NCBI GenBank assembly: GCA_965202585.1
Contig: OZ241829.1
Coordinates: forward strand, 28,954,001 to 29,018,000
Length of the DNA stretch: 64,000 bases
Reading direction: 5' to 3'
From: Thalia democratica
Taxonomy: Eukaryota
Shown here: positions 1 to 64,000 of the stretch, in pieces
How the letters are laid out: every line of letters begins with the position of its first letter
How positions within the stretch are numbered: position 1 is the stretch's first letter
The notes under the pieces: generated by a model
Seen by the model: only the letters and a program-made list of their open reading frames with translations
What the model was told of the DNA's origin: nothing
Databases searched by the model: none
Program-made: the position numbers and the translations under genes

Positions 1-39
1 AACATGTTTTTATTATTATATTATATTTTCTACTTTTAC

Positions 40-140
40 TGTTACCCGTAATTCTTGGTCGGTAACTGGTTCTCGGGTTTGGTCGGGTGGGAATTGTGCG
101 CAGACGGGAAATGATCGCGGGTTGGAACTAAGCGGTTCCC
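40..140. repeat. GC-enriched non-coding segment resembling a subterminal-repeat transposon fragment
   Basis: Repeated cggg/gggaa/ggtt motifs, no splice-bounded ORF found. Confidence 0.25.
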
Positions 141-1477
141 ATAAAACTACAACTTTACATGTTACAACAGTTTTAAATATAGTTTGTAATTATAATGTTT
201 AAAATCAAAAACGTTTTACTAAAATATTATAAACTGAAGGCTCTCATTTCATTTTTTAAATTCAAACTCACAAAGTTCAATTTTTCGTTTAGTTTATTAT
301 CATAATTATACAGTTAGTAATTAAATTAATCTTTTATACTTGATACGATATAGTGCAAAAATGTATATACAAAAAATATTAACAAATATTTAAAGTAACG
401 CAGGCTTTAAGACTAAAGTATGACTTTACGTAAAATAAAAAAAACAAAAATAAAGTAACGAAAAATTTACAAAAACAATATTGGCAATCAACATGTATAA
501 ATGAACAAATTGACGTTTTAAAAGGGGAAAATAAAAAATTAATTATTAAAAATAATGGGGCAATTTGCAAGGCTATAATTAGTTTTTACAAGGTAAGATA
601 TAACAAGAGATACGATTAAAACAAAAGTTACATACATAAAAAAATAAAAAATAGATAAGAATTCTATGTACAGTATAACCATGGTACTTTCTGATACCTA
701 ATGGCATTACAGAAAAATTGTGTGCTCGAAAACAAGGTACAATAAAAATAACAAAATAAATGTTTCAATACTACGTTTTAAAGATTTCTAGTATAGATAT
801 TTTCGAAATAAAAATTGAGTTCCAAAAAGCTACATTGTGTTGTATAAAGATAATGTTTTTAACCGAAAACATAAACCATTAGTATTTGTGACTCAACAAA
901 ATTTTTATTGATTATTACAGTAAATTAGTCACTGTCAAAAAGATAAAGTGCAATAAAAATCTTTTCCAATTCTAGTTGCTTCTAAGTATTATAATGATCA
1001 AGTTAACACAAAATCCCTACAGTATGCAGTACAAATAAAATTTAAATTCCATTTGATGCAATAAATCTTACTGTGAAAACAAGTTGGTAAACGGTTTCAG
1101 AAATACATTTTTCTTTTAAAGTAGTAAAAAATTAAATATTTACAACAAAATTAGCTGCACTGTTTGCAGTTTGGATGAAAAGACAATGGTAAGAGTCAAG
1201 TAGCTCCCTTTAAGTACAAAAATAATTTTACACAAAAATAAAAATATTAAATTGCATAATGAACTCGATATGTACAATAAAAGTTTTAGTTTACGTAAAT
1301 ACACAACAAAAAATAAACGCATTCTTTTTGGAGAGACACGTTCAAACAGAGGCTTAGTGCGAAATAGTTTACAAAATTTACGATGGATTGGTATATTGAA
1401 AAAATCTGCTTAAAAAAGCTTTCTTTATATTACATACATCAGGGTTTTCTTGTCGCAGAAATGCAAGTTTCGCCCAA

Positions 1478-1565
1478 TTACACGTTCGAACTCGCGGGGT
1501 TCAGGGGCTTGTTGTCGCTAACCTCTATGACGTCATCATCGTCTTCGTCCAACAAGTCCGGGAAA
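1478..1565 (-). CDS. Integrin exon 24 (acidic cytoplasmic tail, stop)
   Basis: aaaaag|T TTC CCG..; (H)[28 protein letters not shown]; phase 2 matches the exon 23 donor; GC-rich island. Confidence 0.8.
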
Positions 1566-4500
1566 CTTTTTAAAATGTTTAACCGGTTAAGCTTTTTATA
1601 GTTTAAAAATAAGACAGAAGCACTACTGTATGTTACGTGAATCTAACAGCGCGTCCAGTCGATAAAGCATGTTAAATATTATACAAAAAATAAAATACAA
1701 CAAAATATTTGTTTAATTAAAAACTACCTTTTTAAAGATATTTTACATAAGATATAAAAATCCACATTTATATGTAGTTAGACTATTTTTTGTAAAAAAT
1801 ATAAATGCTAAATTAAAAAATTCGCAAAACAATTACAGCAAAACAACAAAAACAAACAAAAATTAATTAAAGAAACGCTAATTTCTAAACTGACTGTTTT
1901 CTCTTGAAGAATCCGCATTTGAAGAGGCAGAATATGATGAGCACGTAAACGATGAGGGCGATCAGTATCGCTATCAGGATGTACCACCACGGGAAGACTT
2001 GCGCCTCCGAGTCTATTTCGATCGCCTGGTCTATCTCCGTTATCACCTGTATGAAGGATATTGTTTGATGCATTTTTTACAAAATTCGAGTCAATCTATT
2101 TTTACTTTAAAAGTTGTTGTGTATGTTGTGAGGCAGTTGTTTTGCTGGTTTCATAATCACTAAACATTTTTTATTTACTGTTGTCCTGCGGCTATTATAC
2201 TATCATTGTTACTCGTCAGTATGAAAGAAAAACTAATACATGCTTATCACATTGCTAATGTTTTTTTTTTCATGTCATATTCTACTAACATGTAAGTTGT
2301 AAAACTAACAGAAGCCTTGAAACCTCATTTAACTTTTTACTTTTTTTCAAACTGATTACCAGTTCAAAAGTTAGTGTGTTGCACTTTGCAAACTTAAAAG
2401 TCACAATAAATTAAACATTCAACTTACGGAAGCCTTGAAATCTCCGACGATCCTGACATTTTCCTTGACGCTCTTGACTTCCGCATCCGATCTCACCGAT
2501 ACGTCCTTGACGTCGATGAACTCCTCCAAGAACGTGTAGTTCCACACTCGGGACTGTTTTAATTACAACAAGTAAAAATGCAAGTGCACTGGTTTATTAA
2601 GTCCACACACTTGAGTTCCAACACTCGCGACAGTTGGAAGTGTAACAAGTAAAATGTGACATATACAAGTTTACTAGTTGTACACTTGAGACTTAAAAAT
2701 GCAAATGTATTTGTTAACGCCAATATAAAAAGACATATACTGGTTTACGTTACAACCCTAAGAAAATAAATAAAAATATGACATGTACTAGTTTATGATA
2801 AAATATGAGAGCATAATACTTTACATCAAATACAGCGGTTTACGCAACACTCATAAAAATAACTAGTTCAACACCTTAGACTGAAAAGTATGTAAAATAT
2901 AAAAGGTATACTTGCTTACGTCACACTGCTGAAAAAAAAAAACGTAACAAGTTATCCGCTGTACGTCGCTGACGAGTAGCGACCAAAACTATGTTTTACA
3001 GATTGCAGCCAGAACATTTAGATAAAGTATTTTAAAAATAGAATAGATTATATTTAGTATAATTTCATATACTCTTTGACTAAAACTATTAAAAAGGTTT
3101 GTATTAGTTTAAAAAAACAATTTTTAATACATTTTCAAATTAACACATCTTTCCTTTTTACCTTACTTTTAGATTTAGCTAGTCATTGCACTCAGATGAA
3201 ACATACCTCAAAATTAATATTTCAAGTAATCTAGGTAAGTGTACAAACAATGTGTAAACTACTCACCGTGAGCTCAACGGTGGCGGTCTTTTTAGAGAAG
3301 AGTTCTTCCAAGTAACACTTGACCTCTACGCACCTCGCGCCCAGTTCGCACGTGATCGCACTCTCGAATCCAGAACTCGACTGTTAATTGTGTTTAATGT
3401 ACTATTTATTTTTATTATTTTTTTATTGATTCTCAGTTTTAGGTTCTGTCGTGCAATTGTAGTTTTTTTGTTTTTAATTAATAGCTTTTTGTTTTATACT
3501 AACTTTAATATCGTCGAAAAAAAATTAGGATTATTAAATATTAAAAACGCATGATTTAAAGCTTCGCTTTGAAAAGATTAAAGCTAAAAATTTCAGTTAA
3601 ATAATAGTCATCTGTTTATGGATGCACTTTTTTACCATGCATTGCTTTAGACATAGCATTTGTTATAAAAAGTTTTCGTACAATTATTCGCTTAAATTTT
3701 ACAACACGTGCTAGTTTTGAATTTTTTCAATACCTTGGACTTGTACTTTATGGGCTCCTTGCCCAGCAGCTTGGCGTAGGATACTTTTATATCGTCCTCG
3801 GACAAGCTTCTCGGTCTTCTGGACTCAGCAACACCGATCGACTTGTTGAAGTTTCTATCCGCATTCTCTTTGTCCGCGCCTGTGTAAAAATACTTAAATA
3901 AAAAAAAAAGGTTTAAAAAGAAACTGAAATACAATCTACTAGTATACTGAAAAATTGTTTGCAATACTTTGTTTCGTTGTTAGTATAAAATGAATAAATC
4001 CATAATTAAAAGACAAACATCTAATACATGTAAAATTTGTAACGAAAAAATCTACTGGTTTGTTATTTGATTTAACTGTTTTTTAAAAATGAGTTCTTAA
4101 ACGACAAACAATCAATAAAAATTAAAAACTTGATAATTAATAATAAACAATGATGCATGTTATTTTTAAATTAGTTATTGAATTCATACTACGTATTTAC
4201 TTATACACTAATTATTTTATCTGCATAGTAAAACTTCTACAGACTTTTGTAGTTAAAATGAAAACTTGTATGCTTTGATAAAAATAAGTAAGTAACCATT
4301 TACTTAGTCAATACTTAACTAAAATTAAATAATGCAGGAAAATAACGACTTTAGTATGAGTGAAAACAATAAAATTTTAACGTTTGTTTAATTTTGCACA
4401 AGTAATCTTATAGAGATGACACAAAATACATTAAGGTTTCAAACTATAAACAAAAAATTATTTGTCCATTTTAATTTACCATAATTTGAATTTAATCAAC

Positions 4501-7500
4501 GATATAAAAGGTTTTTCAAAGACATTATGAAAGTAAAAAAAGTACTTAAAATTATTAAGACATCAAATAATTTATTGAGGCAGTATTAGTTTACAAATTA
4601 CAAATAGCTTCACATACACACGATTATCACAAAAAAATAACCTCCTTATATAGTCCAGCTCTCCATCAACTCGGCTGTAGCTTTTTATTGATATAATTTT
4701 GGTTTTTACAAAATATTATACTAACTCAGTGCTTGAAGGTTAGACATTTATGAAAAAAAATGATTACACCATATAACCCGTATGATAAATTTTTTTCTTT
4801 TAGTGTATATATATATATCAAACAAAACACTGACCCAGTCCGTACTGGTTCACGTTCACGTACGTCTCGTCGCACCTTCCCTTGATCGACTTGTCGAACC
4901 CCAGCACCCTCGTGTCGGAGAGGTACATCAAGTACTTGCCGTTGTACAGCTCGAGCGGGAACTGCACCGACAGCTCCAACCCGGTCGCCACTTCGGTGCC
5001 TGTAAAATATTTTTTTTAATTTAATATAGTTTTAACCAATTAAAAAAAAAAACAAATATTTCTACATCCACTCCAGTACTTGGTGTTTGTAGTTTTTGTT
5101 AACTACTAAAACAATATGATGGCGGTTGGCATGTTTATATAAATGAAGTTTAAACAAAATAAGTTAAATCGTTTTTCGTTTATAGTAAGAGAAAACATCA
5201 GTTTCAGGTGGTAAAAACATTTTTTAAAATTATTAAGAGTAAATATATTGTATCAAATCAATTTAAGTATATCTTTAATACGACCCGCAGTTTACCGACC
5301 TATTTATTAGCCAATGGGTGGCTTTACAAGCTGTTGTGTCTAAAACTCACTTGACAACTATTATTACAATTCACAAATTTTATGTGCAACAAAATTATAT
5401 TTTGTAGTTTTTAGAAAAATTAGTAACTTTTTAGCAAAAAAACTTAATGTTATTAAAAAAAGAGCTGTCATATATTTTTCTCAAAACGAAACATTAAATA
5501 TCAAAACTAAATTGCTGAAACCTATATGTGAATTTGTACTAACTTAAGAAGTTACATTTAAGTTAAAATTTTCTGATAATGCTTTAACGTAAAAATTATC
5601 GTATAGTTTTTAATCTATTTAAGCCAGTAGTAAAAGAGTTTAAAACAATAACAATATATCAAAATTTATACGCCCCTTAGCTTGTAAACCTACTTGAAAA
5701 GCTTCTATAACTGAAACAAAAAAAAAGTGATTCACAGATTTTTTTGAACAAAATGTAAACAAAAACAAACCGTTGTTTTGAACGAAGAAGGAATAGGAAA
5801 CTTGTGGTCCAATTCTTTCCAGGGTTCCCATTGCAGATTCACCAACGATAGGGTTGTTGTAGTAACGGACCTGCAAGAATTAAAAAAATATAATTCTTTG
5901 TTTAATTTACTTTATATTCAACAAACTTAAATATAGATTAAATACCGTTTATTCTTAGGTTCGATTTTTTGCTATTTAAATAATTATGGTCGAAGCTTAG
6001 TTTAACACATTATTAGCAGTTTAAATTAGTCATTTACACTTAGGTTGTTATAGTAACGGACCAGTGTACAAACATAAAGGTTAACAGCAAACCTTAAAAG
6101 TTATTGCTGTTCTAATAATGTTAATAGATATTTTGATAAGATTATAACTTAAAAAGATGTTCATAATGTTCAGTAATGTAAGGCAGTGCCATTTAGTTTT
6201 AAATAACTGTATATAATGATTTTTTTTCCGTATCTAATAAAAGATATTTAAAAACATTAAGTAAGTAAACTATTTGAATTGTTTATTAAAAATGCAAAAA
6301 AAAAGTTTTGTAAATTTTATACTTAAGTATATTTTCAAAACTTTTTGCATCTGGCATAACATACATTAGGCATACAACAAAAGCTAAAATAAAAACTATA
6401 AAGATAAACGTTTGCGACCGTACTTTGCGTTGGTAATTAAAACTAAAGCTTCAAAGTAAAAGATAAACCCTCATATAACTTTAAAGCAATTAAGTTGACT
6501 GTAATACATTGCACTGCGCTCTATGCAACTGAATGTTTTGTGTTACCCTTTAATAATGAACAATGGTTTTAAATAAGTACTGCACTGTACATGTTTTGAG
6601 AATTTTTTAAATATTACTAGAACTTTAACTAGGTTTATATATTTAAAGCTAAGCAGTAAAAATGCTTTTATACTTAAGACAAAATTAAACTATAAGCAAA
6701 TTGTACTATCCAGTTAAATAACTTGTACTTATCAAAAACTCATTGCAACCTTTTTTGGATTAGTGCTAAACTTATTTATTCTATTTTTTACAAATCGTTT
6801 TCAAATTTTCTGTGTACAAGTACTAGAAAAAAATATATATAGCTAAAATTTAAGCTGTAATTATACTTTTAGTAAATTAGTAAAAACTTTACAGAAAAAA
6901 TAAAAAATTAATTTAAAGTAAGGATTACAAATTAAACAAAAAACATCAATATACGATTTTTATAGTATTTATTTATTTCACTTCTTAATTTATCAGCTGT
7001 ATCACCTCTCAACTTGTTTGGGACTTTCACTACACTTAATTATCTTATTTTAAAATTATTTAAATACCAGTTGACTATATGTGACCAACTGATTAATATT
7101 TAGGACTTTTACTAGATTCATTTATTCTACACTTTATCTATTTAAACATCAACTGATTTTATTCAACTAATCGTTATTCTGGCTTTAGACTTATTTAATC
7201 AATATTCGATTATTCAGCCTGCCGAACCTGTTTAGGGCTGGCGCTGGACGTGACGATTATGTCGTGCTCCACGACGACCCTGGTGGTCATCTTCTTCACC
7301 ATCGTCCTGTTGTTCATGCTGGTGGTCGAGGTCCTGTACTCGAACACCAGCTCTTTCGTCTCAATCGAGAGCGATCTCTCCACGAACTCAATGTCTATGG
7401 ACGAGACTTGGTTGCGGTAGAAAGGGTTGCCCAGGTCGCATATTACCTCGAACGCTGCAAATTAGGTGATAAGTATATAAATATCTTATTATATAAAGTT

Positions 7501-10500
7501 CATTTAGTTTGCTTTTTTGGGAGTTTAATCTTAATTCTTGGTTATCTAGTTTACATCATACTTGCTCGTATTATCTCGGAAGTATGGTAAAATGTAAGCA
7601 CGATAGTTTTTTCTTCTTATGTAATTAAGTAAATCATAATAAATTCATTATTAAGTTATTTTCGATTATCTATTATTAAAACATACGAAAGGTTATAATA
7701 AAAAATATGTATAAAAAATATCTTTAACATCTCATACGCTGGAAGTGCAGTCAAGTTTTGATAAAGTTATTAATGTTTACAAATTTTAAAAGCAACAAAT
7801 GCTCCTGTATTATTTAAAAAAACCTAACAACCTAATAATTTGCAACAACTCTAATAAATAAGTATTTTCATAAATTAAGTTCAAATAGTTTGTCTTTCTT
7901 GCTGTTTAGCTTTATTTTATTCATTAAAAATCTACATGAAGTAGTTGAAAGTCAGTCGTATAAAGTAACATGGTTGTTAACACACAACTTGTTATTTTTC
8001 TATAGCTACACAAATTATTAAATCATGCAAAAGTTTATGAAAAACAATGAATTTACTGATTTTACTTTAAAAAACTTATTTGTTGACCATAGGTTATTCT
8101 AGTTTAAGTATATTATTCTGGATTTTTTGTCATAGTTTTGTAATAAAGAAGGGCTTAACTAAACAGTAGTATTATGTATTTATTCATTCATACAAAACAA
8201 TTATTGCTGAGTAGTGATAACTAAGCTTTTATTTAAACTTAGCTGATTTACAATATCAACCTGTTTAACTTAAGATGATATCTTATATGATTGATCCTTT
8301 TTGTCAATCTGTAATTAATTATTTGGATTAAAAATGCATGAAAAACTCAAAGAGATGGCAAGTTTGATCAAAACTCGGATTAACAAACTTACCATAACTT
8401 AAAACAACTTGATAAAAAAACTATATATACAAAACAAGCGCCGTTATTCAACAAAATATTTCTAAACACCAAAAAAGAAAATTTAAAAGGCAATGTTTAA
8501 ACCTTTTTTGAATTTAAATCAACCTAACTTACTTGTAATCGACCATTAAAATTACCACAAACCTAAAACGACTTAATAAAAATTCTACATCCAAACAAAT
8601 AAAAAAAAGCTTGATAAAAACTATCTGAACGCCAACGCACCTGTAGAGGGCCTGCACGACACGGTTGAGTTCACACCGGCATCGAAGTTCTTGTACAGCA
8701 GGTGTTCAGAGTGGTCGATGTACAGTTTGGCCTGGTGTGCCTCTTCGCCCGGGTTCGTAACTTTTATGTTGATCGGCAAAGAGGGAGCATCTAAAACACA
8801 ATATTTTGTTTGTATATTTTTAAATTATTGAGATTGTAATTTTTCTCTTCAACTTTTGAAGGTCGATTTAAACTGATAGCTTTTGTGACCAGTTAGAATC
8901 ATTAATTTTTGTTTCACGTGAAATACAATTGTATTGTTTGATTTTTTATAGGTTTTATAGTTTCTAACAGTTTAAATAAAAAGTACTATCTATTTAAAAG
9001 ATAATGTGAAGTAAACACTGAAATGTGTTAGCATATTTGTATTACAATCAACACAGTCAACTCACGGTAGATGTATATATATTGATAGAACTAGCAGTAT
9101 ATTTATACCATACATCAACTCACGGTACAAATGTTCCTCGGGCGCCGTTCCTTCCGCGCTCAGCCTGCTCTGGCACACGTCGTCGTCCCCGCAGTCGTGC
9201 AAGATCCTCACCTCCTTCTCGTGCCTCGACTGGTAGTCCTCGTCCAGTATGGGGTACCTGACCATGTCCACCATCTCGGCGCCGATTGGTTCCGGCTCGG
9301 GGACTTGGTCGTCCGACGCCAGGCTGTACTCTGTGTGACGTCATAGCGAGTAAAAGTGACGTCACATTGTGTAAAAGTGACTTGGTAATTGAGTTTAGAT
9401 AATTGGTAATCACCAAGTTAGTTTGGTTGAATGTTCATTTGTTCGTCAAAAATACACAAGGAGTGCTATGTATTGTGATTATTAAGTCAGTTTGTTGAGT
9501 TTTAATAAAGCAACTTTAAAAGTTAAAACATACTGAACAGGTAAAAATAAAGTTTCAAAATGTTGATCTTAACTGCTATCCTCTTTTTAACACAAACTGT
9601 ACTCTGTGTTTAAATTTTTTGAGTTGTTTGTTTTGTATCAGTTTTAGCGAAGCAGATTTTGGAAAAGAAATAAAAATAAAAGGATAATGATAGAGTATTG
9701 AAGTTTATATTTAATTTATAAAAAATGCTATGAATCATCATAAATCGTTGATTTTTGTCAGGGATAGACGTTTTGTGATATTACTAAAACTAAATTCATT
9801 ATGACGTCACATGTAAAAACTATTACTCTTATTTTTACAACTTGAAACTACCGTTTCACGTTAGTTATAAACTTTGTATGTGACGTCATAATGTGCCGTC
9901 TTGCTGACATATGAATTAAATTCTCTTAAAGTTCAACAATTTTTTAATTTTTAATTTTATAGTCACTAGATTGAGGTTTTGTAGTTTTAAGTTCAAAATT
10001 TCGAATGAAGTTAGATTTTTGCACTAATACGCTTTAAACAGAATTTGAAATTACGTTAAAATACTTTTCTTTTTTCCTCTAACTTGTTTACTCCTATACA
10101 GTAATATTTGAGCTTTTATTTTTGTCCAAATAGCTGAAGATTGTAGCAATAAGCTACATGAAATAATTATACTTTTTTTTTGAAGTATTTTGTTATATAT
10201 AAAGTATATATATATAAATATATATAATTAAGAAAGAGAAAGCACTTTCAAAGATTAGAACTTTAGTACTAGAACTTTACCAAGCTAGTTATTTGATTAT
10301 AGTGTTTTGTTTTTTTTAAAACATTTGTTGCAATTGTTTTAACTTGTAGCCAGAAAATTAAAATTCATTTTAATTAAAAAAATTAAGAGTGTAATAAGCT
10401 CTTACTTTATTAAAGTTCAAAGACTTTATTACTTTTGACTTGATAATTTAACTTTCTCTTTTTAGTGTCTAGAAAAATTAAGATTTTACTGTAAGTCCTT

Positions 10501-13500
10501 CGTAAAAGTAATCGTAGACTAACATTAACTTCTAACGATATAAATAAAAAACCTTAAAAAATATAAACTTGTTGTACCTCTGTTGGTTTAATATGGTTTA
10601 AATTCAAAAACAAAGACATAATTTTTTTTTTTGCCAATATAAAAAACAAAATTTTATCAAAACCTTATATACTTGGAAAAAAAAAACTAAATAAATGACA
10701 AAAAATAGAATATAGTGAATATTTGAAACATACCTAGAACTATTGCAATTGGATCAAGTCTGTTTTTTGTTTTCTTCAAAAACTCGATTCTGATTCTGTC
10801 TTCGCATTTAAATTCACCTGAAATAAAAACAATAGGTTTAGTTTGGGGTTAGAAACGTAAAGCATTGAAAAAACTTTAGTTTCATATGTTGTTTACATAA
10901 ATTTTCTAAAATATGAAACTCTACAAACTTTTTGATCATGTGATAGCTATTTAGTTTTTTAGGACATTTGATAAAAAATTAAACCATAAAATATTTAAAG
11001 TTTTTAAAGTTATTTCATTTGTTATGATGGAAATTTTAAGAAATAATGAGTAGTAGTTGTAAAAGTTATAGAGTTAATAAAAGTTTGAAAATAATAGTTT
11101 AAATTTTTAATATTATTTGAAAAAGCTGGAAATCATTAAAGATAAGTATACTTTACTTAAGTAGCCAGGCTAAAACATATGCCAGTTTATTTCAGTTTTA
11201 GTTTGAGTGAATAAATATCAAGTCTTTATATTAAAATTTTTTTTATGTTTGATAAAATTTTGTTTTTTTACCACAAAGTTCTAATAAATAAAATTTAACA
11301 ACTTTAGTACTGATTTATGAGCTTTTTTACTGAAGTTACTTTCCAATAAACCGCAGAAAAGTTTTACAAAGCAGTTCAAGCATTCAAACGATAAATGTTA
11401 ATAATTTTCTATACTTAATTTATAAAAAACTTTTAATAAGTTTACATTTTACCAGGTCTTGGTAATTTGATAATTAAAAAAAAAATTAAAATACTTTACA
11501 AAAACAAACATTACTAGTTCTTTGTGATTAAAAAACGTAACAAATAAGCAACATTAAAAAATCTAACCAGATCTTGGCAGCTTGGTGCTGCTCTGGAGTA
11601 CGTTGCGATCACCCAGTCCATCGATGAGTATTCTCTTCTGGTCCGCTTCAGTGAACTGCTCGTCAAACACCACGCTGTAGTTGATGTCCAGCTCCTCCGT
11701 GAACTCGTCGTGCCTCGATTCGTATCTGCAATGTTTTGTTTTTCAAATTTCAAAATATTTACGTGCTATTGTAGTGAGTAAGTTTAAAGTAAAAATAAAC
11801 TGTGCTCAAAATTGTTGACTCTGTACAAATAGATAAAAAAACTTATATCAAATATGTTAAACACTTTATTCGTTTCTGTAAAAGTTTTTGTTATTATAAT
11901 TTTTTGATTACTTTATTAATAATGAACGTACTGTTTTTTATTATTATGACTTGTTTCAGTTTGACAGTCAGGTTGTTTCAGTTATTTATTATTTGATAAG
12001 ATGTAGTTTGACTTCCCCGAAACCGGTCATAAATAAAATAGTTGATAAGCACATTTATTATAATTTAGATAAACTATTTACTCAGTAAGTTGAGCAATTT
12101 TTACAGTTAGCACAAGTAATTTCATTGTATTTTTATGCAAAATATTTTGTGTTGTAACATTTATTAGTAGCAAGGGCGTAATTTGACCGAACACGCAGCG
12201 CTTTAGTTTTCTTGAGACAGCACTTTTGATTTATACTTTTAAAAATAAAGTTAGTTTCAGCAATTTAAAACTACTAGCAATGTGTTTAAACCTAAAAATA
12301 AAAACCATTAGTGTTTTTTTTATTGAAAATTTTAAGTTGTGTAGATAGGTAGTAGTAAAACATAAATGTGCTTAAGCTTGCTGTTTCGGTAAAAACACAT
12401 TAAGATTCAGAATTTATTTTGCAATTTTTTAAAATATATTGTCTAAAAGTTTTTACTGGTACAATAAATTTAAATCACTTTATAAGTAACTTTTGTTCAA
12501 GGTGTTTACAGTTTCAACAAATAACTTTTGATTATTTTATGTATTCTATCATTGTATAAATGTATAGCGAAAATTTACTGATTATATTAATGCTAAAAAT
12601 AAATTCAAAAAGTTAATTTTTCTTTAGCGTGTCAGAAAACTGTTCTATTTTTTAATTACTTACAGCCCATTTTAAATGAGCCTTTTAAACATACAACATA
12701 AAAAAGTATGGTTACAAACAAATAATTATTCTTAGATATTTGATTACACTACATTATTAACAACATAAACAAACATGTAAAATTTTATGACTGACTACAA
12801 TTTATGGCCTTTATAGTTAAAAAAAAAGTTTTTCACCAATGCGATAAGCCACTCTCACGCAAAACTGAATTAACTTTTATTACTAAAAATTTTACAATTT
12901 AGACATGTTCAATGTTTTGTTCATAGGTATAAAAAAGTTTTGTTTTTACTACATAATCTATAATTTTTACAGTATGTTACTTTTAATAACTTTAAAAACT
13001 GTGCAATTCATTTGTTATTTATAACTTTTAACTTTAAAACAAACGTATGTAGCAATTTCATTTACGTAGTTGAAACAATCTAATTAGTTACATACTTAAC
13101 AGTCTAATATACAAAAATACCCCGTACACTTTTTTTTATACATATTTTATTTCGCTTAAAACAATTTCTTTCACCGGTGATATGAATGATGCGTTAAAGG
13201 TTAAACAACCATAACTAATTGAAAAGAGTTGGTCAAAAACATAAAGATCCCCCTTACTTTTGACTATTGTAATCTAAATTCTTTTATTTGCACTCAAGGA
13301 TCAATACATTTAAAGTAATTTTTTAAATTTTTTTACGACAACAATGTTTTGCCTAAAAAGATCTTAAACTAAAGTTCTTATTGAAACAGTATAGAAGTAC
13401 TTTTGTTCCTCTTGTAAAAGTATCTCTTGTTGTTTGTTCAACACAACTCACTTGAGGCACAGTTGGAAGTAGAAGCAGATGGATCCGTCTACGGTGTCGT

Positions 13501-16500
13501 TGCTCTCGCAGGGAACGGGATCCTTCAGATCCAGCAGTTCCGTCGTCAGGTTGAAGTAGGACTCCACCGCTATGATCGGTCTGGACCTGAAATGAAATCG
13601 AACAGTAAAGATAACTGAAAGCTGCTAAAGAAGTCATGTGTCAGAACGTCAATAAAAATTAGAATCAAAATTAAATTTCAATTGCAACTGACTGTTCAAT
13701 ATGAGTGTTGTAAATTTATTAGCATTTGTTGAGTTGATGCATTGAAAACATACAAAAAAAATTACTTGTTAAAATGTATTTATTTAAAGTTTTTTTTAGT
13801 ACAACATTAATTAATCAAAACTTTATTTGTAAAACTTAGTTTCACCCTTTAAGGGATTTTTAGTTACAGCCTTTTTTGTTTATTTTAAAAGTACTTCTTA
13901 CATGAAAGTTAGTTATAACAAACTTTGTTTCAAGCTTTGCAATATTTTCGTCGCTTTAAGCAAATTTTTTTTAGTATGCAATTAATTGAGTCTAGTGATT
14001 GGTTTTTATTAAACTGATAATTAAGCTGTTTTTCTCATAATAATTTTCTCTAAATAAAACTTTAATTAAGGTTTTAATTGATAATTTTTCAAAAAAGCTT
14101 ATATAAAAGTATGCTTATTTAAAAAAAAGAAACAATTTGCATACTTTAGAAAACACTTGAGTAGCTTATTTTACATACAAAGCTTTACAATAGACAATTT
14201 TAAATAAATACTTTTATAATTACGATAAACCTTAAGTTCAAAACTAAAATTAAAATTTTTCGAAAAAAAACTTAATACATAGAAAAAATTGTTATAGTAG
14301 CAATTACAGCTTTGTTATGTTTTTCAAAAGATGACAGTTTAGTAGATTAAAACATTTAAATTTGACTTGGTACGTTATTTGCAAAGTAGCAAACTAAAAC
14401 GAAAACATTTTGTACACAGGAGAAAATTGTCAACAAATATTTACTTAAAGCTTAAAAATAGAAAAATTATTGCTTTGCATATAGTTTTTACAAAACGTTA
14501 CTAAAAAAAAGTACCTTTCAAATAAGATTAAATTAACTGACAACATTAGTTCAATTTGATTTCCAGAAATCTCATTGTAAAACACAAGACTTAACTAGAA
14601 CAGGTTCAGCAGTAATATTCAATTTTAAAAATAAAAATCCCCCAACCTGAGATGAAGGGCGAAGTTGGACCTGGAGCCGATGAGGACATCCGGGTACTTG
14701 TTGTCGTCCATGTCCATGTTCCCCGAAATCGAAACTCCGAAACCCCTGACTTCCCGGTCCGCCGCTCCCCCGAACTTGCCTCCGTCCAAAACCTGAGACA
14801 ACTTCAACGTTCCCTCACTCGTTCCTGCGATGATTCATTCATTTTATATTTTAAACAAGTTTTTATGCAAGTACTTTAAGTTTAGCTTTTCTTTTTACGG
14901 CCTACACCTTATTTTTATATATTCATGTTGCGCAGAACAAAAACAAAAAGGTCAAGGCAAAATTTTAGCTGAAAAAAAAACGGCTTAAATGTAGCGACCT
15001 TAAGTCTGAATTAAAACTTTGTTAATTTTTATTTAAATAAACTGATAAAACATTTCTCAAGCAACCAATTAACACAGCTAAAGTAATAAAAAACTTATTT
15101 AGTGACTTTTGAGTAGCTTAACTTTGTAGTAGATGTAAAATAATCAGTTTGTTAGTTAAGTAATTTAAAAACACAAATTCCATACTATCTTCAACTTTCT
15201 AATTTTTATAAGCAGATAAAACTAAACATAAAAAAATATAACCGTTTGTATCTGTGAGTCTACTTGTGTTGTGCAATAAATCAATTTTCACCAAAATATA
15301 TAATGAACTTTTTTAAACTCAAAAACTTCCGTTTTTATTCATTCAAATTTTTGTTTAGTATTTTATCATTTTAAAACTTAATCAATACTCTACCAACCTA
15401 CATCTCTATCACTTAAAATTTTTCAACAAACCTCTATAAATGTAAACTTTTCCGGTCTTGTTGTCCTTGGGCGCTCCAATTGCCACGTCATTGTACCCGT
15501 CCTGGTCGAAATCCCCCAATGTGGCCAATGTCTGACCAAAGAACGAGTCCACCGGACCATACAAAACTTGCGGATCCACTTCACTGAGTTTCAAAAAGTC
15601 TCGTTTTATTTTATACTTCGAAAAGTTTACACACTAAAACCTTAACGAAACAACCGACGACTCACGCTATGGAAACCCCAGGCTGAGTAAGGTGGGTTAG
15701 GGGTATAGTTTCAAAAAAAAGAAAAAAAATTTGGTATATGAAGTTAGTTGCAGGTTTTTAAATGCACCGTATGCATCACGACCAAACAATTAATTTATGA
15801 CGTAACCAACGACTCACGCTATGGACATGCCAGGCTGACTGACATACACGTACGCGGCCCCTCCGTACTTGTTGTACTCGTAATACTGGGGCGCGCCAAC
15901 TATGAGGTCATCAACTCCGTCGTTGTTGATGTCGACGACCAGCAAGGAGTAGCCGAAGGAGGACCCGACCTGGTACCCGTCCATGAGCAAGAAGTCCTCC
16001 AGCTTGGGCTCGATTTTCTCCACGCCTGTTTTTGTTGCGTGATTTTTGTTATTTTACGTCATTGACGTGTTTTTTTTGTTAATTAAATTACGTGTTTAAG
16101 TTCGTGTTTGGGTTGAAAAATAAAAACTAAATATGTATCAACTTAAACTGTGAGGTACAAAGTAAACTGTAATTGTTTGTTGTAATTAAACTGTATTTTG
16201 TTTTTTAAAAAGTCTTATGAGCTTTTATTTGAGAGCCTGTGTTTGTTGTATTTACATTTAATATTATAACCTTTAGCTTTTAAGTAAACTTTTAATTGAT
16301 ATTTCTAAGTTTTAAAAGTTTTCTTAAACCTAGTTATAATTAAAACTTTTAAGACAAAAAAATATATGTAATGTTGTTAAACCAACCTTTAGCGCAAATG
16401 ATAAGTTTAAATCTCTTTAATATGTTTTGTAAATATCTACAAATTTTTTGTCTAAGTTTGTATTGAATTTAATAAAGTACCTAAAATATTAATAAAGTAC

Positions 16501-19500
16501 TTTGAAACTTGTTTATAAACACTCTGTTCAAATTATTAAAAAGAAATCAGTTTAACTATAAAAAAATAGGTTTTAACAACAAATATTTTTTTGTACTACA
16601 TAAGTTTAAGTAATAATAGATAAAAAATAAAGCTTTAAGTAGGTCAATTATTTTTCAAAAGTAATTTTTTTTGTCGTATTACTTTATTAATACTTCTTGT
16701 AGCTACAAGCAAGCTATTCAGTTAAAATCAAATATAACATGCAAAAATATATAAATGTTGATTTGCTTTTATCAGAATCGTCATTAAAATGTTAGTAAGA
16801 AATAAACTAAATTTTAGGCATTGATTGTAATTACCGAAAGTAATTGTCTTTACTGTTACACTAATCAATAATATAAGCAACTTTTACTTAAATTTAAGGC
16901 TTTTTAATTATCATTAAGATAAAAGTATAATTTCGTTTTAAAAATTGTATAAAAGTTTAGTAATTAAACTAGTTTAAACGTTCTCCGTGCAATTTTACTT
17001 TTATTTTTCATTTAACTTAATACTAAGCATGATTCAAAAGCATTTTGTTTAAAAATAAATTAACAAAACTAAAGTCCGATTGCTGTTTAACCTTTTTAGT
17101 TACTTAACTAAAAAATAGTTGAAAACAACATCGCATAATTAAAACTATCTTTTCGTTTCTCAAGTTGTTCACAGCCGAAAACTAGACTATACTTAAACAA
17201 AATTGCAACTCGTAAAAATACAACCCATTAGATTTAACAGACAACTCAAAAACTTAAAGGGGTAATACTTTTACGTTGAAAGGCGCACTTGTAATAATTT
17301 TTACAGTAAGCAAAACAAAGTCCAGTCTTTTTCACATAAAAACCAAATTTCCAATTAATTAGTTCAAGTAACATATTTACATGAGATTTTTAGCTTAAAA
17401 TAGAAATTAGTAACAGTTTAACCAATTTAAGTCGCAATGCTCTGCCCAACGCGTCACTACTACTTAACATACTCTATATTTTTAATCGCTCAATTGAACT
17501 AGCTGTTGTTTTCTTATTAGCAATACTCATTTAAACTTTTCATTTAGTCATTAACTCATTTAGTTCTCCAGACATACATCGTGTTTCTGCAAATTACAAA
17601 CAAATTCGAGCGTCTACAATTTATTGATAGGAACATTTCAAATTGCATATTTTCAGTCACAAATTAACACAACAGCCACAAGTTATTCACAAGCGCAGAG
17701 TAAATCAAAACACTTTTGATTTTTTAAATTTACCTTCATCTGTAGTCAGTCCACCTTAAATACACAACTTTAAATCAGTCCTCTTTCAAATATTTTTATA
17801 CTTTAAGGTCAGATGTAATTTTTTTTTCAGTTTTAAGGCCGCTTCGTGTTCATATTTAAACTTTTTGGCGTGTATTTTTTTTAGTGGTTGTAATGTAACC
17901 ATATTTCGAGCAACAGTTATTTATAAAAAACATAATTGAAAACATTCTTACTTTATTAAACTTAATACACCATGTAAGTTTTCATCGCCAATCAAATTCG
18001 TCAGAGTTCATATTTATCACTAACTACTTTGCATTTAATCTACCACCAGTTTTTTAATTGAAAAGTATAGAAAAAGTACTTTTGTCATGCTTAAGAAGAA
18101 AAAAGATCAACTGTGATAAATTAAAATGTCTTTTTAAGTAACACCCCGTATAATATTAAAATTATGATAGTAAGGAAAAAGTTTTGTATAGTCTATTTCA
18201 TCATTTTATTGTGAAAAGGTTAGTATATTTTAAACAAAGTTAGAAATGTTTATTAAAGAAGAAGCTTTTAGTTTGAAATCTTAAAAACATATCCATCTTG
18301 AAAAAAAAAAAAATAGATCATGTACTTGTCTTTTTTAAAGTTGATCATTCTACTCTAATATTTTTTATTTATATACCTAATATTTAATTAAATCAATTGT
18401 CAGCTACCATGCAAATTATTGTTTTCTTACCTCCTCGTGTCTTATAGTAGAGTTCTGTTGAATTAATTATTACGTCACATATACTACACTGCATAACAAT
18501 ACAAAACAGTGAAATTACAAAAATTATTATTTTTTAGATAAAAATAATTTTGAATTATTTACTCTTAGCTAAGATGATAAATTATAAATAAGTAAACAAA
18601 ATGAATTATGAGATAAAAAACAACATTTAATTGCTTATACTACTTATTAAGTTTGTTTAATATACTTTTTATTAATATATGTTTTTAAGCAACTTACTTT
18701 CTGAATATTATCTCTTATAGTCAAATAATAAAAACTTTGAGTTTGTACGAAATTAAAACTGTTTATAGCAAAATCTAAACTTTAATTTTGTTCTATTTTA
18801 TTAAACATTTATACATAAACTTATAAACACAAAAACAACTTGGTGTTGAACTTTTTTTATAAATAAATAGATATTACAAAAAATACAGTAATCAAGGTAT
18901 ATACTTAAGCCTGAACAAAAACAAAACTTGTGTGTACAAACGACAAAAAAAAAGTGACACAAAAACGTTTCGACAAAACAATTAGCACACGTCAAACCAA
19001 CTTTTAACGAAGAACACCACCCCGCCCGTGAAGTTGTACCTGGGAGCGCCACTTATCACCACTTCGCCCAATTCGGCGTCGAACATGTTGCGGGTGATCG
19101 CCACCGAGAAACCGTTGTACGAGTCCTTCTTCATGGGAAACCTGTTTGTTTTAATGATAATAAGTTGTAAAAATATAAATAGCTGCATATATCAAGCTAA
19201 AGGTTTGTTAATAGGGATCGTAGCGAGGCAAGTTCGTTTGTATATATAATGAAAAGAATTTGATTAGCCATTTTAAATAATGTTAAACAAACATTAAAAT
19301 ATTTGTCAGTTTAATAAAAAAGTACTGTGCAAATTGTTTTTGCTATTAAGAAAAAAAAATTAACAAAAACCAATTTGAATTTTCCAAGCTTTGGTTCTTT
19401 TTGTTGTGATGTAATTTTTTTTGAAATTGTTAGTGCAGCATAGCTCTAAGGTACGAAAGAAAGAGAGACAAGATTAACATGCACAAGTTATTTAAAAAAA

Positions 19501-22500
19501 ATACACAAAATTGATGATGGTGATTTAAAACAAATTAACGTACTTTGCATTGACGATGGACTGCCACAGTTTCTGTTCCTCACCGAAGAACTGCTTCTTC
19601 AGCTCCTGGTAGAACACGCTTCCACGCCACTCGAGCGCACCAGGTCCCCCTGTGACGTAACAAAAACATTTAACATGTTCAAACCGACACTCAATTCTGA
19701 TATATAGTACAAGAAAGAAATTTTTATATTTATATGCATAGTATGTTGAGGTTTTTTGATCTTATTGTTAGTTTTTGCAAACAAATCATAGAGCTTAACC
19801 GTTATCATCATAATCAAATCAAAAAGAAAGGGCGAGAAAAAAATTTAAAAAGGAAAGCAACTAAATTCTACTTCATTGACTGTATAAACACAGCAAAGTT
19901 GCCATAAGGGCACCCGCATGGAGCCAAGTAGTACTTGTAGTGGTTATTATAAAATTGATTATTAAAAATTAAGTCAACTCTAGTTTATAGTACAAGTAAA
20001 AAGTAATTGATTTATATTTAAAATATGTTGAGAAACTGCAACCTAAGTTTTGTAGAAAACAAAACCTACAAGTTGGTAATGGAAATTAAAAAGTACATAA
20101 ATAGTAAATTATTTTTAAAGTAATACTTCTTGGTTGAGAGGATCTTCTTCATTCTTAATCTTTTTTATGTAATAAACAGTCAACACTCTTGAAATAAATA
20201 TATTGGCAGCAAAAAAAGTATAACTAAATGCTAAAAATTCAATTACATAACAAAATGTATAAACAGAATGCCTTAGACCACTTTATTAATGAAACTTGAG
20301 TTTAAATGTTATTTTCTATTAGTTTGCAACCAATTTGCATAAATAAAAACCAACCGACTATGTAGGAACCTCTATAAACAGCTGAATTTATTATATATAT
20401 TTTAATTTTAAAAGACGAGCAAAAACCTTCACTGAAAAAATAAAATGACTCAATTTCTTTCTTTTCAAATATATTTCACCAACTTATTCATTCAGTAAAG
20501 TTAGTGATGAGTCTGATGTTTAATCTGTTAAAACAAAAAATCAACTGTTTACGTAGGAACCTCTACGAACAGCAATGTTCATTCCTGTTTGTGTTAATTT
20601 AAAATTTCAAACTACCGACCGACTGCGTAGGATCCGTTCCCATTAACCGCCAGGCTGACCCCAGGTTGCCCGTACGCGTACCCGTACTTCTTCCACGTGG
20701 CGCCCACTAGCGTCTCGCCCAGTTCGCAGAAGTTCTCTGTAAAATAAATAACAATTAGCATTTTTACAACGACAGCTCATCAGACAAAAATGCTGAAAAA
20801 AAAACAGAGCGAATAAATAAAAATTAAACATTGAATGTTTTGTTAAAACAGTTGTAAGATAAGAAGAAGTTTTCTGTAAAGATAAATGAAACCAATCAAT
20901 TAATAGCACTTTCACGCATGAATGGTTTTGTGTAATATACATAAAGTAAGCAATAAGTTGCTAATATCTATATTTTATTGAAATTTTTATATCTGTAAAA
21001 TAAGATAAGTAAGACCATTCTTTTAAAAATAGTTTCTTTCATGTACGGATAGTTTTTTTCTTTATGTATAGTATTCCATAAGGTGCTAACTTTACTGTTT
21101 TAGTGAAACTTGAGGAAATTGACATTTTTGTCTGTCGAAACAAGTTTTTTAAATAGAACAAATATTTTAAATTTCGTGTATTTTATGATGAATAAGATAA
21201 AAAAGAATTGCGATTAGATTTATTTTCTAAAGAGTTAAAGCAAGCTGCATAGTAAAATATTTCTCAGTGTTTCAACTCACATAAGTCCTCTATATAACAT
21301 TAGCAACAACTTTTCTGTGTATAAGTTGTGATACCATTATGCTGCTTTTACTCAAACTTAGCGCGTTTGAAAGTTATATTCAAAATACTAATCATGTGTT
21401 AAGTATTAATATTTAACTTACGAAATTAAGCTAGTTTTTATGAAATGTGTTTACTATCTATGAATAGTTTACGATAACATAAATTTATGTTATCATATAT
21501 AAGAGCAGTAAATCAGTTCTTATTCAAATCCAGTAAATTTAAATCTGTATGTATAAATTTATTAACTTTTTTGAATTTGTAATATGGTATTGACATTAAG
21601 TTCTTTCTTGTTATAATGGTTTGTAAAAAAGTGCAGTTTTTAACAAACTTGTTAAAAAAAAAGGATTAATTACTTTTATAACACCATCAGAAAAAAAAAC
21701 AGTTACAGTTTTATTCAACATATTTATTTTTATCACACTTTTACAAAATTTACAATAATTAAGTTTGAGATTAAGTTAATTTATACACGAGATTTCATTT
21801 TTGGACATGATAAAATTATACAAAAAAGTATTTCTAGTTACTGGTAAACGACAAGCAGCAAAAACACTACAGTTTTTCTATAAACAATTGTTAATAGTTA
21901 CACAAGTTCAAACGAGCTTACAAAATATTAAACGTTTCAAAATACAATCTACTGACATTCATAACAACAAAACTCATCTTTTTAAGTGCTTTGAGCTTAT
22001 GTCTGTTGATTATGATTTTGTTTTATTTATAAGATAAAGGAGGAGATACTTTGAAAACAGAATAAATTGAAGCTTGACTATTTTAAAAGCATTTGTAAAA
22101 GTAGTTATTATACAAAATACATTTTTAATGCTGCACTTCATTTATTTAGTTACAATAACATCGTGTTTATTTATGATAAACATATAATTGAAGCGAAAAC
22201 TTGCAAACTATTTAAGTATGTGCACTATAGAGAAATAAAAGTTTGTGTTTATATACTTTTAATTTATAAATTAAATAATAATAAAATAAATACAATAAAA
22301 CAAACAATAAAAATAAATGTTTCTACTAACTTGTAGCAAGGTTTTCCTCATCTTCTTTTAAACTATAATCAGTTCCTGTGAAAAAAGTATACTTATTAAA
22401 AAAATTAGAAAGTTCTGGGAAATAGTATACTTGATAAAAAAAATGCAAGGGAATAATTTTTAATCAAATAATTGCTTGCTTAAGATTTTATATTTAGTTT

Positions 22501-25146
22501 TATATTTCAGTTTAGTTGAACTTAAAAAAACATTTATTAAAAGAATTTTGTTGTGAACAATTATTAAGTTGTTTTTAACAAAGAATAAAATATAGAAAAC
22601 TTTAAGTGTTTGTTATTAGTACTTCTTGTTATCTACTAGATACATAGTAATTAAAAAACAACTTAGTTTGTTTTTAGTATAAAAAAGTGCTTTTTGCACC
22701 GTGTCAGTTAGAAAACAATTTCAAACTTTTTATAATATTTTGCATTATAAATAGCTATACAATGCAACTATAACAAAGAGGTAGCTCATTATCTAGTGTT
22801 ACGGTTTAAAAAAGTAGATAGAGTGTAAACAAAAAGTTTTGAATGGAATCAATTTATTGTCAAGTTTCAAAACAGTTATTTTTTTTGCAAAGACTCTTTA
22901 GTAAAATAATATTTACAAAACGTTATTTTTACCCCAATTCACTAACCATCAAGGGCAAAACACTTTCCACAAATTCTCATAGTTTCTTTTTCTTCCTTAT
23001 CTTTAACCCCGTGGATTCTGTGAGCGCAAACCATCACACGCTTACCAATACCTAACAATTAATATTCTTATTAGAACTAATTCTATTTGTTTAAGAATAA
23101 AACTTAATTGTTTTTGTAAGTCAGCGTGATTTAAAAGGCTTGTAAGGTATTTATTTTTTATATACCTACAAAATATTTCCCATATAATAGTTCATAAAAT
23201 AAAATTCTAGTAATTTTTCAATAACCAAATTTTATAAAACATCTTAAATAAATAATTTAATAAACTTAAATACCTTAAAACCGATTCCCATATATTTTTT
23301 TATGAAAATATTTCCTAGTGGTTTTTCAATAACTTAAAATTTTTGATTGTTTTGTTTTTGTATAAAAACACGACTGGTATACTATTTTTAAGTTTTAAAA
23401 TAAAAATTGAAGTACTAATAGGTGTTTTATGTAATGTAGGGACACACTTTCTTTTAAAGAACTTGTAATACTACTTATTGTTTGAATTAACAATTACTGT
23501 TTATAAACTGAAGTTTTTGACAGATAGTGTTATCGATGACTACAGATAGTTTTTAATTGTTATCTTGGACATGAAAAACCTTATTTATGAAACATAGTTT
23601 TAGTTAGCTTCATCATAGTACAACAAAAAAATTTTAAATTTCAAAATTATAGTTAGCTAACTAATATGTTATATTAGATTAATTGAGATTAAAACGTCAA
23701 AAATATCTCTTTGTTATAAAGTTCTTTCTCCTTTGGGAGTTATACTCTCAAAAAGGTAATAACGTTGTATCGACGAAATAAGCATTGTAACACAATATAA
23801 ACTATAAGTAAGTTGTATAAATAATATAAAAACTACAATTCTTTGATGAAACATGTTTAATACAAAGCTCAAAGACTTTAAAAGCCGTTAGTTTTCAATA
23901 GCTGAAAAAAATTATTTATAGTTCAGAAGTACATACAATAAAATAGATAAATTTATCAAAAAAAGCCGAGTGAAACTAAAACCAACCCTGGCTCTTCATT
24001 GAAACTCCCAGCCACTCGTCCGTTTTGTTCCACGTCACGGTGCTTCCCCCTTGGTCCACCTGAACCCTCGCGCAGTCCTGCCGCTGGGTGGTGTAGGGGC
24101 AAGAGTACACGCCACCAGGGGCGGTCGAGAGCGGTTGGCTTGGCAACGCGGTGGCGGTGGGCGCCCCAATCGCGAACATGCTCGAACCCGGTTCTGTATT
24201 GATGGGGTTATTATATTTATTATATTATTTTATTTATTTATATTTTATTTATTACCAGCTATTATAATTGCAAATATCTATTATATTTAAGTTTATAGGT
24301 TCTTAAAAAATCAACAAGGTTATAATAAAGTAAATTTGTATAAAAACACCTGTTTCTTTTATGAAAGATTTAAAAGTATCAAAAACTGCCTGTGTTCTGA
24401 AAATATTTAAAAAATAGTTTAGAAATAAAATGCTTCTTCTTTTGTAACTTAAGAATGAAGGAGGAAAACTGAGAGCACAAGTGTGAATTTAAATTTGACT
24501 AGTTGTTGAATGAACTAAGGGTTTAATTTATAGTTATGGAAAGTTAGATAAATTTTTGTAATTTTTAAAAGTAAAATGTTTGATATTTTCTCAAAAAAAA
24601 GTTTTAAGAAACCAAAAGTGTATTGAATTATGTTTATAAAAAAAGTTATAAAAATTGTAGTGCTAGTTGTAGGTAACGATTTAGAAAATTTCTGCTCATT
24701 TTAAAAAAACTTCTGAAGAAAGCCAAAAGTTTAATAGAAAAACTTAAAAATACTTTTTAGGGTATAAAAATTATTTACACTTTGCAGTTACTCAGTAGCA
24801 ACACGCAGAATATTTAAGTAGATAGTCAGCTAAGTAGTCAGCTTTATTAAACAAACATAAAAAAAATTAGAACTAGCTTGAAAACTGTGTTGTAGACAGC
24901 TTTTAAAGTTTAATCAAAATTTTAAAATCAAACAACTTTGTATTTCTAAAGGCAAAAAAAAAACGCTTTCTTTCAAGAACAGATACTTAACAAACCATTT
25001 GATATTTTGTGCATGACCGTCGAATAACCGAACAGCGATCCGTCGACTCCCTTCTTGTAGTAGGGTAGCCTCTCCTCGAAGCTGTACCCGTGTGTCGTCA
25101 TGACGACGCATGACGTAATCACCAGCACCAGGCACAGTGACGTCAT
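1478..25146 (-). CDS. ITGA: Integrin alpha subunit (no I-domain; laminin-receptor PS1/alpha3-6-7-like), 24 coding exons, 1094 aa
   Basis: All 23 introns are GT-AG with compatible phases; exon lengths sum to 3285 nt with no internal stop. Motifs: signal peptide [20 protein letters not shown] repeats (SLFGYS..AIGAP, SYNGFSV..SGAPR, SSFGYS..VGAPQ, SFFGQT..IGAPK), Ca loops [27 protein letters not shown], genu CGDDDVC, RRPR furin site, [32 protein letters not shown] and VGESAM resemble vertebrate alpha6/7 (from memory, not searched). Confidence 0.95.
1895..2046 (-). CDS. Integrin exon 23 (transmembrane + GFFKR)
   Basis: catacag|GTG..AAA CA|gtcagt; [50 protein letters not shown]. Confidence 0.95.
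2428..2553 (-). CDS. Integrin exon 22
   Basis: aaacag|TCC CGA GTG TGG..GCT TCC|gtaagt; [18 protein letters not shown] (calf-2). Confidence 0.92.
2571..2930. repeat. Degenerate tandem repeat (about 6 units of 40-75 bp) in integrin intron 21
   Basis: Recurrent aaaat(g)tgacatatact(g/a)gtttac..acac(t/c)t(g/a)ag units. Confidence 0.55.
3267..3380 (-). CDS. Integrin exon 21
   Basis: taacag|TCG..CTC ACG|gtgagt; [38 protein letters not shown]. Confidence 0.92.
3734..3879 (-). CDS. Integrin exon 20 (contains RRPR heavy/light-chain cleavage site)
   Basis: acacag|GC GCG..TCC AAG|gtattg; [25 protein letters not shown]. Confidence 0.9.
4835..4999 (-). CDS. Integrin exon 19
   Basis: ttacag|GC ACC..CTG G|gtcagt; [41 protein letters not shown]. 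Confidence 0.92.
5771..5870 (-). CDS. Integrin exon 18
   Basis: ttgcag|GTC CGT..AAC G|gtttgt; [33 protein letters not shown]. Confidence 0.92.
7228..7454 (-). CDS. Integrin exon 17
   Basis: ttgcag|CG TTC GAG..AAA CAG|gttcgg; [22 protein letters not shown] (calf-1 CDLGNP motif). Confidence 0.92.
8641..8790 (-). CDS. Integrin exon 16
   Basis: ttttag|AT GCT..ACA G|gtgcgt; [30 protein letters not shown]. Confidence 0.92.
9124..9330 (-). CDS. Integrin exon 15 (genu)
   Basis: acacag|AG TAC..TAC C|gtgagt; [32 protein letters not shown]. Confidence 0.95.
10734..10817 (-). CDS. Integrin exon 14 (AT-rich)
   Basis: tttcag|GT GAA..CTA G|gtatgt; [27 protein letters not shown] supplies the thigh C..(D)KL(D)PI motif; 27/84 GC. 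Confidence 0.85.
11568..11725 (-). CDS. Integrin exon 13
   Basis: ttgcag|A TAC..TCT G|gttaga; [28 protein letters not shown]. Confidence 0.9.
13452..13586 (-). CDS. Integrin exon 12
   Basis: tttcag|G TCC AGA CCG..CTC AA|gtgagt; (R)[20 protein letters not shown](K). Confidence 0.92.
14647..14824 (-). CDS. Integrin exon 11 (FG-GAP 7)
   Basis: tcgcag|GA ACG..CTC AG|gttggg; ..[25 protein letters not shown].. Confidence 0.95.
15432..15583 (-). CDS. Integrin exon 10 (FG-GAP 6)
   Basis: actcag|T GAA GTG..AGA G|gtttgt; [50 protein letters not shown]; this is the only in-frame phase-2 acceptor. Confidence 0.9.
15818..16025 (-). CDS. Integrin exon 9 (FG-GAP 5)
   Basis: aaacag|GC GTG..ATA GC|gtgagt; ..[38 protein letters not shown]. 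Confidence 0.95.
18431..18454 (-). CDS. Integrin exon 8, candidate 24-nt symmetric microexon
   Basis: caacag|AA CTC TAC TAT AAG ACA CGA GGA G|gtaaga; phase 1-1, (K)LYYKTRG(G); the frame is also kept if it is skipped. Confidence 0.6.
19002..19141 (-). CDS. Integrin exon 7 (FG-GAP 4)
   Basis: aaacag|G TTT CCC..AAA A|gttggt; [32 protein letters not shown]. Confidence 0.95.
19544..19649 (-). CDS. Integrin exon 6
   Basis: tcacag|GG GGA CCT..GCA AA|gtacgt; [34 protein letters not shown]. Confidence 0.92.
20620..20736 (-). CDS. Integrin exon 5
   Basis: ttacag|AG AAC TTC TGC..GTC G|gtcggt; [38 protein letters not shown]. Confidence 0.9.
22331..22375 (-). CDS. Integrin exon 4 (45 nt, AT-rich)
   Basis: tcacag|GA ACT..ACA A|gttagt; [14 protein letters not shown]; phase 1-1, fills the acidic linker expected before the FC motif; 14/45 GC. 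Confidence 0.72.
22947..23051 (-). CDS. Integrin exon 3 (AT-rich)
   Basis: tgttag|GT ATT..GAT G|gttagt; [23 protein letters not shown] supplies the conserved V.CAHR..G.C motif. Confidence 0.92.
23987..24193 (-). CDS. Integrin exon 2 (FG-GAP 1/2)
   Basis: atacag|AA CCG..CAG G|gttggt; [33 protein letters not shown]. Confidence 0.95.
24996..25146 (-). CDS. Integrin first coding exon (signal peptide + start of blade 1)
   Basis: ATG at 25146; [51 protein letters not shown]|gtttgt. Confidence 0.92.
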
Positions 25147-28100
25147 AATCGATTTGCTGTTGTCGTTTGTTTTCTATTTGAACTCGTCTGTTGTGTGTCG
25201 GTTAGTGTTTGTGCTTAAGTCATTACGTTAGCTGGAATGGATACTTTGCGTTTGTTTTCGTTTCTACGCTTTAAAAAATGCTACATAAATACTTTATCTT
25301 ATTTTTGATTTTTCATTTTACTTAACAAAGTTAAATATTTTTTTAGTTTTATTTAGGTTTACTAAAAACTCGGAACACATTATAATGTATTAACATAATA
25401 TTAATTTTAAACAGCAGTGTAGGTAAAATCTTAAGCTTTATATTTTTGAAGGATATTTATAGTTGAAAGTCTAGTTTTTTCAAAATAAATATTACATTTT
25501 AAAACAATGTTTAAGTCAAAAGTCTAAGGTCAACACAAGTGCGTAGTTGTACATATTGTAACATATAAGTTAATACCAAAACATAACATTTTAAAACTTT
25601 TGAGACTTTTGTAGCTTCTAAAATATAAAAAAAGACGTATTTATAACATATACATAAACTTTTGCAAAACTTTTAAGACTGTTTCTTTTTTATGAAAAAT
25701 AACTGCTTAATATTAAAAAAAAGTAAAAATAATTCTGACCTTTTTCACTTGCAATGTATTAAACACACGTTAAACTAAATATACTAAAAAATTAAGTAAA
25801 CCAAGTAAAACCTATCTAAAAAACAAATATTTCAAAGCCGCTGTAATAGAGCCTTAAGATAGTTTTAAATATATAAAAGAATTTAAAAATTTAAAACAGT
25901 TTAGAAGTATAGAACGGCTACTGTTAGCTTTATATGAGCTGGAGATTGGAATTTGTAAATTTCTCATTTGTGTTAAGTTTTACCACAACTATTTGAGCTT
26001 GAGGCACTGCTTTTACTTATTACCGTGACGGCTAGAAGCATTTTTATACTTTGAATATAAAAGTCGGTTTTTCAATATAAAATTAGAAACAAAAAAATTA
26101 TTAAAAATCTAAGATTAGTAATTTTTGATATTACGGTTAGACTCACAATGATATGCACTTGGATATTATTTTTAAACAAAAGTTTAGAGTTTAAAATCGT
26201 AATTTAGTTTTTAACACAGTACAATTGTTAAATTATTTTTTTTTAAAGTGAAAGTAAAAGTTTTTAATACCTTAAATTGTAATCAACAAATGTCTTAAGG
26301 GTAAATTATAAAAATTATAAATCAGAGTAGCTTCAAAAACGCAGTTTTTAAATCTTTTATAAAAACGTAGTTAGAAAAACTCAAAAACACTTAAATAACT
26401 ACACAGTTTAAAATAATTTAACTTTAAACTAAACATCTGTACTAGTTTAAAGAAAGAGTATAAAAAACAAAAACTAAAAAATCAAAAATTGTAGTTTAGT
26501 TTGAGAAAGTATAAAGAAAAACTTTCTAAATTATCAATTTAAACAAACTTCATTTTAATGTTTCAATTTTTTTAAATCAAAAGCTACCAAATACGTGTTA
26601 TTTGTAAAATTAAGACTGCAACAAAAATTTACTTCCACAGTTAAAGTTTATATGTAGGTTACAAACTTAAAAATTTAAAATAAAATCCAATAAAACTAAA
26701 AGACGATGAAAGCATTATCAAACAGAAATGTAGATAAATAAATATTGATTCATTAACAATGTTATATAAATATAGATACAAACTTTAAAAGCTTTAAATA
26801 CGAAATTAATAAAAAAACTTAAAACTTACAATTGAAAACAAGTGAAAAGCTTACTTTAAGACAGTATCTAAAAATACTGTATAAATTATTTTTTAACAGA
26901 TTTTTCCTAATACAACAAAAGTTCAAATTTAAAGATTATAGCATTGTATGCATTGTTATAATATAACTGCTTTGTCACGCATCATAAATACTCAAGTACA
27001 CCGGTCAAGTAGTACTCATTAAAATACTTTCACATATAGCAAGTATAATTCAATAACTTAGATGGGTTCATGCAATAAACTTTATTGACTCATTGAAATG
27101 TTTTAAAAGTTTGGTATTATAAAAAAAGACTAAAAAAGTGTTAATTTTATTTAGAAAAAAATTATCAAGCATAAGTTTATAAAAAATATAAACAAATAGA
27201 AAAACTGTATTAAATGTTTTATAATGATGTTATAACAAGCTAATGTCTTTTAAAAAACTAACTGAGAATTCATACTTTAAAGAAATAGTATTAAACCTTT
27301 GCAGAAATTTAAAGGTTAAAAAATTAAATGCACAGTAGGAAAAATAACAATAAAAGGTGAACAAGTTTAAATTAATTTTAAGTAAAACAGTAGAACAATT
27401 TAAGATAATTCTTTTCCGAAGAAAATTTTTCTTAGTTTATGAAAATCTTTTTTAAATAGTAAAACTTTATAACTTTTGTAAAAACCCTATAGTTGTTCTA
27501 CAAACTAAACTTCTTAATCGACAAAAATGTGTTGCTAGAAATAAAATAGAATCTGAAAAAAAATTGGCATTTTTTTTTTACTTTTTCTTTAAATAACTTT
27601 ATCAACAATTTAACATCTGCTGTAAAGCAAAAACGGTAAAGCATTTTCAAAAAGTCTTAAAAAATATTAACTACATTAATCATGTGTTCCTAGATAAAGT
27701 ATATTTCATGCATTTTTGAAACAGATAAATTAAAAGACAGTACCAACAAAAGTACTTGTTTAATGTATTTATTCTTTTTTTGTTAAAGAAGTTTAGCGGA
27801 TTTAATCTTAAAATTATTTTTCAACAACTTTCGCTAAAGAATTCAGTATCTATATAAACTTTTAAATAAGCAATGAGACACAAAAAAAAAACAATAAAAG
27901 CTTACAACGAGGAAGTTTTTGCTAAATTCAAAATTTTACAAAAGAGTACAAAAAATAATTGTACTCGTTTTAAAAACAAGTAAACACTTTAAAAAATGGC
28001 CATAAAAAAGTGTTTAGGACAAAAGGCGGTGTCAAATAAGCTATTATTATATTGCTGGCATAAAATGTTAATCAAAAGTGAAACAATACAAACAACAAAC

Positions 28101-28260
28101 ACAAAATCCACATCAATTGCTCACTACTTGCGGGCATTTGTTTTAGTAATAAAAAAAAACATACAAGTAAACAAAATAGTGCAAAAACAAAGTGTTTTAA
28201 TTTAAAGTTCGTAACAAAGATAACTGCTCATTCTCACCACTTTCTTCTAAGCAAGATAAA

Positions 28261-28420
28261 CATGATAATGACGTAATCACTCAAATTCGCATCCATGTAT
28301 TGCGTCACAGTTTACAGACGTCGTGATAATATCAGCTGTCAGTTGAGAGCTTTCCTCGTCTAATGATGAGAAATAAGATAGCATTAATGTTAAGCATTAA
28401 GTTTAACTCATTAACCCACT
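28261..28420. promoter_or_regulatory. Candidate cis-regulatory module upstream of the integrin
   Basis: Non-coding island richer in CG than its surroundings, with TGACGTAA (28269), TGCGTCA (28301), GACGTC, GATAA, CAGCTG (28333) and several TAAT; motif inspection only. Confidence 0.3.
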
Positions 28421-31025
28421 TAAATTAAACAAAAGATAAACAAACTAATAAAACGAATTTTGATTAAATTACAAATTACTTGAACATATTCTTAATTTCT
28501 AAAGTAAATGAGACAATATTAAACTAAAACTTTTGTTGTAAAGTGTTTGAAAAACCAAGCCAGTTTAAGTTTATTTCATAGTCTTAAAAAAAAATTAAGG
28601 CACTATTTTGCCAAGCCTAGTTGTTTCAAATGAATCAAAAATCGTCAGTTTACTTTTCAAAAAATTAAGTAGTTAGTAGTAGAAAAAAGAACTCAAAAGT
28701 ATAAGCATAATATAGCTCGACTACTAACTAAATACAAAACTGAAATTCCACTCATTGTAAGCTTTTTATAAATACTTAGATCTTACTTACTTACTTAGTT
28801 TACTTAGATCTATAAATAAAAAAAAACTGTAAATTTTTTTTAACATTCTAAGTAGTAATCTAAATATTTATAACCATTACAGATAATAACGATACAAAGT
28901 TAAACTAAAAACACAAGTTCTTTAAAAATATAACTAACTCAAATAACTAAAAATAAAGTTAAAAGGGGAGTTTAAAAGAGAATAAAATGTATTAAGCTGT
29001 AAACAAAATATAGTTTTAAATATTTTTTACAAACAAGTTAATTTTTTTTTTACTAACTTTAAATACTTAAAACCGATAAATAATCTTATAATGTTCATTT
29101 GTGTTTTTAAAACAATAAAGAATACAAACTAAACAAACTAACGTTGGTTATACAATGCAAAAAAAAAAAGTTTTTCTGTTTAAATAACACAAGCAAAAAG
29201 TAATGAAACTATCTTAAACTAAAACCAAAGTTTACCTTTGGCTTTTAAACTAGTAAAAACCAAATGGAACTGGTATTTTACTGTCTAAGGTATTTTTTTA
29301 AATGTGTTTTAAGTATGCAATATTCTAACAATGGCTAGATGCAGTTCCTACATATACAAATAAAGCCATCTTAGTTTTCTTAACATAGTAGATAACAAAC
29401 AAAAATTAAACTATAAAATACTTAGTTTTATTTGAATATACGGACTATATGCTGCGTAGAATTATTGATACAAAAATTAAGAGTTTTGTATTAAAAAAAG
29501 TAAAGTTAACTAGAAAAAAGCAAAAGTAGTTAACAAACCAAAAAAGTATCTTAGTGATAAACAAAATACGCAAACTTGAAAGTAAACAAAACTAAACTAG
29601 GTCAAAAATAAGTATAAAAAAATTCAACGCAAACCATAAAAATACCGGTATAATGTGAAAACAAATCGACATAAAACTCAATGTAATTTTGACAATGAGA
29701 ACGAAATCACGCAATTGTCGGAACGTTCAATTGTCATCAAATATTTGTGTGTGCCGAGAGGGCGTATTGTTCGACACGCTCGAACGATCACGCTTTTCTC
29801 TCGCGTGTTGGAGATAAAAGAGCAGTGTTTCCAAACTGGAAAATAAGCAAAATTGGTTTGGGCAGACCAGGTCCGCATTTTGGTGACTTTTGAACTTATT
29901 TGTTGGGTTTCGTTTTTGTGTATCTAAAAATAATAAAAACTTTGTTTAGTCAGTTTGTATATTAATTAACAATTTTGCTTGTGTTATTTTATGAAACAGA
30001 AAAAATTGTTCCGTTTTGTACATTTACTTAATTTAAGCATAGATTATTGTTAGTCGGGTGTTTTGAGATAAGAAAAAAATAATAACACTAACCAACATTT
30101 TTAAACTAGATTACTGGCAGCATTAAAAATGTGTTAATTAGCTAATAACATTTGAATAGTGAAGTATTAAAAAAATTTAAACCTTAAGAAACCACTTCTC
30201 TTATTTTTTTTAAGTTGTCAAGATTCTTAATTAAAATGAGTATTTTTGTTTTACAAAAATTTATGTTTTTCAAATACAGCATATAATTTTTTTTTATCAA
30301 ACAAACTTTTTTGGTGTGATATTAAGATTAGGTTTAGAGAAACAAATGATAAATATTTATAATTTTTTTTTCAAAACCAAGTTTAAAAATATTTAGATAT
30401 TAAAAAAACCTTTGCGTTAAGAATTATCAGTTATATTTATGGTTTGCTAAGACTAAAATCTTTCTTTTTAAATAAAAACAAAATAAATTATGTTTAGGGT
30501 AATAAGAACGATGTATGTGTACGTGTAACACCATTTCAAAAGATAGTGGTATAACTAAGCAAAAAGTTTAAAATGTTAGAAAAATTGTTCATAAATCCTT
30601 TTTTTTAAAGCTCGAAATGATTATTTATCACTTTATAACTCGTCAGGCAGGTTTTCTTATACTTCACATTAGTACAGTACATTGTTATTTCAATGAAAAA
30701 ACCGCTCAAAATTTGATCTGAGGAGCTGGTTTCCCAAAGAAAAAAATGCTTATAGAGTTTTACACCACGGTTTTAGTTTAACATCGTCATACTTATTGTT
30801 TACTTACTTGTTTAAACTCTTTGTACAAGACACACTTTAAGCTAATTCAAACACTTTATTACTAAAGGGATAACAAATTAGTGATAGATTGATTAAAAAA
30901 AGTGTTGAACAACAAGAATAAATTCAAAACTGTTCAAATTTATAACATTTATTTCCAACAAAAACAAATCGCAACTTATAAACTCTCAGCAAAAAAAAAA
31001 AAGCATCTTACGAAATTCAACTCAC

Positions 31026-31316
31026 CAATCACTTGTGAAACGCACTCTGCACTGAGGACAAGGTGGAGTTCTGCTCAAACCGCTCCCTTGTGCATCCCTC
31101 GCAGTAAACGTGGTCGCAGTCCAGACGCATCTTCCCTGCAACAACCCCGTCGATGCAGATGGTGCAGCTCGCGTACACGCAGTCGTCGTCGGCGTCGTAA
31201 CAGGGGAACCTGTCGACTACGGAAGCGGGAAGACCGTCGTTCGGCTGGTGCTCGTCTTCTGGGTCGAGATCCACCTCGGAGTCGTCAAGTGGAAAACGCC
31301 GTAAAGTAGAACACAT
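31026..31316 (-). pseudogene. RING-HC finger ORF with +1 frameshift (probable pseudogene or sequence error)
   Basis: ATG 31316 ..GLPASVVDRFP..CTICIDGVVAGKMRLDCDHVYCEGCTRERFEQNST; removing one T at 31060/61 continues as CPQCRVRFTSD and completes the 8 Zn ligands; bounded by ttctacag| (31332) and TG|gtgagt (31026). Confidence 0.75.
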
Positions 31317-34300
31317 GATGGTTTATCAGTAGCTGTAGAAATTGCATTAGTTTGTTGGTAATTAGTTTATTCACACCAAGTGTAGGAGTTAAATTGTACA
31401 GCAGTTGTTATCATGGTTTGTACGAATAACTGTACTAAAATTTGAATTTTTTCCAAGGTGTTTCTAAAAAACTGATAAAACTTTTTTTTAAGAAAATTGA
31501 TGATAAATATGTATACAGTGAGCTGAGTTGAACAGCATTTCATTTCATATAGGAATTTTTTTGTAACAGTTAGCATTACGAATATTATTTTCACACTAAA
31601 ATTTGATAATACTTTTAGTAAAATAAAACAAATACTTAATATAGGTCTTACAAGTAACAGTATGTAAAAGTATTTTAATTTAACTGAAAACCCTTTGCAT
31701 CTTTTTGTATAATTTTTATAACTGTTAACATAACATTCTTGAATGAATGTTTAAATATTATTTCAAAAATTAGGATGTTTGACATGATTTTTAAGTTAGT
31801 TGATAAAAACAAAAACAAATTTGTATCTGTCAGAGACAAAATTTTAAAAGTGTAGTTTACATTTTCTTTTTTTAATCTTAATCATTTGAAACTCTTGCTT
31901 TTAGCATAAAGTGATGTAGGTTATGGATCTATATCTACAAATTATTAATATATTTTCTGGTGTTGAACATTTAGTTTAATGAAAATCTTAGCCAGTATTT
32001 ATAACTAGTTATATTTGTAATCCATAGCAATGTATACTATTATTTTAATTAACTTTCACTTACTAATTAACTGATGACTCAAATAAAACTTTATATTCAA
32101 AAAGTTTTAAATTATTGTTAATTTCAACTATTTCTAATATCAAAGGTTCTAAGGAATTTTTAGTAATTGTTCATTTAAAGTTGTATGTCCGAAGCATTTA
32201 CTTGTAATTAAAAAAACATTATAAAATACAACTAATTAGAGTTTATTACTATGATAAGATATCAACTGTTATTAAGTAAGTAATTTTTGACCAAGTTTCT
32301 TAATCAACCATAAATTTAAATAATTAAAAAAAAAGTATTTTTTACTCAAACTTTAAAAGTCTAGTAATTATTGTCGTACTTAAAAAAATTAATTTGTGTA
32401 TTATAATACAAATTGATTTTAAGGCAGTTGAGTTTTAAGTAGAAATTTTTAAAGTTTGAAAAATAAAATATGATTTTTCTTAAATTTTTCGTCTCCTTAT
32501 TTAAACAAAAAAAGTAAAAAATTTACAAAAACAAAATTATACTAGTCTATACTAGTTGTTTTATAAAGAAACTGTTGTCAAAAAATCAAGCTTATCAAAA
32601 ATGCAAAAAAAAAGTTTCAAAAATTCTTACACTGTATGTATTTTAACTTATTTTTTTTTAATAGTTTACATGTTACTAGACTTTAGTTTTGTCTTAAAAA
32701 GTATTAGGACAAGGTTGTTAGAATTCTAACAGTAATTTCTGAATACTGAATAAACCTCAGTTTGCATGTATTTTGAAATTTAAACGAAGTTCTTTAAACA
32801 TCACATTAATATTAAAACTTAACTTTTAGTAGAAACCTTTTATGTTAAACTAGGTCAATGAGTGTTGTAAGATCTTGTATAAATATCGAAGTTATGTATT
32901 TATTATTCGTTTTTAGGAAAAAAAATCTGTTTGTAATTATAACTTCGATAGCAAATTTTTGAAACTATAAAAAACCTAACTAGAGGTATCTATAAAAATT
33001 TTGTCTTGATACTTATTTTTATTAGAAACATTATACAAAAAAACTAGTTTTTAAGTAAAAACTTTATTAAAGTTTTCGTTTAGCTTTCACAATAAGTATG
33101 TGTTTTTGTAATCTTTTACTTTTTGTATCAGGTTTAAAACAAATTTTCTGTAATACTGTTTTTTGAAATTCTATCATTTCTATCTTAAACTAATTTAAAA
33201 CTAGTAAATAATTACTTTTCCCAAAATAAACATACTTGTTTAACATTTGATTCTTATTGAGGTAATTATTTTTAATAATTTTTTTGTAACTTTTTATCAC
33301 ACTTAAATGTTTTTATGTCTTGGACATAAAGTTAAACTGCATCCGTGGTGTAAGACTTATTTCCGAAAACGTTTTTCGTGCACCAGGTCCTTAAGCTTTT
33401 GAACAACACAAGAAGTTTATTATATTCTGCAAAATATTAAGTAAACTAAAATGTGAAAAAAAACTAACATATTTATAAAAGAGTGCAAATTAAACTGCTT
33501 ATAACGTAACGAATATCAAAGTTTTCTTGCATCAAACTAAAACAAAGTTTAATAGCTGATATAAACTTCAAGTTTAAGTTTCTTATGTTTACGTGTCTTT
33601 ACACCAAAATAATAGCTATTTAGCTTTAGTATTTTTATACATTATTTCCACAAAAATTAGTTTAAAAGGCGAAAAGTTAGGATAAGAACTATGTATAAAT
33701 CATACAAGTTGGCAACGTTTAAGAAAAAAAAAACTGAAAATTTGATATACTAATTATGTTAAACTAAATTTATGAGCACAAACATTGTTATTGGTTAAAG
33801 ATATAATAAGAAAAAAAAGTGAGCTTGTTAAGTAGTTTAATAAGTGCTACCTAAATAGGTAGTTAATTTTAATTCATAACTTTACAGCCGTATATTGTTA
33901 CTCAGTTTATTACTGTACAATTAATTAGTTTCAGTATATGACTATATTCTAAATTTTTAATGATTAAGAAAGAAAAAGTTCAGTTATAAAAAAATCTGTA
34001 CAAAAAAAAATAACACTTAAAAAAGGAGATGTAATTTGTTTTAATTAAAAAAACTAAGGCAATCAATTATAAATATAAATAGGTTTTTTCTGAGATATTA
34101 AGCTTTTAGAAACATTTTATGTGAGATTTTACTTAAAAAACTTTGTATGAAAGCTAGAATTTAGCTGTAATCAGTTAATCCACTAAATACGAATTTGATA
34201 CGTTTAACGCTTATAGCTTTAAATGAAAATTTAAATTAAAGTCTAGTTTGTGTTAAAGTTAGATCTCATTAATATAGAAATATAAAATTTACTAACTTAC

Positions 34301-36808
34301 GATAACCAAAATTTTTTTTTGTTCAATTGGTCCTTGGACCAAATCTTTTTGAGCGCTTTATTTTTGTCATTCCACAAACTATTAATTTCTTAGATGAAAA
34401 GCCAAAAAACAATAAACAATGTAAAAAAAATTGATTTTTTTATATTTATAACAATAATATTTTTTTAAATTTTAGATGTTACTGAAGTATTTATTGAACA
34501 AACCTTTAAATATGTAGGATCTGTTTAAAAATCTTTTAGTATGAAGGTTTTTATTAAATCTCTACATTTGTTTATGTATTATTTTTATATAATAACATGA
34601 ATCTAGGCGAAATGATATAGTTACTAAACACTTTTTAAAATTTCAACAAGTTATTTCAAAGATAAAAACACAACTCAAGTTTTTATAACAAAATATAAAT
34701 CGTGCTAACTCTTCAGTTGTTTATTTGTTTTATATTGTCTAATTCTAAAAGGAACTCCAGAACTACAGAGAAAAATATCTATTATTCAGCAAAACCGAGG
34801 GTTAGTTTTTATATCTAAACTGCTGGCCATTACATTGAGCAAATAACTGACATAAGAATTTCAAAACATGTATATGTAGTATGGTTGTTTATTATTCTTC
34901 AATGAATATAGTTATGTCAGAATAACTTCTAGGCTATTTGGTAAGAGGATAGAGGACCATACTTTAAAAAGTATAGAAGATTTTTGTAAAACGGATAAAA
35001 ATAAAAAACCTAAAAGAGTCGTGAATGCTACAAAACGACCTAGTTAAGAACCTTGATTGTGCAAGTAATTATAGTTTATAAAAAATTAAAATTTCTAAAG
35101 ATTATTATAACAATTTTTACTTAGTGAAAATTAATGCATCATGTACTTAATTTGTGTAAACATAAAGATTTTGATTATACTGTTTATTTGTTTTCAAGTG
35201 TTTTATATACTGTTATGTATCTGAAATGTTTATCACAATTTGTTTTCATTTTAATTTAAATTGAAACTGCTAATGTATTGTAAAATATTACTTTAAACCT
35301 CATTAATAACACTTTTGCATTGATTATTTTTTGACTATATAATATGGATTTGAAACTTTATTTTTATTGCTGAGTAAACAATGATGAGTTAGCATGAAAT
35401 ATATTTTGTTATGAAAACTTCAGTTATGTTTCTATCATTGAACTTATTACTAAAAATAAGTTTATAAAAGTATACTGAGTGTAAGTTAAACATTTAAAAA
35501 AATAACTTAAATAAACCCTTAATTCTTTAATTTTATATAACTTAATCGTTTTGAAATACGAAAGTGTGCAACAATTGTAGTTGCAGACTTTACTTCTGTA
35601 TTTCATTTAATAAATTGAAAAAAAAAACTTTAAAAAGTATGTAAATCAGTATAAATTCTAAAAAACAGTTTTGAATTAAATTATAATCCTTATTTTTTAA
35701 AACGAATGAATCAATAGTTAATTTAACTCAAAATTAATAAATAAAAATATAAATCTTAAAGTGAAACAAATGTAATGACCTATAAGAAAGTCGTTCAAAA
35801 AAATATTTTATAAATATAAATAAAATACTGTAAAGTTTTTTAAAAAGCCAGGCTACAGTAGTTTTTAGTTTGAAAATCGATTTAGTAATCTGTTTTCGTC
35901 CATAATTTTAATTTAATCTGTATAAAGAAGAATAAACTAAGACTGTTTAAATAGCTTTGAAAGCTAAGCGTAAAACGTATGTCATGTACTGTTTAGTTAT
36001 GAAAAATTAAGATTTTTTTTCTTAAAATTAAAATAGGCAAGCTTGAGTTCTACTTACATATACTTTATTTGCAACAGGTTTTAATTTAATATAATTTAAG
36101 TTACAAAATTAACTTAAAGTTACCAATCATTTACACAAAAACTTATCGTAATTATTGTCATGTAATAAAACATAACAAAATTATTTCAAAATATCTAAAA
36201 CAATTTTATTTATCGAAGAAAAGCATATTTTCAATAGTTAATATTTAAAAAATTCAAAAAATGCATAAAAAATTAATAAAATATAAAATAAAAACATTAT
36301 TTTTTTTTTGTATTGTTAGATGTGTTTTTATTTTTAGTTTATAACTAATATTTCTAAAAATAAAATTGTTTTTCAAAAAAGTTTATTGATTATAAAAGGC
36401 TTGAAAACATTTGTCAGAGTATGTGATAAAATAAATAGCAATGAACCATAAAATGAAAACTTTTGTTAAAAATGTCTCTAACAAAAATAAATTTCAATTA
36501 TTCACAATCATAGTTATTTCCCTAAAAAAAGAGAGTGAAGTAAACAAAGTTACACAAAAGCTTATAAATAAAAATTTAAAACATTAAAACAACAAGAAAA
36601 AACTGGAACTGTATGTTTTTATGAAATAAGTTACTTGAACAGATACATTTTTGGAATTGCAGATTTAAACCTACCTCAAATTTTTTTTCGTGTGTTCTTA
36701 TAGTTAAGTAACAAGACCAATTAGTACTATCGTAACAAAAGTGAGTACATTTATAAACAAAGCAAATAAAATCTAAGTAGAGAAAATAGTTAAATTAGCA
36801 GTTATTTA

Positions 36809-38159
36809 TCAAAAAAGTAACAATGAAAATAAGTATAAGGGCGTTGGGAGTTTGTTCAGCAAAATATTCAAATAACGATTTCCACTCAAATCGAACACTA
36901 GCTTGTAAACTTTTGATACTCTGATTGCAATTACTTGCTTCTGATTTACCTGTAGTGTGTTGTTGTTGTGTTCTTCTTCTGTGATAATTACATAGGAAGT
37001 ATTTAACATAGTTTCAGCTTATTAAATTTACTCAGTAAACAGTTTTGTAGCAATAGTATTTTTTTTTTGTTTTTTAAATGTTCAAATTTGTTTAAAATAA
37101 AGATTTTTGATTTTTTAAATTTATGCTTTTTTCTAATTTAAATATTTGAAAAAAAAAATCCATCTAAAATAAAAATGTTTAAAATTTGTACAACAAACTG
37201 GTGTTTACGAATTTCAAAAAATTTGAATAGTATTTGGCATAAAATAAACTCAAACAAAACTACTTCTTTCTGGATTTTGTAAGTTATACTTGCTGTAAAA
37301 AAGTTAAAGCATAAAATAACCGGACATACAAATTACAAACTGATGGTTGTTTTAGTTAAGTTTATACTTGGGTACATAATTAAGCTTACACAAGCAAAAT
37401 AAATAAACCCTCAAAAAAGATAGTCTATAAATGCCAATTAATAGCAATACTTGTTTCCTATAAAATTATTGTTTGCATGTTAAAAATATTTAAAACTATA
37501 TATTTTGTTCTATTAACATTTTTATAAAGAAACTAATCTGGTCTATAAGTAAGCTCCTAAGAAATGCTTTGAAAATTAAGAGTAAGTTTTAGTTTGTTTT
37601 TTAAAACATTTTAAAATTAAAAAATGATGAAAGACGATTTTAAATCATTATCCTTTTAAACTGTGTAGATTTTAACTTGAAATAGTTTATTGCAACGCAA
37701 AATTTATTATTTTAAGATTATTAAGTTTTTTTAATTATAAAAACTAAACCTGGTCTACCGTAAGAACATTGTAGATATACATAATAAATTTTAATGAATC
37801 ATTAGACTTTGTCTGTCAAAAGGTTTTTAAGGTTCGTTTTAAAAATACAAAGATTAAATGTATTTTTTTAAAGTTTTTCTTTAACCAACAATCGTATAAA
37901 TTTATAGTACTAAATATAAAAAAAGTTTACTTAATATATTTTATGTAACTTAAAGTACAAAGTTTTTTCTTTTTTTTTTAATTTTGTACAAAACTTAGTT
38001 GAATGAACTCTTGTTTATAAAAAAACTTGGACAACATATTTGATAAAATTAGTTCAAATTAGCCTCAGTACTATGCAAAATAAAATTAATAAAAATAAAA
38101 CTCACTTCTTAAGATGTTTTTCCTTACTAACGGAGAAAAAACCATAAGAAACAAGGAAA
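36809..38159 (-). CDS. Unknown small protein, paralog A (exons 38106-38159 and 36809-36978; 5' end unresolved)
   Basis: cttatag|TT TCC..AGA A|gtgagt and cacag|AA GAA..TTT TGA; SLFLMVFSPLVRKNILRKEEHNNNTLQVNQKQVIAIRVSKVYKLVFDLSGNRYLNILLNKLPTPLYLFSLLLF*; conserved with paralog B, mostly via synonymous changes in the last exon. Confidence 0.75.
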
Positions 38160-41100
38160 CTATAAGCACAACTAAAGTAACCATAACTACATCTTTCATC
38201 ATATTAATAATATATCTGTAACTTTTTATTAACACAAGTAAAAAGTATGCGATTTGTTAATAAACGTTTTGTAGTTGTTAAACTAAGAAACCATTTGTTA
38301 TTTATAGTCTAAACTTAGTGTTGCTTAAAATAAACATATCTTAAAAAATGTATAAATTGTTAACAAAAATTATTTTAAAACACCAATGAATAGTATTGTT
38401 ATTTTCTAAGTCTAAGTAATGATTTAAATGATATTTCACTTACATACTTTTAGTTAATATAAAGGACAAAGTTTGTAAATTTTTCTAAAAAATTTCGTTA
38501 AGTACAGTTTTGCGGAAGTTAAAATATTAATATTGATATCTTAGTTTACTCTATATAACATGTGTTTTGTTTTACTTAATTTTGTAGAACATGTATTATG
38601 TTATTAAATAAAATAAACACAAACTCATTAATTAAAATACTGTATTAGTAAATTAATTGATAAAATGAGTTAAGGAAATGCATAATTTAAATTAAGAAAA
38701 AAAAAATTACTTTTAAAAAAGAGTCAAATTATGTTGTCAATTTGAGTTCTTTTTTTTATATATATTCACTTAAAGTTTGATGTAGATATAGTCTAACCGC
38801 ATAAAAAGTGTTTTAAGTTTTTTAACTTTGCTTTACATGTTGTTGCAAATCTTATAATCATAGAATAAAAAACTTGACTATACTTAAAATAATATTTTAA
38901 TTTTAATATGCAAACTCTATGTGTGCGTCTTTGTTTAACTAGTTGTCTTTCTTATATATTTGTGAATCTTGATTTATTTTTAGCTAATTAAATTTTCATA
39001 AACTATATGTATCTACTATAAGTATAAACTATAAGTATCTACTCAAAAAAAAAAACAAGACTATAGTCCAATTAAAAAATTAATAAATAAAAAAGTAAAC
39101 CTTCACAATGCTTTCAATGAAAAAGCCGAATAAGTAGTAGTATACTGCGTAGTATATTATCAAAAGAAAAAACTTTCTCTCAAATTCATATTGTTGAAAC
39201 GTGCCTTATAGGTTAATCAATGTTTAAATTCTGAAGCAGCATAGTATCAATTTACTCTGCTATTTTTACTGGCTTCAAACTTGAACCTAGATTTAAGTAT
39301 TTTCTAGATCACAGATTAACTTAAATAAATTCGAATTTTATCCAGAGAAAATGTGTTCTTAAAACAAACTTTTGAAGAAATAATTTTAAAGTGTTTTACT
39401 TTTAAAACAGCACAAAGAGAAGGGTTATGAAGCTCATTTGTTATTAAAAAGGTAGTCACTGAAACTTATAGTTATTTTTTTAAGTTTAAAAGTTTAAATA
39501 GTAAACTTAGATTATAGATTCAAACTTTAAGCATAGCAGTTTTTTTTGAAACGTATTAAAATTTAAAAATCAACAGAAAAATTTTATTTAAAGACTTTGT
39601 AAATATCTAAACTTTTATCTTTTTATTGTTTTGAAAATTTACAGGTTTTTTTTTGACCTGAAACAAACACAAATACAAGTTGTACAAATCAACAAAATCA
39701 CTAAAGTATTACAAACAGTTTGATGAATTTATCAAATTCTCATCACTACACTAATATTGAAATTAAATTTGAAAAAATTCATTCAGATTTAAACACAACT
39801 TTTTGTTTTTATTTGAAATTAAGTATAATTTGAACTTAAACTTGTATTTGCTTATTGAAAACAATACTGCAGCTTAAAATGTTTGGTCAAGCTAAAATTA
39901 CTTTTGTTGTGCTAAAAAGACTTATCTGAGCAAATATCTAAGTGCAGGTGAACTTTAAAACTAATTCCAAAGTCGTTTATGTTGTCTAGACCAGAGTGAA
40001 AATAAATTATGTCGTTAAAAAACTTCAAATAAAGTAAAAGTTCAAGCTAAAATAATTCTATTAGGTTCAAAAAACCAGCCTTATCAACTTACAAAGCTAC
40101 TTTTAAGGTTTAATAGTTTATAGCTGTTTTGTAAGATTTTAGACAGTTTAAAAACATATTAATAACATTTAATTATGAACTTTGACTGACGTATAAGTAC
40201 TTTTTTAGTTTACTTATTTTCTGTAAAATAAAACGTAATTAATTTTTTTTCTTCAAAGTTATAAGTTTACTAAAAGTAATAAAATGAAAATAGCAAAAGC
40301 ACCATAACTTTGATGCAAAAATGTTTTTATACAACATACAAATACCTTATACTTCAACAAAATTCTAAAGTATTCACAAAAATCTCATATAAAAGTAAAG
40401 TCTCTAACTGGTAAACAAAACAAACATGTAATAAAAACAACGAATTAAGTTTGTTTTTTTATAATCACATCCACGTTTAAAATGTTATTATAAAGTTGTT
40501 TCAAAAGGTTTTTGAAATATTTTATGTTTAAAACTGTACAATAACCGCAGTTTCCTTCTTACTCAACAATCATAATTATCACTTAAGTTTGATAACTCAG
40601 TTACGGATCTACTGAAAATATCGTTACGTTGGTACACGTCATACGAACAATGGACATTATAGCACTTGTAGTAGATAAACAGCGTTATGATTGTTGTATA
40701 AGTGTTTTTGTCATTAATTTGTGATCAATGTTATTATCAAGTTTAGAATTCAATTAACAATGATCGTTTACAACTACATCAAAGATAGTCAGATCGTTTG
40801 TTCAGTTGGTATTAATAGCTTTTATTTATAAGTTCTTGCATTTATATCAAAGTATTACTTAAGTATAGGTTTCTCAAACCTTACAAATATTTTAACGAAA
40901 ACGCTGACTATTTTAACTCAAAGTGGAATCAAAAGTGTTTTAAGCTAAAAGATACTGCATTAAACTAAAAGTTTATTGAAAAAATGTAGACAACTTAAAA
41001 AAAGTATATTTCTATAAACATAGACTTATATTCACAAAAAAATAGCGAAAAAACGATTTATTATAACGGAACAACCACTGGTTTTCACTCAAATAGATTA

Positions 41101-43739
41101 GAGTTATTATAAAAGCTGCAATTTACTACAAAAGATCTTAACTACTTTGTGATAACATTATACTTAGGAATGAAAATGAGTATCATTTTTGCTACAAAAT
41201 GTTTATTTAAGATAAAAGAAAAAAGATTATTGTTGTAAATTCAATTTTTTTTTACTTTAAAAATAATGTATAATAATGTTTAAACTAGCAGTATAACTCA
41301 TAGCAATATTTATTTTTTAGTTTGTAAACTGTCTATTCATAAAACTTTGTTGGTTTTTCATATTTTTCTTTTGTTTTTTAAGATCTCATAAAAAAGGTTT
41401 AAAAATAACTTTAGTTCTACTTTAAAACGTTAGTTGTATGATATAAAGCTAATTAGTTTTGTTTACATTAAATCAATAAAGAAATTTATAACAAAGCTAG
41501 TAAACAAAAATAAAAAAATATTTATAACGATTCTCACAATTTAAAAAGCTATTAAAACTCACAAAATATGTTATACCACTGTTATACCACTGCGGTGCAC
41601 TACAATATCTGTGTTCTTCTTGAGTCTAAATTCTTATGAAGTTTATAAGTTAAAAAAAATTATGTGGAGTTTTTTATCATAGCCGGTACACAATGGTCTC
41701 TACGCACCGGAACTCGGCTATGTATATTTGGTATTTAAAAATTCGTTTAACTTTTCGAATACTACATAAACATAGTTGAAAAACAAGCAAATTAAGCAGG
41801 GAAAATTAATATTTAAAGGATACGATAATACATTTTTTTAGGTGGAACGCATGCGCCAGTGTTCCTCCCCACGCTACGCCTATGGCCACTGCTATGTAGT
41901 AATCAAGGACTTCTAAAAAATGTCGGGAGTTTAACAGTTTTTAAGTATTGCAGACTCATGCTTTTTGTTTAGGTTTTTTGAGTTAAACAAAAAGTATACT
42001 AAAAAAAAATAAAACTCCAAGATGAAATTTAACTAAACTCTTATAAGAACTCAAGTAGAGTTTGTCCAAACTCAAAGAACAATATGTTATATGTAAAAAA
42101 ATTACGTGTATAAATAATTTAAACCGTTTTGAATATTAAAGACCTTCAAGTTATTTTAATATACCAATATACAAAACTAACAACTATACCTACATGATAT
42201 ACATTTGCTTTAAAACTTTTGCTAGCTTTCGATATAACTTATTTTTATACCAAAAATAAATACAATACGAACTTTATAATTGAAACAAGCACAACTAATT
42301 ACTCAAATACCAGTTTTTCGTTGCTCGAACTACTTGAAATTTTGTTTTTAAACGATCATTATTTTAGACGGTCTAAACTAATCTATTAAACTTATGTTAC
42401 AAATTTATACTTCAATAATTCATAGCTTAAATATACGTGTAACATTTTATTATTTAATGAAGCTATGTTTTAGTTATTATTTTCATTTACACTTACTCTG
42501 GTATATTTCAACTTTTTAAATAAACACATGTGTCAAACTAATCAAATAACACATAAATACAAATTTTAAGCTGAGTAACTTATAAAAACCAAGTCTTTAC
42601 TAAACTTTTTAAGTTGAAACTAGGTTTTAAGTATTCAAATTGTTTCACATATTATGGAAGTAGATAATTAAATATAGGCTAACACACATGTATATAAATA
42701 AATATATTTTATGTAACTTATAACACTGTTAACGACAAATTATTGCCAGTAGTAAACATTCTAAAAAATTAAAAACAAGTATGTTTGTTTTTTTAACTCA
42801 TATAATACTATTTATTTGAGGTTATAAAAACATACTGAAATAGCTAATTAAAAACATTTTTTATTTATAACTCACTACTAAACTTGTTTAACGATTGTAG
42901 AGTTTTAACTTAAGTTACTATTTTTTAAATATGTAAAAATTTATTAAATTTTTAGCATTAACAAATAAATTTAGGTTATAAAAACAAACATATATTTCTT
43001 ATTAAAATTTGTACTAAACTGACGATAGATTTGTAAATCATTTTTAAAACTTTTTGTTACAAACTAAATAATGGTATCATTAAAATTCATAGTTGTTTTA
43101 TATTGTAAACTGAATAGTACTAAAAGTAGTAGTCTTGTATAGCATTTATAGAATAGTATGTTTATGTAGAGTAAAACCGTAATGTTTTTTATTAAGAAAA
43201 CTAGTTTTTAGGTTGCAAAAACAACTAAGGAAGCGTTGATAAACAATAAAGATAGAAAATAGTACAACAGAGTTAAGTGTTTTTACAAAAACTAATTTAA
43301 AATAAAATTAATTAAAAAAAAAAGTTTATTAACAACATCAAACTAGCAATATTTTAATTTTTAACTTCATAAACAAGTAGTCTAAGCTTACATAAACATC
43401 AGTGCTAATAACAAATTTTAATGATTCAAATTTTATTGTTTTGTCACTTAAACTGTTTAAAAACGTTATAAGTGCTTAAGCTTTTTTTTTGTGTTCAATT
43501 TTTATTTAAAGCTAAATTTTTTTTTAACTTTCAACTTCCAAAACTATACATATATAAACTTAAATGTAGATTTTTTTATGAAAAATAGATATACACAAAA
43601 ATAACATAAGTAATTAATTGATACTTTAATGCATTAAGAAAAGATGTACAAAAAATATAGAACATAGTGAACTTTTGTTAAAAAACAAAAACAAAGCTCT
43701 TACACTTGACAATACACGTAAAAGTAAAACAGAATAATG

Positions 43740-44439
43740 TCAAAAAAGCAGCAAGGAAAACAAATAAATAGGAGTCGGAAGTTTTTTTAGCAAGACACTC
43801 AAATAATCATTTCCGCTTAAATCAATCATCAGTTTGTAAGCTTTTGATATTTTGATCGCAACTACTTGATTCTGACTAATTTGCTTTAGTTCTACACTGT
43901 TTGTATGACCTGTTATAAAATATTTTTTTTACTTCTAAGCAATTATCATCTCAATTAGGTAAATTTTAAACAGCCATTTGATATAAGCAGGTGGGTACGA
44001 TGTCAAAATATTTTTTAAATGTTTAAATAAAAATTGTTTAAATGTTACAAAGCTGTTACGGTTTTTAACTGTTTTGGTAAGTGTTATAGTTTATTCTAGA
44101 TAAAAGTGGTTTTTGGTCAATAACGCTGACTATATAATATATCTAAAAAAATTCTACAAGAAAACGTCTTAAATATCTGACTAGACAATTTTAATTTCGT
44201 TTTTTATGTTTTTTGTCGGTTAGTTTAATCTAAAAGTAAATTAATTGTAGTTAAATTGTTGAAAAGAAAATAAGACTTGATTCTTGTTAAAAATTAATTT
44301 GTTTCGGAAAAGTGCTATTAAAAATTAGTAGTGTATAAAACAATTTTAAAACATTTATATCAAGATATATAGATAAAAAATTGACCTTCTTTTGTACTTC
44401 TACTTAGTAAAGGTGATACCATCGTTAACAAACAGGAAA
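43740..44439 (-). CDS. Unknown small protein, paralog B (exons 44386-44439 and 43740-43909; 5' end unresolved)
   Basis: ttttcag|TT TCC..GAA G|gtcaat and ataacag|GT CAT..TTT TGA; SCLLTMVSPLLSRSTKEGHTNSVELKQISQNQVVAIKISKAYKLMIDLSGNDYLSVLLKKLPTPIYLFSLLLF*; exon sizes (54, 170) and phases identical to paralog A. Confidence 0.75.
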
Positions 44440-46645
44440 CTGAAAAAACTGTTAGTAGTACAAAAAATATTTCTTTCATTTTATTTATAAGTTTTACTGT
44501 AGGACTTTCCTGCAATATCTTTGTCAACTTAAGAGTTAATTTTTTTAATTAATTTCATTTAATGTAATTTTATGCTATCTATTCTAGATAAATATTGTTA
44601 TTGAAAAAACACTTATAAATAGATTACAACTTGTTTTCTGATTTAACTAATAAATTGGTATAATCTAATAATTTTTTTTAATTATAAAATAACCACTTGT
44701 TTAATTAGTTAACATAGAAAGCCTTTTTTGACTATATTTTGTGTACTAAAACGATAGTGCTTCAAAGACAGACAAGTTCTTCATTATTCTAATTAAAAAA
44801 TTCAAAGTATTTTAACCAAATTTTATTCGCCTTAAAAAACTTTAAACTATTAAAACATAAAGTACTAATCAATCTTATAAAACTATTATTTTTACGTTTC
44901 TGTACGTGCTAAAAACTGAACAAAACTAATTCGTCAAGTATTAAAACCAATGTGGAGCTATATAAAACCGAAAAAAAAACTTAAAATTAATAGTATGCTT
45001 CTTTTACAAAAATAAAACCATCATATTTATTACGTGAAACTAAAGTTTTTCATACTTATGTTTACAACAAAGAAAAAATTTATTTAATCTTTTTTTAAAC
45101 TGTCACTAATTTTACTATACAATGTATGACTTTAATGATTGATTACTAGTACATTAAACTAAGTTTTTGCTTGGAATTTAAGAAAATAATTTTTTTCAAA
45201 GTTTATCTTATACAGTAAGACAGAGTGTTAATGTACTGTTTATGTCTTGTATAAAAATTTAAAAGCTCTTAAGATAAATTACTTACTTAAACTTTATTAG
45301 ATTTGAATAAAATCGTACGCTTCACTAAATCAGAAGCTTTTATTTTTTGACAGATAGTTTTTAACTATTTTGTAATATAAAATGACCTTTGACCATAAAT
45401 TATGTAAAGAAAAGTTTAGAAGGCAAGTTATTGAAAAAATTATCATTTTAAAAGTAGCAGTTTACTGTTAAACAGTTTTGTATTTTTTGTATTTATACAG
45501 TAGTTAGTTTTTTTGTTAAATATAAAAAACACATATGATAATAAGTATTTAGGTTTAAAGTTTTTTAGCCTGTTTCTTATTTATGCGATTAAAAAGTGTC
45601 TAAAGATATTTAAAACTTGTTTTATTCTAAAAAACTACTTAAAATGTGTTTTTTATTGAGTTGAAATGTTTAAATTAATTCATAGTACATTTTATACTTT
45701 AAATGAGCTATGTATTACAAATATACTTCAAAATGAAAACCAAAATAAAACAGAACACTACTATAAAAATTTAGGTCTTCAAACCGATAATTTTCTATGA
45801 AAACTGCCTTAATTTTTGCTAAAAAAAAACAATATGAGATAAATATTAATCTAAAGTACTAATAAAAACCTAAAAACTGTCTAAGAACAAAATAAAAAGC
45901 TCTGCTGAAAGTTTTTACGTTTTGTTAATTTTTATCACCCAAGCCTTAAAACTGTAGCAGTTTTAAATTTCTCTAACTGTTGTTTTTATTGATAAGGGCG
46001 AAAGTTTTTACTGTAAAAACAATTGACGCAGCAACTGAACTTAAAACTAAATCTAAAATTTTGTTTTATTATTTTATCTACAGACTCAAAATGCGCTGCT
46101 TAACAAAAAACTAAAAAATTGTAAAAAAGTGATAAGAAAATATCTGTTTACATGACAAAAAGCTCTAAAACGTGTAAATAAATGTGTATTTTGTGCAATG
46201 CGTACTTGTAAACTTGCCCACTTTTACCAACAGCTTAAAAAAACTCAGTCGGTTTGTTTTGCTCATCAATTCCGATTTACGTTTGTGTTGTGCAATTTTC
46301 TTTTCAACTCATCATGCAGTTTTAAATCCAAAAAGAAGGTTTTGTTTGAAGCGCATGTTTAGTCTGTTTAAGGATAAGGTCGCATGCAATCATAAAAGAA
46401 AATGCCAACAGGTGGTTAGGATTGCAAGTCACAAATGAAACCTGACTTTAACTTCTTTTAATCATCAGATCATGCATGATCAAAGTTTTTATTATTTTTA
46501 TGATAAGTTTTTCTTTTTAAATGTGCAAAAAAGTAATCGGCTTTGAAATAAATTCCCAGCTGTGTAACCCTTAATGATTTTATAAAAACTTGTTTTCAAT
46601 TGTTTGAAAAAGCAGGTTTAAAGTTTAAAACTGTAAAGTTAAAAA

Positions 46646-47056
46646 GTATGGTTACATGACAATTTAAACTTGGACAATTCAAATTCCGACAGTTAAAATT
46701 CTTAGAAAAAATTTCAAAAGGACACAAATCAAAAAGTAATGTATTTTTGAATAAGAAAAAAAATACGTATTTAGGTCTTATTAATACCTACAAGCCATTT
46801 TTTCTTTTTTAAAAAATTTCGAATACAGTTTTAGATATGTTTAAAATAAGTTTTAAAGTTCAATTACTTTAAGTTATTTCTATTTATCTTATAAAGTATT
46901 TAAATTTTTTCATTAAATAAAAAATGGCTTGTAGGTGTTAATAAGACCTACATATATACATATTTTTTTTATTCAAATATGCATAACTTTTTGAGTTGTG
47001 GCCTTTTGAAACTTTTTCCAAGAATTTGAATTGTCCGAATTTGAGTTTTCGTGCAC
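46646..47056. mobile_element. Foldback/MITE-like element with ~150-bp imperfect inverted arms
   Basis: 46646-46802 (..ggacaattcaaatt..aggtcttattaatacctacaagccatttt) is the reverse complement of 46921-47056 (aaaatggcttgtaggtgttaataagacct..ttgaattgtcc..ttttcgtgcacc); the same ttttcgtgcacc end occurs near 33372. Confidence 0.75.
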
Positions 47057-49417
47057 CCAAAAGTATAAATCTACCTAAAACTTAAAATGATAGGTTTGTT
47101 TGTTTTTTCTTAATACTGAGTAAGATTCACAAGTGTCATAAATTTCTTATTGCTTTAAACAATTTTTCAAAGCTTTTTATGACACTAAATAGTAAAAACT
47201 ACTATAGAGAAATAATATAACTAAACTAAAACCTTAAAAGCTGTCAATAAATACTCTAGATGTTCTTTTTTATATTAAACTTACAAACTTTTCGATATTT
47301 GTTGCAAAACTAATGCTGGCTGCTTTAACAAACTAGTCTTTAATTTAAAACACAAATAAAATAAAAATTTCAAAACCATGGTTTATAAATCTTCTTAAGT
47401 AAATAAACAACTTTTTATGTAAACAATGAACAATCTTGCTGCCAAACTTCTTTTAGTTAAAAAAACAGATTTTATAAATAATAAACAATGATTACACAAT
47501 TTTTTATTTACTCAAGTAAAAAACTTTAGTAAATTTATTTGCCGTAATATACAGTGTTTTTCTATACGTTTTGTTACATACAGTTGTAAATAATAGTTAT
47601 AAAACTCTTACTAAAAATATTTCAGATTTTAAAAGTTCAGAGTTATGAAACGAACTGAAACAAAAAACGTTGTCAACTTATTTTGTTAGTTACACCTGTT
47701 TCTAGCAATTAAGATTTTGAACAACTTAAAGCGTTATAAGTTCAAGCAAGTTTAAAATAAATAGCTAAATTATATTTCGTAAATGCTTGAGAGCAATGCA
47801 ACAAAGTCACCTATGAAAAGTATAGTTTTTCGAATTCGATTAATCTACCCAAAAACAAACTATAAAAATCAAAGATACGAGTTTAAATGAAGTACTGAAA
47901 ACAACAGATCTAAGTTGAAAGCCTAAATAGTTTTATCGCAAAAAAAACTAGTACATACACGCTTGCTTTGATTTGCGCACTTAAGCACGCTTTTTAAACG
48001 ACAATACATATTCGTTTTAATGGATTTCGCTTAAAACTAATTGTTGGAAATCACAAAGAACACTAAGTTGGTTTTTCAACTTCTAAGGCGGTTGTTTGAA
48101 AAAGTAAAGCTTTGGATTTATGACAAAGTTCTTAGCTAGCACTTATGTTTAATGAATAAAGTTCCGAAAAATTTGGTATTTTAAATAAAATATAAGTTAG
48201 TTCCTGAAAACTAAAATCAAAGTTTTTAGAACTTATTGGGACGGTAAACAGTTTATAACCAAATAGAAAAGTTAAGCTTTTATGATTTATCGAAATAAAA
48301 AGGTTTGATAAGCCAAAACCTTTTATAGCTTATAAATAATAAGCCTTTTAAACTTGGTCGTATTATTACGTACAAACAAACTTATTAGATATAATTTTTT
48401 AATATAATTTTCAAGTGCAAACAAAGCACTATTTTTCCCTTTATTTCGTTTTTTGAATGTAAAGTAATTAAACTAGTTCCTAAAAAATTAACTATAACTT
48501 TAAAATTTGTTTGACAGTAAAAAGCTTTTAAAGTTTTAGTGTTCTTAGTAAACAAAAGTTGTATTTGAAAACTTTTTTTTCTACTTATAGAAAGAAAAAC
48601 TGTTTAGCTGAATTTATCAACATTTATATTTTATATGCATGGTTAAGTTTCTCAACTTTTTTATGTATAGATATTGGTAAAAAGCGTTGCTTAAAGTTTT
48701 ATGGTACTATTAAGTGAAAAGTAAATATAATTAATTAAAGTAAAAATTTTAACATTTTATTTACACCTCCATAAACTCAATATCTAAATGCCACTAAGAC
48801 ATAAAAAACGACCGTTTCTTTTTTTTGTTTAATGTTTAAGTATTTTCGTTCTGGGCTACTTTCCAAAATCAAATGAGTTATAGCATGCATAGCTATGTTA
48901 GTACTAATTATACACAGTTAAATGTGAAATATTAAGTTATACATTAAACCCTTAAACTGTGTAAAGTCTACAAGTAAAAATTAAAACTTTCCTATAGTAT
49001 GTAATGAAATTACGAGCCTACGATGTACTTATCAGCTAAAAAAGTACTTATTAGATTAATAAGGCTCTTAATTTTAATGATTAATAAGTACTACTGATTT
49101 GTTACAGTTTTATTTATCACATTTTTTGTTAAAAGAAATATTTTTATAATGATTACAACAATTATTCAATTGATTACGGCCTGCAAAAGACATTTTTCTA
49201 TAAGAAGCAACTTTCTGAAGGAAAATTTGACCGAGGCTTACAAAAGGCTGCCGACCTCTGATATAGTTCTACTGTTTATAATAAAAACCAATAAATTATT
49301 CTAAAATGGTAGTTAAATCTATAAAAGCTCTTTTTAAGAAAGCTCATTATGACGTAAGCTGCTAACTTTTTTTAAAAGTTCCTGAATACATTCACACTTA
49401 AAATTAAAAAAGTCAGC

Positions 49418-51899
49418 ATGAAATTGTTCATACTAATCTTATCAGCTTCTATCTTATTTCAATTTGCAAATAGCGAATTTTGCTTTTTATGCCAAAATTG
49501 CAAGCACATGCCACTTGAAACCTCTGAGGCTTTTTGGAAGACCCCTTATTGTGCCGTGGGCTGGGAAGAAGAACATGGGGTGAAAATGTATATGAGGTAA
49601 AGTTTAATTTCTAACAATTTTTTAGTTTTTAAAAATCAGCGTTTATGTATACATTCTGTTTTACAAGCTTATAATAGTGTTTACTACATTTTAAAAAGTT
49701 TAAAGTATGTTGATTGATATAATAAGTAACACACTATCATGTAACAACTTGAAGTTTTGTGGGTAGATATCTTTTAAGTAAATACTTAATGTGTAAATAT
49801 GATATATAAATTTTTTATACTTTCAAAGTTTTTATTTGTTCACTAACTTTTATCTTATAAAAAAATATTTTTGTATATTCAAATTGTTTGTATATCAAGC
49901 ATTAAGTGGTTTTGAAGATATTAATTGATATTTTTTACTGTTGTTGAGAAAGTATTAATTCATATTTACTTCTGTTTACAAAATTAAAAATGTTAAACTT
50001 ATTTTTAAATTAGATATCATTTTTTAACATCTTGGTTTTCTTGGACATTAGTGTATGTAAAGCTGCTTTTTAGATATATGGCAGCACGTAAGGGGAAGCT
50101 GAAGTTTTGCAGATATTCAAAATCCGATATTCGCATTTTTGAACACTTATTCGCTATAAACACGTTTTTGTAAAAAATTAATGGAGCTTTTAATTCTTAT
50201 TCAATTCCAACAAAAATATCTTAAACGATTCGTCTTGCTTTGTAGATATGACATTTTTGGTTTAGATTAAATAAAAACATCAAAAAATTATTATTTTTAG
50301 ACCTAAAAGTTCAACTAGTTTTTTTCTTGTTTATTCTATATAAAACGACTAAGTTTCGTAGAAAATTAATGGAGTTTACAAATCTTATTCAATTTGGATG
50401 AAAAAAATCCTAAACGATTTGTCTTGTTTTGTAGATATGATATTTTTGGTTCAGATTGAATAAAACATCAAAAAAAAAATTTTATAGCGAATAAGTGTTT
50501 AAAAATGCAAGCATCTGATTTTTAGTATCTATGAAACTTCAGCTTCCCGTACGTAAGTGCTCTTTACAAATACAAAAGTTTGCTAGTTTAAAATTATACA
50601 TGTTTACTGGTTTAAAAGTTTTAATAATTTACAAGCTTATTAACAGTGTTTTACAAGAGCAAGAAAAGTGTGAAATAAATAGCTGGTCATAGAATCATTT
50701 CGTTTAAAAAAAAGCTTTTTATTTACAAAAGTCGTTAAGGAAATACAAAATTTTAAAAGGTCACTAGATCTATGTGTATTATAAAATTTTTAATACATAC
50801 ATTCATAATACATAATGTTTAAGTTAAATTGTATCAAACAGAAACTTTTGAAACATTTGAAACTTTTTTTATTATACCATTCACTTCATGCTTTACTCTT
50901 ATGGGCGTTTAAGGAAAACTTAAAAAAAAAGAATTCAAAATAAGTCTTTACTGTTAAAAAAAATGCTGTAGCAAGCTGTGCAAAGTAATTAATACGAACG
51001 TAAACAAAAATTAAGTGACTTAAAACGGTTTTGAGTAAAACTTTAATGAAACTAATACTCAATCAATTTATAGCAGCTGAGTAAACCAGTATTTTTTAAA
51101 CATGTTATAAACTATGGCTTAAAATGTGCATTAAAAATACTTTGAAAATATCAATAAAATGTTCATCGTAAGATAACTATGCCACAGTAAACACAAACTT
51201 TAAAATAAGTTGAACAACTCTCTTTAGCAGGAGATTTTATGCGTAACAACTAAATACATCCAACAAAAAACATTTAACATTTCGGCACTTTTTTTAACTA
51301 ACAGTTTTGTTATTATCAACTAATTGGCACTTAACAACTTTAAAAGAAAACTGAACAGCCTCGCTCTTTTTTAAGCACGGTTTTTATGCAGAACAGTAAA
51401 GCATACTCAAATAAAAACATCTAAACTTTCAACTATTTATTTATATACTTAATATTTTCTAACAGATGGCACTCACATGTACATCCTGATTCGGAAGGAC
51501 ACGTCGGAGGTGTCAGGTGCGGAAAAGGTTAGAAAAATGATTTGAAAAGAAAAAGTTATTATGAAAAAATATAAAACTTGTGCGAAATCTTACTCAATGT
51601 ATTGAAAATTAACGAAGTTTCTTTGATAAACTAATAACAAAAGTCTACTGCGTTTTTTTACGTTCCAAAAAAATTGTTTTGTTCGGATATTGAATTAGCA
51701 AGCATAATTAAAAATTGGCATTTAAATTACATTAATCATCATTAAGCTGTTAGTGTTTGCAAGTTTTTATAAAAGGTGTTTTTAAATTAAATTGCATTTA
51801 ACTTAATAAATGTTCAAATTAACAGGAAAACACGGAATGAATTATTGCTTCAAAACTTGCAAAGGTGAATATTGCAACTGGGGAGCCATTGATTTCTGA
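49418..51899 (+). CDS. Secreted Ly6/uPAR (three-finger)-like protein, 104 aa, 3 exons (49418-49596, 51466-51527, 51826-51899)
   Basis: AG|gtaaag..ctaacag|A, G|gttaga..ttaacag|GA; MKLFILILSASILFQFANS-EFCFLCQNC..YC..RWHSHVHPDSEGHVGGVRCGKGKHGMNYCFKTCKGEYCNWGAIDF*; signal peptide, 8 Cys, C-terminal C-x4-CN as in LU domains, no GPI tail. Confidence 0.8.
50086..50554. mobile_element. MITE with ~75-bp terminal inverted repeats in intron 1 of the LU gene
   Basis: acgtaaggggaagctgaagttt..cacttattcgctataaa (50086-50160) versus tttatagcgaataagtg..aaacttcagcttcccgtacgt (50481-50554); internal ~125-bp direct repeat (about 50173-50295 and 50362-50482). Confidence 0.85.
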
Positions 51900-54800
51900 A
51901 TTGTTTATAATAAAATTGATACTAAATTTGTATACCGATTTCTCGATTGTTTATGATAAAATTGGTATTAATATGATAAAATTGGTATTAAATATGCACA
52001 TTAATTTCTTTAATATTCTTAATAAAAGTAATGTATGAATATTTTATTTATTTTTATATAGAGTTTAAGTAATTACTGTAAAGGTTTACTGTAATTAGCG
52101 CAACATTATGTTTTATAGTAACTGGTGTTATCAATTAATTATAAGTATCAATTATTAGTAAAGTTTAAGTTTTGTTTCAATATATTGAAGGTAGTTATTG
52201 TAGTTAAGTCAGTAAAAAATAATCTTTAAAAGTTTTTTATTTTGTTTAGTTTTAAGGTCGTACAAGCTGGAGACAAAAAAAAGTGTTTTTATTTGTTAGA
52301 AGATAAATTAAATTAGGTTCACAATTTGAGTTTATACACTTTATTGTTATTTGTAACTTCTTTTAAAATCAGCATTATTTTAACCATGACTTTTTTTTCA
52401 AAATTCGCTTGATTTATTTTCTCCTTTTGCTCACCTGAACTCCGAAAGCTCAAGTTTTTACTTGTAAAGAAGCGAGGAAATGTACTCTATTCCAGTATGT
52501 TTGTACAAAGAGTATTTTAAGACTTTTGAACAAATAGGAAATACATTCTAAAGTTAGTTTTATATTTAGTTGCAATGATCAAACAAAAGTAGTATATTTT
52601 ATTTGGTTATGGTAATCGAAAACAGCACTTGGTCTTGAAAACGAATGAAATTGTGGCTTCTTTTGTTTTTGCTTTTGTAATTTTATAAAGTACATAAAGA
52701 ATTTTTGAACAGAAGTATTTATTTCGACGTTTATTTACAAAGAATTTTTGTTTAAAATAGTTAGTAAAACTAAGGAACATGTACAAATGACTTTTTTTCT
52801 AAAGTAAGTTAAGTGAATTACAGTTATTGAATTTTTTTATAACAACATAAGATTTTTAGATCTCCCTAACTACACTTTGAATTTCTAATCTGAAAATAGT
52901 ACATGCATTTTAAAATAGCCTTAATTTAATGGGCAAACCTTAATTTATTATTACGACGGAACCAAGTTTTTCTTTCTTTTTTTCAAAGCTACTCTCTTAC
53001 TTATGAATGGTTGGTGTTTACAAATCGACATTAACAGTCAAAACTATCAGACCTAAACAACCTATACTTAAAAGCACTAAATCTATTTTCTATGAATATA
53101 AAAGAATTAAAATTTAGCTAAACGTGTCAATACAGACGATGTTTTCATAAGTATGTTTTATTAATCGAGTTTTAAACTGAAGTTTTCTAAATTTTTGTTA
53201 AACATTAAGATATAGCTGATTTAAAGTGTAGTTACTCTGAAGTTGTATGCCTTTTTATTTAAATCAAAATACGTTTTTGTTCAAGAGCTTAATTTTGTTA
53301 AGCCGCTGAATTAAATAGCGACCACATACACGTTGTATATTGGTGTTAGCTAAATTTATTGAAAAGTTTAAGGTTCTTTTACATAACGTTGGTAGTATAA
53401 CACATTAGACATTTGGTAAACTTTAGTAAAAATAGTGATTTGATGCATGGTTAGTGGTGTATAATGGTTAACTCATTTGCTCAACTACTAAGCAGAAAGT
53501 TAGTATAGAGTACTTAGCTTAACTCAGCATAGTTAAAGAGAAATGTTTTAACATTAAGCATACAAAAAGTTGATTTTTTTTTCTTTTAAGTGAAAAGTTT
53601 GCTTAATGTTTTCAAGCAAAAACAACTTATAACACAGCAAATGTAATCGATTGCGCTTTTAGTGTGAAACTAATTCAGTTATCCGTCTAAATTTAAATTT
53701 TGCTTAAAATTTTACTACCAGAAAGGCTTTTACAGAACTACTGTATCAAAGTTCAGACTAACAGAAAAAAAAACTTTTTTTACTAGTGTTTAATCATACA
53801 TTTTTATATACTAATAGCTTTTAATTGAAAGTTACTATACCTGCTTTACGTTATTTCTTTCATCCAGATAAAACGTTTTTAATTATGCTATTTATATTTA
53901 GATATAAAGTGAGTGTACATGATTAAAAAGCTTAAGTGAGTAATCTAATGAACTTCGTTTGTTTTTTTTTTGTTTTTTTTTGCTAAAGAAATCTCATCGT
54001 TTTATTTGATTAGCTTTATTTATGTAGAGTTAAAGCCTCTTGTTTTGTTTATATAACATCGTTCTAACTATAAACTAGAATTTGACCGTAAATGTTTGAG
54101 CTTTTTAATTGTAAAAAAAGCTTTTATTTAATTTTTTTTTTTTTTTCAAATTATAATTTATTTATGTAAAGTATTTTTTAAGCAAGCGATTGTAGATTGA
54201 GTTTAAAACAATTAGTTTATTTTTATATCTAAATGATAAATAAACCTATACTTCTTTCAACTTAAAAATAAAGACTATTAAAAAACAAATGTGCTTATTT
54301 GTGCATTTGTAAGCGAATTCGTGTTCATAGCAGTTTATTTGTTTTAAAGGTAAAAGAAACTTTAGTATATTTTAATCAGAAAAAATATGCTTACAATAAA
54401 ACTATTAGTTATCATTAAACATTTTTTACAACTTTTATAGATTAAATAGTGACAAGAAGTTTAAATAATCATTAGGTCAAACAGATTTTCGAAAATTATC
54501 AAGACAAAATACCTTAATATCAAGCTTGACCATATTAAAGAAAGAAATATAGGTTATCAAATCTAAAGATAAGTTTTAACAACTTAAGTAAAAAGAAACT
54601 TCTTCATTTTTAAAATATTTGAATAAAAACTAAAACGGCATTGTTGATGCTTTTATGAAGTTAGGATACCTATACCATATTGAAGTTTTAGCAATAAATT
54701 TTTAAAGAGCTTCACAATTAAGGAGCCTTTATACAATTATGACAAAAGTTAAATTGTTAAAAAGTTTATTACTTAACAATTGTTTCACGCTAGTGCGATG

Positions 54801-55040
54801 ATCACAAGTAAAAAAGTAAACAAACTAATAAGTTGCAACGGACAAACATTTTATATAGTTTTAGATAAGTAATTAGTTGATTAGGTAATTGGTTAACTAA
54901 TTGAATTTTAGTAATATTCAGCAAGAATATAATTCAGCAAGAATTCAGTAATTAATGTAAATATAATTATAACAAAAATTAAACGACAAAACGAAACTAT
55001 ATAATGAAAACAAAGGTAGATTAAACTTAAATTTAGTAAA

Positions 55041-55955
55041 TTAAGACTTTAAATAAAATTTTGTAAAATGTCTACATTTTCCCACCAATTCTGATCTCAA
55101 GTTTAAAAGTTTTTTGTTGTCTGCAAATGCAATTTCGAGTCTTTCCAAATTACATAGGGTGGAAATTTTACTGGGCTTATTTTGGTTATTGCGATGAATA
55201 ATTTCCCATACCTATACCATATGTTAGTGGAGTTACTCATAATTTTATGCTTTTACAACTGCTATTGACTTATATGGAAAAGTTTATTTGAAATTCTTGG
55301 TAACAATCGATTTTGTAACTTAATGTCCAATATTGATTTCTCGTGATTGAAAAAAGTTATATCAAGTAATTTAAAACCTATGCTCTTTATGTAATAAGTA
55401 CTTTATATTGGTTACACCTACACGAAGGTAAACCAATATTAAGTTATTTGTGTTACTTTATCTGATGTTTCATTAACTTTTTTTTTAAATGTATTTAAAA
55501 GAAATAAGAAACAATTATGAGAACAGCTAAATGTTACTTCATTGAAGTTTTCTTTTGACTTCTTTTCAAAGCCTTAAACAACTTTAGCTTTTTTTTTTTG
55601 AAAAATAAGGGAAAGATATTATTTTTTTATCTTCAAACTATTTGTTGTAGTTTCACATAGTTGGAAAAAGTTACATCAAGTAATTGAAAACCTATGCTCT
55701 TTCGCGAAGCAGTTTATTATTTGTTTATTATTTGTTTCACCTTTTGCGAAGATAAACCAATATTAAGGCATTTCATTTACCTTATCTGACGTTCTATTAA
55801 CTTTTTTATGTTTTTCAAAGAAATAAGAAAATTTTTGAGAATAGATAAAAGATACTTTGTTATAGGTTTCTTATAACGATTTAGTTTTCTTTTCAAAGCC
55901 TTAAACAACTTTTTTTTTTAAGTAAAAAAAAGTTATTCTTTTTATCTTCAAACTG
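55041..55955 (-). mobile_element. Decayed Penelope-like retroelement 3' part (GIY-YIG endonuclease C-terminus) with tandem duplication
   Basis: 55041-55211 reads VWEIIHRNNQNKPSKISTLCNLERLEIAFADNKKLLNLRSELVGKCRHFTKFYLKS*, matching the W.I..C.L..E..I..LLN.RSE..KCRH..K pattern I recall for PLE endonucleases; upstream is broken by stops and carries a ~314-bp diverged tandem duplication (55348-55640 / 55662-55955). Confidence 0.7.
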
Positions 55956-58900
55956 TATAATGTGTAATATTAGAGATAGAAAAAATATTTGTTAAAAAGT
56001 ATGTGCAGATTTTGAATAGTATAAGACTCATCACACATAAAATTTTAAACAATATTTAATAAAACAATTAAAAACTTTAGTTTTGTTAGTTTGTTTTATA
56101 CCTTTGTCTGAGTATATTTATTCTGATTTAGATTATTTTTTTTTAAAGACTATCGGAGTAATTTCATAAAATTTATTTGTTGCCTGAGTAAAAAAATCTG
56201 TTATATCATATTTACAAAATTAAAATCATAGAAACAAAAAGTAATATACAAACTTGAGATATTTTTTTTCATAGTTAAACTAAAAATCCGATTCAATAAA
56301 ACGCATTTAGCTTTAGTTATTTAAACCGAGATTTAGAGGAGCTTAAAAAATCACTTAGGCATAACGTTTTCTTGGACTGAATGAAAATTATTTACTATTG
56401 TTCTTCATACAAAAATAAAATATGTATAACGGTTTCGTAAAAACAATATCTTCTGTATATTAAGTTCTTTTCTGTCAGGAATTTTCTTTTGTTCTTTTAT
56501 CTATTTGTTGAACAAAACCAAAATTTGAAAATTTAAACTTAAAAGACATATATCAACACTTTTCTTTATGCATTGAAGAAGAAATAACGTTTAGAAAGCA
56601 GTTTAGTTTAAAAAGATCCTTTCCAAGTTAAGTTGCACAAAAAATTGAAAAAAATATTTGAGAATAACTAGTTATTTAATTTATTAATTTTTTATACCTA
56701 GTTTGTTTCGAATATTGAAAACATGATAAAAAGTATAAAATTGAAAAATTTTACTACAAAAAGTATAAACGTGTTTGTTTTTGTTTTTTTAGTTAGAATA
56801 CTGTAAAACATCAAGCTCATATAGAATAATAATATCAAATTAAAACTTTAAAATATTGTTTTAAGCTAGCTATTGAACAATTGAAAACAGCTTTGTGATG
56901 TTGGTGAATACAACACAATATATCAAATACAATTTTTTTAATTATTTGTTTGATCTTACTCAAGTACAATTGTAAAGAATAAATTTATAAAAACTTTGCT
57001 TTTAGTAGTGAAAAAAAGTAATCTTTTTAATAATTCTTTTTATAAAAGACATAAAAAACTTAAAATATCGATAGGAAACTTCTATTTTTAGCATGTATTG
57101 TTGTCAGTAATAAAACTTAAAGACTCAAATATTAGTTTTGTAAAATAGAAAACACTCTTTCAAAGACTTGTATTTTAAAATAATCAACCTTTTTTACTTC
57201 ATTTATATATTTTTTTGGTGTTTTATTCTTAAAAGTAAGTTTTTGTAAAAGTAAGTTCACAATATTTAAGCAAAAGTTTTCAGTTATAAGTTCAAGAAAA
57301 ATTGTAAGAAAATAAAAAAGAAAATAATTTTACTTCGTTTTATGCTTTCATTTGTTCAAAGAAGCAGACTTAATAAATATTGATTTTCAAAATAAATTGT
57401 ACCATTATAAAAGTAGTAAAAGGAACAAAAGTCTTACATGATATTTAATAGTTTTTCAAAACTTATAAATATTCCTATAGTTTTATTAAAAATTATACTT
57501 AACAACTTAGTCTATATATTTTACGTCAACTAGTATACGTTTATCACATTGAAAACAAGCATTTTCGTATGAGACAAACGTAATTTTAAATAGCATTTTA
57601 CCCAAATCTTTAGCTTGTAAAAAAATGAACGGAATAAAATCTACCAAAGATGTTTTTCAGAAACTTAATTTTTCAGCACATTTTTATAAACTACAATTTG
57701 AAAACTTTTTTAAGTTTTTAAGCATATAATAAAAGGAATGTTATTGTTTCTCACGTGAGATTGTAAGTAATACACATTGAAACAACATATTGTACACGCT
57801 TTGTTCCAATAAGCATTTAAGGTTTTTTATTTATTTGCATTTGACTTAGAAAAACTTTTAGTGTTTATTGGTTCAACTTGAAGTTTATGTTTTTAATAGT
57901 TGCAGAAAATAATATTTAAGGTAATGTAAAGGTGCTGTACGAAAAGTGTAGTCATAAGCATAAAAAAATAAAATCATACAAGATTTCTTATGAGAGGTCG
58001 GGTACTTTACACTATTTGTCACTATTTGTTTAAGTAAATGTACGAGCTGTTGATTTTTGTTTAAAAGAGTTGTTATAAAACTAACAAGCTAAATTTTATG
58101 TTCTTATAAAATAGATAGATTGAGTGAAAAATTTTCAGCTAGTGATAATACTAGCAGCTTCGATAAAAAGTTTTAATGTAAACTAAAGAGTTAAAAAAAG
58201 CTTTTTTTCTTTTGTTTTAAATTTAGAGGAAAGTTGAATATGTGTAGCAATAATTTACAAATTGATTAAAACTTTTCCAATTTGATTTGTTGACTGTGAA
58301 TAATTCACTTAAGAATAAAATAAGGAGTTTAGTTAAAGAGTTACAATTTAAAATAAAAAAGTTTCAAAAAGCCTAACTTTAACTTTTCTTTTATTTTAAG
58401 TTTATAAGATTCATCTATAGGTAGGCTATTTGTAACAAAAAAAATTGACAAAGTAAGTTTTTTTTTTTTCATTTATTTTTATTACTGCGGTCTGTGAACA
58501 ATAGATCACTAAAAAACAGATTTGTGCAGTAAACATAAAAAGTAAACACTTGATATTAAATTTAAACTCTTGTTTAGTGGTTTAAATGTATTTTAAGCAT
58601 GTAGTATAATTGAACTTTGTTTTAAGTATTTTCATAGAAAGTTAAAATTTTAAAGTATGTTATAAAATAAAAAAACATGTGTTTACTATCTATTAAAAGT
58701 TTTTATACACTGTAAACTAATTTCTATGAATGTTACGGCATACTAATTTACATTGCATTAAAATTTTTAATAGGTAGTTGATACATACTTTTTTTATTTT
58801 ATAACATACTTTAGTATTTTTGTCACATGCTTTTAAAACACCGTGTAGAAAATTATTACAGTGTTCTTAATTTATGTACAAAAGTTGTATTTAAGCTTTG

Positions 58901-61900
58901 ACTTACTTAAAACGAAGACTCTACAATTAGTTTTTGTTTTATTCTACTAAACATTTTAGTTGTAAGCATCAATTGCTTGAAAAGCCTTAGAGGTCTCGTA
59001 AATGAGTAAAAAATTCCAAATTAAACTTTTAACAGTTGATTTACTTGACAAATGCAAAAGTAACTATTTAAGTTTATAAAAAAAAACCACACCTAAAGTT
59101 TGTTCAAAAAAGTAATTTTCCTGTGTAAATGTTTAATGCACGAAAAAAAAAACGAGTATACTGCAGTATTTAGTCTTTACCTTTTCAAATAAAGTTAAAA
59201 CCAACATCGCAAAGTAGTTTTTAAACACACTCTGAAAACTTTTGCAAATAATTGCTGTTGAAATTTGTTATTCGAAAAAATGTAAAATAGTTTTCTAAAA
59301 TTAAAAAAAGGTTGAGCAAATATACCGAATAGTTTAAGAACGAGTAGGTGTATACTTGATGGGGTTGACAGTTTCTTTCTTTAGGTTGTCCTAAAAACTT
59401 TTTGTTTCAATTTTGAGTACTCTTAGTTTGAACAGTTATTACTAAATAGTACATAAGAACTTAAACTTACTTTAGCAGCTGTGTACCAAAGTTTTTCATG
59501 TGATTTTTTCTCTAACTACTGTTAAAGTATACTACTATAAAAGACATATTAAAATGATTTGTTGCTGTTGTTAAAAAAACTACTAGACTAGTATTTTCTA
59601 ATGTGTTTGTAGACAAAAAGAGTTAGATATTCATATAAAAAAGTAACTTTAGATTATGTAGTATTTTTTTACAATAAAAAACTCAGCTTGTTAACCTTAG
59701 GACTAGTCTTTTTGAAACAGTATAATAAAATAAATTTAAGAATATAAGATCGGACAGAACTTTTTGTTTGGAACTTAAACCGAGTCCAGTTATATTTTTC
59801 TTAAATAAACCAAAAAAATATAGCCAGCTAGTTTTTTCAGTCAATAGTGTTTTAAATTAGAATAATAACGCTAATCATTATAAACAAATTTTCTCTTATA
59901 TTAACATTTACTGAGACTTATCTTAAAGCAGATGCCCATACAATAATATTTTTTGATATATAACATTTTTCATTGTATTACAAAATTTTGATTGATGAAT
60001 GAAGATAAAACTTTATTAGCTAAAACTTTTCGATATTCAAAGCATGTTAATGTAAAGAAACACGTTTGAAACAATATTTTTTATATTAAGAAAATTTAAC
60101 TGAGTAAAACGTCTAAAAAGTCTATCAATCATCTAATTTCTGCATACTTTTTATTTTAAAAAGATGGTTGAACCATGTATCCTATATTAAACTATAATCT
60201 ATTGAAATTAGAAACTTATGTGTAAAAGGAAAACTAAAACTAAATGAATAAATCAACAAATATTTCAGTATTAAAAAGTATTAAAAAGGTTAAAGCAAAC
60301 TTTTTTATTAGCTTGTAGTAACAATAGCCGCTTTGTAAAAAAAGTATATATGAAGCTAAAAAGCTAAAAAATCCATTTTACAATCTTTCGTCCTAACATT
60401 TTTAATTTAATTGTTATAAAAAAGCACACTAGTGCAAAATAGTAGTTCTAAAAGTTTCAAAACATGTGTTCAGCAGACCATTAACAAACTATTTTTTGTT
60501 CAGACTGTGTGGTACCGTCCTGTTAATTCGTAACTTTTTTGAAAAAGTTAGATTAAGTTAAAATAAAGTACTATAAAACTTTTTGTCTTCCGAATATATT
60601 ACTTTGTTAGTTTGAAACCTTTTTTAAAGCTTTTTTATTTCGTTAGTTCTTAAATTTGAGTTGGCGGTTTTTATTTTTCTTCGGTTATTAAGAAAACATA
60701 CTTTATCCATTTTTAAAACAGTTTGAATAAAGCATTTTTTCTACGTTTTTATTTATTGTTTCATTAATGTCTAGTATAATAAAATAAATATTGAAATAAA
60801 ATTAGCTGTAACTTTTGTAGTTTTCATTTATTTTACTAACATGAAAATCAATCAAACTATATCTTAACAACCTTTAGTATCATTCAAAGCCTTTTTTTTC
60901 GAGTAAAAAATGAAACTACTTGTGTATAGTAAATTGTAAGTTTAGATACAGTAAAGTTTTACATAATAAAAGAAAGAAAGTTTAATAAAAGATTATACTC
61001 AACAAAAAATGAGTAGGTGTGAGTTTTATACTTAACTAAGTTCTATGCTCTCAGCACAAAAGTCAGTTTATTTCAAACCATTTAGTTTCATCATGAATAT
61101 TTTTTTAGTTTGAACAGTAACTACTTTAAGTTTAACATATTTTAAACTTGTATTTTACAGCAGTGTAGCTAGTGTACTTATTTTGTTTTATAAAGTTTGT
61201 GTTTTAAACTAGTTCATTAGTTTTTTTTTTATTTAACCTGTATATTTTTTAATAGTTTGTTACTATTTTCAAAAACCTTATTTTATCTTGACAAGTAAGT
61301 AGTACGTTTTCGTTTGTTGTTTCTGATTAAAATGAGTAATGCAGTTTCAATAAAAACGTTTTACTTTAGTCTTACTTGCAATACTAGCTATTCTATAGTT
61401 ATAAAAATAAAATTATAAAAGAGTTTTATTATTCTGTTTAATATTTATAAATAAATTTTAAAAACTAACTATTGCTAAGACAGACATTTTTATTGTGATT
61501 TTGTTCTGGTTTACAATCTATTTCAATCAAATTCTATAAATACAGTCGAAAAGATTTTTAAACATTAATAATAACTTAGATAAGAGTAATGACTATTTTT
61601 TTATTTTTCCTAATAGCTTGCGTTTTTCTTATGTATTTACTGAGGCTAAGCTTACTGCAAGAGTTTTTTACAAATTAAAGGGTTATAAAATGGTATCAAG
61701 CATTTAATTTTAGCTAATTTTAATTTTCATTCTAGCTTTACAGTCTAAAATGCAAATATTTTCAAGTTTTAACTATATTTTGTTTTTACATACTTTTAAT
61801 AGTGTTTTATTTAATTTAGCTGATGATAAAGTGTTTCGGTGCTTTTAGTTTTATTGTAAATATTTCTGTTAGTAATTTCTTATTACTTTATTAGTTTGTT

Positions 61901-63428
61901 AGAACTTTAGTGTATTCAAAATTACTGTGGCCCGTTAAAAACTTCTAGTTAGTGTTGCCGTTACTTACTTGCTTGCCAATATTAATGAATAAAGAAGATC
62001 AAAAACTAACTATTTTTAAGAAAACAAAAAATGTATGCACTATATTTAACTTCTGAATTTCTGTTTTAGTTTTTCTTTTGTAAAATTTCTTAAATTTTAT
62101 GTTGTTGAGTCAAGTTGTCTGGACTTAGCTTAGAAAAACTATAATTTTATTAGATAAACAATACAATATGTACTTTTTTTTCATTTAATCTCTTATAAGT
62201 TTTGTTGAGTGTAAAGTTTAAAAACTTAACCAAAGAAAGACTATATTTGTCGAAATTAAAACATTTTTATGTTAAAGCTTGTTTTCAAAAACTTTCAAAC
62301 TTTAAGTGTAAAAATTAACCTGTAAAAGTACTACTTTAAGACAACTAACAGCTGAAAGTTTTAAAACTTTACAATCAAGTTTAAAAACTTTCAAGATTTA
62401 AAATTAATCGAAGTCATTTCTTTAAAGTTGAAAATAAATGCAAACTTAAAACAGCAGCACGGGCTTGAAGTACATTCTAAAAAAAAAAACTTCAAAAATT
62501 TAGTTATATTTTTATCACATGGTTAACGTGCTTCAAGTATTTTAACTTAATAAAAGTATTGCAAAAATAAAGAACGTTTAATCAAAAGACAATCGAGGTA
62601 ATTTTCGTTTTTTTATTTATGAAAGCTTTTTTTTTATATTATCTTTAAAATTAGAGTTTAGTGAATTTGTTTTTATGATGACTAAAACTGTTTTCATGTT
62701 TATTTTAATAGAACTTCATTTTATTGAATTGATAAAAGAAGCGTAAGTTTACTGAATAAACTCTTCACACATTGAGTTTTATCTTTTCCACTGTTTTGCT
62801 ATTTTAAAATTAAGAGCTTTTTTAAACCTACCGCAAAAACAACATATTGCGAGGTTCAATACTTAGAGCGTAAAAATAGACAGAAACATTTTTTTTATTC
62901 GATTGAGCTTAATATTTCTAAGAGTTTATTTGAATGTTTTCATAACAGCCTAGGTTTGAAACTTAAAAAACAGTACCCTTTTTTTATTGTCTTTTACAGA
63001 AGTTAACCTTTTATAAAAGAGATGTTGCTATCGTTTGTTTTCTTTGACTTTGTTTTAAAAGAACTTGATGAGCTTGTAAAGAACATGTATTGAAAAGCAC
63101 TCAAAGAAAATTATTTGTTTACGGTTTGTACATTGCAGTACACGTTTTCATTAGAAGATTTTTTTCACAGGCTAAAATTAAGAAGTAAGTGTATGTTTAT
63201 AAAAATAAGTTAAATGTTCAATGATAACTATTTTCAAATTTAGTACACTAGTAGTAAGTTTAAAATGTTATCAGCTTCATTAGAATGTGTTTATCTAGTT
63301 AAGTATAAAAAAAATAAATTTAACTACAAAAAGTATACCTACCTATGCTACGTAATATGCAGTTTTAAACAATTTTGTTGATGAAAAAAAGTACAAACAT
63401 TTAAGTTTTAGTCAACATAAAAAAATAT

Positions 63429-63497
63429 TACAGTGCTTATTCACTTACCCTGACTTCACTTATCCGGACGCTCACTTATCTGGACAGTTTCGGTCAG
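63429..63497 (+). mobile_element. pogo/Tigger-like (Tc1/mariner) transposon end
   Basis: TA+CAGTG followed by three copies of tcactta(c/t)c(c/t)(t/g)gac at 63441, 63456 and 63472; partner end not seen. Confidence 0.5.
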
Positions 63498-64000
63498 AAG
63501 AAAGTTCAAAAAAATTACTATAGTAAACACAAAAATTCATTCAAAAAGTTTCACATATATAAAACTATAAAACAAACATCTTTTATTTCTTACTCTAGTA
63601 AAACTTCTAATAAAAACTAGTTTGTTAGGAGTGATATGTTTCCGTTAAACTGACTTTAAACTTAGTCAAAGTTTCTTGTTTTGTTAATGTCTGTTTTTTT
63701 TTTCTTTGTTTAAATTTTTTTTTCATTTAAAGAGATAGGTTTACATTATTTTTCGTTTTAAAAGATAAATTTAATTTATATTTTCTCTTAAACATTTTTT
63801 TTTTAAATTAATAGTTAGTGCAGGTGGAATTGCAAATGATAAATTTTACTTGCGTGACCCTCAAAAAACGTATATAGTTGCACGGGGTTAGTAAGTCTGA
63901 TATTTTTCTACCTTAGAAAAAACAAATTAATTAACCTTAAGTTTAGCTTTTATTACTAATCATTTTATTATATATTACTCATAATTACTATGTGTTTGTT

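What the first reader, a model, noticed from the sequence alone, without database searches (positions are those of the whole stretch)
1478..25146. Bimodal codon usage between exons of a single gene
Hand counts of GC3: exon 19 51/54 (94%) and exon 15 60/68 (88%), against exon 3 12/34 (35%), exon 14 8/27 (30%) and exon 4 2/14 (14%). The switch is exon-by-exon and sharp at the boundaries, with very AT-rich introns throughout. GC-rich exons are full of CpG codons (TCG, ACG, GCG), so they are not CpG-depleted. Translational selection acts on the whole mRNA and cannot easily explain this. The low-GC exons are among the shortest (45-105 nt), while the neighbouring LU and paralog genes are AT-rich. 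This points to a DNA- or chromatin-level process acting on individual exons, such as nucleosome or exon-definition marks, local gene conversion, or exon replacement (inference).
Basis: partly seen in the sequence, partly recalled or inferred. Interest (0 to 1): 0.72.

Follow-up and report, generated by a model that had tools for sequence, protein, structure and literature searches.

The report
Exon-by-exon codon switch in integrin gene
Within one integrin gene of a very AT-rich marine tunicate genome, exons longer than about 105 bases use almost only G/C-ending codons while the four shorter internal exons use intron-like A/T-ending codons. This is real, RNA-supported and unexplained by ordinary whole-message codon selection.

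Summary
The stretch is a minus-strand integrin alpha gene of the alpha-6/PS1 type: 23 coding exons, 1086 aa, all GT-AG.

- **Composition.** Third-position GC (GC3) is about 0.78 in 18 exons. It is 0.34, 0.13, 0.29 and 0.45 in exons 3, 4, 13 and 17, which are 105, 45, 84 and 100 nt long. Introns are 24.5% GC.
- **Statistics.** Heterogeneity gives chi2 = 135, p = 3e-18, and amino-acid content does not explain it. All four internal exons of 105 nt or less are low and all 17 longer ones are high (p = 1.7e-4). Strict bimodality is not established from 23 exons.
- **RNA.** A spliced RNA contig joins exons 2 to 7, so AT-rich exons 3 and 4 are in the message.
- **Cause.** Evidence favours a bias acting on the RNA. 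Preferences are strand-asymmetric and codon-specific, intron flanks show no GC spill, and silent sites of exon 2 diverge much less than its introns in a relative. Gene conversion, methylation and exon replacement fit poorly.
- **Open point.** Why short exons escape is unresolved. Splicing-linked relaxation is my best guess.

First-stage notes of this scan report the same pattern on other DNA of this genome. I found no paper describing it.

The parts
24996..25146 (-). Integrin alpha exon 1 (ATG, signal peptide), 151 nt, GC3 0.74
   Evidence: Gene model. The exon 1-2 junction is supported by an X4 loose end at 24194.
23987..24193 (-). Exon 2, 207 nt, GC3 0.78
   Evidence: RNA joint 23985|23049. 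The GC island is conserved in relatives from marine (Tara Oceans) metagenomes; third positions differ at 4/69 sites against about 21% or more in the flanking intron.
22947..23051 (-). Exon 3, 105 nt, AT-rich (GC3 12/35 = 0.34); encodes the conserved CAHR...C.C segment of the beta-propeller
   Evidence: RNA joints on both sides.
22331..22375 (-). Exon 4, 45 nt, AT-rich (GC3 2/15 = 0.13); acidic loop
   Evidence: RNA joints 22946|22374 and 22331|20736.
20620..20736 (-). Exon 5, 117 nt, GC3 0.79
19544..19649 (-). Exon 6, 106 nt, GC3 0.71 (the shortest GC-rich internal exon)
19002..19141 (-). Exon 7, 140 nt, GC3 0.81
18431..18454 (-).
   Evidence: X4 loose ends at 19002 (two contigs carry it, one runs directly into exon 8). 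Coordinates.
15818..16025 (-). Exon 8 (FG-GAP repeat), 208 nt, GC3 0.83
   Evidence: Pfam FG-GAP E = 5e-13. PDB integrin alpha-6. Model.
15432..15583 (-). Exon 9 (FG-GAP), 152 nt, GC3 0.57; follows the shortest intron (234 nt)
14647..14824 (-). Exon 10, 178 nt, GC3 0.75
13452..13586 (-). Exon 11, 135 nt, GC3 0.80
11568..11725 (-). Exon 12, 158 nt, GC3 0.72
10734..10817 (-). Exon 13, 84 nt, AT-rich (GC3 8/28 = 0.29); conserved thigh-domain segment (C...L.PI.I)
   Evidence: No RNA was laid on this part.
9124..9330 (-). Exon 14, 207 nt, GC3 0.88
8641..8790 (-). Exon 15, 150 nt, GC3 0.68
7228..7454 (-). Exon 16, 227 nt, GC3 0.84
5771..5870 (-). Exon 17, 100 nt, GC3 15/33 = 0.45; conserved calf-domain segment
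4835..4999 (-). Exon 18, 165 nt, GC3 52/55 = 0.95
3734..3879 (-). Exon 19, 146 nt, GC3 0.69 (basic RRPR motif)
3267..3380 (-). Exon 20, 114 nt, GC3 0.68
2428..2553 (-). Exon 21, 126 nt, GC3 0.76
1895..2046 (-). Exon 22 (transmembrane helix, GFFKR), 152 nt, GC3 0.74
1478..1565 (-). Exon 23, coding part 88 nt up to the TAA stop, GC3 0.73; GC falls to about 0.22 from 40 nt past the stop

Best explanation
The genome is under very strong AT-biased mutation. Introns and other free sites sit at about 25% GC.

In this gene, G/C-ending codons are held at about 78% by a fixation bias that acts on the transcript, that is, selection on synonymous sites for codon optimality and/or RNA processing and export. 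The scaled strength is about 2.3 relative to introns.

That bias operates exon by exon. It is near full strength in exons longer than about 105 nt. It is almost absent (about 0.4) in the four shorter internal exons, whose third positions have drifted to intron-like composition.

My best guess for the exemption is that closely spaced splice junctions, and the purine-rich GAA-type enhancers these short exons carry, replace the need for G/C-rich codons. This would be splicing-dependent codon usage, here amplified by extreme mutation bias and probably a very large population.

**Shown:** the composition pattern, the RNA support, the strand asymmetry, the synonymous constraint in exon 2, and the dependence on exon structure rather than on the peptide.

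**Inferred:** that the force is selection on RNA, and why short exons escape it.
For: 1. Third positions of the short exons (T .34, A .32, G .12, C .22) resemble the intron sense strand (T .39, A .37, G .12, C .12).
2. In long exons the C-over-T preference (87%) exceeds the G-over-A preference (71%), p = 1.8e-4. The same holds in paralog C6 (78% against 55%, p = 1e-6). Introns are strand-symmetric.
3. Preferences are codon-family specific. Thr is 94% and Leu 95% G/C-ending at four-fold sites, but Gly only 53%. Arg is AGR 29 against CGN 7. NCG codons are favoured.
4. There is no GC spill. Intron GC is 0.29-0.34 within 20 nt of the GC-rich exons. The 120 nt before the ATG are about 0.38. GC is about 0.22 from 40 nt past the stop.
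5. The constraint is ongoing. Exon 2 third positions differ at 4/69 sites from a metagenome relative, while the aligned flanking intron differs at about 21% or more.
6. Exon structure matters, not the peptide. Homologous segments inside the giant exons of C6 have GC3 0.68 against 0.73 for the rest.
7. Among the 17 long internal exons, GC3 rises with the summed length of the flanking introns (rho 0.67, p = 0.003).
8. Short exons carry 57 GAA per kb, against 23 in long exons and 14.5 in introns.
9. Precedent: splicing rescues the expression of AT-rich coding sequences in human cells, and GC4 falls as exon number rises (PMC7181179).
10. The AT mutation pressure is plausible from reported losses of base-excision repair genes in thaliaceans (PMC13746493).
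Against: - Within long exons, GC3 is already 0.79 at 15-30 nt from a junction. A simple distance-to-junction rule therefore fails, and an all-or-none per-exon rule is needed that has no demonstrated mechanism.
- The intronless paralog C1b is AT-rich (GC3 0.24, and 0.23 in a relative). The spliced paralog C1a has open frames of 370-420 nt, presumably long exons, at GC3 about 0.26-0.28. A gene-level factor such as expression is therefore also needed, and it was not measured.
- In paralog C8, matched exon segments of about 140-160 nt have low GC3 (0.35-0.43). Length is a tendency, not a law.
- The length threshold rests on four short exons in one gene. The flanking-intron correlation is one of several tests on n = 17.
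- No polymorphism spectrum, expression data or tRNA gene counts could be obtained.
Confidence: 0.5

Rival explanations
1. A DNA- or chromatin-level process targets exons. Well-positioned nucleosomes, or splicing-coupled marks such as H3K36me3 on exons long enough to hold a nucleosome, would recruit repair that is less AT-biased. Long exons of germline-expressed genes would then have a higher equilibrium GC, and short exons would not.
For: The exon is the unit of the effect. The threshold (about 105 nt) is of the order of a nucleosome. The 18 long exons are homogeneous. The intronless paralog C1b is AT-rich. Unchecked first-stage notes describe 3'-rising GC3 in other genes of this genome. Intron GC near GC-rich exons is slightly higher than near the low exons, about 0.27 against 0.21.
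Against: The bias is strand-asymmetric although the introns are symmetric. It is codon-family specific: Gly, Arg AGR, Ile ATA. The 5' leader and the sequence past the stop are not GC-rich. Exons of 106-117 nt are fully GC3-rich while intron GC is 0.29-0.34 in the adjacent 20 nt. The spliced paralog C1a has long AT-rich exon-sized open frames.
Confidence: 0.17
2. GC-biased gene conversion is confined to exons. One route would be repair templated by spliced RNA or cDNA, which needs a minimum length of homology. Another would be outright exon replacement or conversion from processed copies.
For: The edges are sharp at splice sites. A length threshold would fit a minimum homology requirement. Intron-poor integrin paralogs exist in the genome.
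Against: Gene conversion is strand-symmetric, whereas the bias here is asymmetric and codon-specific. The probable untranslated parts of exons 1 and 23 are not GC-rich, although the transcript ends were not mapped. The paralogs are only 25-50% identical, too distant to act as conversion donors. No duplicate copies of exons 3, 4 or 13 lie nearby.
Confidence: 0.07
3. Ordinary translational selection acts on the whole message. The low exons would be chance outliers, alternatively spliced minor exons, or exons whose amino acids do not allow G/C-ending codons.
For: Codon-specific preferences with a C-ending bias are typical of translational selection. GC3 differs between paralogs at the gene level. 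A beta-binomial fits as well as a two-component mixture.
Against: Chance is excluded (p = 3e-18), and so is amino-acid content (each p <= 5e-5). Exons 3 and 4 are in the assembled transcript. Exons 3, 13 and 17 encode conserved core segments. The separation by exon length is perfect (p = 1.7e-4).
Confidence: 0.08
4. Long AT-rich exons would be riddled with cryptic splice and polyadenylation signals, or would be taken for introns. G/C-ending codons would 'harden' long exons, while short exons cannot harbour a usable cryptic intron or exon. This is a specific variant of RNA-level selection.
For: The risk grows with exon length. The giant exons of C6 are GC3-rich. U-ending codons are avoided most strongly at two-fold sites. 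GC3 rises with flanking intron length.
Against: AT-rich exon-sized open frames of 370-420 nt exist in the spliced paralog C1a. C1b, a 3.4-kb AT-rich reading frame, shows little depletion of AATAAA (4 observed, 6.8 expected). GC3 is high from 15 nt inside the exon edges, where cryptic sites should be harmless.
Confidence: 0.13

Closest known systems
Splicing-dependent codon usage (Mordstein et al. 2020, PMC7181179)
   Same: G/C content at silent sites depends on exon-intron structure, and splicing compensates for AT-rich coding sequence. In humans GC4 falls as exon number rises. Here GC3 is low where junctions are densest.
   Different: In humans the effect is a modest gradient, and single-exon genes are the most GC-rich. 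Here it is a near all-or-none switch between neighbouring exons of one message (0.13-0.45 against 0.57-0.95), and the intronless paralog is AT-rich.
Introns as barriers giving step changes in coding GC (Ressayre et al. 2015, PMC4684703)
   Same: Nucleotide and codon composition changes in steps at introns rather than continuously along the gene.
   Different: In plants the steps form a 5'-3' decline, attributed partly to GC-biased gene conversion in the external gene regions. Here low and high exons alternate along the gene and follow exon length.
Differential exon-intron GC architecture for exon definition (Amit et al. 2012, Cell Reports; recalled from my own knowledge, not read here)
   Same: GC-richer exons lie in long, GC-poor introns. 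GC3 rises with flanking intron length.
   Different: That model does not predict that the shortest exons lack the GC differential altogether. The contrast here is also far more extreme (exon third positions 78% GC against 24.5% in introns).
Trade-off between translational codon bias and splicing enhancers near exon ends in Drosophila (Warnecke and Hurst 2007; recalled from my own knowledge, not read here)
   Same: Codon bias is reduced at exon edges. Here GC3 is 0.64 in the first and last 15 nt against about 0.80 inside. The short exons are rich in GAA motifs.
   Different: The edge effect here spans only about 15 nt, so it cannot explain exons of 84-105 nt whose centres are also AT-rich.
Compositional description of thaliacean genomes (PMC13746493)
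   Same: Thalia democratica is reported at 790.7 Mb and 25.3% GC, with coding GC about 17 points above the genome, a broad GC3 distribution, and loss of smug1, MUTYH and MPG in thaliaceans. These figures match this genome (802 Mb, about 25% GC).
   Different: That paper works at the level of genes and species. It does not describe an exon-level mosaic or a link to exon length.

Membership tests
Integrin alpha subunit (laminin-binding alpha-6/alpha-7/PS1 type) | FG-GAP repeats of the beta-propeller | tested here: met
   Pfam PF01839 E = 5e-13 and 1e-10 on exons 8 and 9. PDB integrin alpha-6 E = 2e-15.
Integrin alpha subunit (laminin-binding alpha-6/alpha-7/PS1 type) | Ig-like thigh and calf domains, one transmembrane helix and a GFFKR motif; full-length alignment to known alpha subunits | tested here: met
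   PF20805 and PF20806 hits. KCGFFKRK in exon 22. 30-31% identity over residues 31-1065 to vertebrate alpha-6/alpha-7, with alignment.
Exon-intron differential GC architecture | Exon GC clearly above flanking intron GC in a GC-poor region with long introns | tested here: met
   The 19 exons with GC3 above 0.5 have 48-64% GC. Introns have 24.5% GC and are 234-2976 nt long. This is not met by exons 4 and 13 (31-32% GC).
Translational (whole-message) codon-usage selection | Codon-specific preferences that differ between amino-acid families | tested here: met
   Gly 53% against Thr 94% G/C-ending; C-ending 87% against G-ending 71% at two-fold sites; Arg AGR over CGN.
Translational (whole-message) codon-usage selection | Bias uniform along the message apart from sampling noise | tested here: not met
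   chi2 = 135, p = 3e-18. The low exons remain deviant after adjusting for amino-acid content.
Translational (whole-message) codon-usage selection | Bias scales with expression and matches tRNA gene supply | not testable with these tools
GC-biased gene conversion | Strand-symmetric AT-to-GC bias that affects linked non-coding DNA as well | tested here: not met
   The bias is asymmetric. Intron flanks are at 0.25-0.34 GC.
Germline CpG methylation footprint (CpG-depleted exons) | CpG observed/expected well below 1 in the affected exons | tested here: not met
   CpG o/e is 0.78-1.5 in the GC-rich exons and 0.85-0.95 in low exons 3, 13 and 17. The 45-nt exon 4 holds no CpG, which is uninformative at that length. 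NCG codons are favoured.
Alternative or mutually exclusive exons with relaxed codon bias | Low-bias exons are skipped or have tandem alternative copies | tested here: not met
   Exons 3 and 4 are in the assembled transcript. No duplicate copies lie in the introns. Exons 3, 13 and 17 encode conserved core segments. Exons 13 and 17 were not covered by RNA here.

The most novel reading that the evidence does not exclude
In this salp, the need for G/C-ending codons is switched on or off for each exon as a whole. The switch would depend on exon architecture (length, junction spacing, flanking intron length), through a splicing- or export-coupled mechanism. Because mutation is so AT-biased and the population so large, the rule is written legibly into every gene. 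That would make this genome a natural readout of how splicing and codon choice interact.
Probability: 0.35. Interest if true: 0.8.

Novelty: new variant of a known kind. Interest (0 to 1): 0.62.

Why it matters
Whether silent-site composition in animals reflects selection, biased gene conversion or mutation is a long-running dispute. It is usually argued from weak gradients.

Here neighbouring exons of one message, with the same transcription, the same chromosomal region and the same introns, differ from about 0.3 to about 0.8 in third-position GC. That holds most confounders constant.

If the dependence on exon length holds genome-wide, as many unchecked notes of this scan suggest, salps would offer a strong natural experiment on splicing-dependent codon usage. 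Intron loss or gain between species would provide built-in tests.

For annotation it also has a practical side. GC-island-based exon finding in this genome will systematically miss short, AT-rich but constitutive exons.

Tried and rejected
- **The search of protein representatives** with the FG-GAP exon returned only multi-repeat proteins, none identifiable as an integrin ortholog. It gave no useful homologs.
- **An alignment of P0151 with the 23 exon translations,** meant as a trick to search with the spliced protein, came out badly misaligned. I did not use it.
- **A genome-wide test through CCT chaperonin genes** found their exons with PF00118. I did not try to get it by another tool.
- **Exon models for the intron-containing integrin paralogs** could only be sketched from profile hits. 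Their exon boundaries are too uncertain for a clean test of length against GC3. They do show that the mosaic exists in them, and that length is not the only factor.
- **Searching the ortholog of exon 2** gave only metagenome contigs of about 550 nt, too short to reach exon 3.
- **The run search listed no run on record as RNA**. Run X4 nevertheless proved to hold spliced contigs.
- **The variant table** lists only 40 of 243 differences. Divergence in exons 3 and 4 against the introns could not be measured.
- **Explanations considered and rejected:** boundary (edge) effect; amino-acid composition; mutually exclusive exon copies; CpG methylation decay; the idea that the peptide segments themselves favour A/T-ending codons.
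- **Two literature searches** returned nothing relevant.

Full report
**What is there**

The window is about 25% GC throughout. Between 25146 and 1478 on the minus strand lies a complete integrin alpha gene.
- Single exons hit Pfam FG-GAP and the integrin Ig-like domains 2 and 3.
- The best solved-structure match is integrin alpha-6.
- Exon 22 encodes a transmembrane helix followed by KCGFFKRK.

I rebuilt the gene from open frames, GT-AG sites and frame continuity. It has 23 coding exons, 3261 nt and 1086 aa with no frame break. The spliced protein aligns over residues 31-1065 to vertebrate alpha-6/alpha-7 at 30-31% identity. It has no missing or extra blocks relative to human, gar, nemertean and fly homologs.

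**RNA support**

The run search listed no run on record as RNA. Run X4, from the same coded organism as the best DNA holders, nevertheless holds an 850-nt contig. That contig lies only on exons 2, 3, 4, 5, 6 and 7.
- Its joints skip exactly 935, 571, 1594, 970 and 402 nt, with GT..AG ends. These are my introns 2 to 6.
- Its loose ends reproduce the end of exon 1 and the start of exon 8.
- Two other contigs instead continue from exon 7 into a 24-nt in-frame microexon at 18454-18431.

The AT-rich exons 3 and 4 are thus part of the assembled message. Exons 13 and 17 rest on homology, frame and splice sites only.

**The observation**

- Eighteen exons lie between 0.68 and 0.95 and are mutually homogeneous at 0.78 (p = 0.057).
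- Exon 9 is at 0.57 and exon 17 at 0.45. Exons 3, 13 and 4 are at 0.34, 0.29 and 0.13.
- Overall heterogeneity is chi2 = 135, df 22, p = 3e-18.
- Introns total 20.4 kb at 24.5% GC. CpG observed/expected is about 1 in exons and 0.79 in introns.

Three trivial explanations fail.
- *Edge effect.* In long exons GC3 is 0.64 in the first and last 15 nt and 0.79-0.82 further in. The centres of exons 3, 13 and 17 are still only 0.35-0.40.
- *Amino-acid content.* With each low exon's own amino acids and the codon usage of the long exons, the expected G/C-ending counts are 25.5, 11.9, 20.6 and 25.2. The observed counts are 12, 2, 8 and 15, each with p <= 5e-5.
- *Intrinsic property of the peptide.* In the intron-poor paralog C6, the segments homologous to the four short exons have GC3 0.68 (73/107) against 0.73 elsewhere.

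'Bimodal' in the strict sense is not established. A two-component binomial mixture (0.39 and 0.78) fits no better than a beta-binomial (BIC 166.0 against 164.2).

The separation by exon length, however, is perfect. All four internal exons of 105 nt or less have GC3 below 0.5, and all 17 longer ones are above it (Fisher p = 1.7e-4). Among the 17 long internal exons, GC3 also rises with the summed length of the flanking introns (rho 0.67, p = 0.003). This is one of several tests on n = 17 and should be treated as suggestive.

**Which organism**

The assembly is 802 Mb. An intronless integrin paralog has relatives at 86% and 68% identity. The 86% relative, and a 60%-identical relative of paralog C6, were traced to marine metagenome contigs, one of them from Tara Oceans. 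The closest named proteins are vertebrate alpha-6 at about 29%. An earlier agent note calls the organism a tunicate.

A 2026 comparison of 38 tunicate genomes reports Thalia democratica at 790.7 Mb and 25.3% GC, with coding GC about 17 points higher (PMC13746493). I therefore infer a salp, most probably that species. This is an inference, not a test.

The same paper reports that thaliaceans lack smug1, MUTYH and MPG. That loss is a plausible source of the extreme AT mutation pressure.

**What kind of force holds GC3 up**

Four lines of evidence point to the transcript rather than the DNA.

1. *Strand asymmetry.* In the long exons, two-fold pyrimidine-ending codons are 87% C, but two-fold purine-ending codons are only 71% G (p = 1.8e-4). 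Paralog C6 shows 78% against 55% (p = 1e-6). The sense strand of the introns is symmetric: A .370, T .386, C .121, G .123. Gene conversion, or repair acting on duplex DNA, should treat the two transitions alike.
2. *Codon-family specificity.* Thr and Leu four-fold sites are 94-95% G/C, but Gly only 53%, with GGA the commonest Gly codon. ATA (20) far exceeds ATT (5). Arg is AGR 29 against CGN 7, even though CpG-containing GCG, ACG and TCG are the top codons of their families.
3. *No spill-over.* Intron GC is 0.29-0.34 in the 20 nt next to GC-rich exons. The 120 nt before the ATG are about 0.38. GC drops to about 0.22 from 40 nt past the stop.
4. *The bias is active now.* Two metagenome contigs from a relative carry exon 2 with 93% protein identity. 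Third positions differ at 4 of 69 sites (3 of 69 in the second contig). The BLAST-aligned intron flanks differ at roughly 21%, and the ortholog keeps GC3 at 0.81-0.83 with flanks at 10-30% GC.

The third positions of the short exons (T .34, A .32, C .22, G .12) are close to intron composition. The simplest reading is that the bias is almost absent there, not that an opposite bias acts. Expressed as a log odds ratio against introns, the bias is about 2.35 in long exons and 0.43 in short ones.

**Why short exons escape**

This is not resolved.

A known relative of the pattern is splicing-dependent codon usage. In human cells, splicing rescues the expression of AT-rich coding sequences, and GC4 falls as exon number rises (PMC7181179). 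In plants, introns produce step changes in coding GC (PMC4684703). The short exons here also carry 57 GAA motifs per kb, against 23 in long exons and 14.5 in introns. That fits reliance on purine-rich splicing enhancers.

I therefore favour a per-exon relaxation linked to splicing or export. Several facts limit this reading.
- A simple distance-to-junction rule fails, because long exons are GC3-rich from 15 nt inside their edges.
- A gene-level factor is also needed. Paralogs range from GC3 0.24 to 0.64-0.80:
  - C1b, intronless: 0.24, and 0.23 in its metagenome ortholog.
  - C1a, spliced, with short introns and exon-sized open frames of 370-420 nt: about 0.26-0.28.
  - The two C5 genes, C8 and C9: mosaics of 0.2-0.8.
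  - C6, with two giant exons and one intron of about 60 nt: 0.64-0.80.
- In C8, matched exon segments of about 140-160 nt are low. Length is a tendency, not a law.

**Rivals**

A chromatin-coupled repair bias remains possible, at about 0.17. Such a bias would involve nucleosome or H3K36me3 marking of long exons in germline-expressed genes. It explains why the exon is the unit of the effect, why the size scale is nucleosome-like, and why the intronless paralog is AT-rich. It does not explain the strand asymmetry or the codon specificity.

The other readings fit poorly:
- Exon-confined gene conversion or exon replacement, because the bias is asymmetric, the probable untranslated parts are AT-rich, the paralogs are too divergent to be donors, and no duplicate exon copies exist.
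- Methylation, because CpG is not depleted.
- Alternative splicing of the low exons, because exons 3 and 4 are in the transcript and the low exons encode conserved core segments.

**Relation to the rest of the scan and to the literature**

First-stage notes on other windows of this genome repeatedly describe exon-restricted GC3 islands, and GC3 that follows exon length. These notes are unchecked, and I treat them as leads that the pattern is genome-wide. One note claims that the shift bleeds into flanking introns; in this gene it does not.

I could not test other genes.

In the paper library I found gene-level descriptions of tunicate GC3, but nothing on an exon-level switch or on its link to exon length.

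**Verdict**

I rate it a new and extreme variant of known splicing-linked compositional effects. Its mechanism is still open.

Noticed in passing
window 18431-18454 (-): A 24-nt in-frame microexon in intron 7, which would replace Ser with KLYYKTRGG. It is present in two RNA contigs of run X4, while a third joins exon 7 directly to exon 8. It is therefore alternatively spliced, just before the FG-GAP repeat encoded by exon 8.
   Followed up: partly
window 15665-15694, 6029-6061, about 2320-2345 and 9070-9095 (-): Short intronic 'ghost' copies of exon edges together with their splice site. Examples: [10 protein letters not shown]|gtgagt lies 128 nt downstream of the end of exon 8, and VRYYNNLSV lies about 160 nt upstream of exon 17. 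Copies of the donors of exons 21 and 14 also occur. They look like small tandem duplications of exon-intron junctions.
   Followed up: partly
L001:3756-7130 (-), i.e. G000 C1 about 64.62 Mb; ortholog L021:147-3509: An intronless 1125-aa integrin alpha paralog with uniformly AT-rich codons (GC3 0.24). It is conserved at 86% and 68% protein identity in relatives. The 86% relative lies on a Tara Oceans metagenome scaffold and is equally AT-rich (0.23).
   Followed up: partly
L002 about 5530-8850 (+), i.e. G000 C6 about 22.57 Mb; ortholog L022: An integrin alpha paralog with two giant exons (about 2.0 and 1.3 kb) split by a single intron of about 60 nt. Its GC3 is 0.64 and 0.80 in the two exons. 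The 60%-identical metagenome relative has no intron there and has GC3 0.51.
   Followed up: partly
window 31032-31322 (-): A GC3-rich (0.72) exon of at least 291 nt encoding a RING-finger-like Cys/His pattern. It shows that not all neighbours of the integrin gene are AT-rich.
   Followed up: no
window 1895-1900 (-), end of exon 22: If intron 22 is retained, the frame ends after KRKQSV. The acceptor of exon 23 (ttttaaaaag) is weak. Alternative cytoplasmic tails, as in vertebrate alpha-6 A/B, are possible.
   Followed up: no
window 30-162: A 133-nt island of 47% GC with no evident reading frame at the very start of the window. Its nature is unknown.
   Followed up: no
run X4: This run is listed with kind '?' and not as RNA. 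It nevertheless holds spliced, exon-only contigs of this gene at depth of about 400, so it is usable as transcript evidence for this genome.
   Followed up: yes

Follow-up and report, generated by a model that had tools for sequence, protein, structure and literature searches.

The introns of an integrin alpha gene carry diverged copies of neighboring exon edges, here called ghosts. These are copies by descent of neighboring junctions, not matches to the splice consensus by chance, and a preliminary description that had reported ghost exon edges in this DNA proved mostly correct. We consider it probable (roughly 70%) that the ghosts are pseudo-junctions, produced by local duplication, in the same orientation, of segments that straddle an exon–intron boundary and then left to decay freely. 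The DNA analyzed is a 64-kb stretch, referred to as the window, and the ghost tests cover this one gene.

The coding region of the host gene lies on the minus strand (1888–25146) and consists of 21 exons, a 45-nt exon (22375–22331) and two alternative microexons. Integrin alpha chains are characterized by FG-GAP repeats, Ig-like thigh and calf domains, a transmembrane helix and a GFFKR tail. The coding sequence is an open reading frame of 1060 amino acids without stops, and its GT–AG model is consistent in phase. Its Pfam hits are FG-GAP (E = 4e-13 and 4e-11) and Integrin_A_Ig_2, and the C-terminus reads ...KCGFFKRK. The gene is an integrin alpha chain. Five of its junction pairs are confirmed by RNA contigs (X4), while the remaining 18 are predicted. 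Exons 5, 9, 13, 15, 17, 18, 19 and 22 of the preliminary description are named E4, E7, E11, E13, E15, E16, E17 and E20 here.

In one test, 35-nt junction queries from 40 edges were each scored against up to 400 nt of the adjoining intron, and both strands of the rest of the window supplied a null specific to each query. Ten of the 40 edges gave p < 0.01, and for nine of these p reached its floor, 0.0002; in the wrong-side and inverted controls, none of 40 did so. A second test, using the 24-exon model, found 14 peaks of at least 16 bits where 1.8 were expected, spread over 11 of 46 junctions. All 10 clear ghosts straddle the junction, five being donors and five acceptors. They take in 2 to 21 nt of exon and 1 to 24 nt of intron, in the orientation of the source, and divergence is the same in exon-derived (15/121) and intron-derived (11/90) sequence. 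Similarity outruns the splice consensus into the intron, as in gtgagtcgtYggtt (13/14).

These results bear on whether low-complexity, AT-rich sequence merely resembles, or has converged on, the splice consensus. Ten of the twelve ghosts listed in the preliminary description hold. Those of exons 17 and 19 sit at or near chance, namely the 3′ edge of exon 17 (E15; p = 0.17) and the 5′ edge of exon 19 (E17; p = 0.19), with the 5′ edge of exon 17 marginal at p = 0.045. Two accepted ghosts are also just 13 to 14 nt long. Against this stand the nine edges at p ≤ 0.0002 under nulls made for each query, the empty controls, and matches that extend past any consensus into both exon and intron. The probability of chance resemblance as the general explanation is negligible, and for the strong cases these tests exclude it.

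The best ghost derives from the 3′ junction of E7 (exon 9). The true site occupies 15804–15838, comprising the last 21 nt of the exon and the first 14 nt of the intron (RNA joint 15583|15818). The ghost lies 152 nt downstream at 15652–15686, matches at 31 of 35 positions and has an intact gtgagt (50.9 bits, p at the floor). This and the other features listed in this paragraph and the next are on the minus strand. Downstream of E4 (exon 5) are two copies, as had been claimed. The distal one, g2 (20345–20382), matches the true junction (20614–20635) at 18 of 22 positions and is covered by X3 and X5 contigs. The proximal one, g1 (20536–20573), matches g2 at 31 of 38 positions and the true junction weakly (16.9 bits). 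The other 3′ ghosts from the earlier list that held are those of E20 (exon 22; 2303–2326, 21/24, 118 nt downstream, donor gttagt), E13 (exon 15; 9057–9069, 13/13, TACC|gtgagttga, 58 nt downstream) and E11 (exon 13; 11449–11468, 15/20, 115 nt downstream, donor gtaaaa, 19.3 bits, p = 0.0035).

The 5′ edges behave similarly. The E16 (exon 18) ghost at 6043–6062 matches at 19 of 20 positions, 191 nt upstream, and has lost the acceptor AG. E4 has a ghost 137 nt upstream at 20865–20887 (15/16 ungapped, 21/23 gapped) and a second, weak copy at 20992–21008. The E7 ghost (16235–16248, 13/14), 211 nt upstream, is mostly intronic; additional weak copies occupy 16065–16078 and 16174–16265. Upstream of E20, where the ghost matches at 27 of 34 positions, is a degenerate stack of 3′-splice-region units (2598–2883) with edge copies at 2614–2654, 2675–2694 and 2864–2883; its spacer motifs are repeated too. 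Missing from the earlier list was an E13 ghost at 9597–9609 (13/13, 273 nt upstream). A 21-nt tandem repeat of 2.2 copies, containing TGACGTCA, adjoins the E13 acceptor (9335–9381).

Several junctions carry two to four ghosts stacked on one side. Stacks occur at the acceptors of E20, E13 and E7, where they are tandem-like, and at the E4 donor. The confirmed set lies 58 to 273 nt into the intron, and the constant polarity reported earlier, with 5′ ghosts upstream and 3′ ghosts downstream, is confirmed. Bracketing on both sides was seen at exons 5, 9 and 22, and additionally at exon 15, while exon 17 dropped out. The co-occurrence of the two sides (Fisher p = 0.003) is inflated by easier detection at GC-rich edges. 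Independent DNA contigs span the ghosts colinearly, which answers the concern about assembly artifacts. They come from X3, an independent DNA run that is labeled as another organism and differs by about 3%, and from X5, a marine metagenome; the X3 contig across the E7 3′ ghost spans 15300–16361.

Two origins had been proposed. The first, duplication filtered by selection, is right in that the ghosts are local direct duplications and only junction-straddling copies survive in or near the exon. Among the gene's local direct repeats scoring 20 bits or more, nine involve a junction, the other intronic pairs, bar one, lie in junction stacks, and no copies of exon interiors in introns were found. 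In its pure form, this model has short duplications arising uniformly along the gene, with selection clearing the exons. This fits the polarity and the lack of exon-interior copies, and two tandem duplications exist elsewhere in the window (50.2–50.5 kb and 55.3–55.9 kb). However, intron-only duplications are neutral and should therefore outnumber junction ones. From nine clear junction pairs, uniform placement predicts 85 to 131 detectable intron-only pairs; one to four are seen, which is about chance level and at least 17-fold rarer than predicted. The deficit calls for an additional bias toward junctions or an origin biased toward exons, and the pure model, which also fails to account for the non-tandem layout, is highly improbable. 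Its corollary that competing acceptors are knocked out did not survive either. About five of seven acceptor ghosts keep AG; it is lost in two significant ones (exons 18 and 22), not in three as stated earlier. Every donor ghost whose alignment crosses the junction retains GT.

The second proposal was exon renewal, in which a new GC-rich exon copy went into an older AT-rich exon, leaving the ghosts as its eroding halves. The two-sided bracketing of four exons and the higher AT content of ghosts, relative to the exon, at mismatched sites are both as this model expects. It is refuted by the stacking of several ghosts per side, by exonic pieces of only 2 to 21 nt and by the derived state of the ghost bases, and the intron flanks of the supposed insert lack homology. 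We regard it as next to impossible. Position 20872, the sole exonic mismatch of the E4 5′ ghost, is polymorphic. At this site and at 15674, the two informative ghost mismatches, other runs carry the exon-like G/C, and the ghost A/T is therefore derived, not ancestral.

The synonymous, AT-ending bias among mismatches, noted previously, is present but weak. The 15 exonic mismatches include nine at third positions, nine synonymous and nine GC>AT (p = 0.025 against a uniform expectation, p = 0.11 after weighting G/C sites). Many look synonymous and AT-ending because G/C sites are mostly third codon positions. The suggested association with high GC3 was not found, ghost presence showing no significant association with exon GC (Mann–Whitney p = 0.16), and the GC3 mosaic is explained by neither duplication with selection nor exon renewal.

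Most ghost pairs are non-tandem, the sequence between and beyond the copies being unrelated. At the donors of E7, E13 and E20 and the acceptors of E13 and E16, only a patch of 13 to 35 nt is shared, with sharp ends and unrelated spacers. This layout of patch, unrelated spacer and patch is what would be left if a mobile element, an Introner or filler DNA had entered a staggered break across the junction, where fill-in would duplicate 13 to 38 nt and leave ghost and true junction flanking the insert. Between the two E4 donor ghosts, a spacer core of about 50 nt (20431–20482) has three- to sevenfold higher word depth and many contigs diverging at its ends, which indicates a dispersed repeat. Such insertion is nonetheless unlikely overall. 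Apart from this core, the spacers have no second copy within the window, and depth over the E7 donor spacer is ordinary or low. Neither terminal repeats nor terminal poly(A) can be seen, 35 to 38 nt is long for a duplication made by known element classes, and the junction preference and tandem stacks stay unexplained.

Under the local duplication reading that we favor, a short segment straddling the boundary would be duplicated, placing a copy 58 to 273 nt deeper into the adjoining intron. We infer that survival of a copy requires an undisturbed reading frame, a condition that only boundary-straddling segments satisfy; this would account for the fixed polarity and for the lack of copies from exon interiors. 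The copies would then decay freely under an AT-biased mutation spectrum, as has in part been shown. Repeated rounds at some junctions could build the degenerate tandem stacks, and intron lengthening would be a by-product. Against this reading, most pairs are non-tandem, the contigs compared show no length polymorphism, and the junction enrichment of at least 17-fold is not a consequence of neutral duplication but needs a bias that is unproven. The concentration at junctions might, by conjecture, reflect breaks or repair errors originating within exons or at their edges. We raise only tentatively the wider and rather doubtful idea that exon edges here are hot spots of a specific break-and-repair process, acting genome-wide on about a quarter of junctions, copying a window of about 13 to 35 nt centered on the junction and driving much of intron growth. 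Its triggers may be exon-positioned nucleosome boundaries, R-loop edges at GC-rich exons or the ends of homology between diverged alleles. If this were so, new microexons and introns would have a steady supply of ready-made splice sites.

Among known systems, the ghosts look most like the ‘mirages’ of amphioxus, minisatellite-like tandem duplications of exon–intron boundaries in Adh3, troponin C, the globins BflGb6 and BflGb9, and PGBD5 (PMC3087553, PMC3902484, both citing Canestro et al. 2002). Mirages span either boundary type in units of 10 to 160 bp and keep AG or GT with splicing undisturbed (PMC3087553, PMC3902484). Ghosts likewise span 5′ or 3′ boundaries, fall in the same range of unit size and can be stacked, and many keep AG or GT while normal splicing is undisturbed (RNA for E4–E8). 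In contrast to the near-identical, head-to-tail units of mirages, most ghosts are single patches of 13 to 35 nt with an unrelated spacer, and they are older, being 0 to 21% diverged (0 to 35% among ghosts). The copy-number instability and homogenization of mirages were not seen at the two loci compared, E4 and E7, where X1, X3 and X5 contigs, which hide rare variants, are colinear without copy-number or length differences. With about a quarter of one gene's junctions affected, ghosts are far denser than the anecdotal amphioxus cases. The amphioxus genome has about 41% GC, and the host genome of the ghosts, probably that of another animal, is much AT-richer.

Two other processes share some of these features. 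In the Rogers model of intron gain, a tandem genomic duplication of an AGGT-containing exon segment yields a new intron (Gao & Lynch 2009, as cited in PMC3087553). As in that model, local direct duplication gives a second splice site and the material between duplicated sites becomes intronic. Ghosts, however, create no new intron; the pre-existing intron is lengthened, the original outer sites are used and the ghost lies inside it. Double-strand-break repair leaves direct repeats flanking new introns or insertions (review, PMC3488318). The arrangement of patch, unique insert and patch with sharp edges is similar, but ghosts sit at pre-existing junctions, not inside exons. Direct repeats from such repair are shorter than the ghost patches (13–38 nt).

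The growth of introns and the origin of new splice sites and microexons remain poorly understood; duplicated junctions are among the proposed sources but are documented in only a few amphioxus genes. If about a quarter of the junctions of a genome bore dated, decaying copies, their birth rate, size spectrum and fate would become measurable. Maps of chromatin, R-loops or heterozygosity would offer a test of the junction bias, and it could be asked how perfect-looking decoys are ignored by a spliceosome whose consensus signals are weak. The gain from the window by itself is modest: a well-controlled example, the rejection of exon renewal and a quantified junction bias.

The ghosts are not detectably used by the spliceosome. 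In X4 contigs, which cover E4–E8 and drop rare isoforms, the only joints are the true ones (15583|15818, 16025|19002, 19141|19544 and 19649|20620), with no ghost joint. Like ordinary intronic pseudo splice sites, ghosts present a GT or AG of consensus quality that is ignored; unlike them, they descend from the neighboring true junction, exon sequence included. Recursive splice sites (ratchet points of long introns, AG|GTRAGT) were also considered and rejected, as ghost donors are preceded by exon-edge sequence, ghost acceptors lack a following GT and no such RNA joints occur. The gene's donors conform to GTNNGT, 12 of 23 having a pyrimidine at +3, and its polypyrimidine tracts are poor. Ghosts are likely ignored since splicing signals are weak and exons would be recognized by a GC-rich body that ghosts lack.

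Ghosts might instead be retained for a function, as U1 or U2AF decoy or helper sites, back-up or alternative splice sites, or microexon seeds. The intact GT of the donor ghosts, some as strong as the true site, would suit this, the junction enrichment could reflect retention, and the gene uses its two microexons. We find such a role very unlikely. Besides the missing RNA joints and the two lost AGs, use of the donor ghosts inspected by eye (E7, E13 and E20) would add a stop or a frameshift, and the microexons show no relatedness to neighboring exon edges. The divergence of ghosts is also no slower than that of the intron around them: 3 of 35 sites in the E7 3′ ghost and 5 of 199 in the remainder of that intron differ between the window and X3, which shows no constraint on this ghost. 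One aligned site, 15838 in the true E7 junction and 15686 in the ghost, changed in both between the window and X3 (chance p about 0.09), which hints at gene conversion or constraint.

The ghosts of the integrin alpha gene are pseudo-junctions, unused and decaying copies of exon–intron junctions found in introns. Each ghost straddles a junction, comprising 2–21 nt of exon and 1–24 nt of intron, and is found 58–273 nt from the true junction, within the intron and as a direct repeat. The similarity extends past the splice consensus (e.g., gtgagtcgtYggtt), and divergence is the same in the exonic sequence (15/121 sites mismatched) as in the intronic sequence (11/90). The ghosts are therefore copies by descent. 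In most pairs the similarity ends abruptly, with no relationship either in the spacer that separates the two copies or beyond the ghost. When gapped alignments were extended around every pair, the sole gain was a weak extension (44/68) at the donor (3′ edge) of exon E4. A blastn search of all spacers against the window returned low-complexity matches only and no other spacer copy, and the interiors of two putative tandem units in intron 7 showed no similarity (z = −1.5).

Donor ghosts are supported for E7 (31/35 identity), E20 (21/24), E4 (18/22, plus a second copy), E13 (13/13), and E11 (15/20), and acceptor (5′ edge) ghosts for E16 (19/20), E20 (27/34), E4 (15/16), and E7 (13/14), all at junctions listed in the preliminary description, whose exons 5, 9, 13, 15, 17, 18, 19, and 22 are E4, E7, E11, E13, E15, E16, E17, and E20 here. 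An acceptor ghost of E13 (13/13), absent from that list, is also supported. Three further proposals fared less well: the E15 donor ghost (p = 0.17) and the E17 ghost (p = 0.19) do no better than chance, and the E15 acceptor ghost is borderline (p = 0.045). Both flanks bear ghosts in four exons (Fisher p = 0.003), but detection power inflates this association. The suggested tie to GC-rich exons is not significant (ghost presence versus exon GC, p = 0.16).

Junction queries of 35 nt (20 nt exon, 15 nt intron) were compared with up to 400 nt of their own intron flank, using ungapped, composition-aware scoring and a null of the same query's best scores across the 64 kb on both strands. In this test 10 of 40 edges reached p < 0.01, nine of them at the 0.0002 floor. 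Control flanks, taken either from the opposite side of the exon or in inverted form, gave 0/40 edges with these queries. The fixed polarity noted earlier holds, with all ghosts intron-side. With all 24 exons included, 11 of the 46 junctions together had 14 peaks scoring 16 bits or more, where 1.8 peaks were expected. Within the window, a direct-repeat scan made without annotation (offsets 20–400 nt) picked up 16 pairs scoring 24 bits or more, and five far-offset nulls produced none. Nine pairs of at least 20 bits within the gene involve a junction, and the scan found no exon-interior segments copied into introns.

An assembly artefact had been a stated concern. Contigs from two independent DNA runs, X3 (~3% diverged and bearing a different organism label) and X5 (marine metagenome), carry the E4 and E7 ghosts colinearly, which excludes an assembly artefact as the source of these ghosts. 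Metagenome scans for other haplotypes or species, using a degenerate E7 coding pattern and a shared junction patch, gave no matches.

Degenerate tandem stacks occur at three junctions. Four edge copies and repeated spacer motifs lie upstream of E20, a 21-nt repeat abuts the E13 acceptor, and several copies of the acceptor region lie upstream of E7. Tandem Repeats Finder at low threshold reported only the 21-nt repeat; the degenerate stacks score too low for it.

We simulated events matching the real ones in length and divergence, placed them randomly within introns, and applied the same detector. Scaled from the nine clear junction pairs, a uniform spread predicts 85 detectable intron-only pairs if both copies decay and 131 at equal divergence. 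Observed were one intron-only pair unrelated to the junction stacks, which is about chance level, and three within stacks. The junction bias is therefore at least 17-fold, and it is not explained by GC-rich sequence being easier to detect. The rest of the window (25–64 kb) is gene-poor and offers no more annotated junctions for testing. It holds larger tandem duplications at 50166-50465 and 55347-55954 (units of ~189 and 320 nt, 85–93% identical), the only sizeable local duplications with no tie to an annotated junction.

Two candidate processes could cluster copies at junctions. Breaks may begin in or at the exon edge, possible settings being nucleosome boundaries, R-loop boundaries, and the ends of inter-allelic homology. 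Alternatively, insertions may have generated long target duplications, and a dispersed repeat is indeed present in one spacer. This ~50-nt sequence (20431-20482), between both ghosts of the E4 donor junction, has 3–7-fold higher word depth in the DNA runs, and many contigs diverge at both ends.

The host gene lies on the minus strand (coding region 1888..25146) as a set of GC-rich islands in a very AT-rich window, with introns of 21–29% GC and one short intron at 36%. A phase-consistent GT-AG model gave 21 coding exons, to which RNA contigs (run X4) add a 45-nt AT-rich exon and two alternative in-frame microexons. The RNA joints 15583|15818, 16025|19002, 19141|19544, and 19649|20620 match the model exactly. 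The full coding sequence runs for 1060 codons without a stop, with GC of 0.51, 0.37, and 0.72 at codon positions 1, 2, and 3, and its product has Pfam matches to FG-GAP repeats and an integrin alpha Ig-like domain and a GFFKR tail. The 45-nt exon (22375-22331, minus strand), seen in an RNA contig continuing from the downstream exon, lies between exons 22947-23051 and 20620-20736 and has no GC island. The microexons m1 (18454-18431, 24 nt) and m2 (17754-17734, 21 nt), both on the minus strand, fall within the intron that separates FG-GAP exons E6 and E7, where the RNA contigs contain three isoforms: E6-E7 direct, E6-m1-E7, and E6-m1-m2-E7. The two microexons showed no relationship with one another or with the edges of adjacent exons. 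Rfam and tRNA searches of the window gave no matches.

The splice signals of this gene are unusually weak for an animal. Over all 23 donors (1888-25146) the consensus is GTNNGT, not GTRAGT; 12 of the 23 have T or C at +3. The acceptor tracts are poor in polypyrimidine, many being A-rich instead of pyrimidine-rich. Only true joints, and no ghost joints, were seen for E4–E8 in the X4 RNA contigs. By eye, the donor ghosts of E7, E13, or E20 would, if used, add a stop codon or a frameshift. In a 234-nt intron, the segment 15652-15725 (minus strand) has a T-rich tract and an acceptor-like site (...actcag) ahead of a 17-nt stretch of ghost exon and a perfect gtgagt; the sole RNA joint seen there skips the entire intron.

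Among 15 exonic mismatches, nine are third-position, nine synonymous, and nine GC>AT in the exon-to-ghost direction. The previously noted bias toward synonymous, AT-ending changes is weak: the third-position excess has p = 0.025 against a uniform expectation but p = 0.11 with weighting for G/C sites, most of which are third-position. At 20872 and 15674 the other runs have exon-like G/C; the ghost A/T is therefore derived. At 15828 and 20613 the between-run difference falls in the true junction. The former lies in an ATG/GTG codon of E7 (minus strand), a Met/Val difference between the window and X3, and the intronic ghost has the Val state. The E7 ghost differs from X3 at 3/35 sites and the remainder of the same intron at 5/199, giving no sign of constraint on the ghost. 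One aligned site is altered in both true junction and ghost (15838, 15686), a paired change that hints at gene conversion (chance ~p = 0.09). Copying of the ghosts from other alleles need not be invoked, as plain divergence following an old duplication accounts for the read data.

The preliminary description offered two models. One, exon renewal, took the ghosts as eroding halves of an older exon; the A/T states being derived, the copies being stacked, and the exonic pieces being so small together refute it. The other, short duplication filtered by selection, holds for both of those elements but leaves the junction bias and the patch-limited similarity unexplained. We propose that local duplications straddle exon edges and leave a copy in the intron, surviving because the original outer splice sites still yield correct mRNA. 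The copies are ignored in splicing, probably because signals are weak and exons are defined by GC content, and decay under AT-biased mutation.

The ghosts are a real, well-controlled example of a kind of repeat already known but barely studied. Mirages in amphioxus are minisatellite-like tandem duplications of either boundary type, found in Adh3, troponin C, globin, and PGBD5; their copies retain AG/GT and leave splicing undisturbed, according to PMC3087553 and PMC3902484, which leave the origin of mirages unexplained. Ghosts share the defining mirage features, junction-spanning copies and no interference with splicing. In contrast to the tandem mirages, they are mostly isolated, decayed patches, show no copy-number polymorphism in the contigs, and are much denser in the integrin gene. 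The amphioxus genome is far less AT-rich than the ghost-bearing genome. The contribution here is to quantify the junction bias and reject one of the two models.

CRE-like TGACGTCA palindromes occur as four exact copies in one intron (9336-9888), with 0.29 expected in the whole window. Two lie within the 21-nt tandem repeat at the E13 acceptor and the other two within a pair of inverted 14-mers. Another copy, at 25138-25145, overlaps the start codon.
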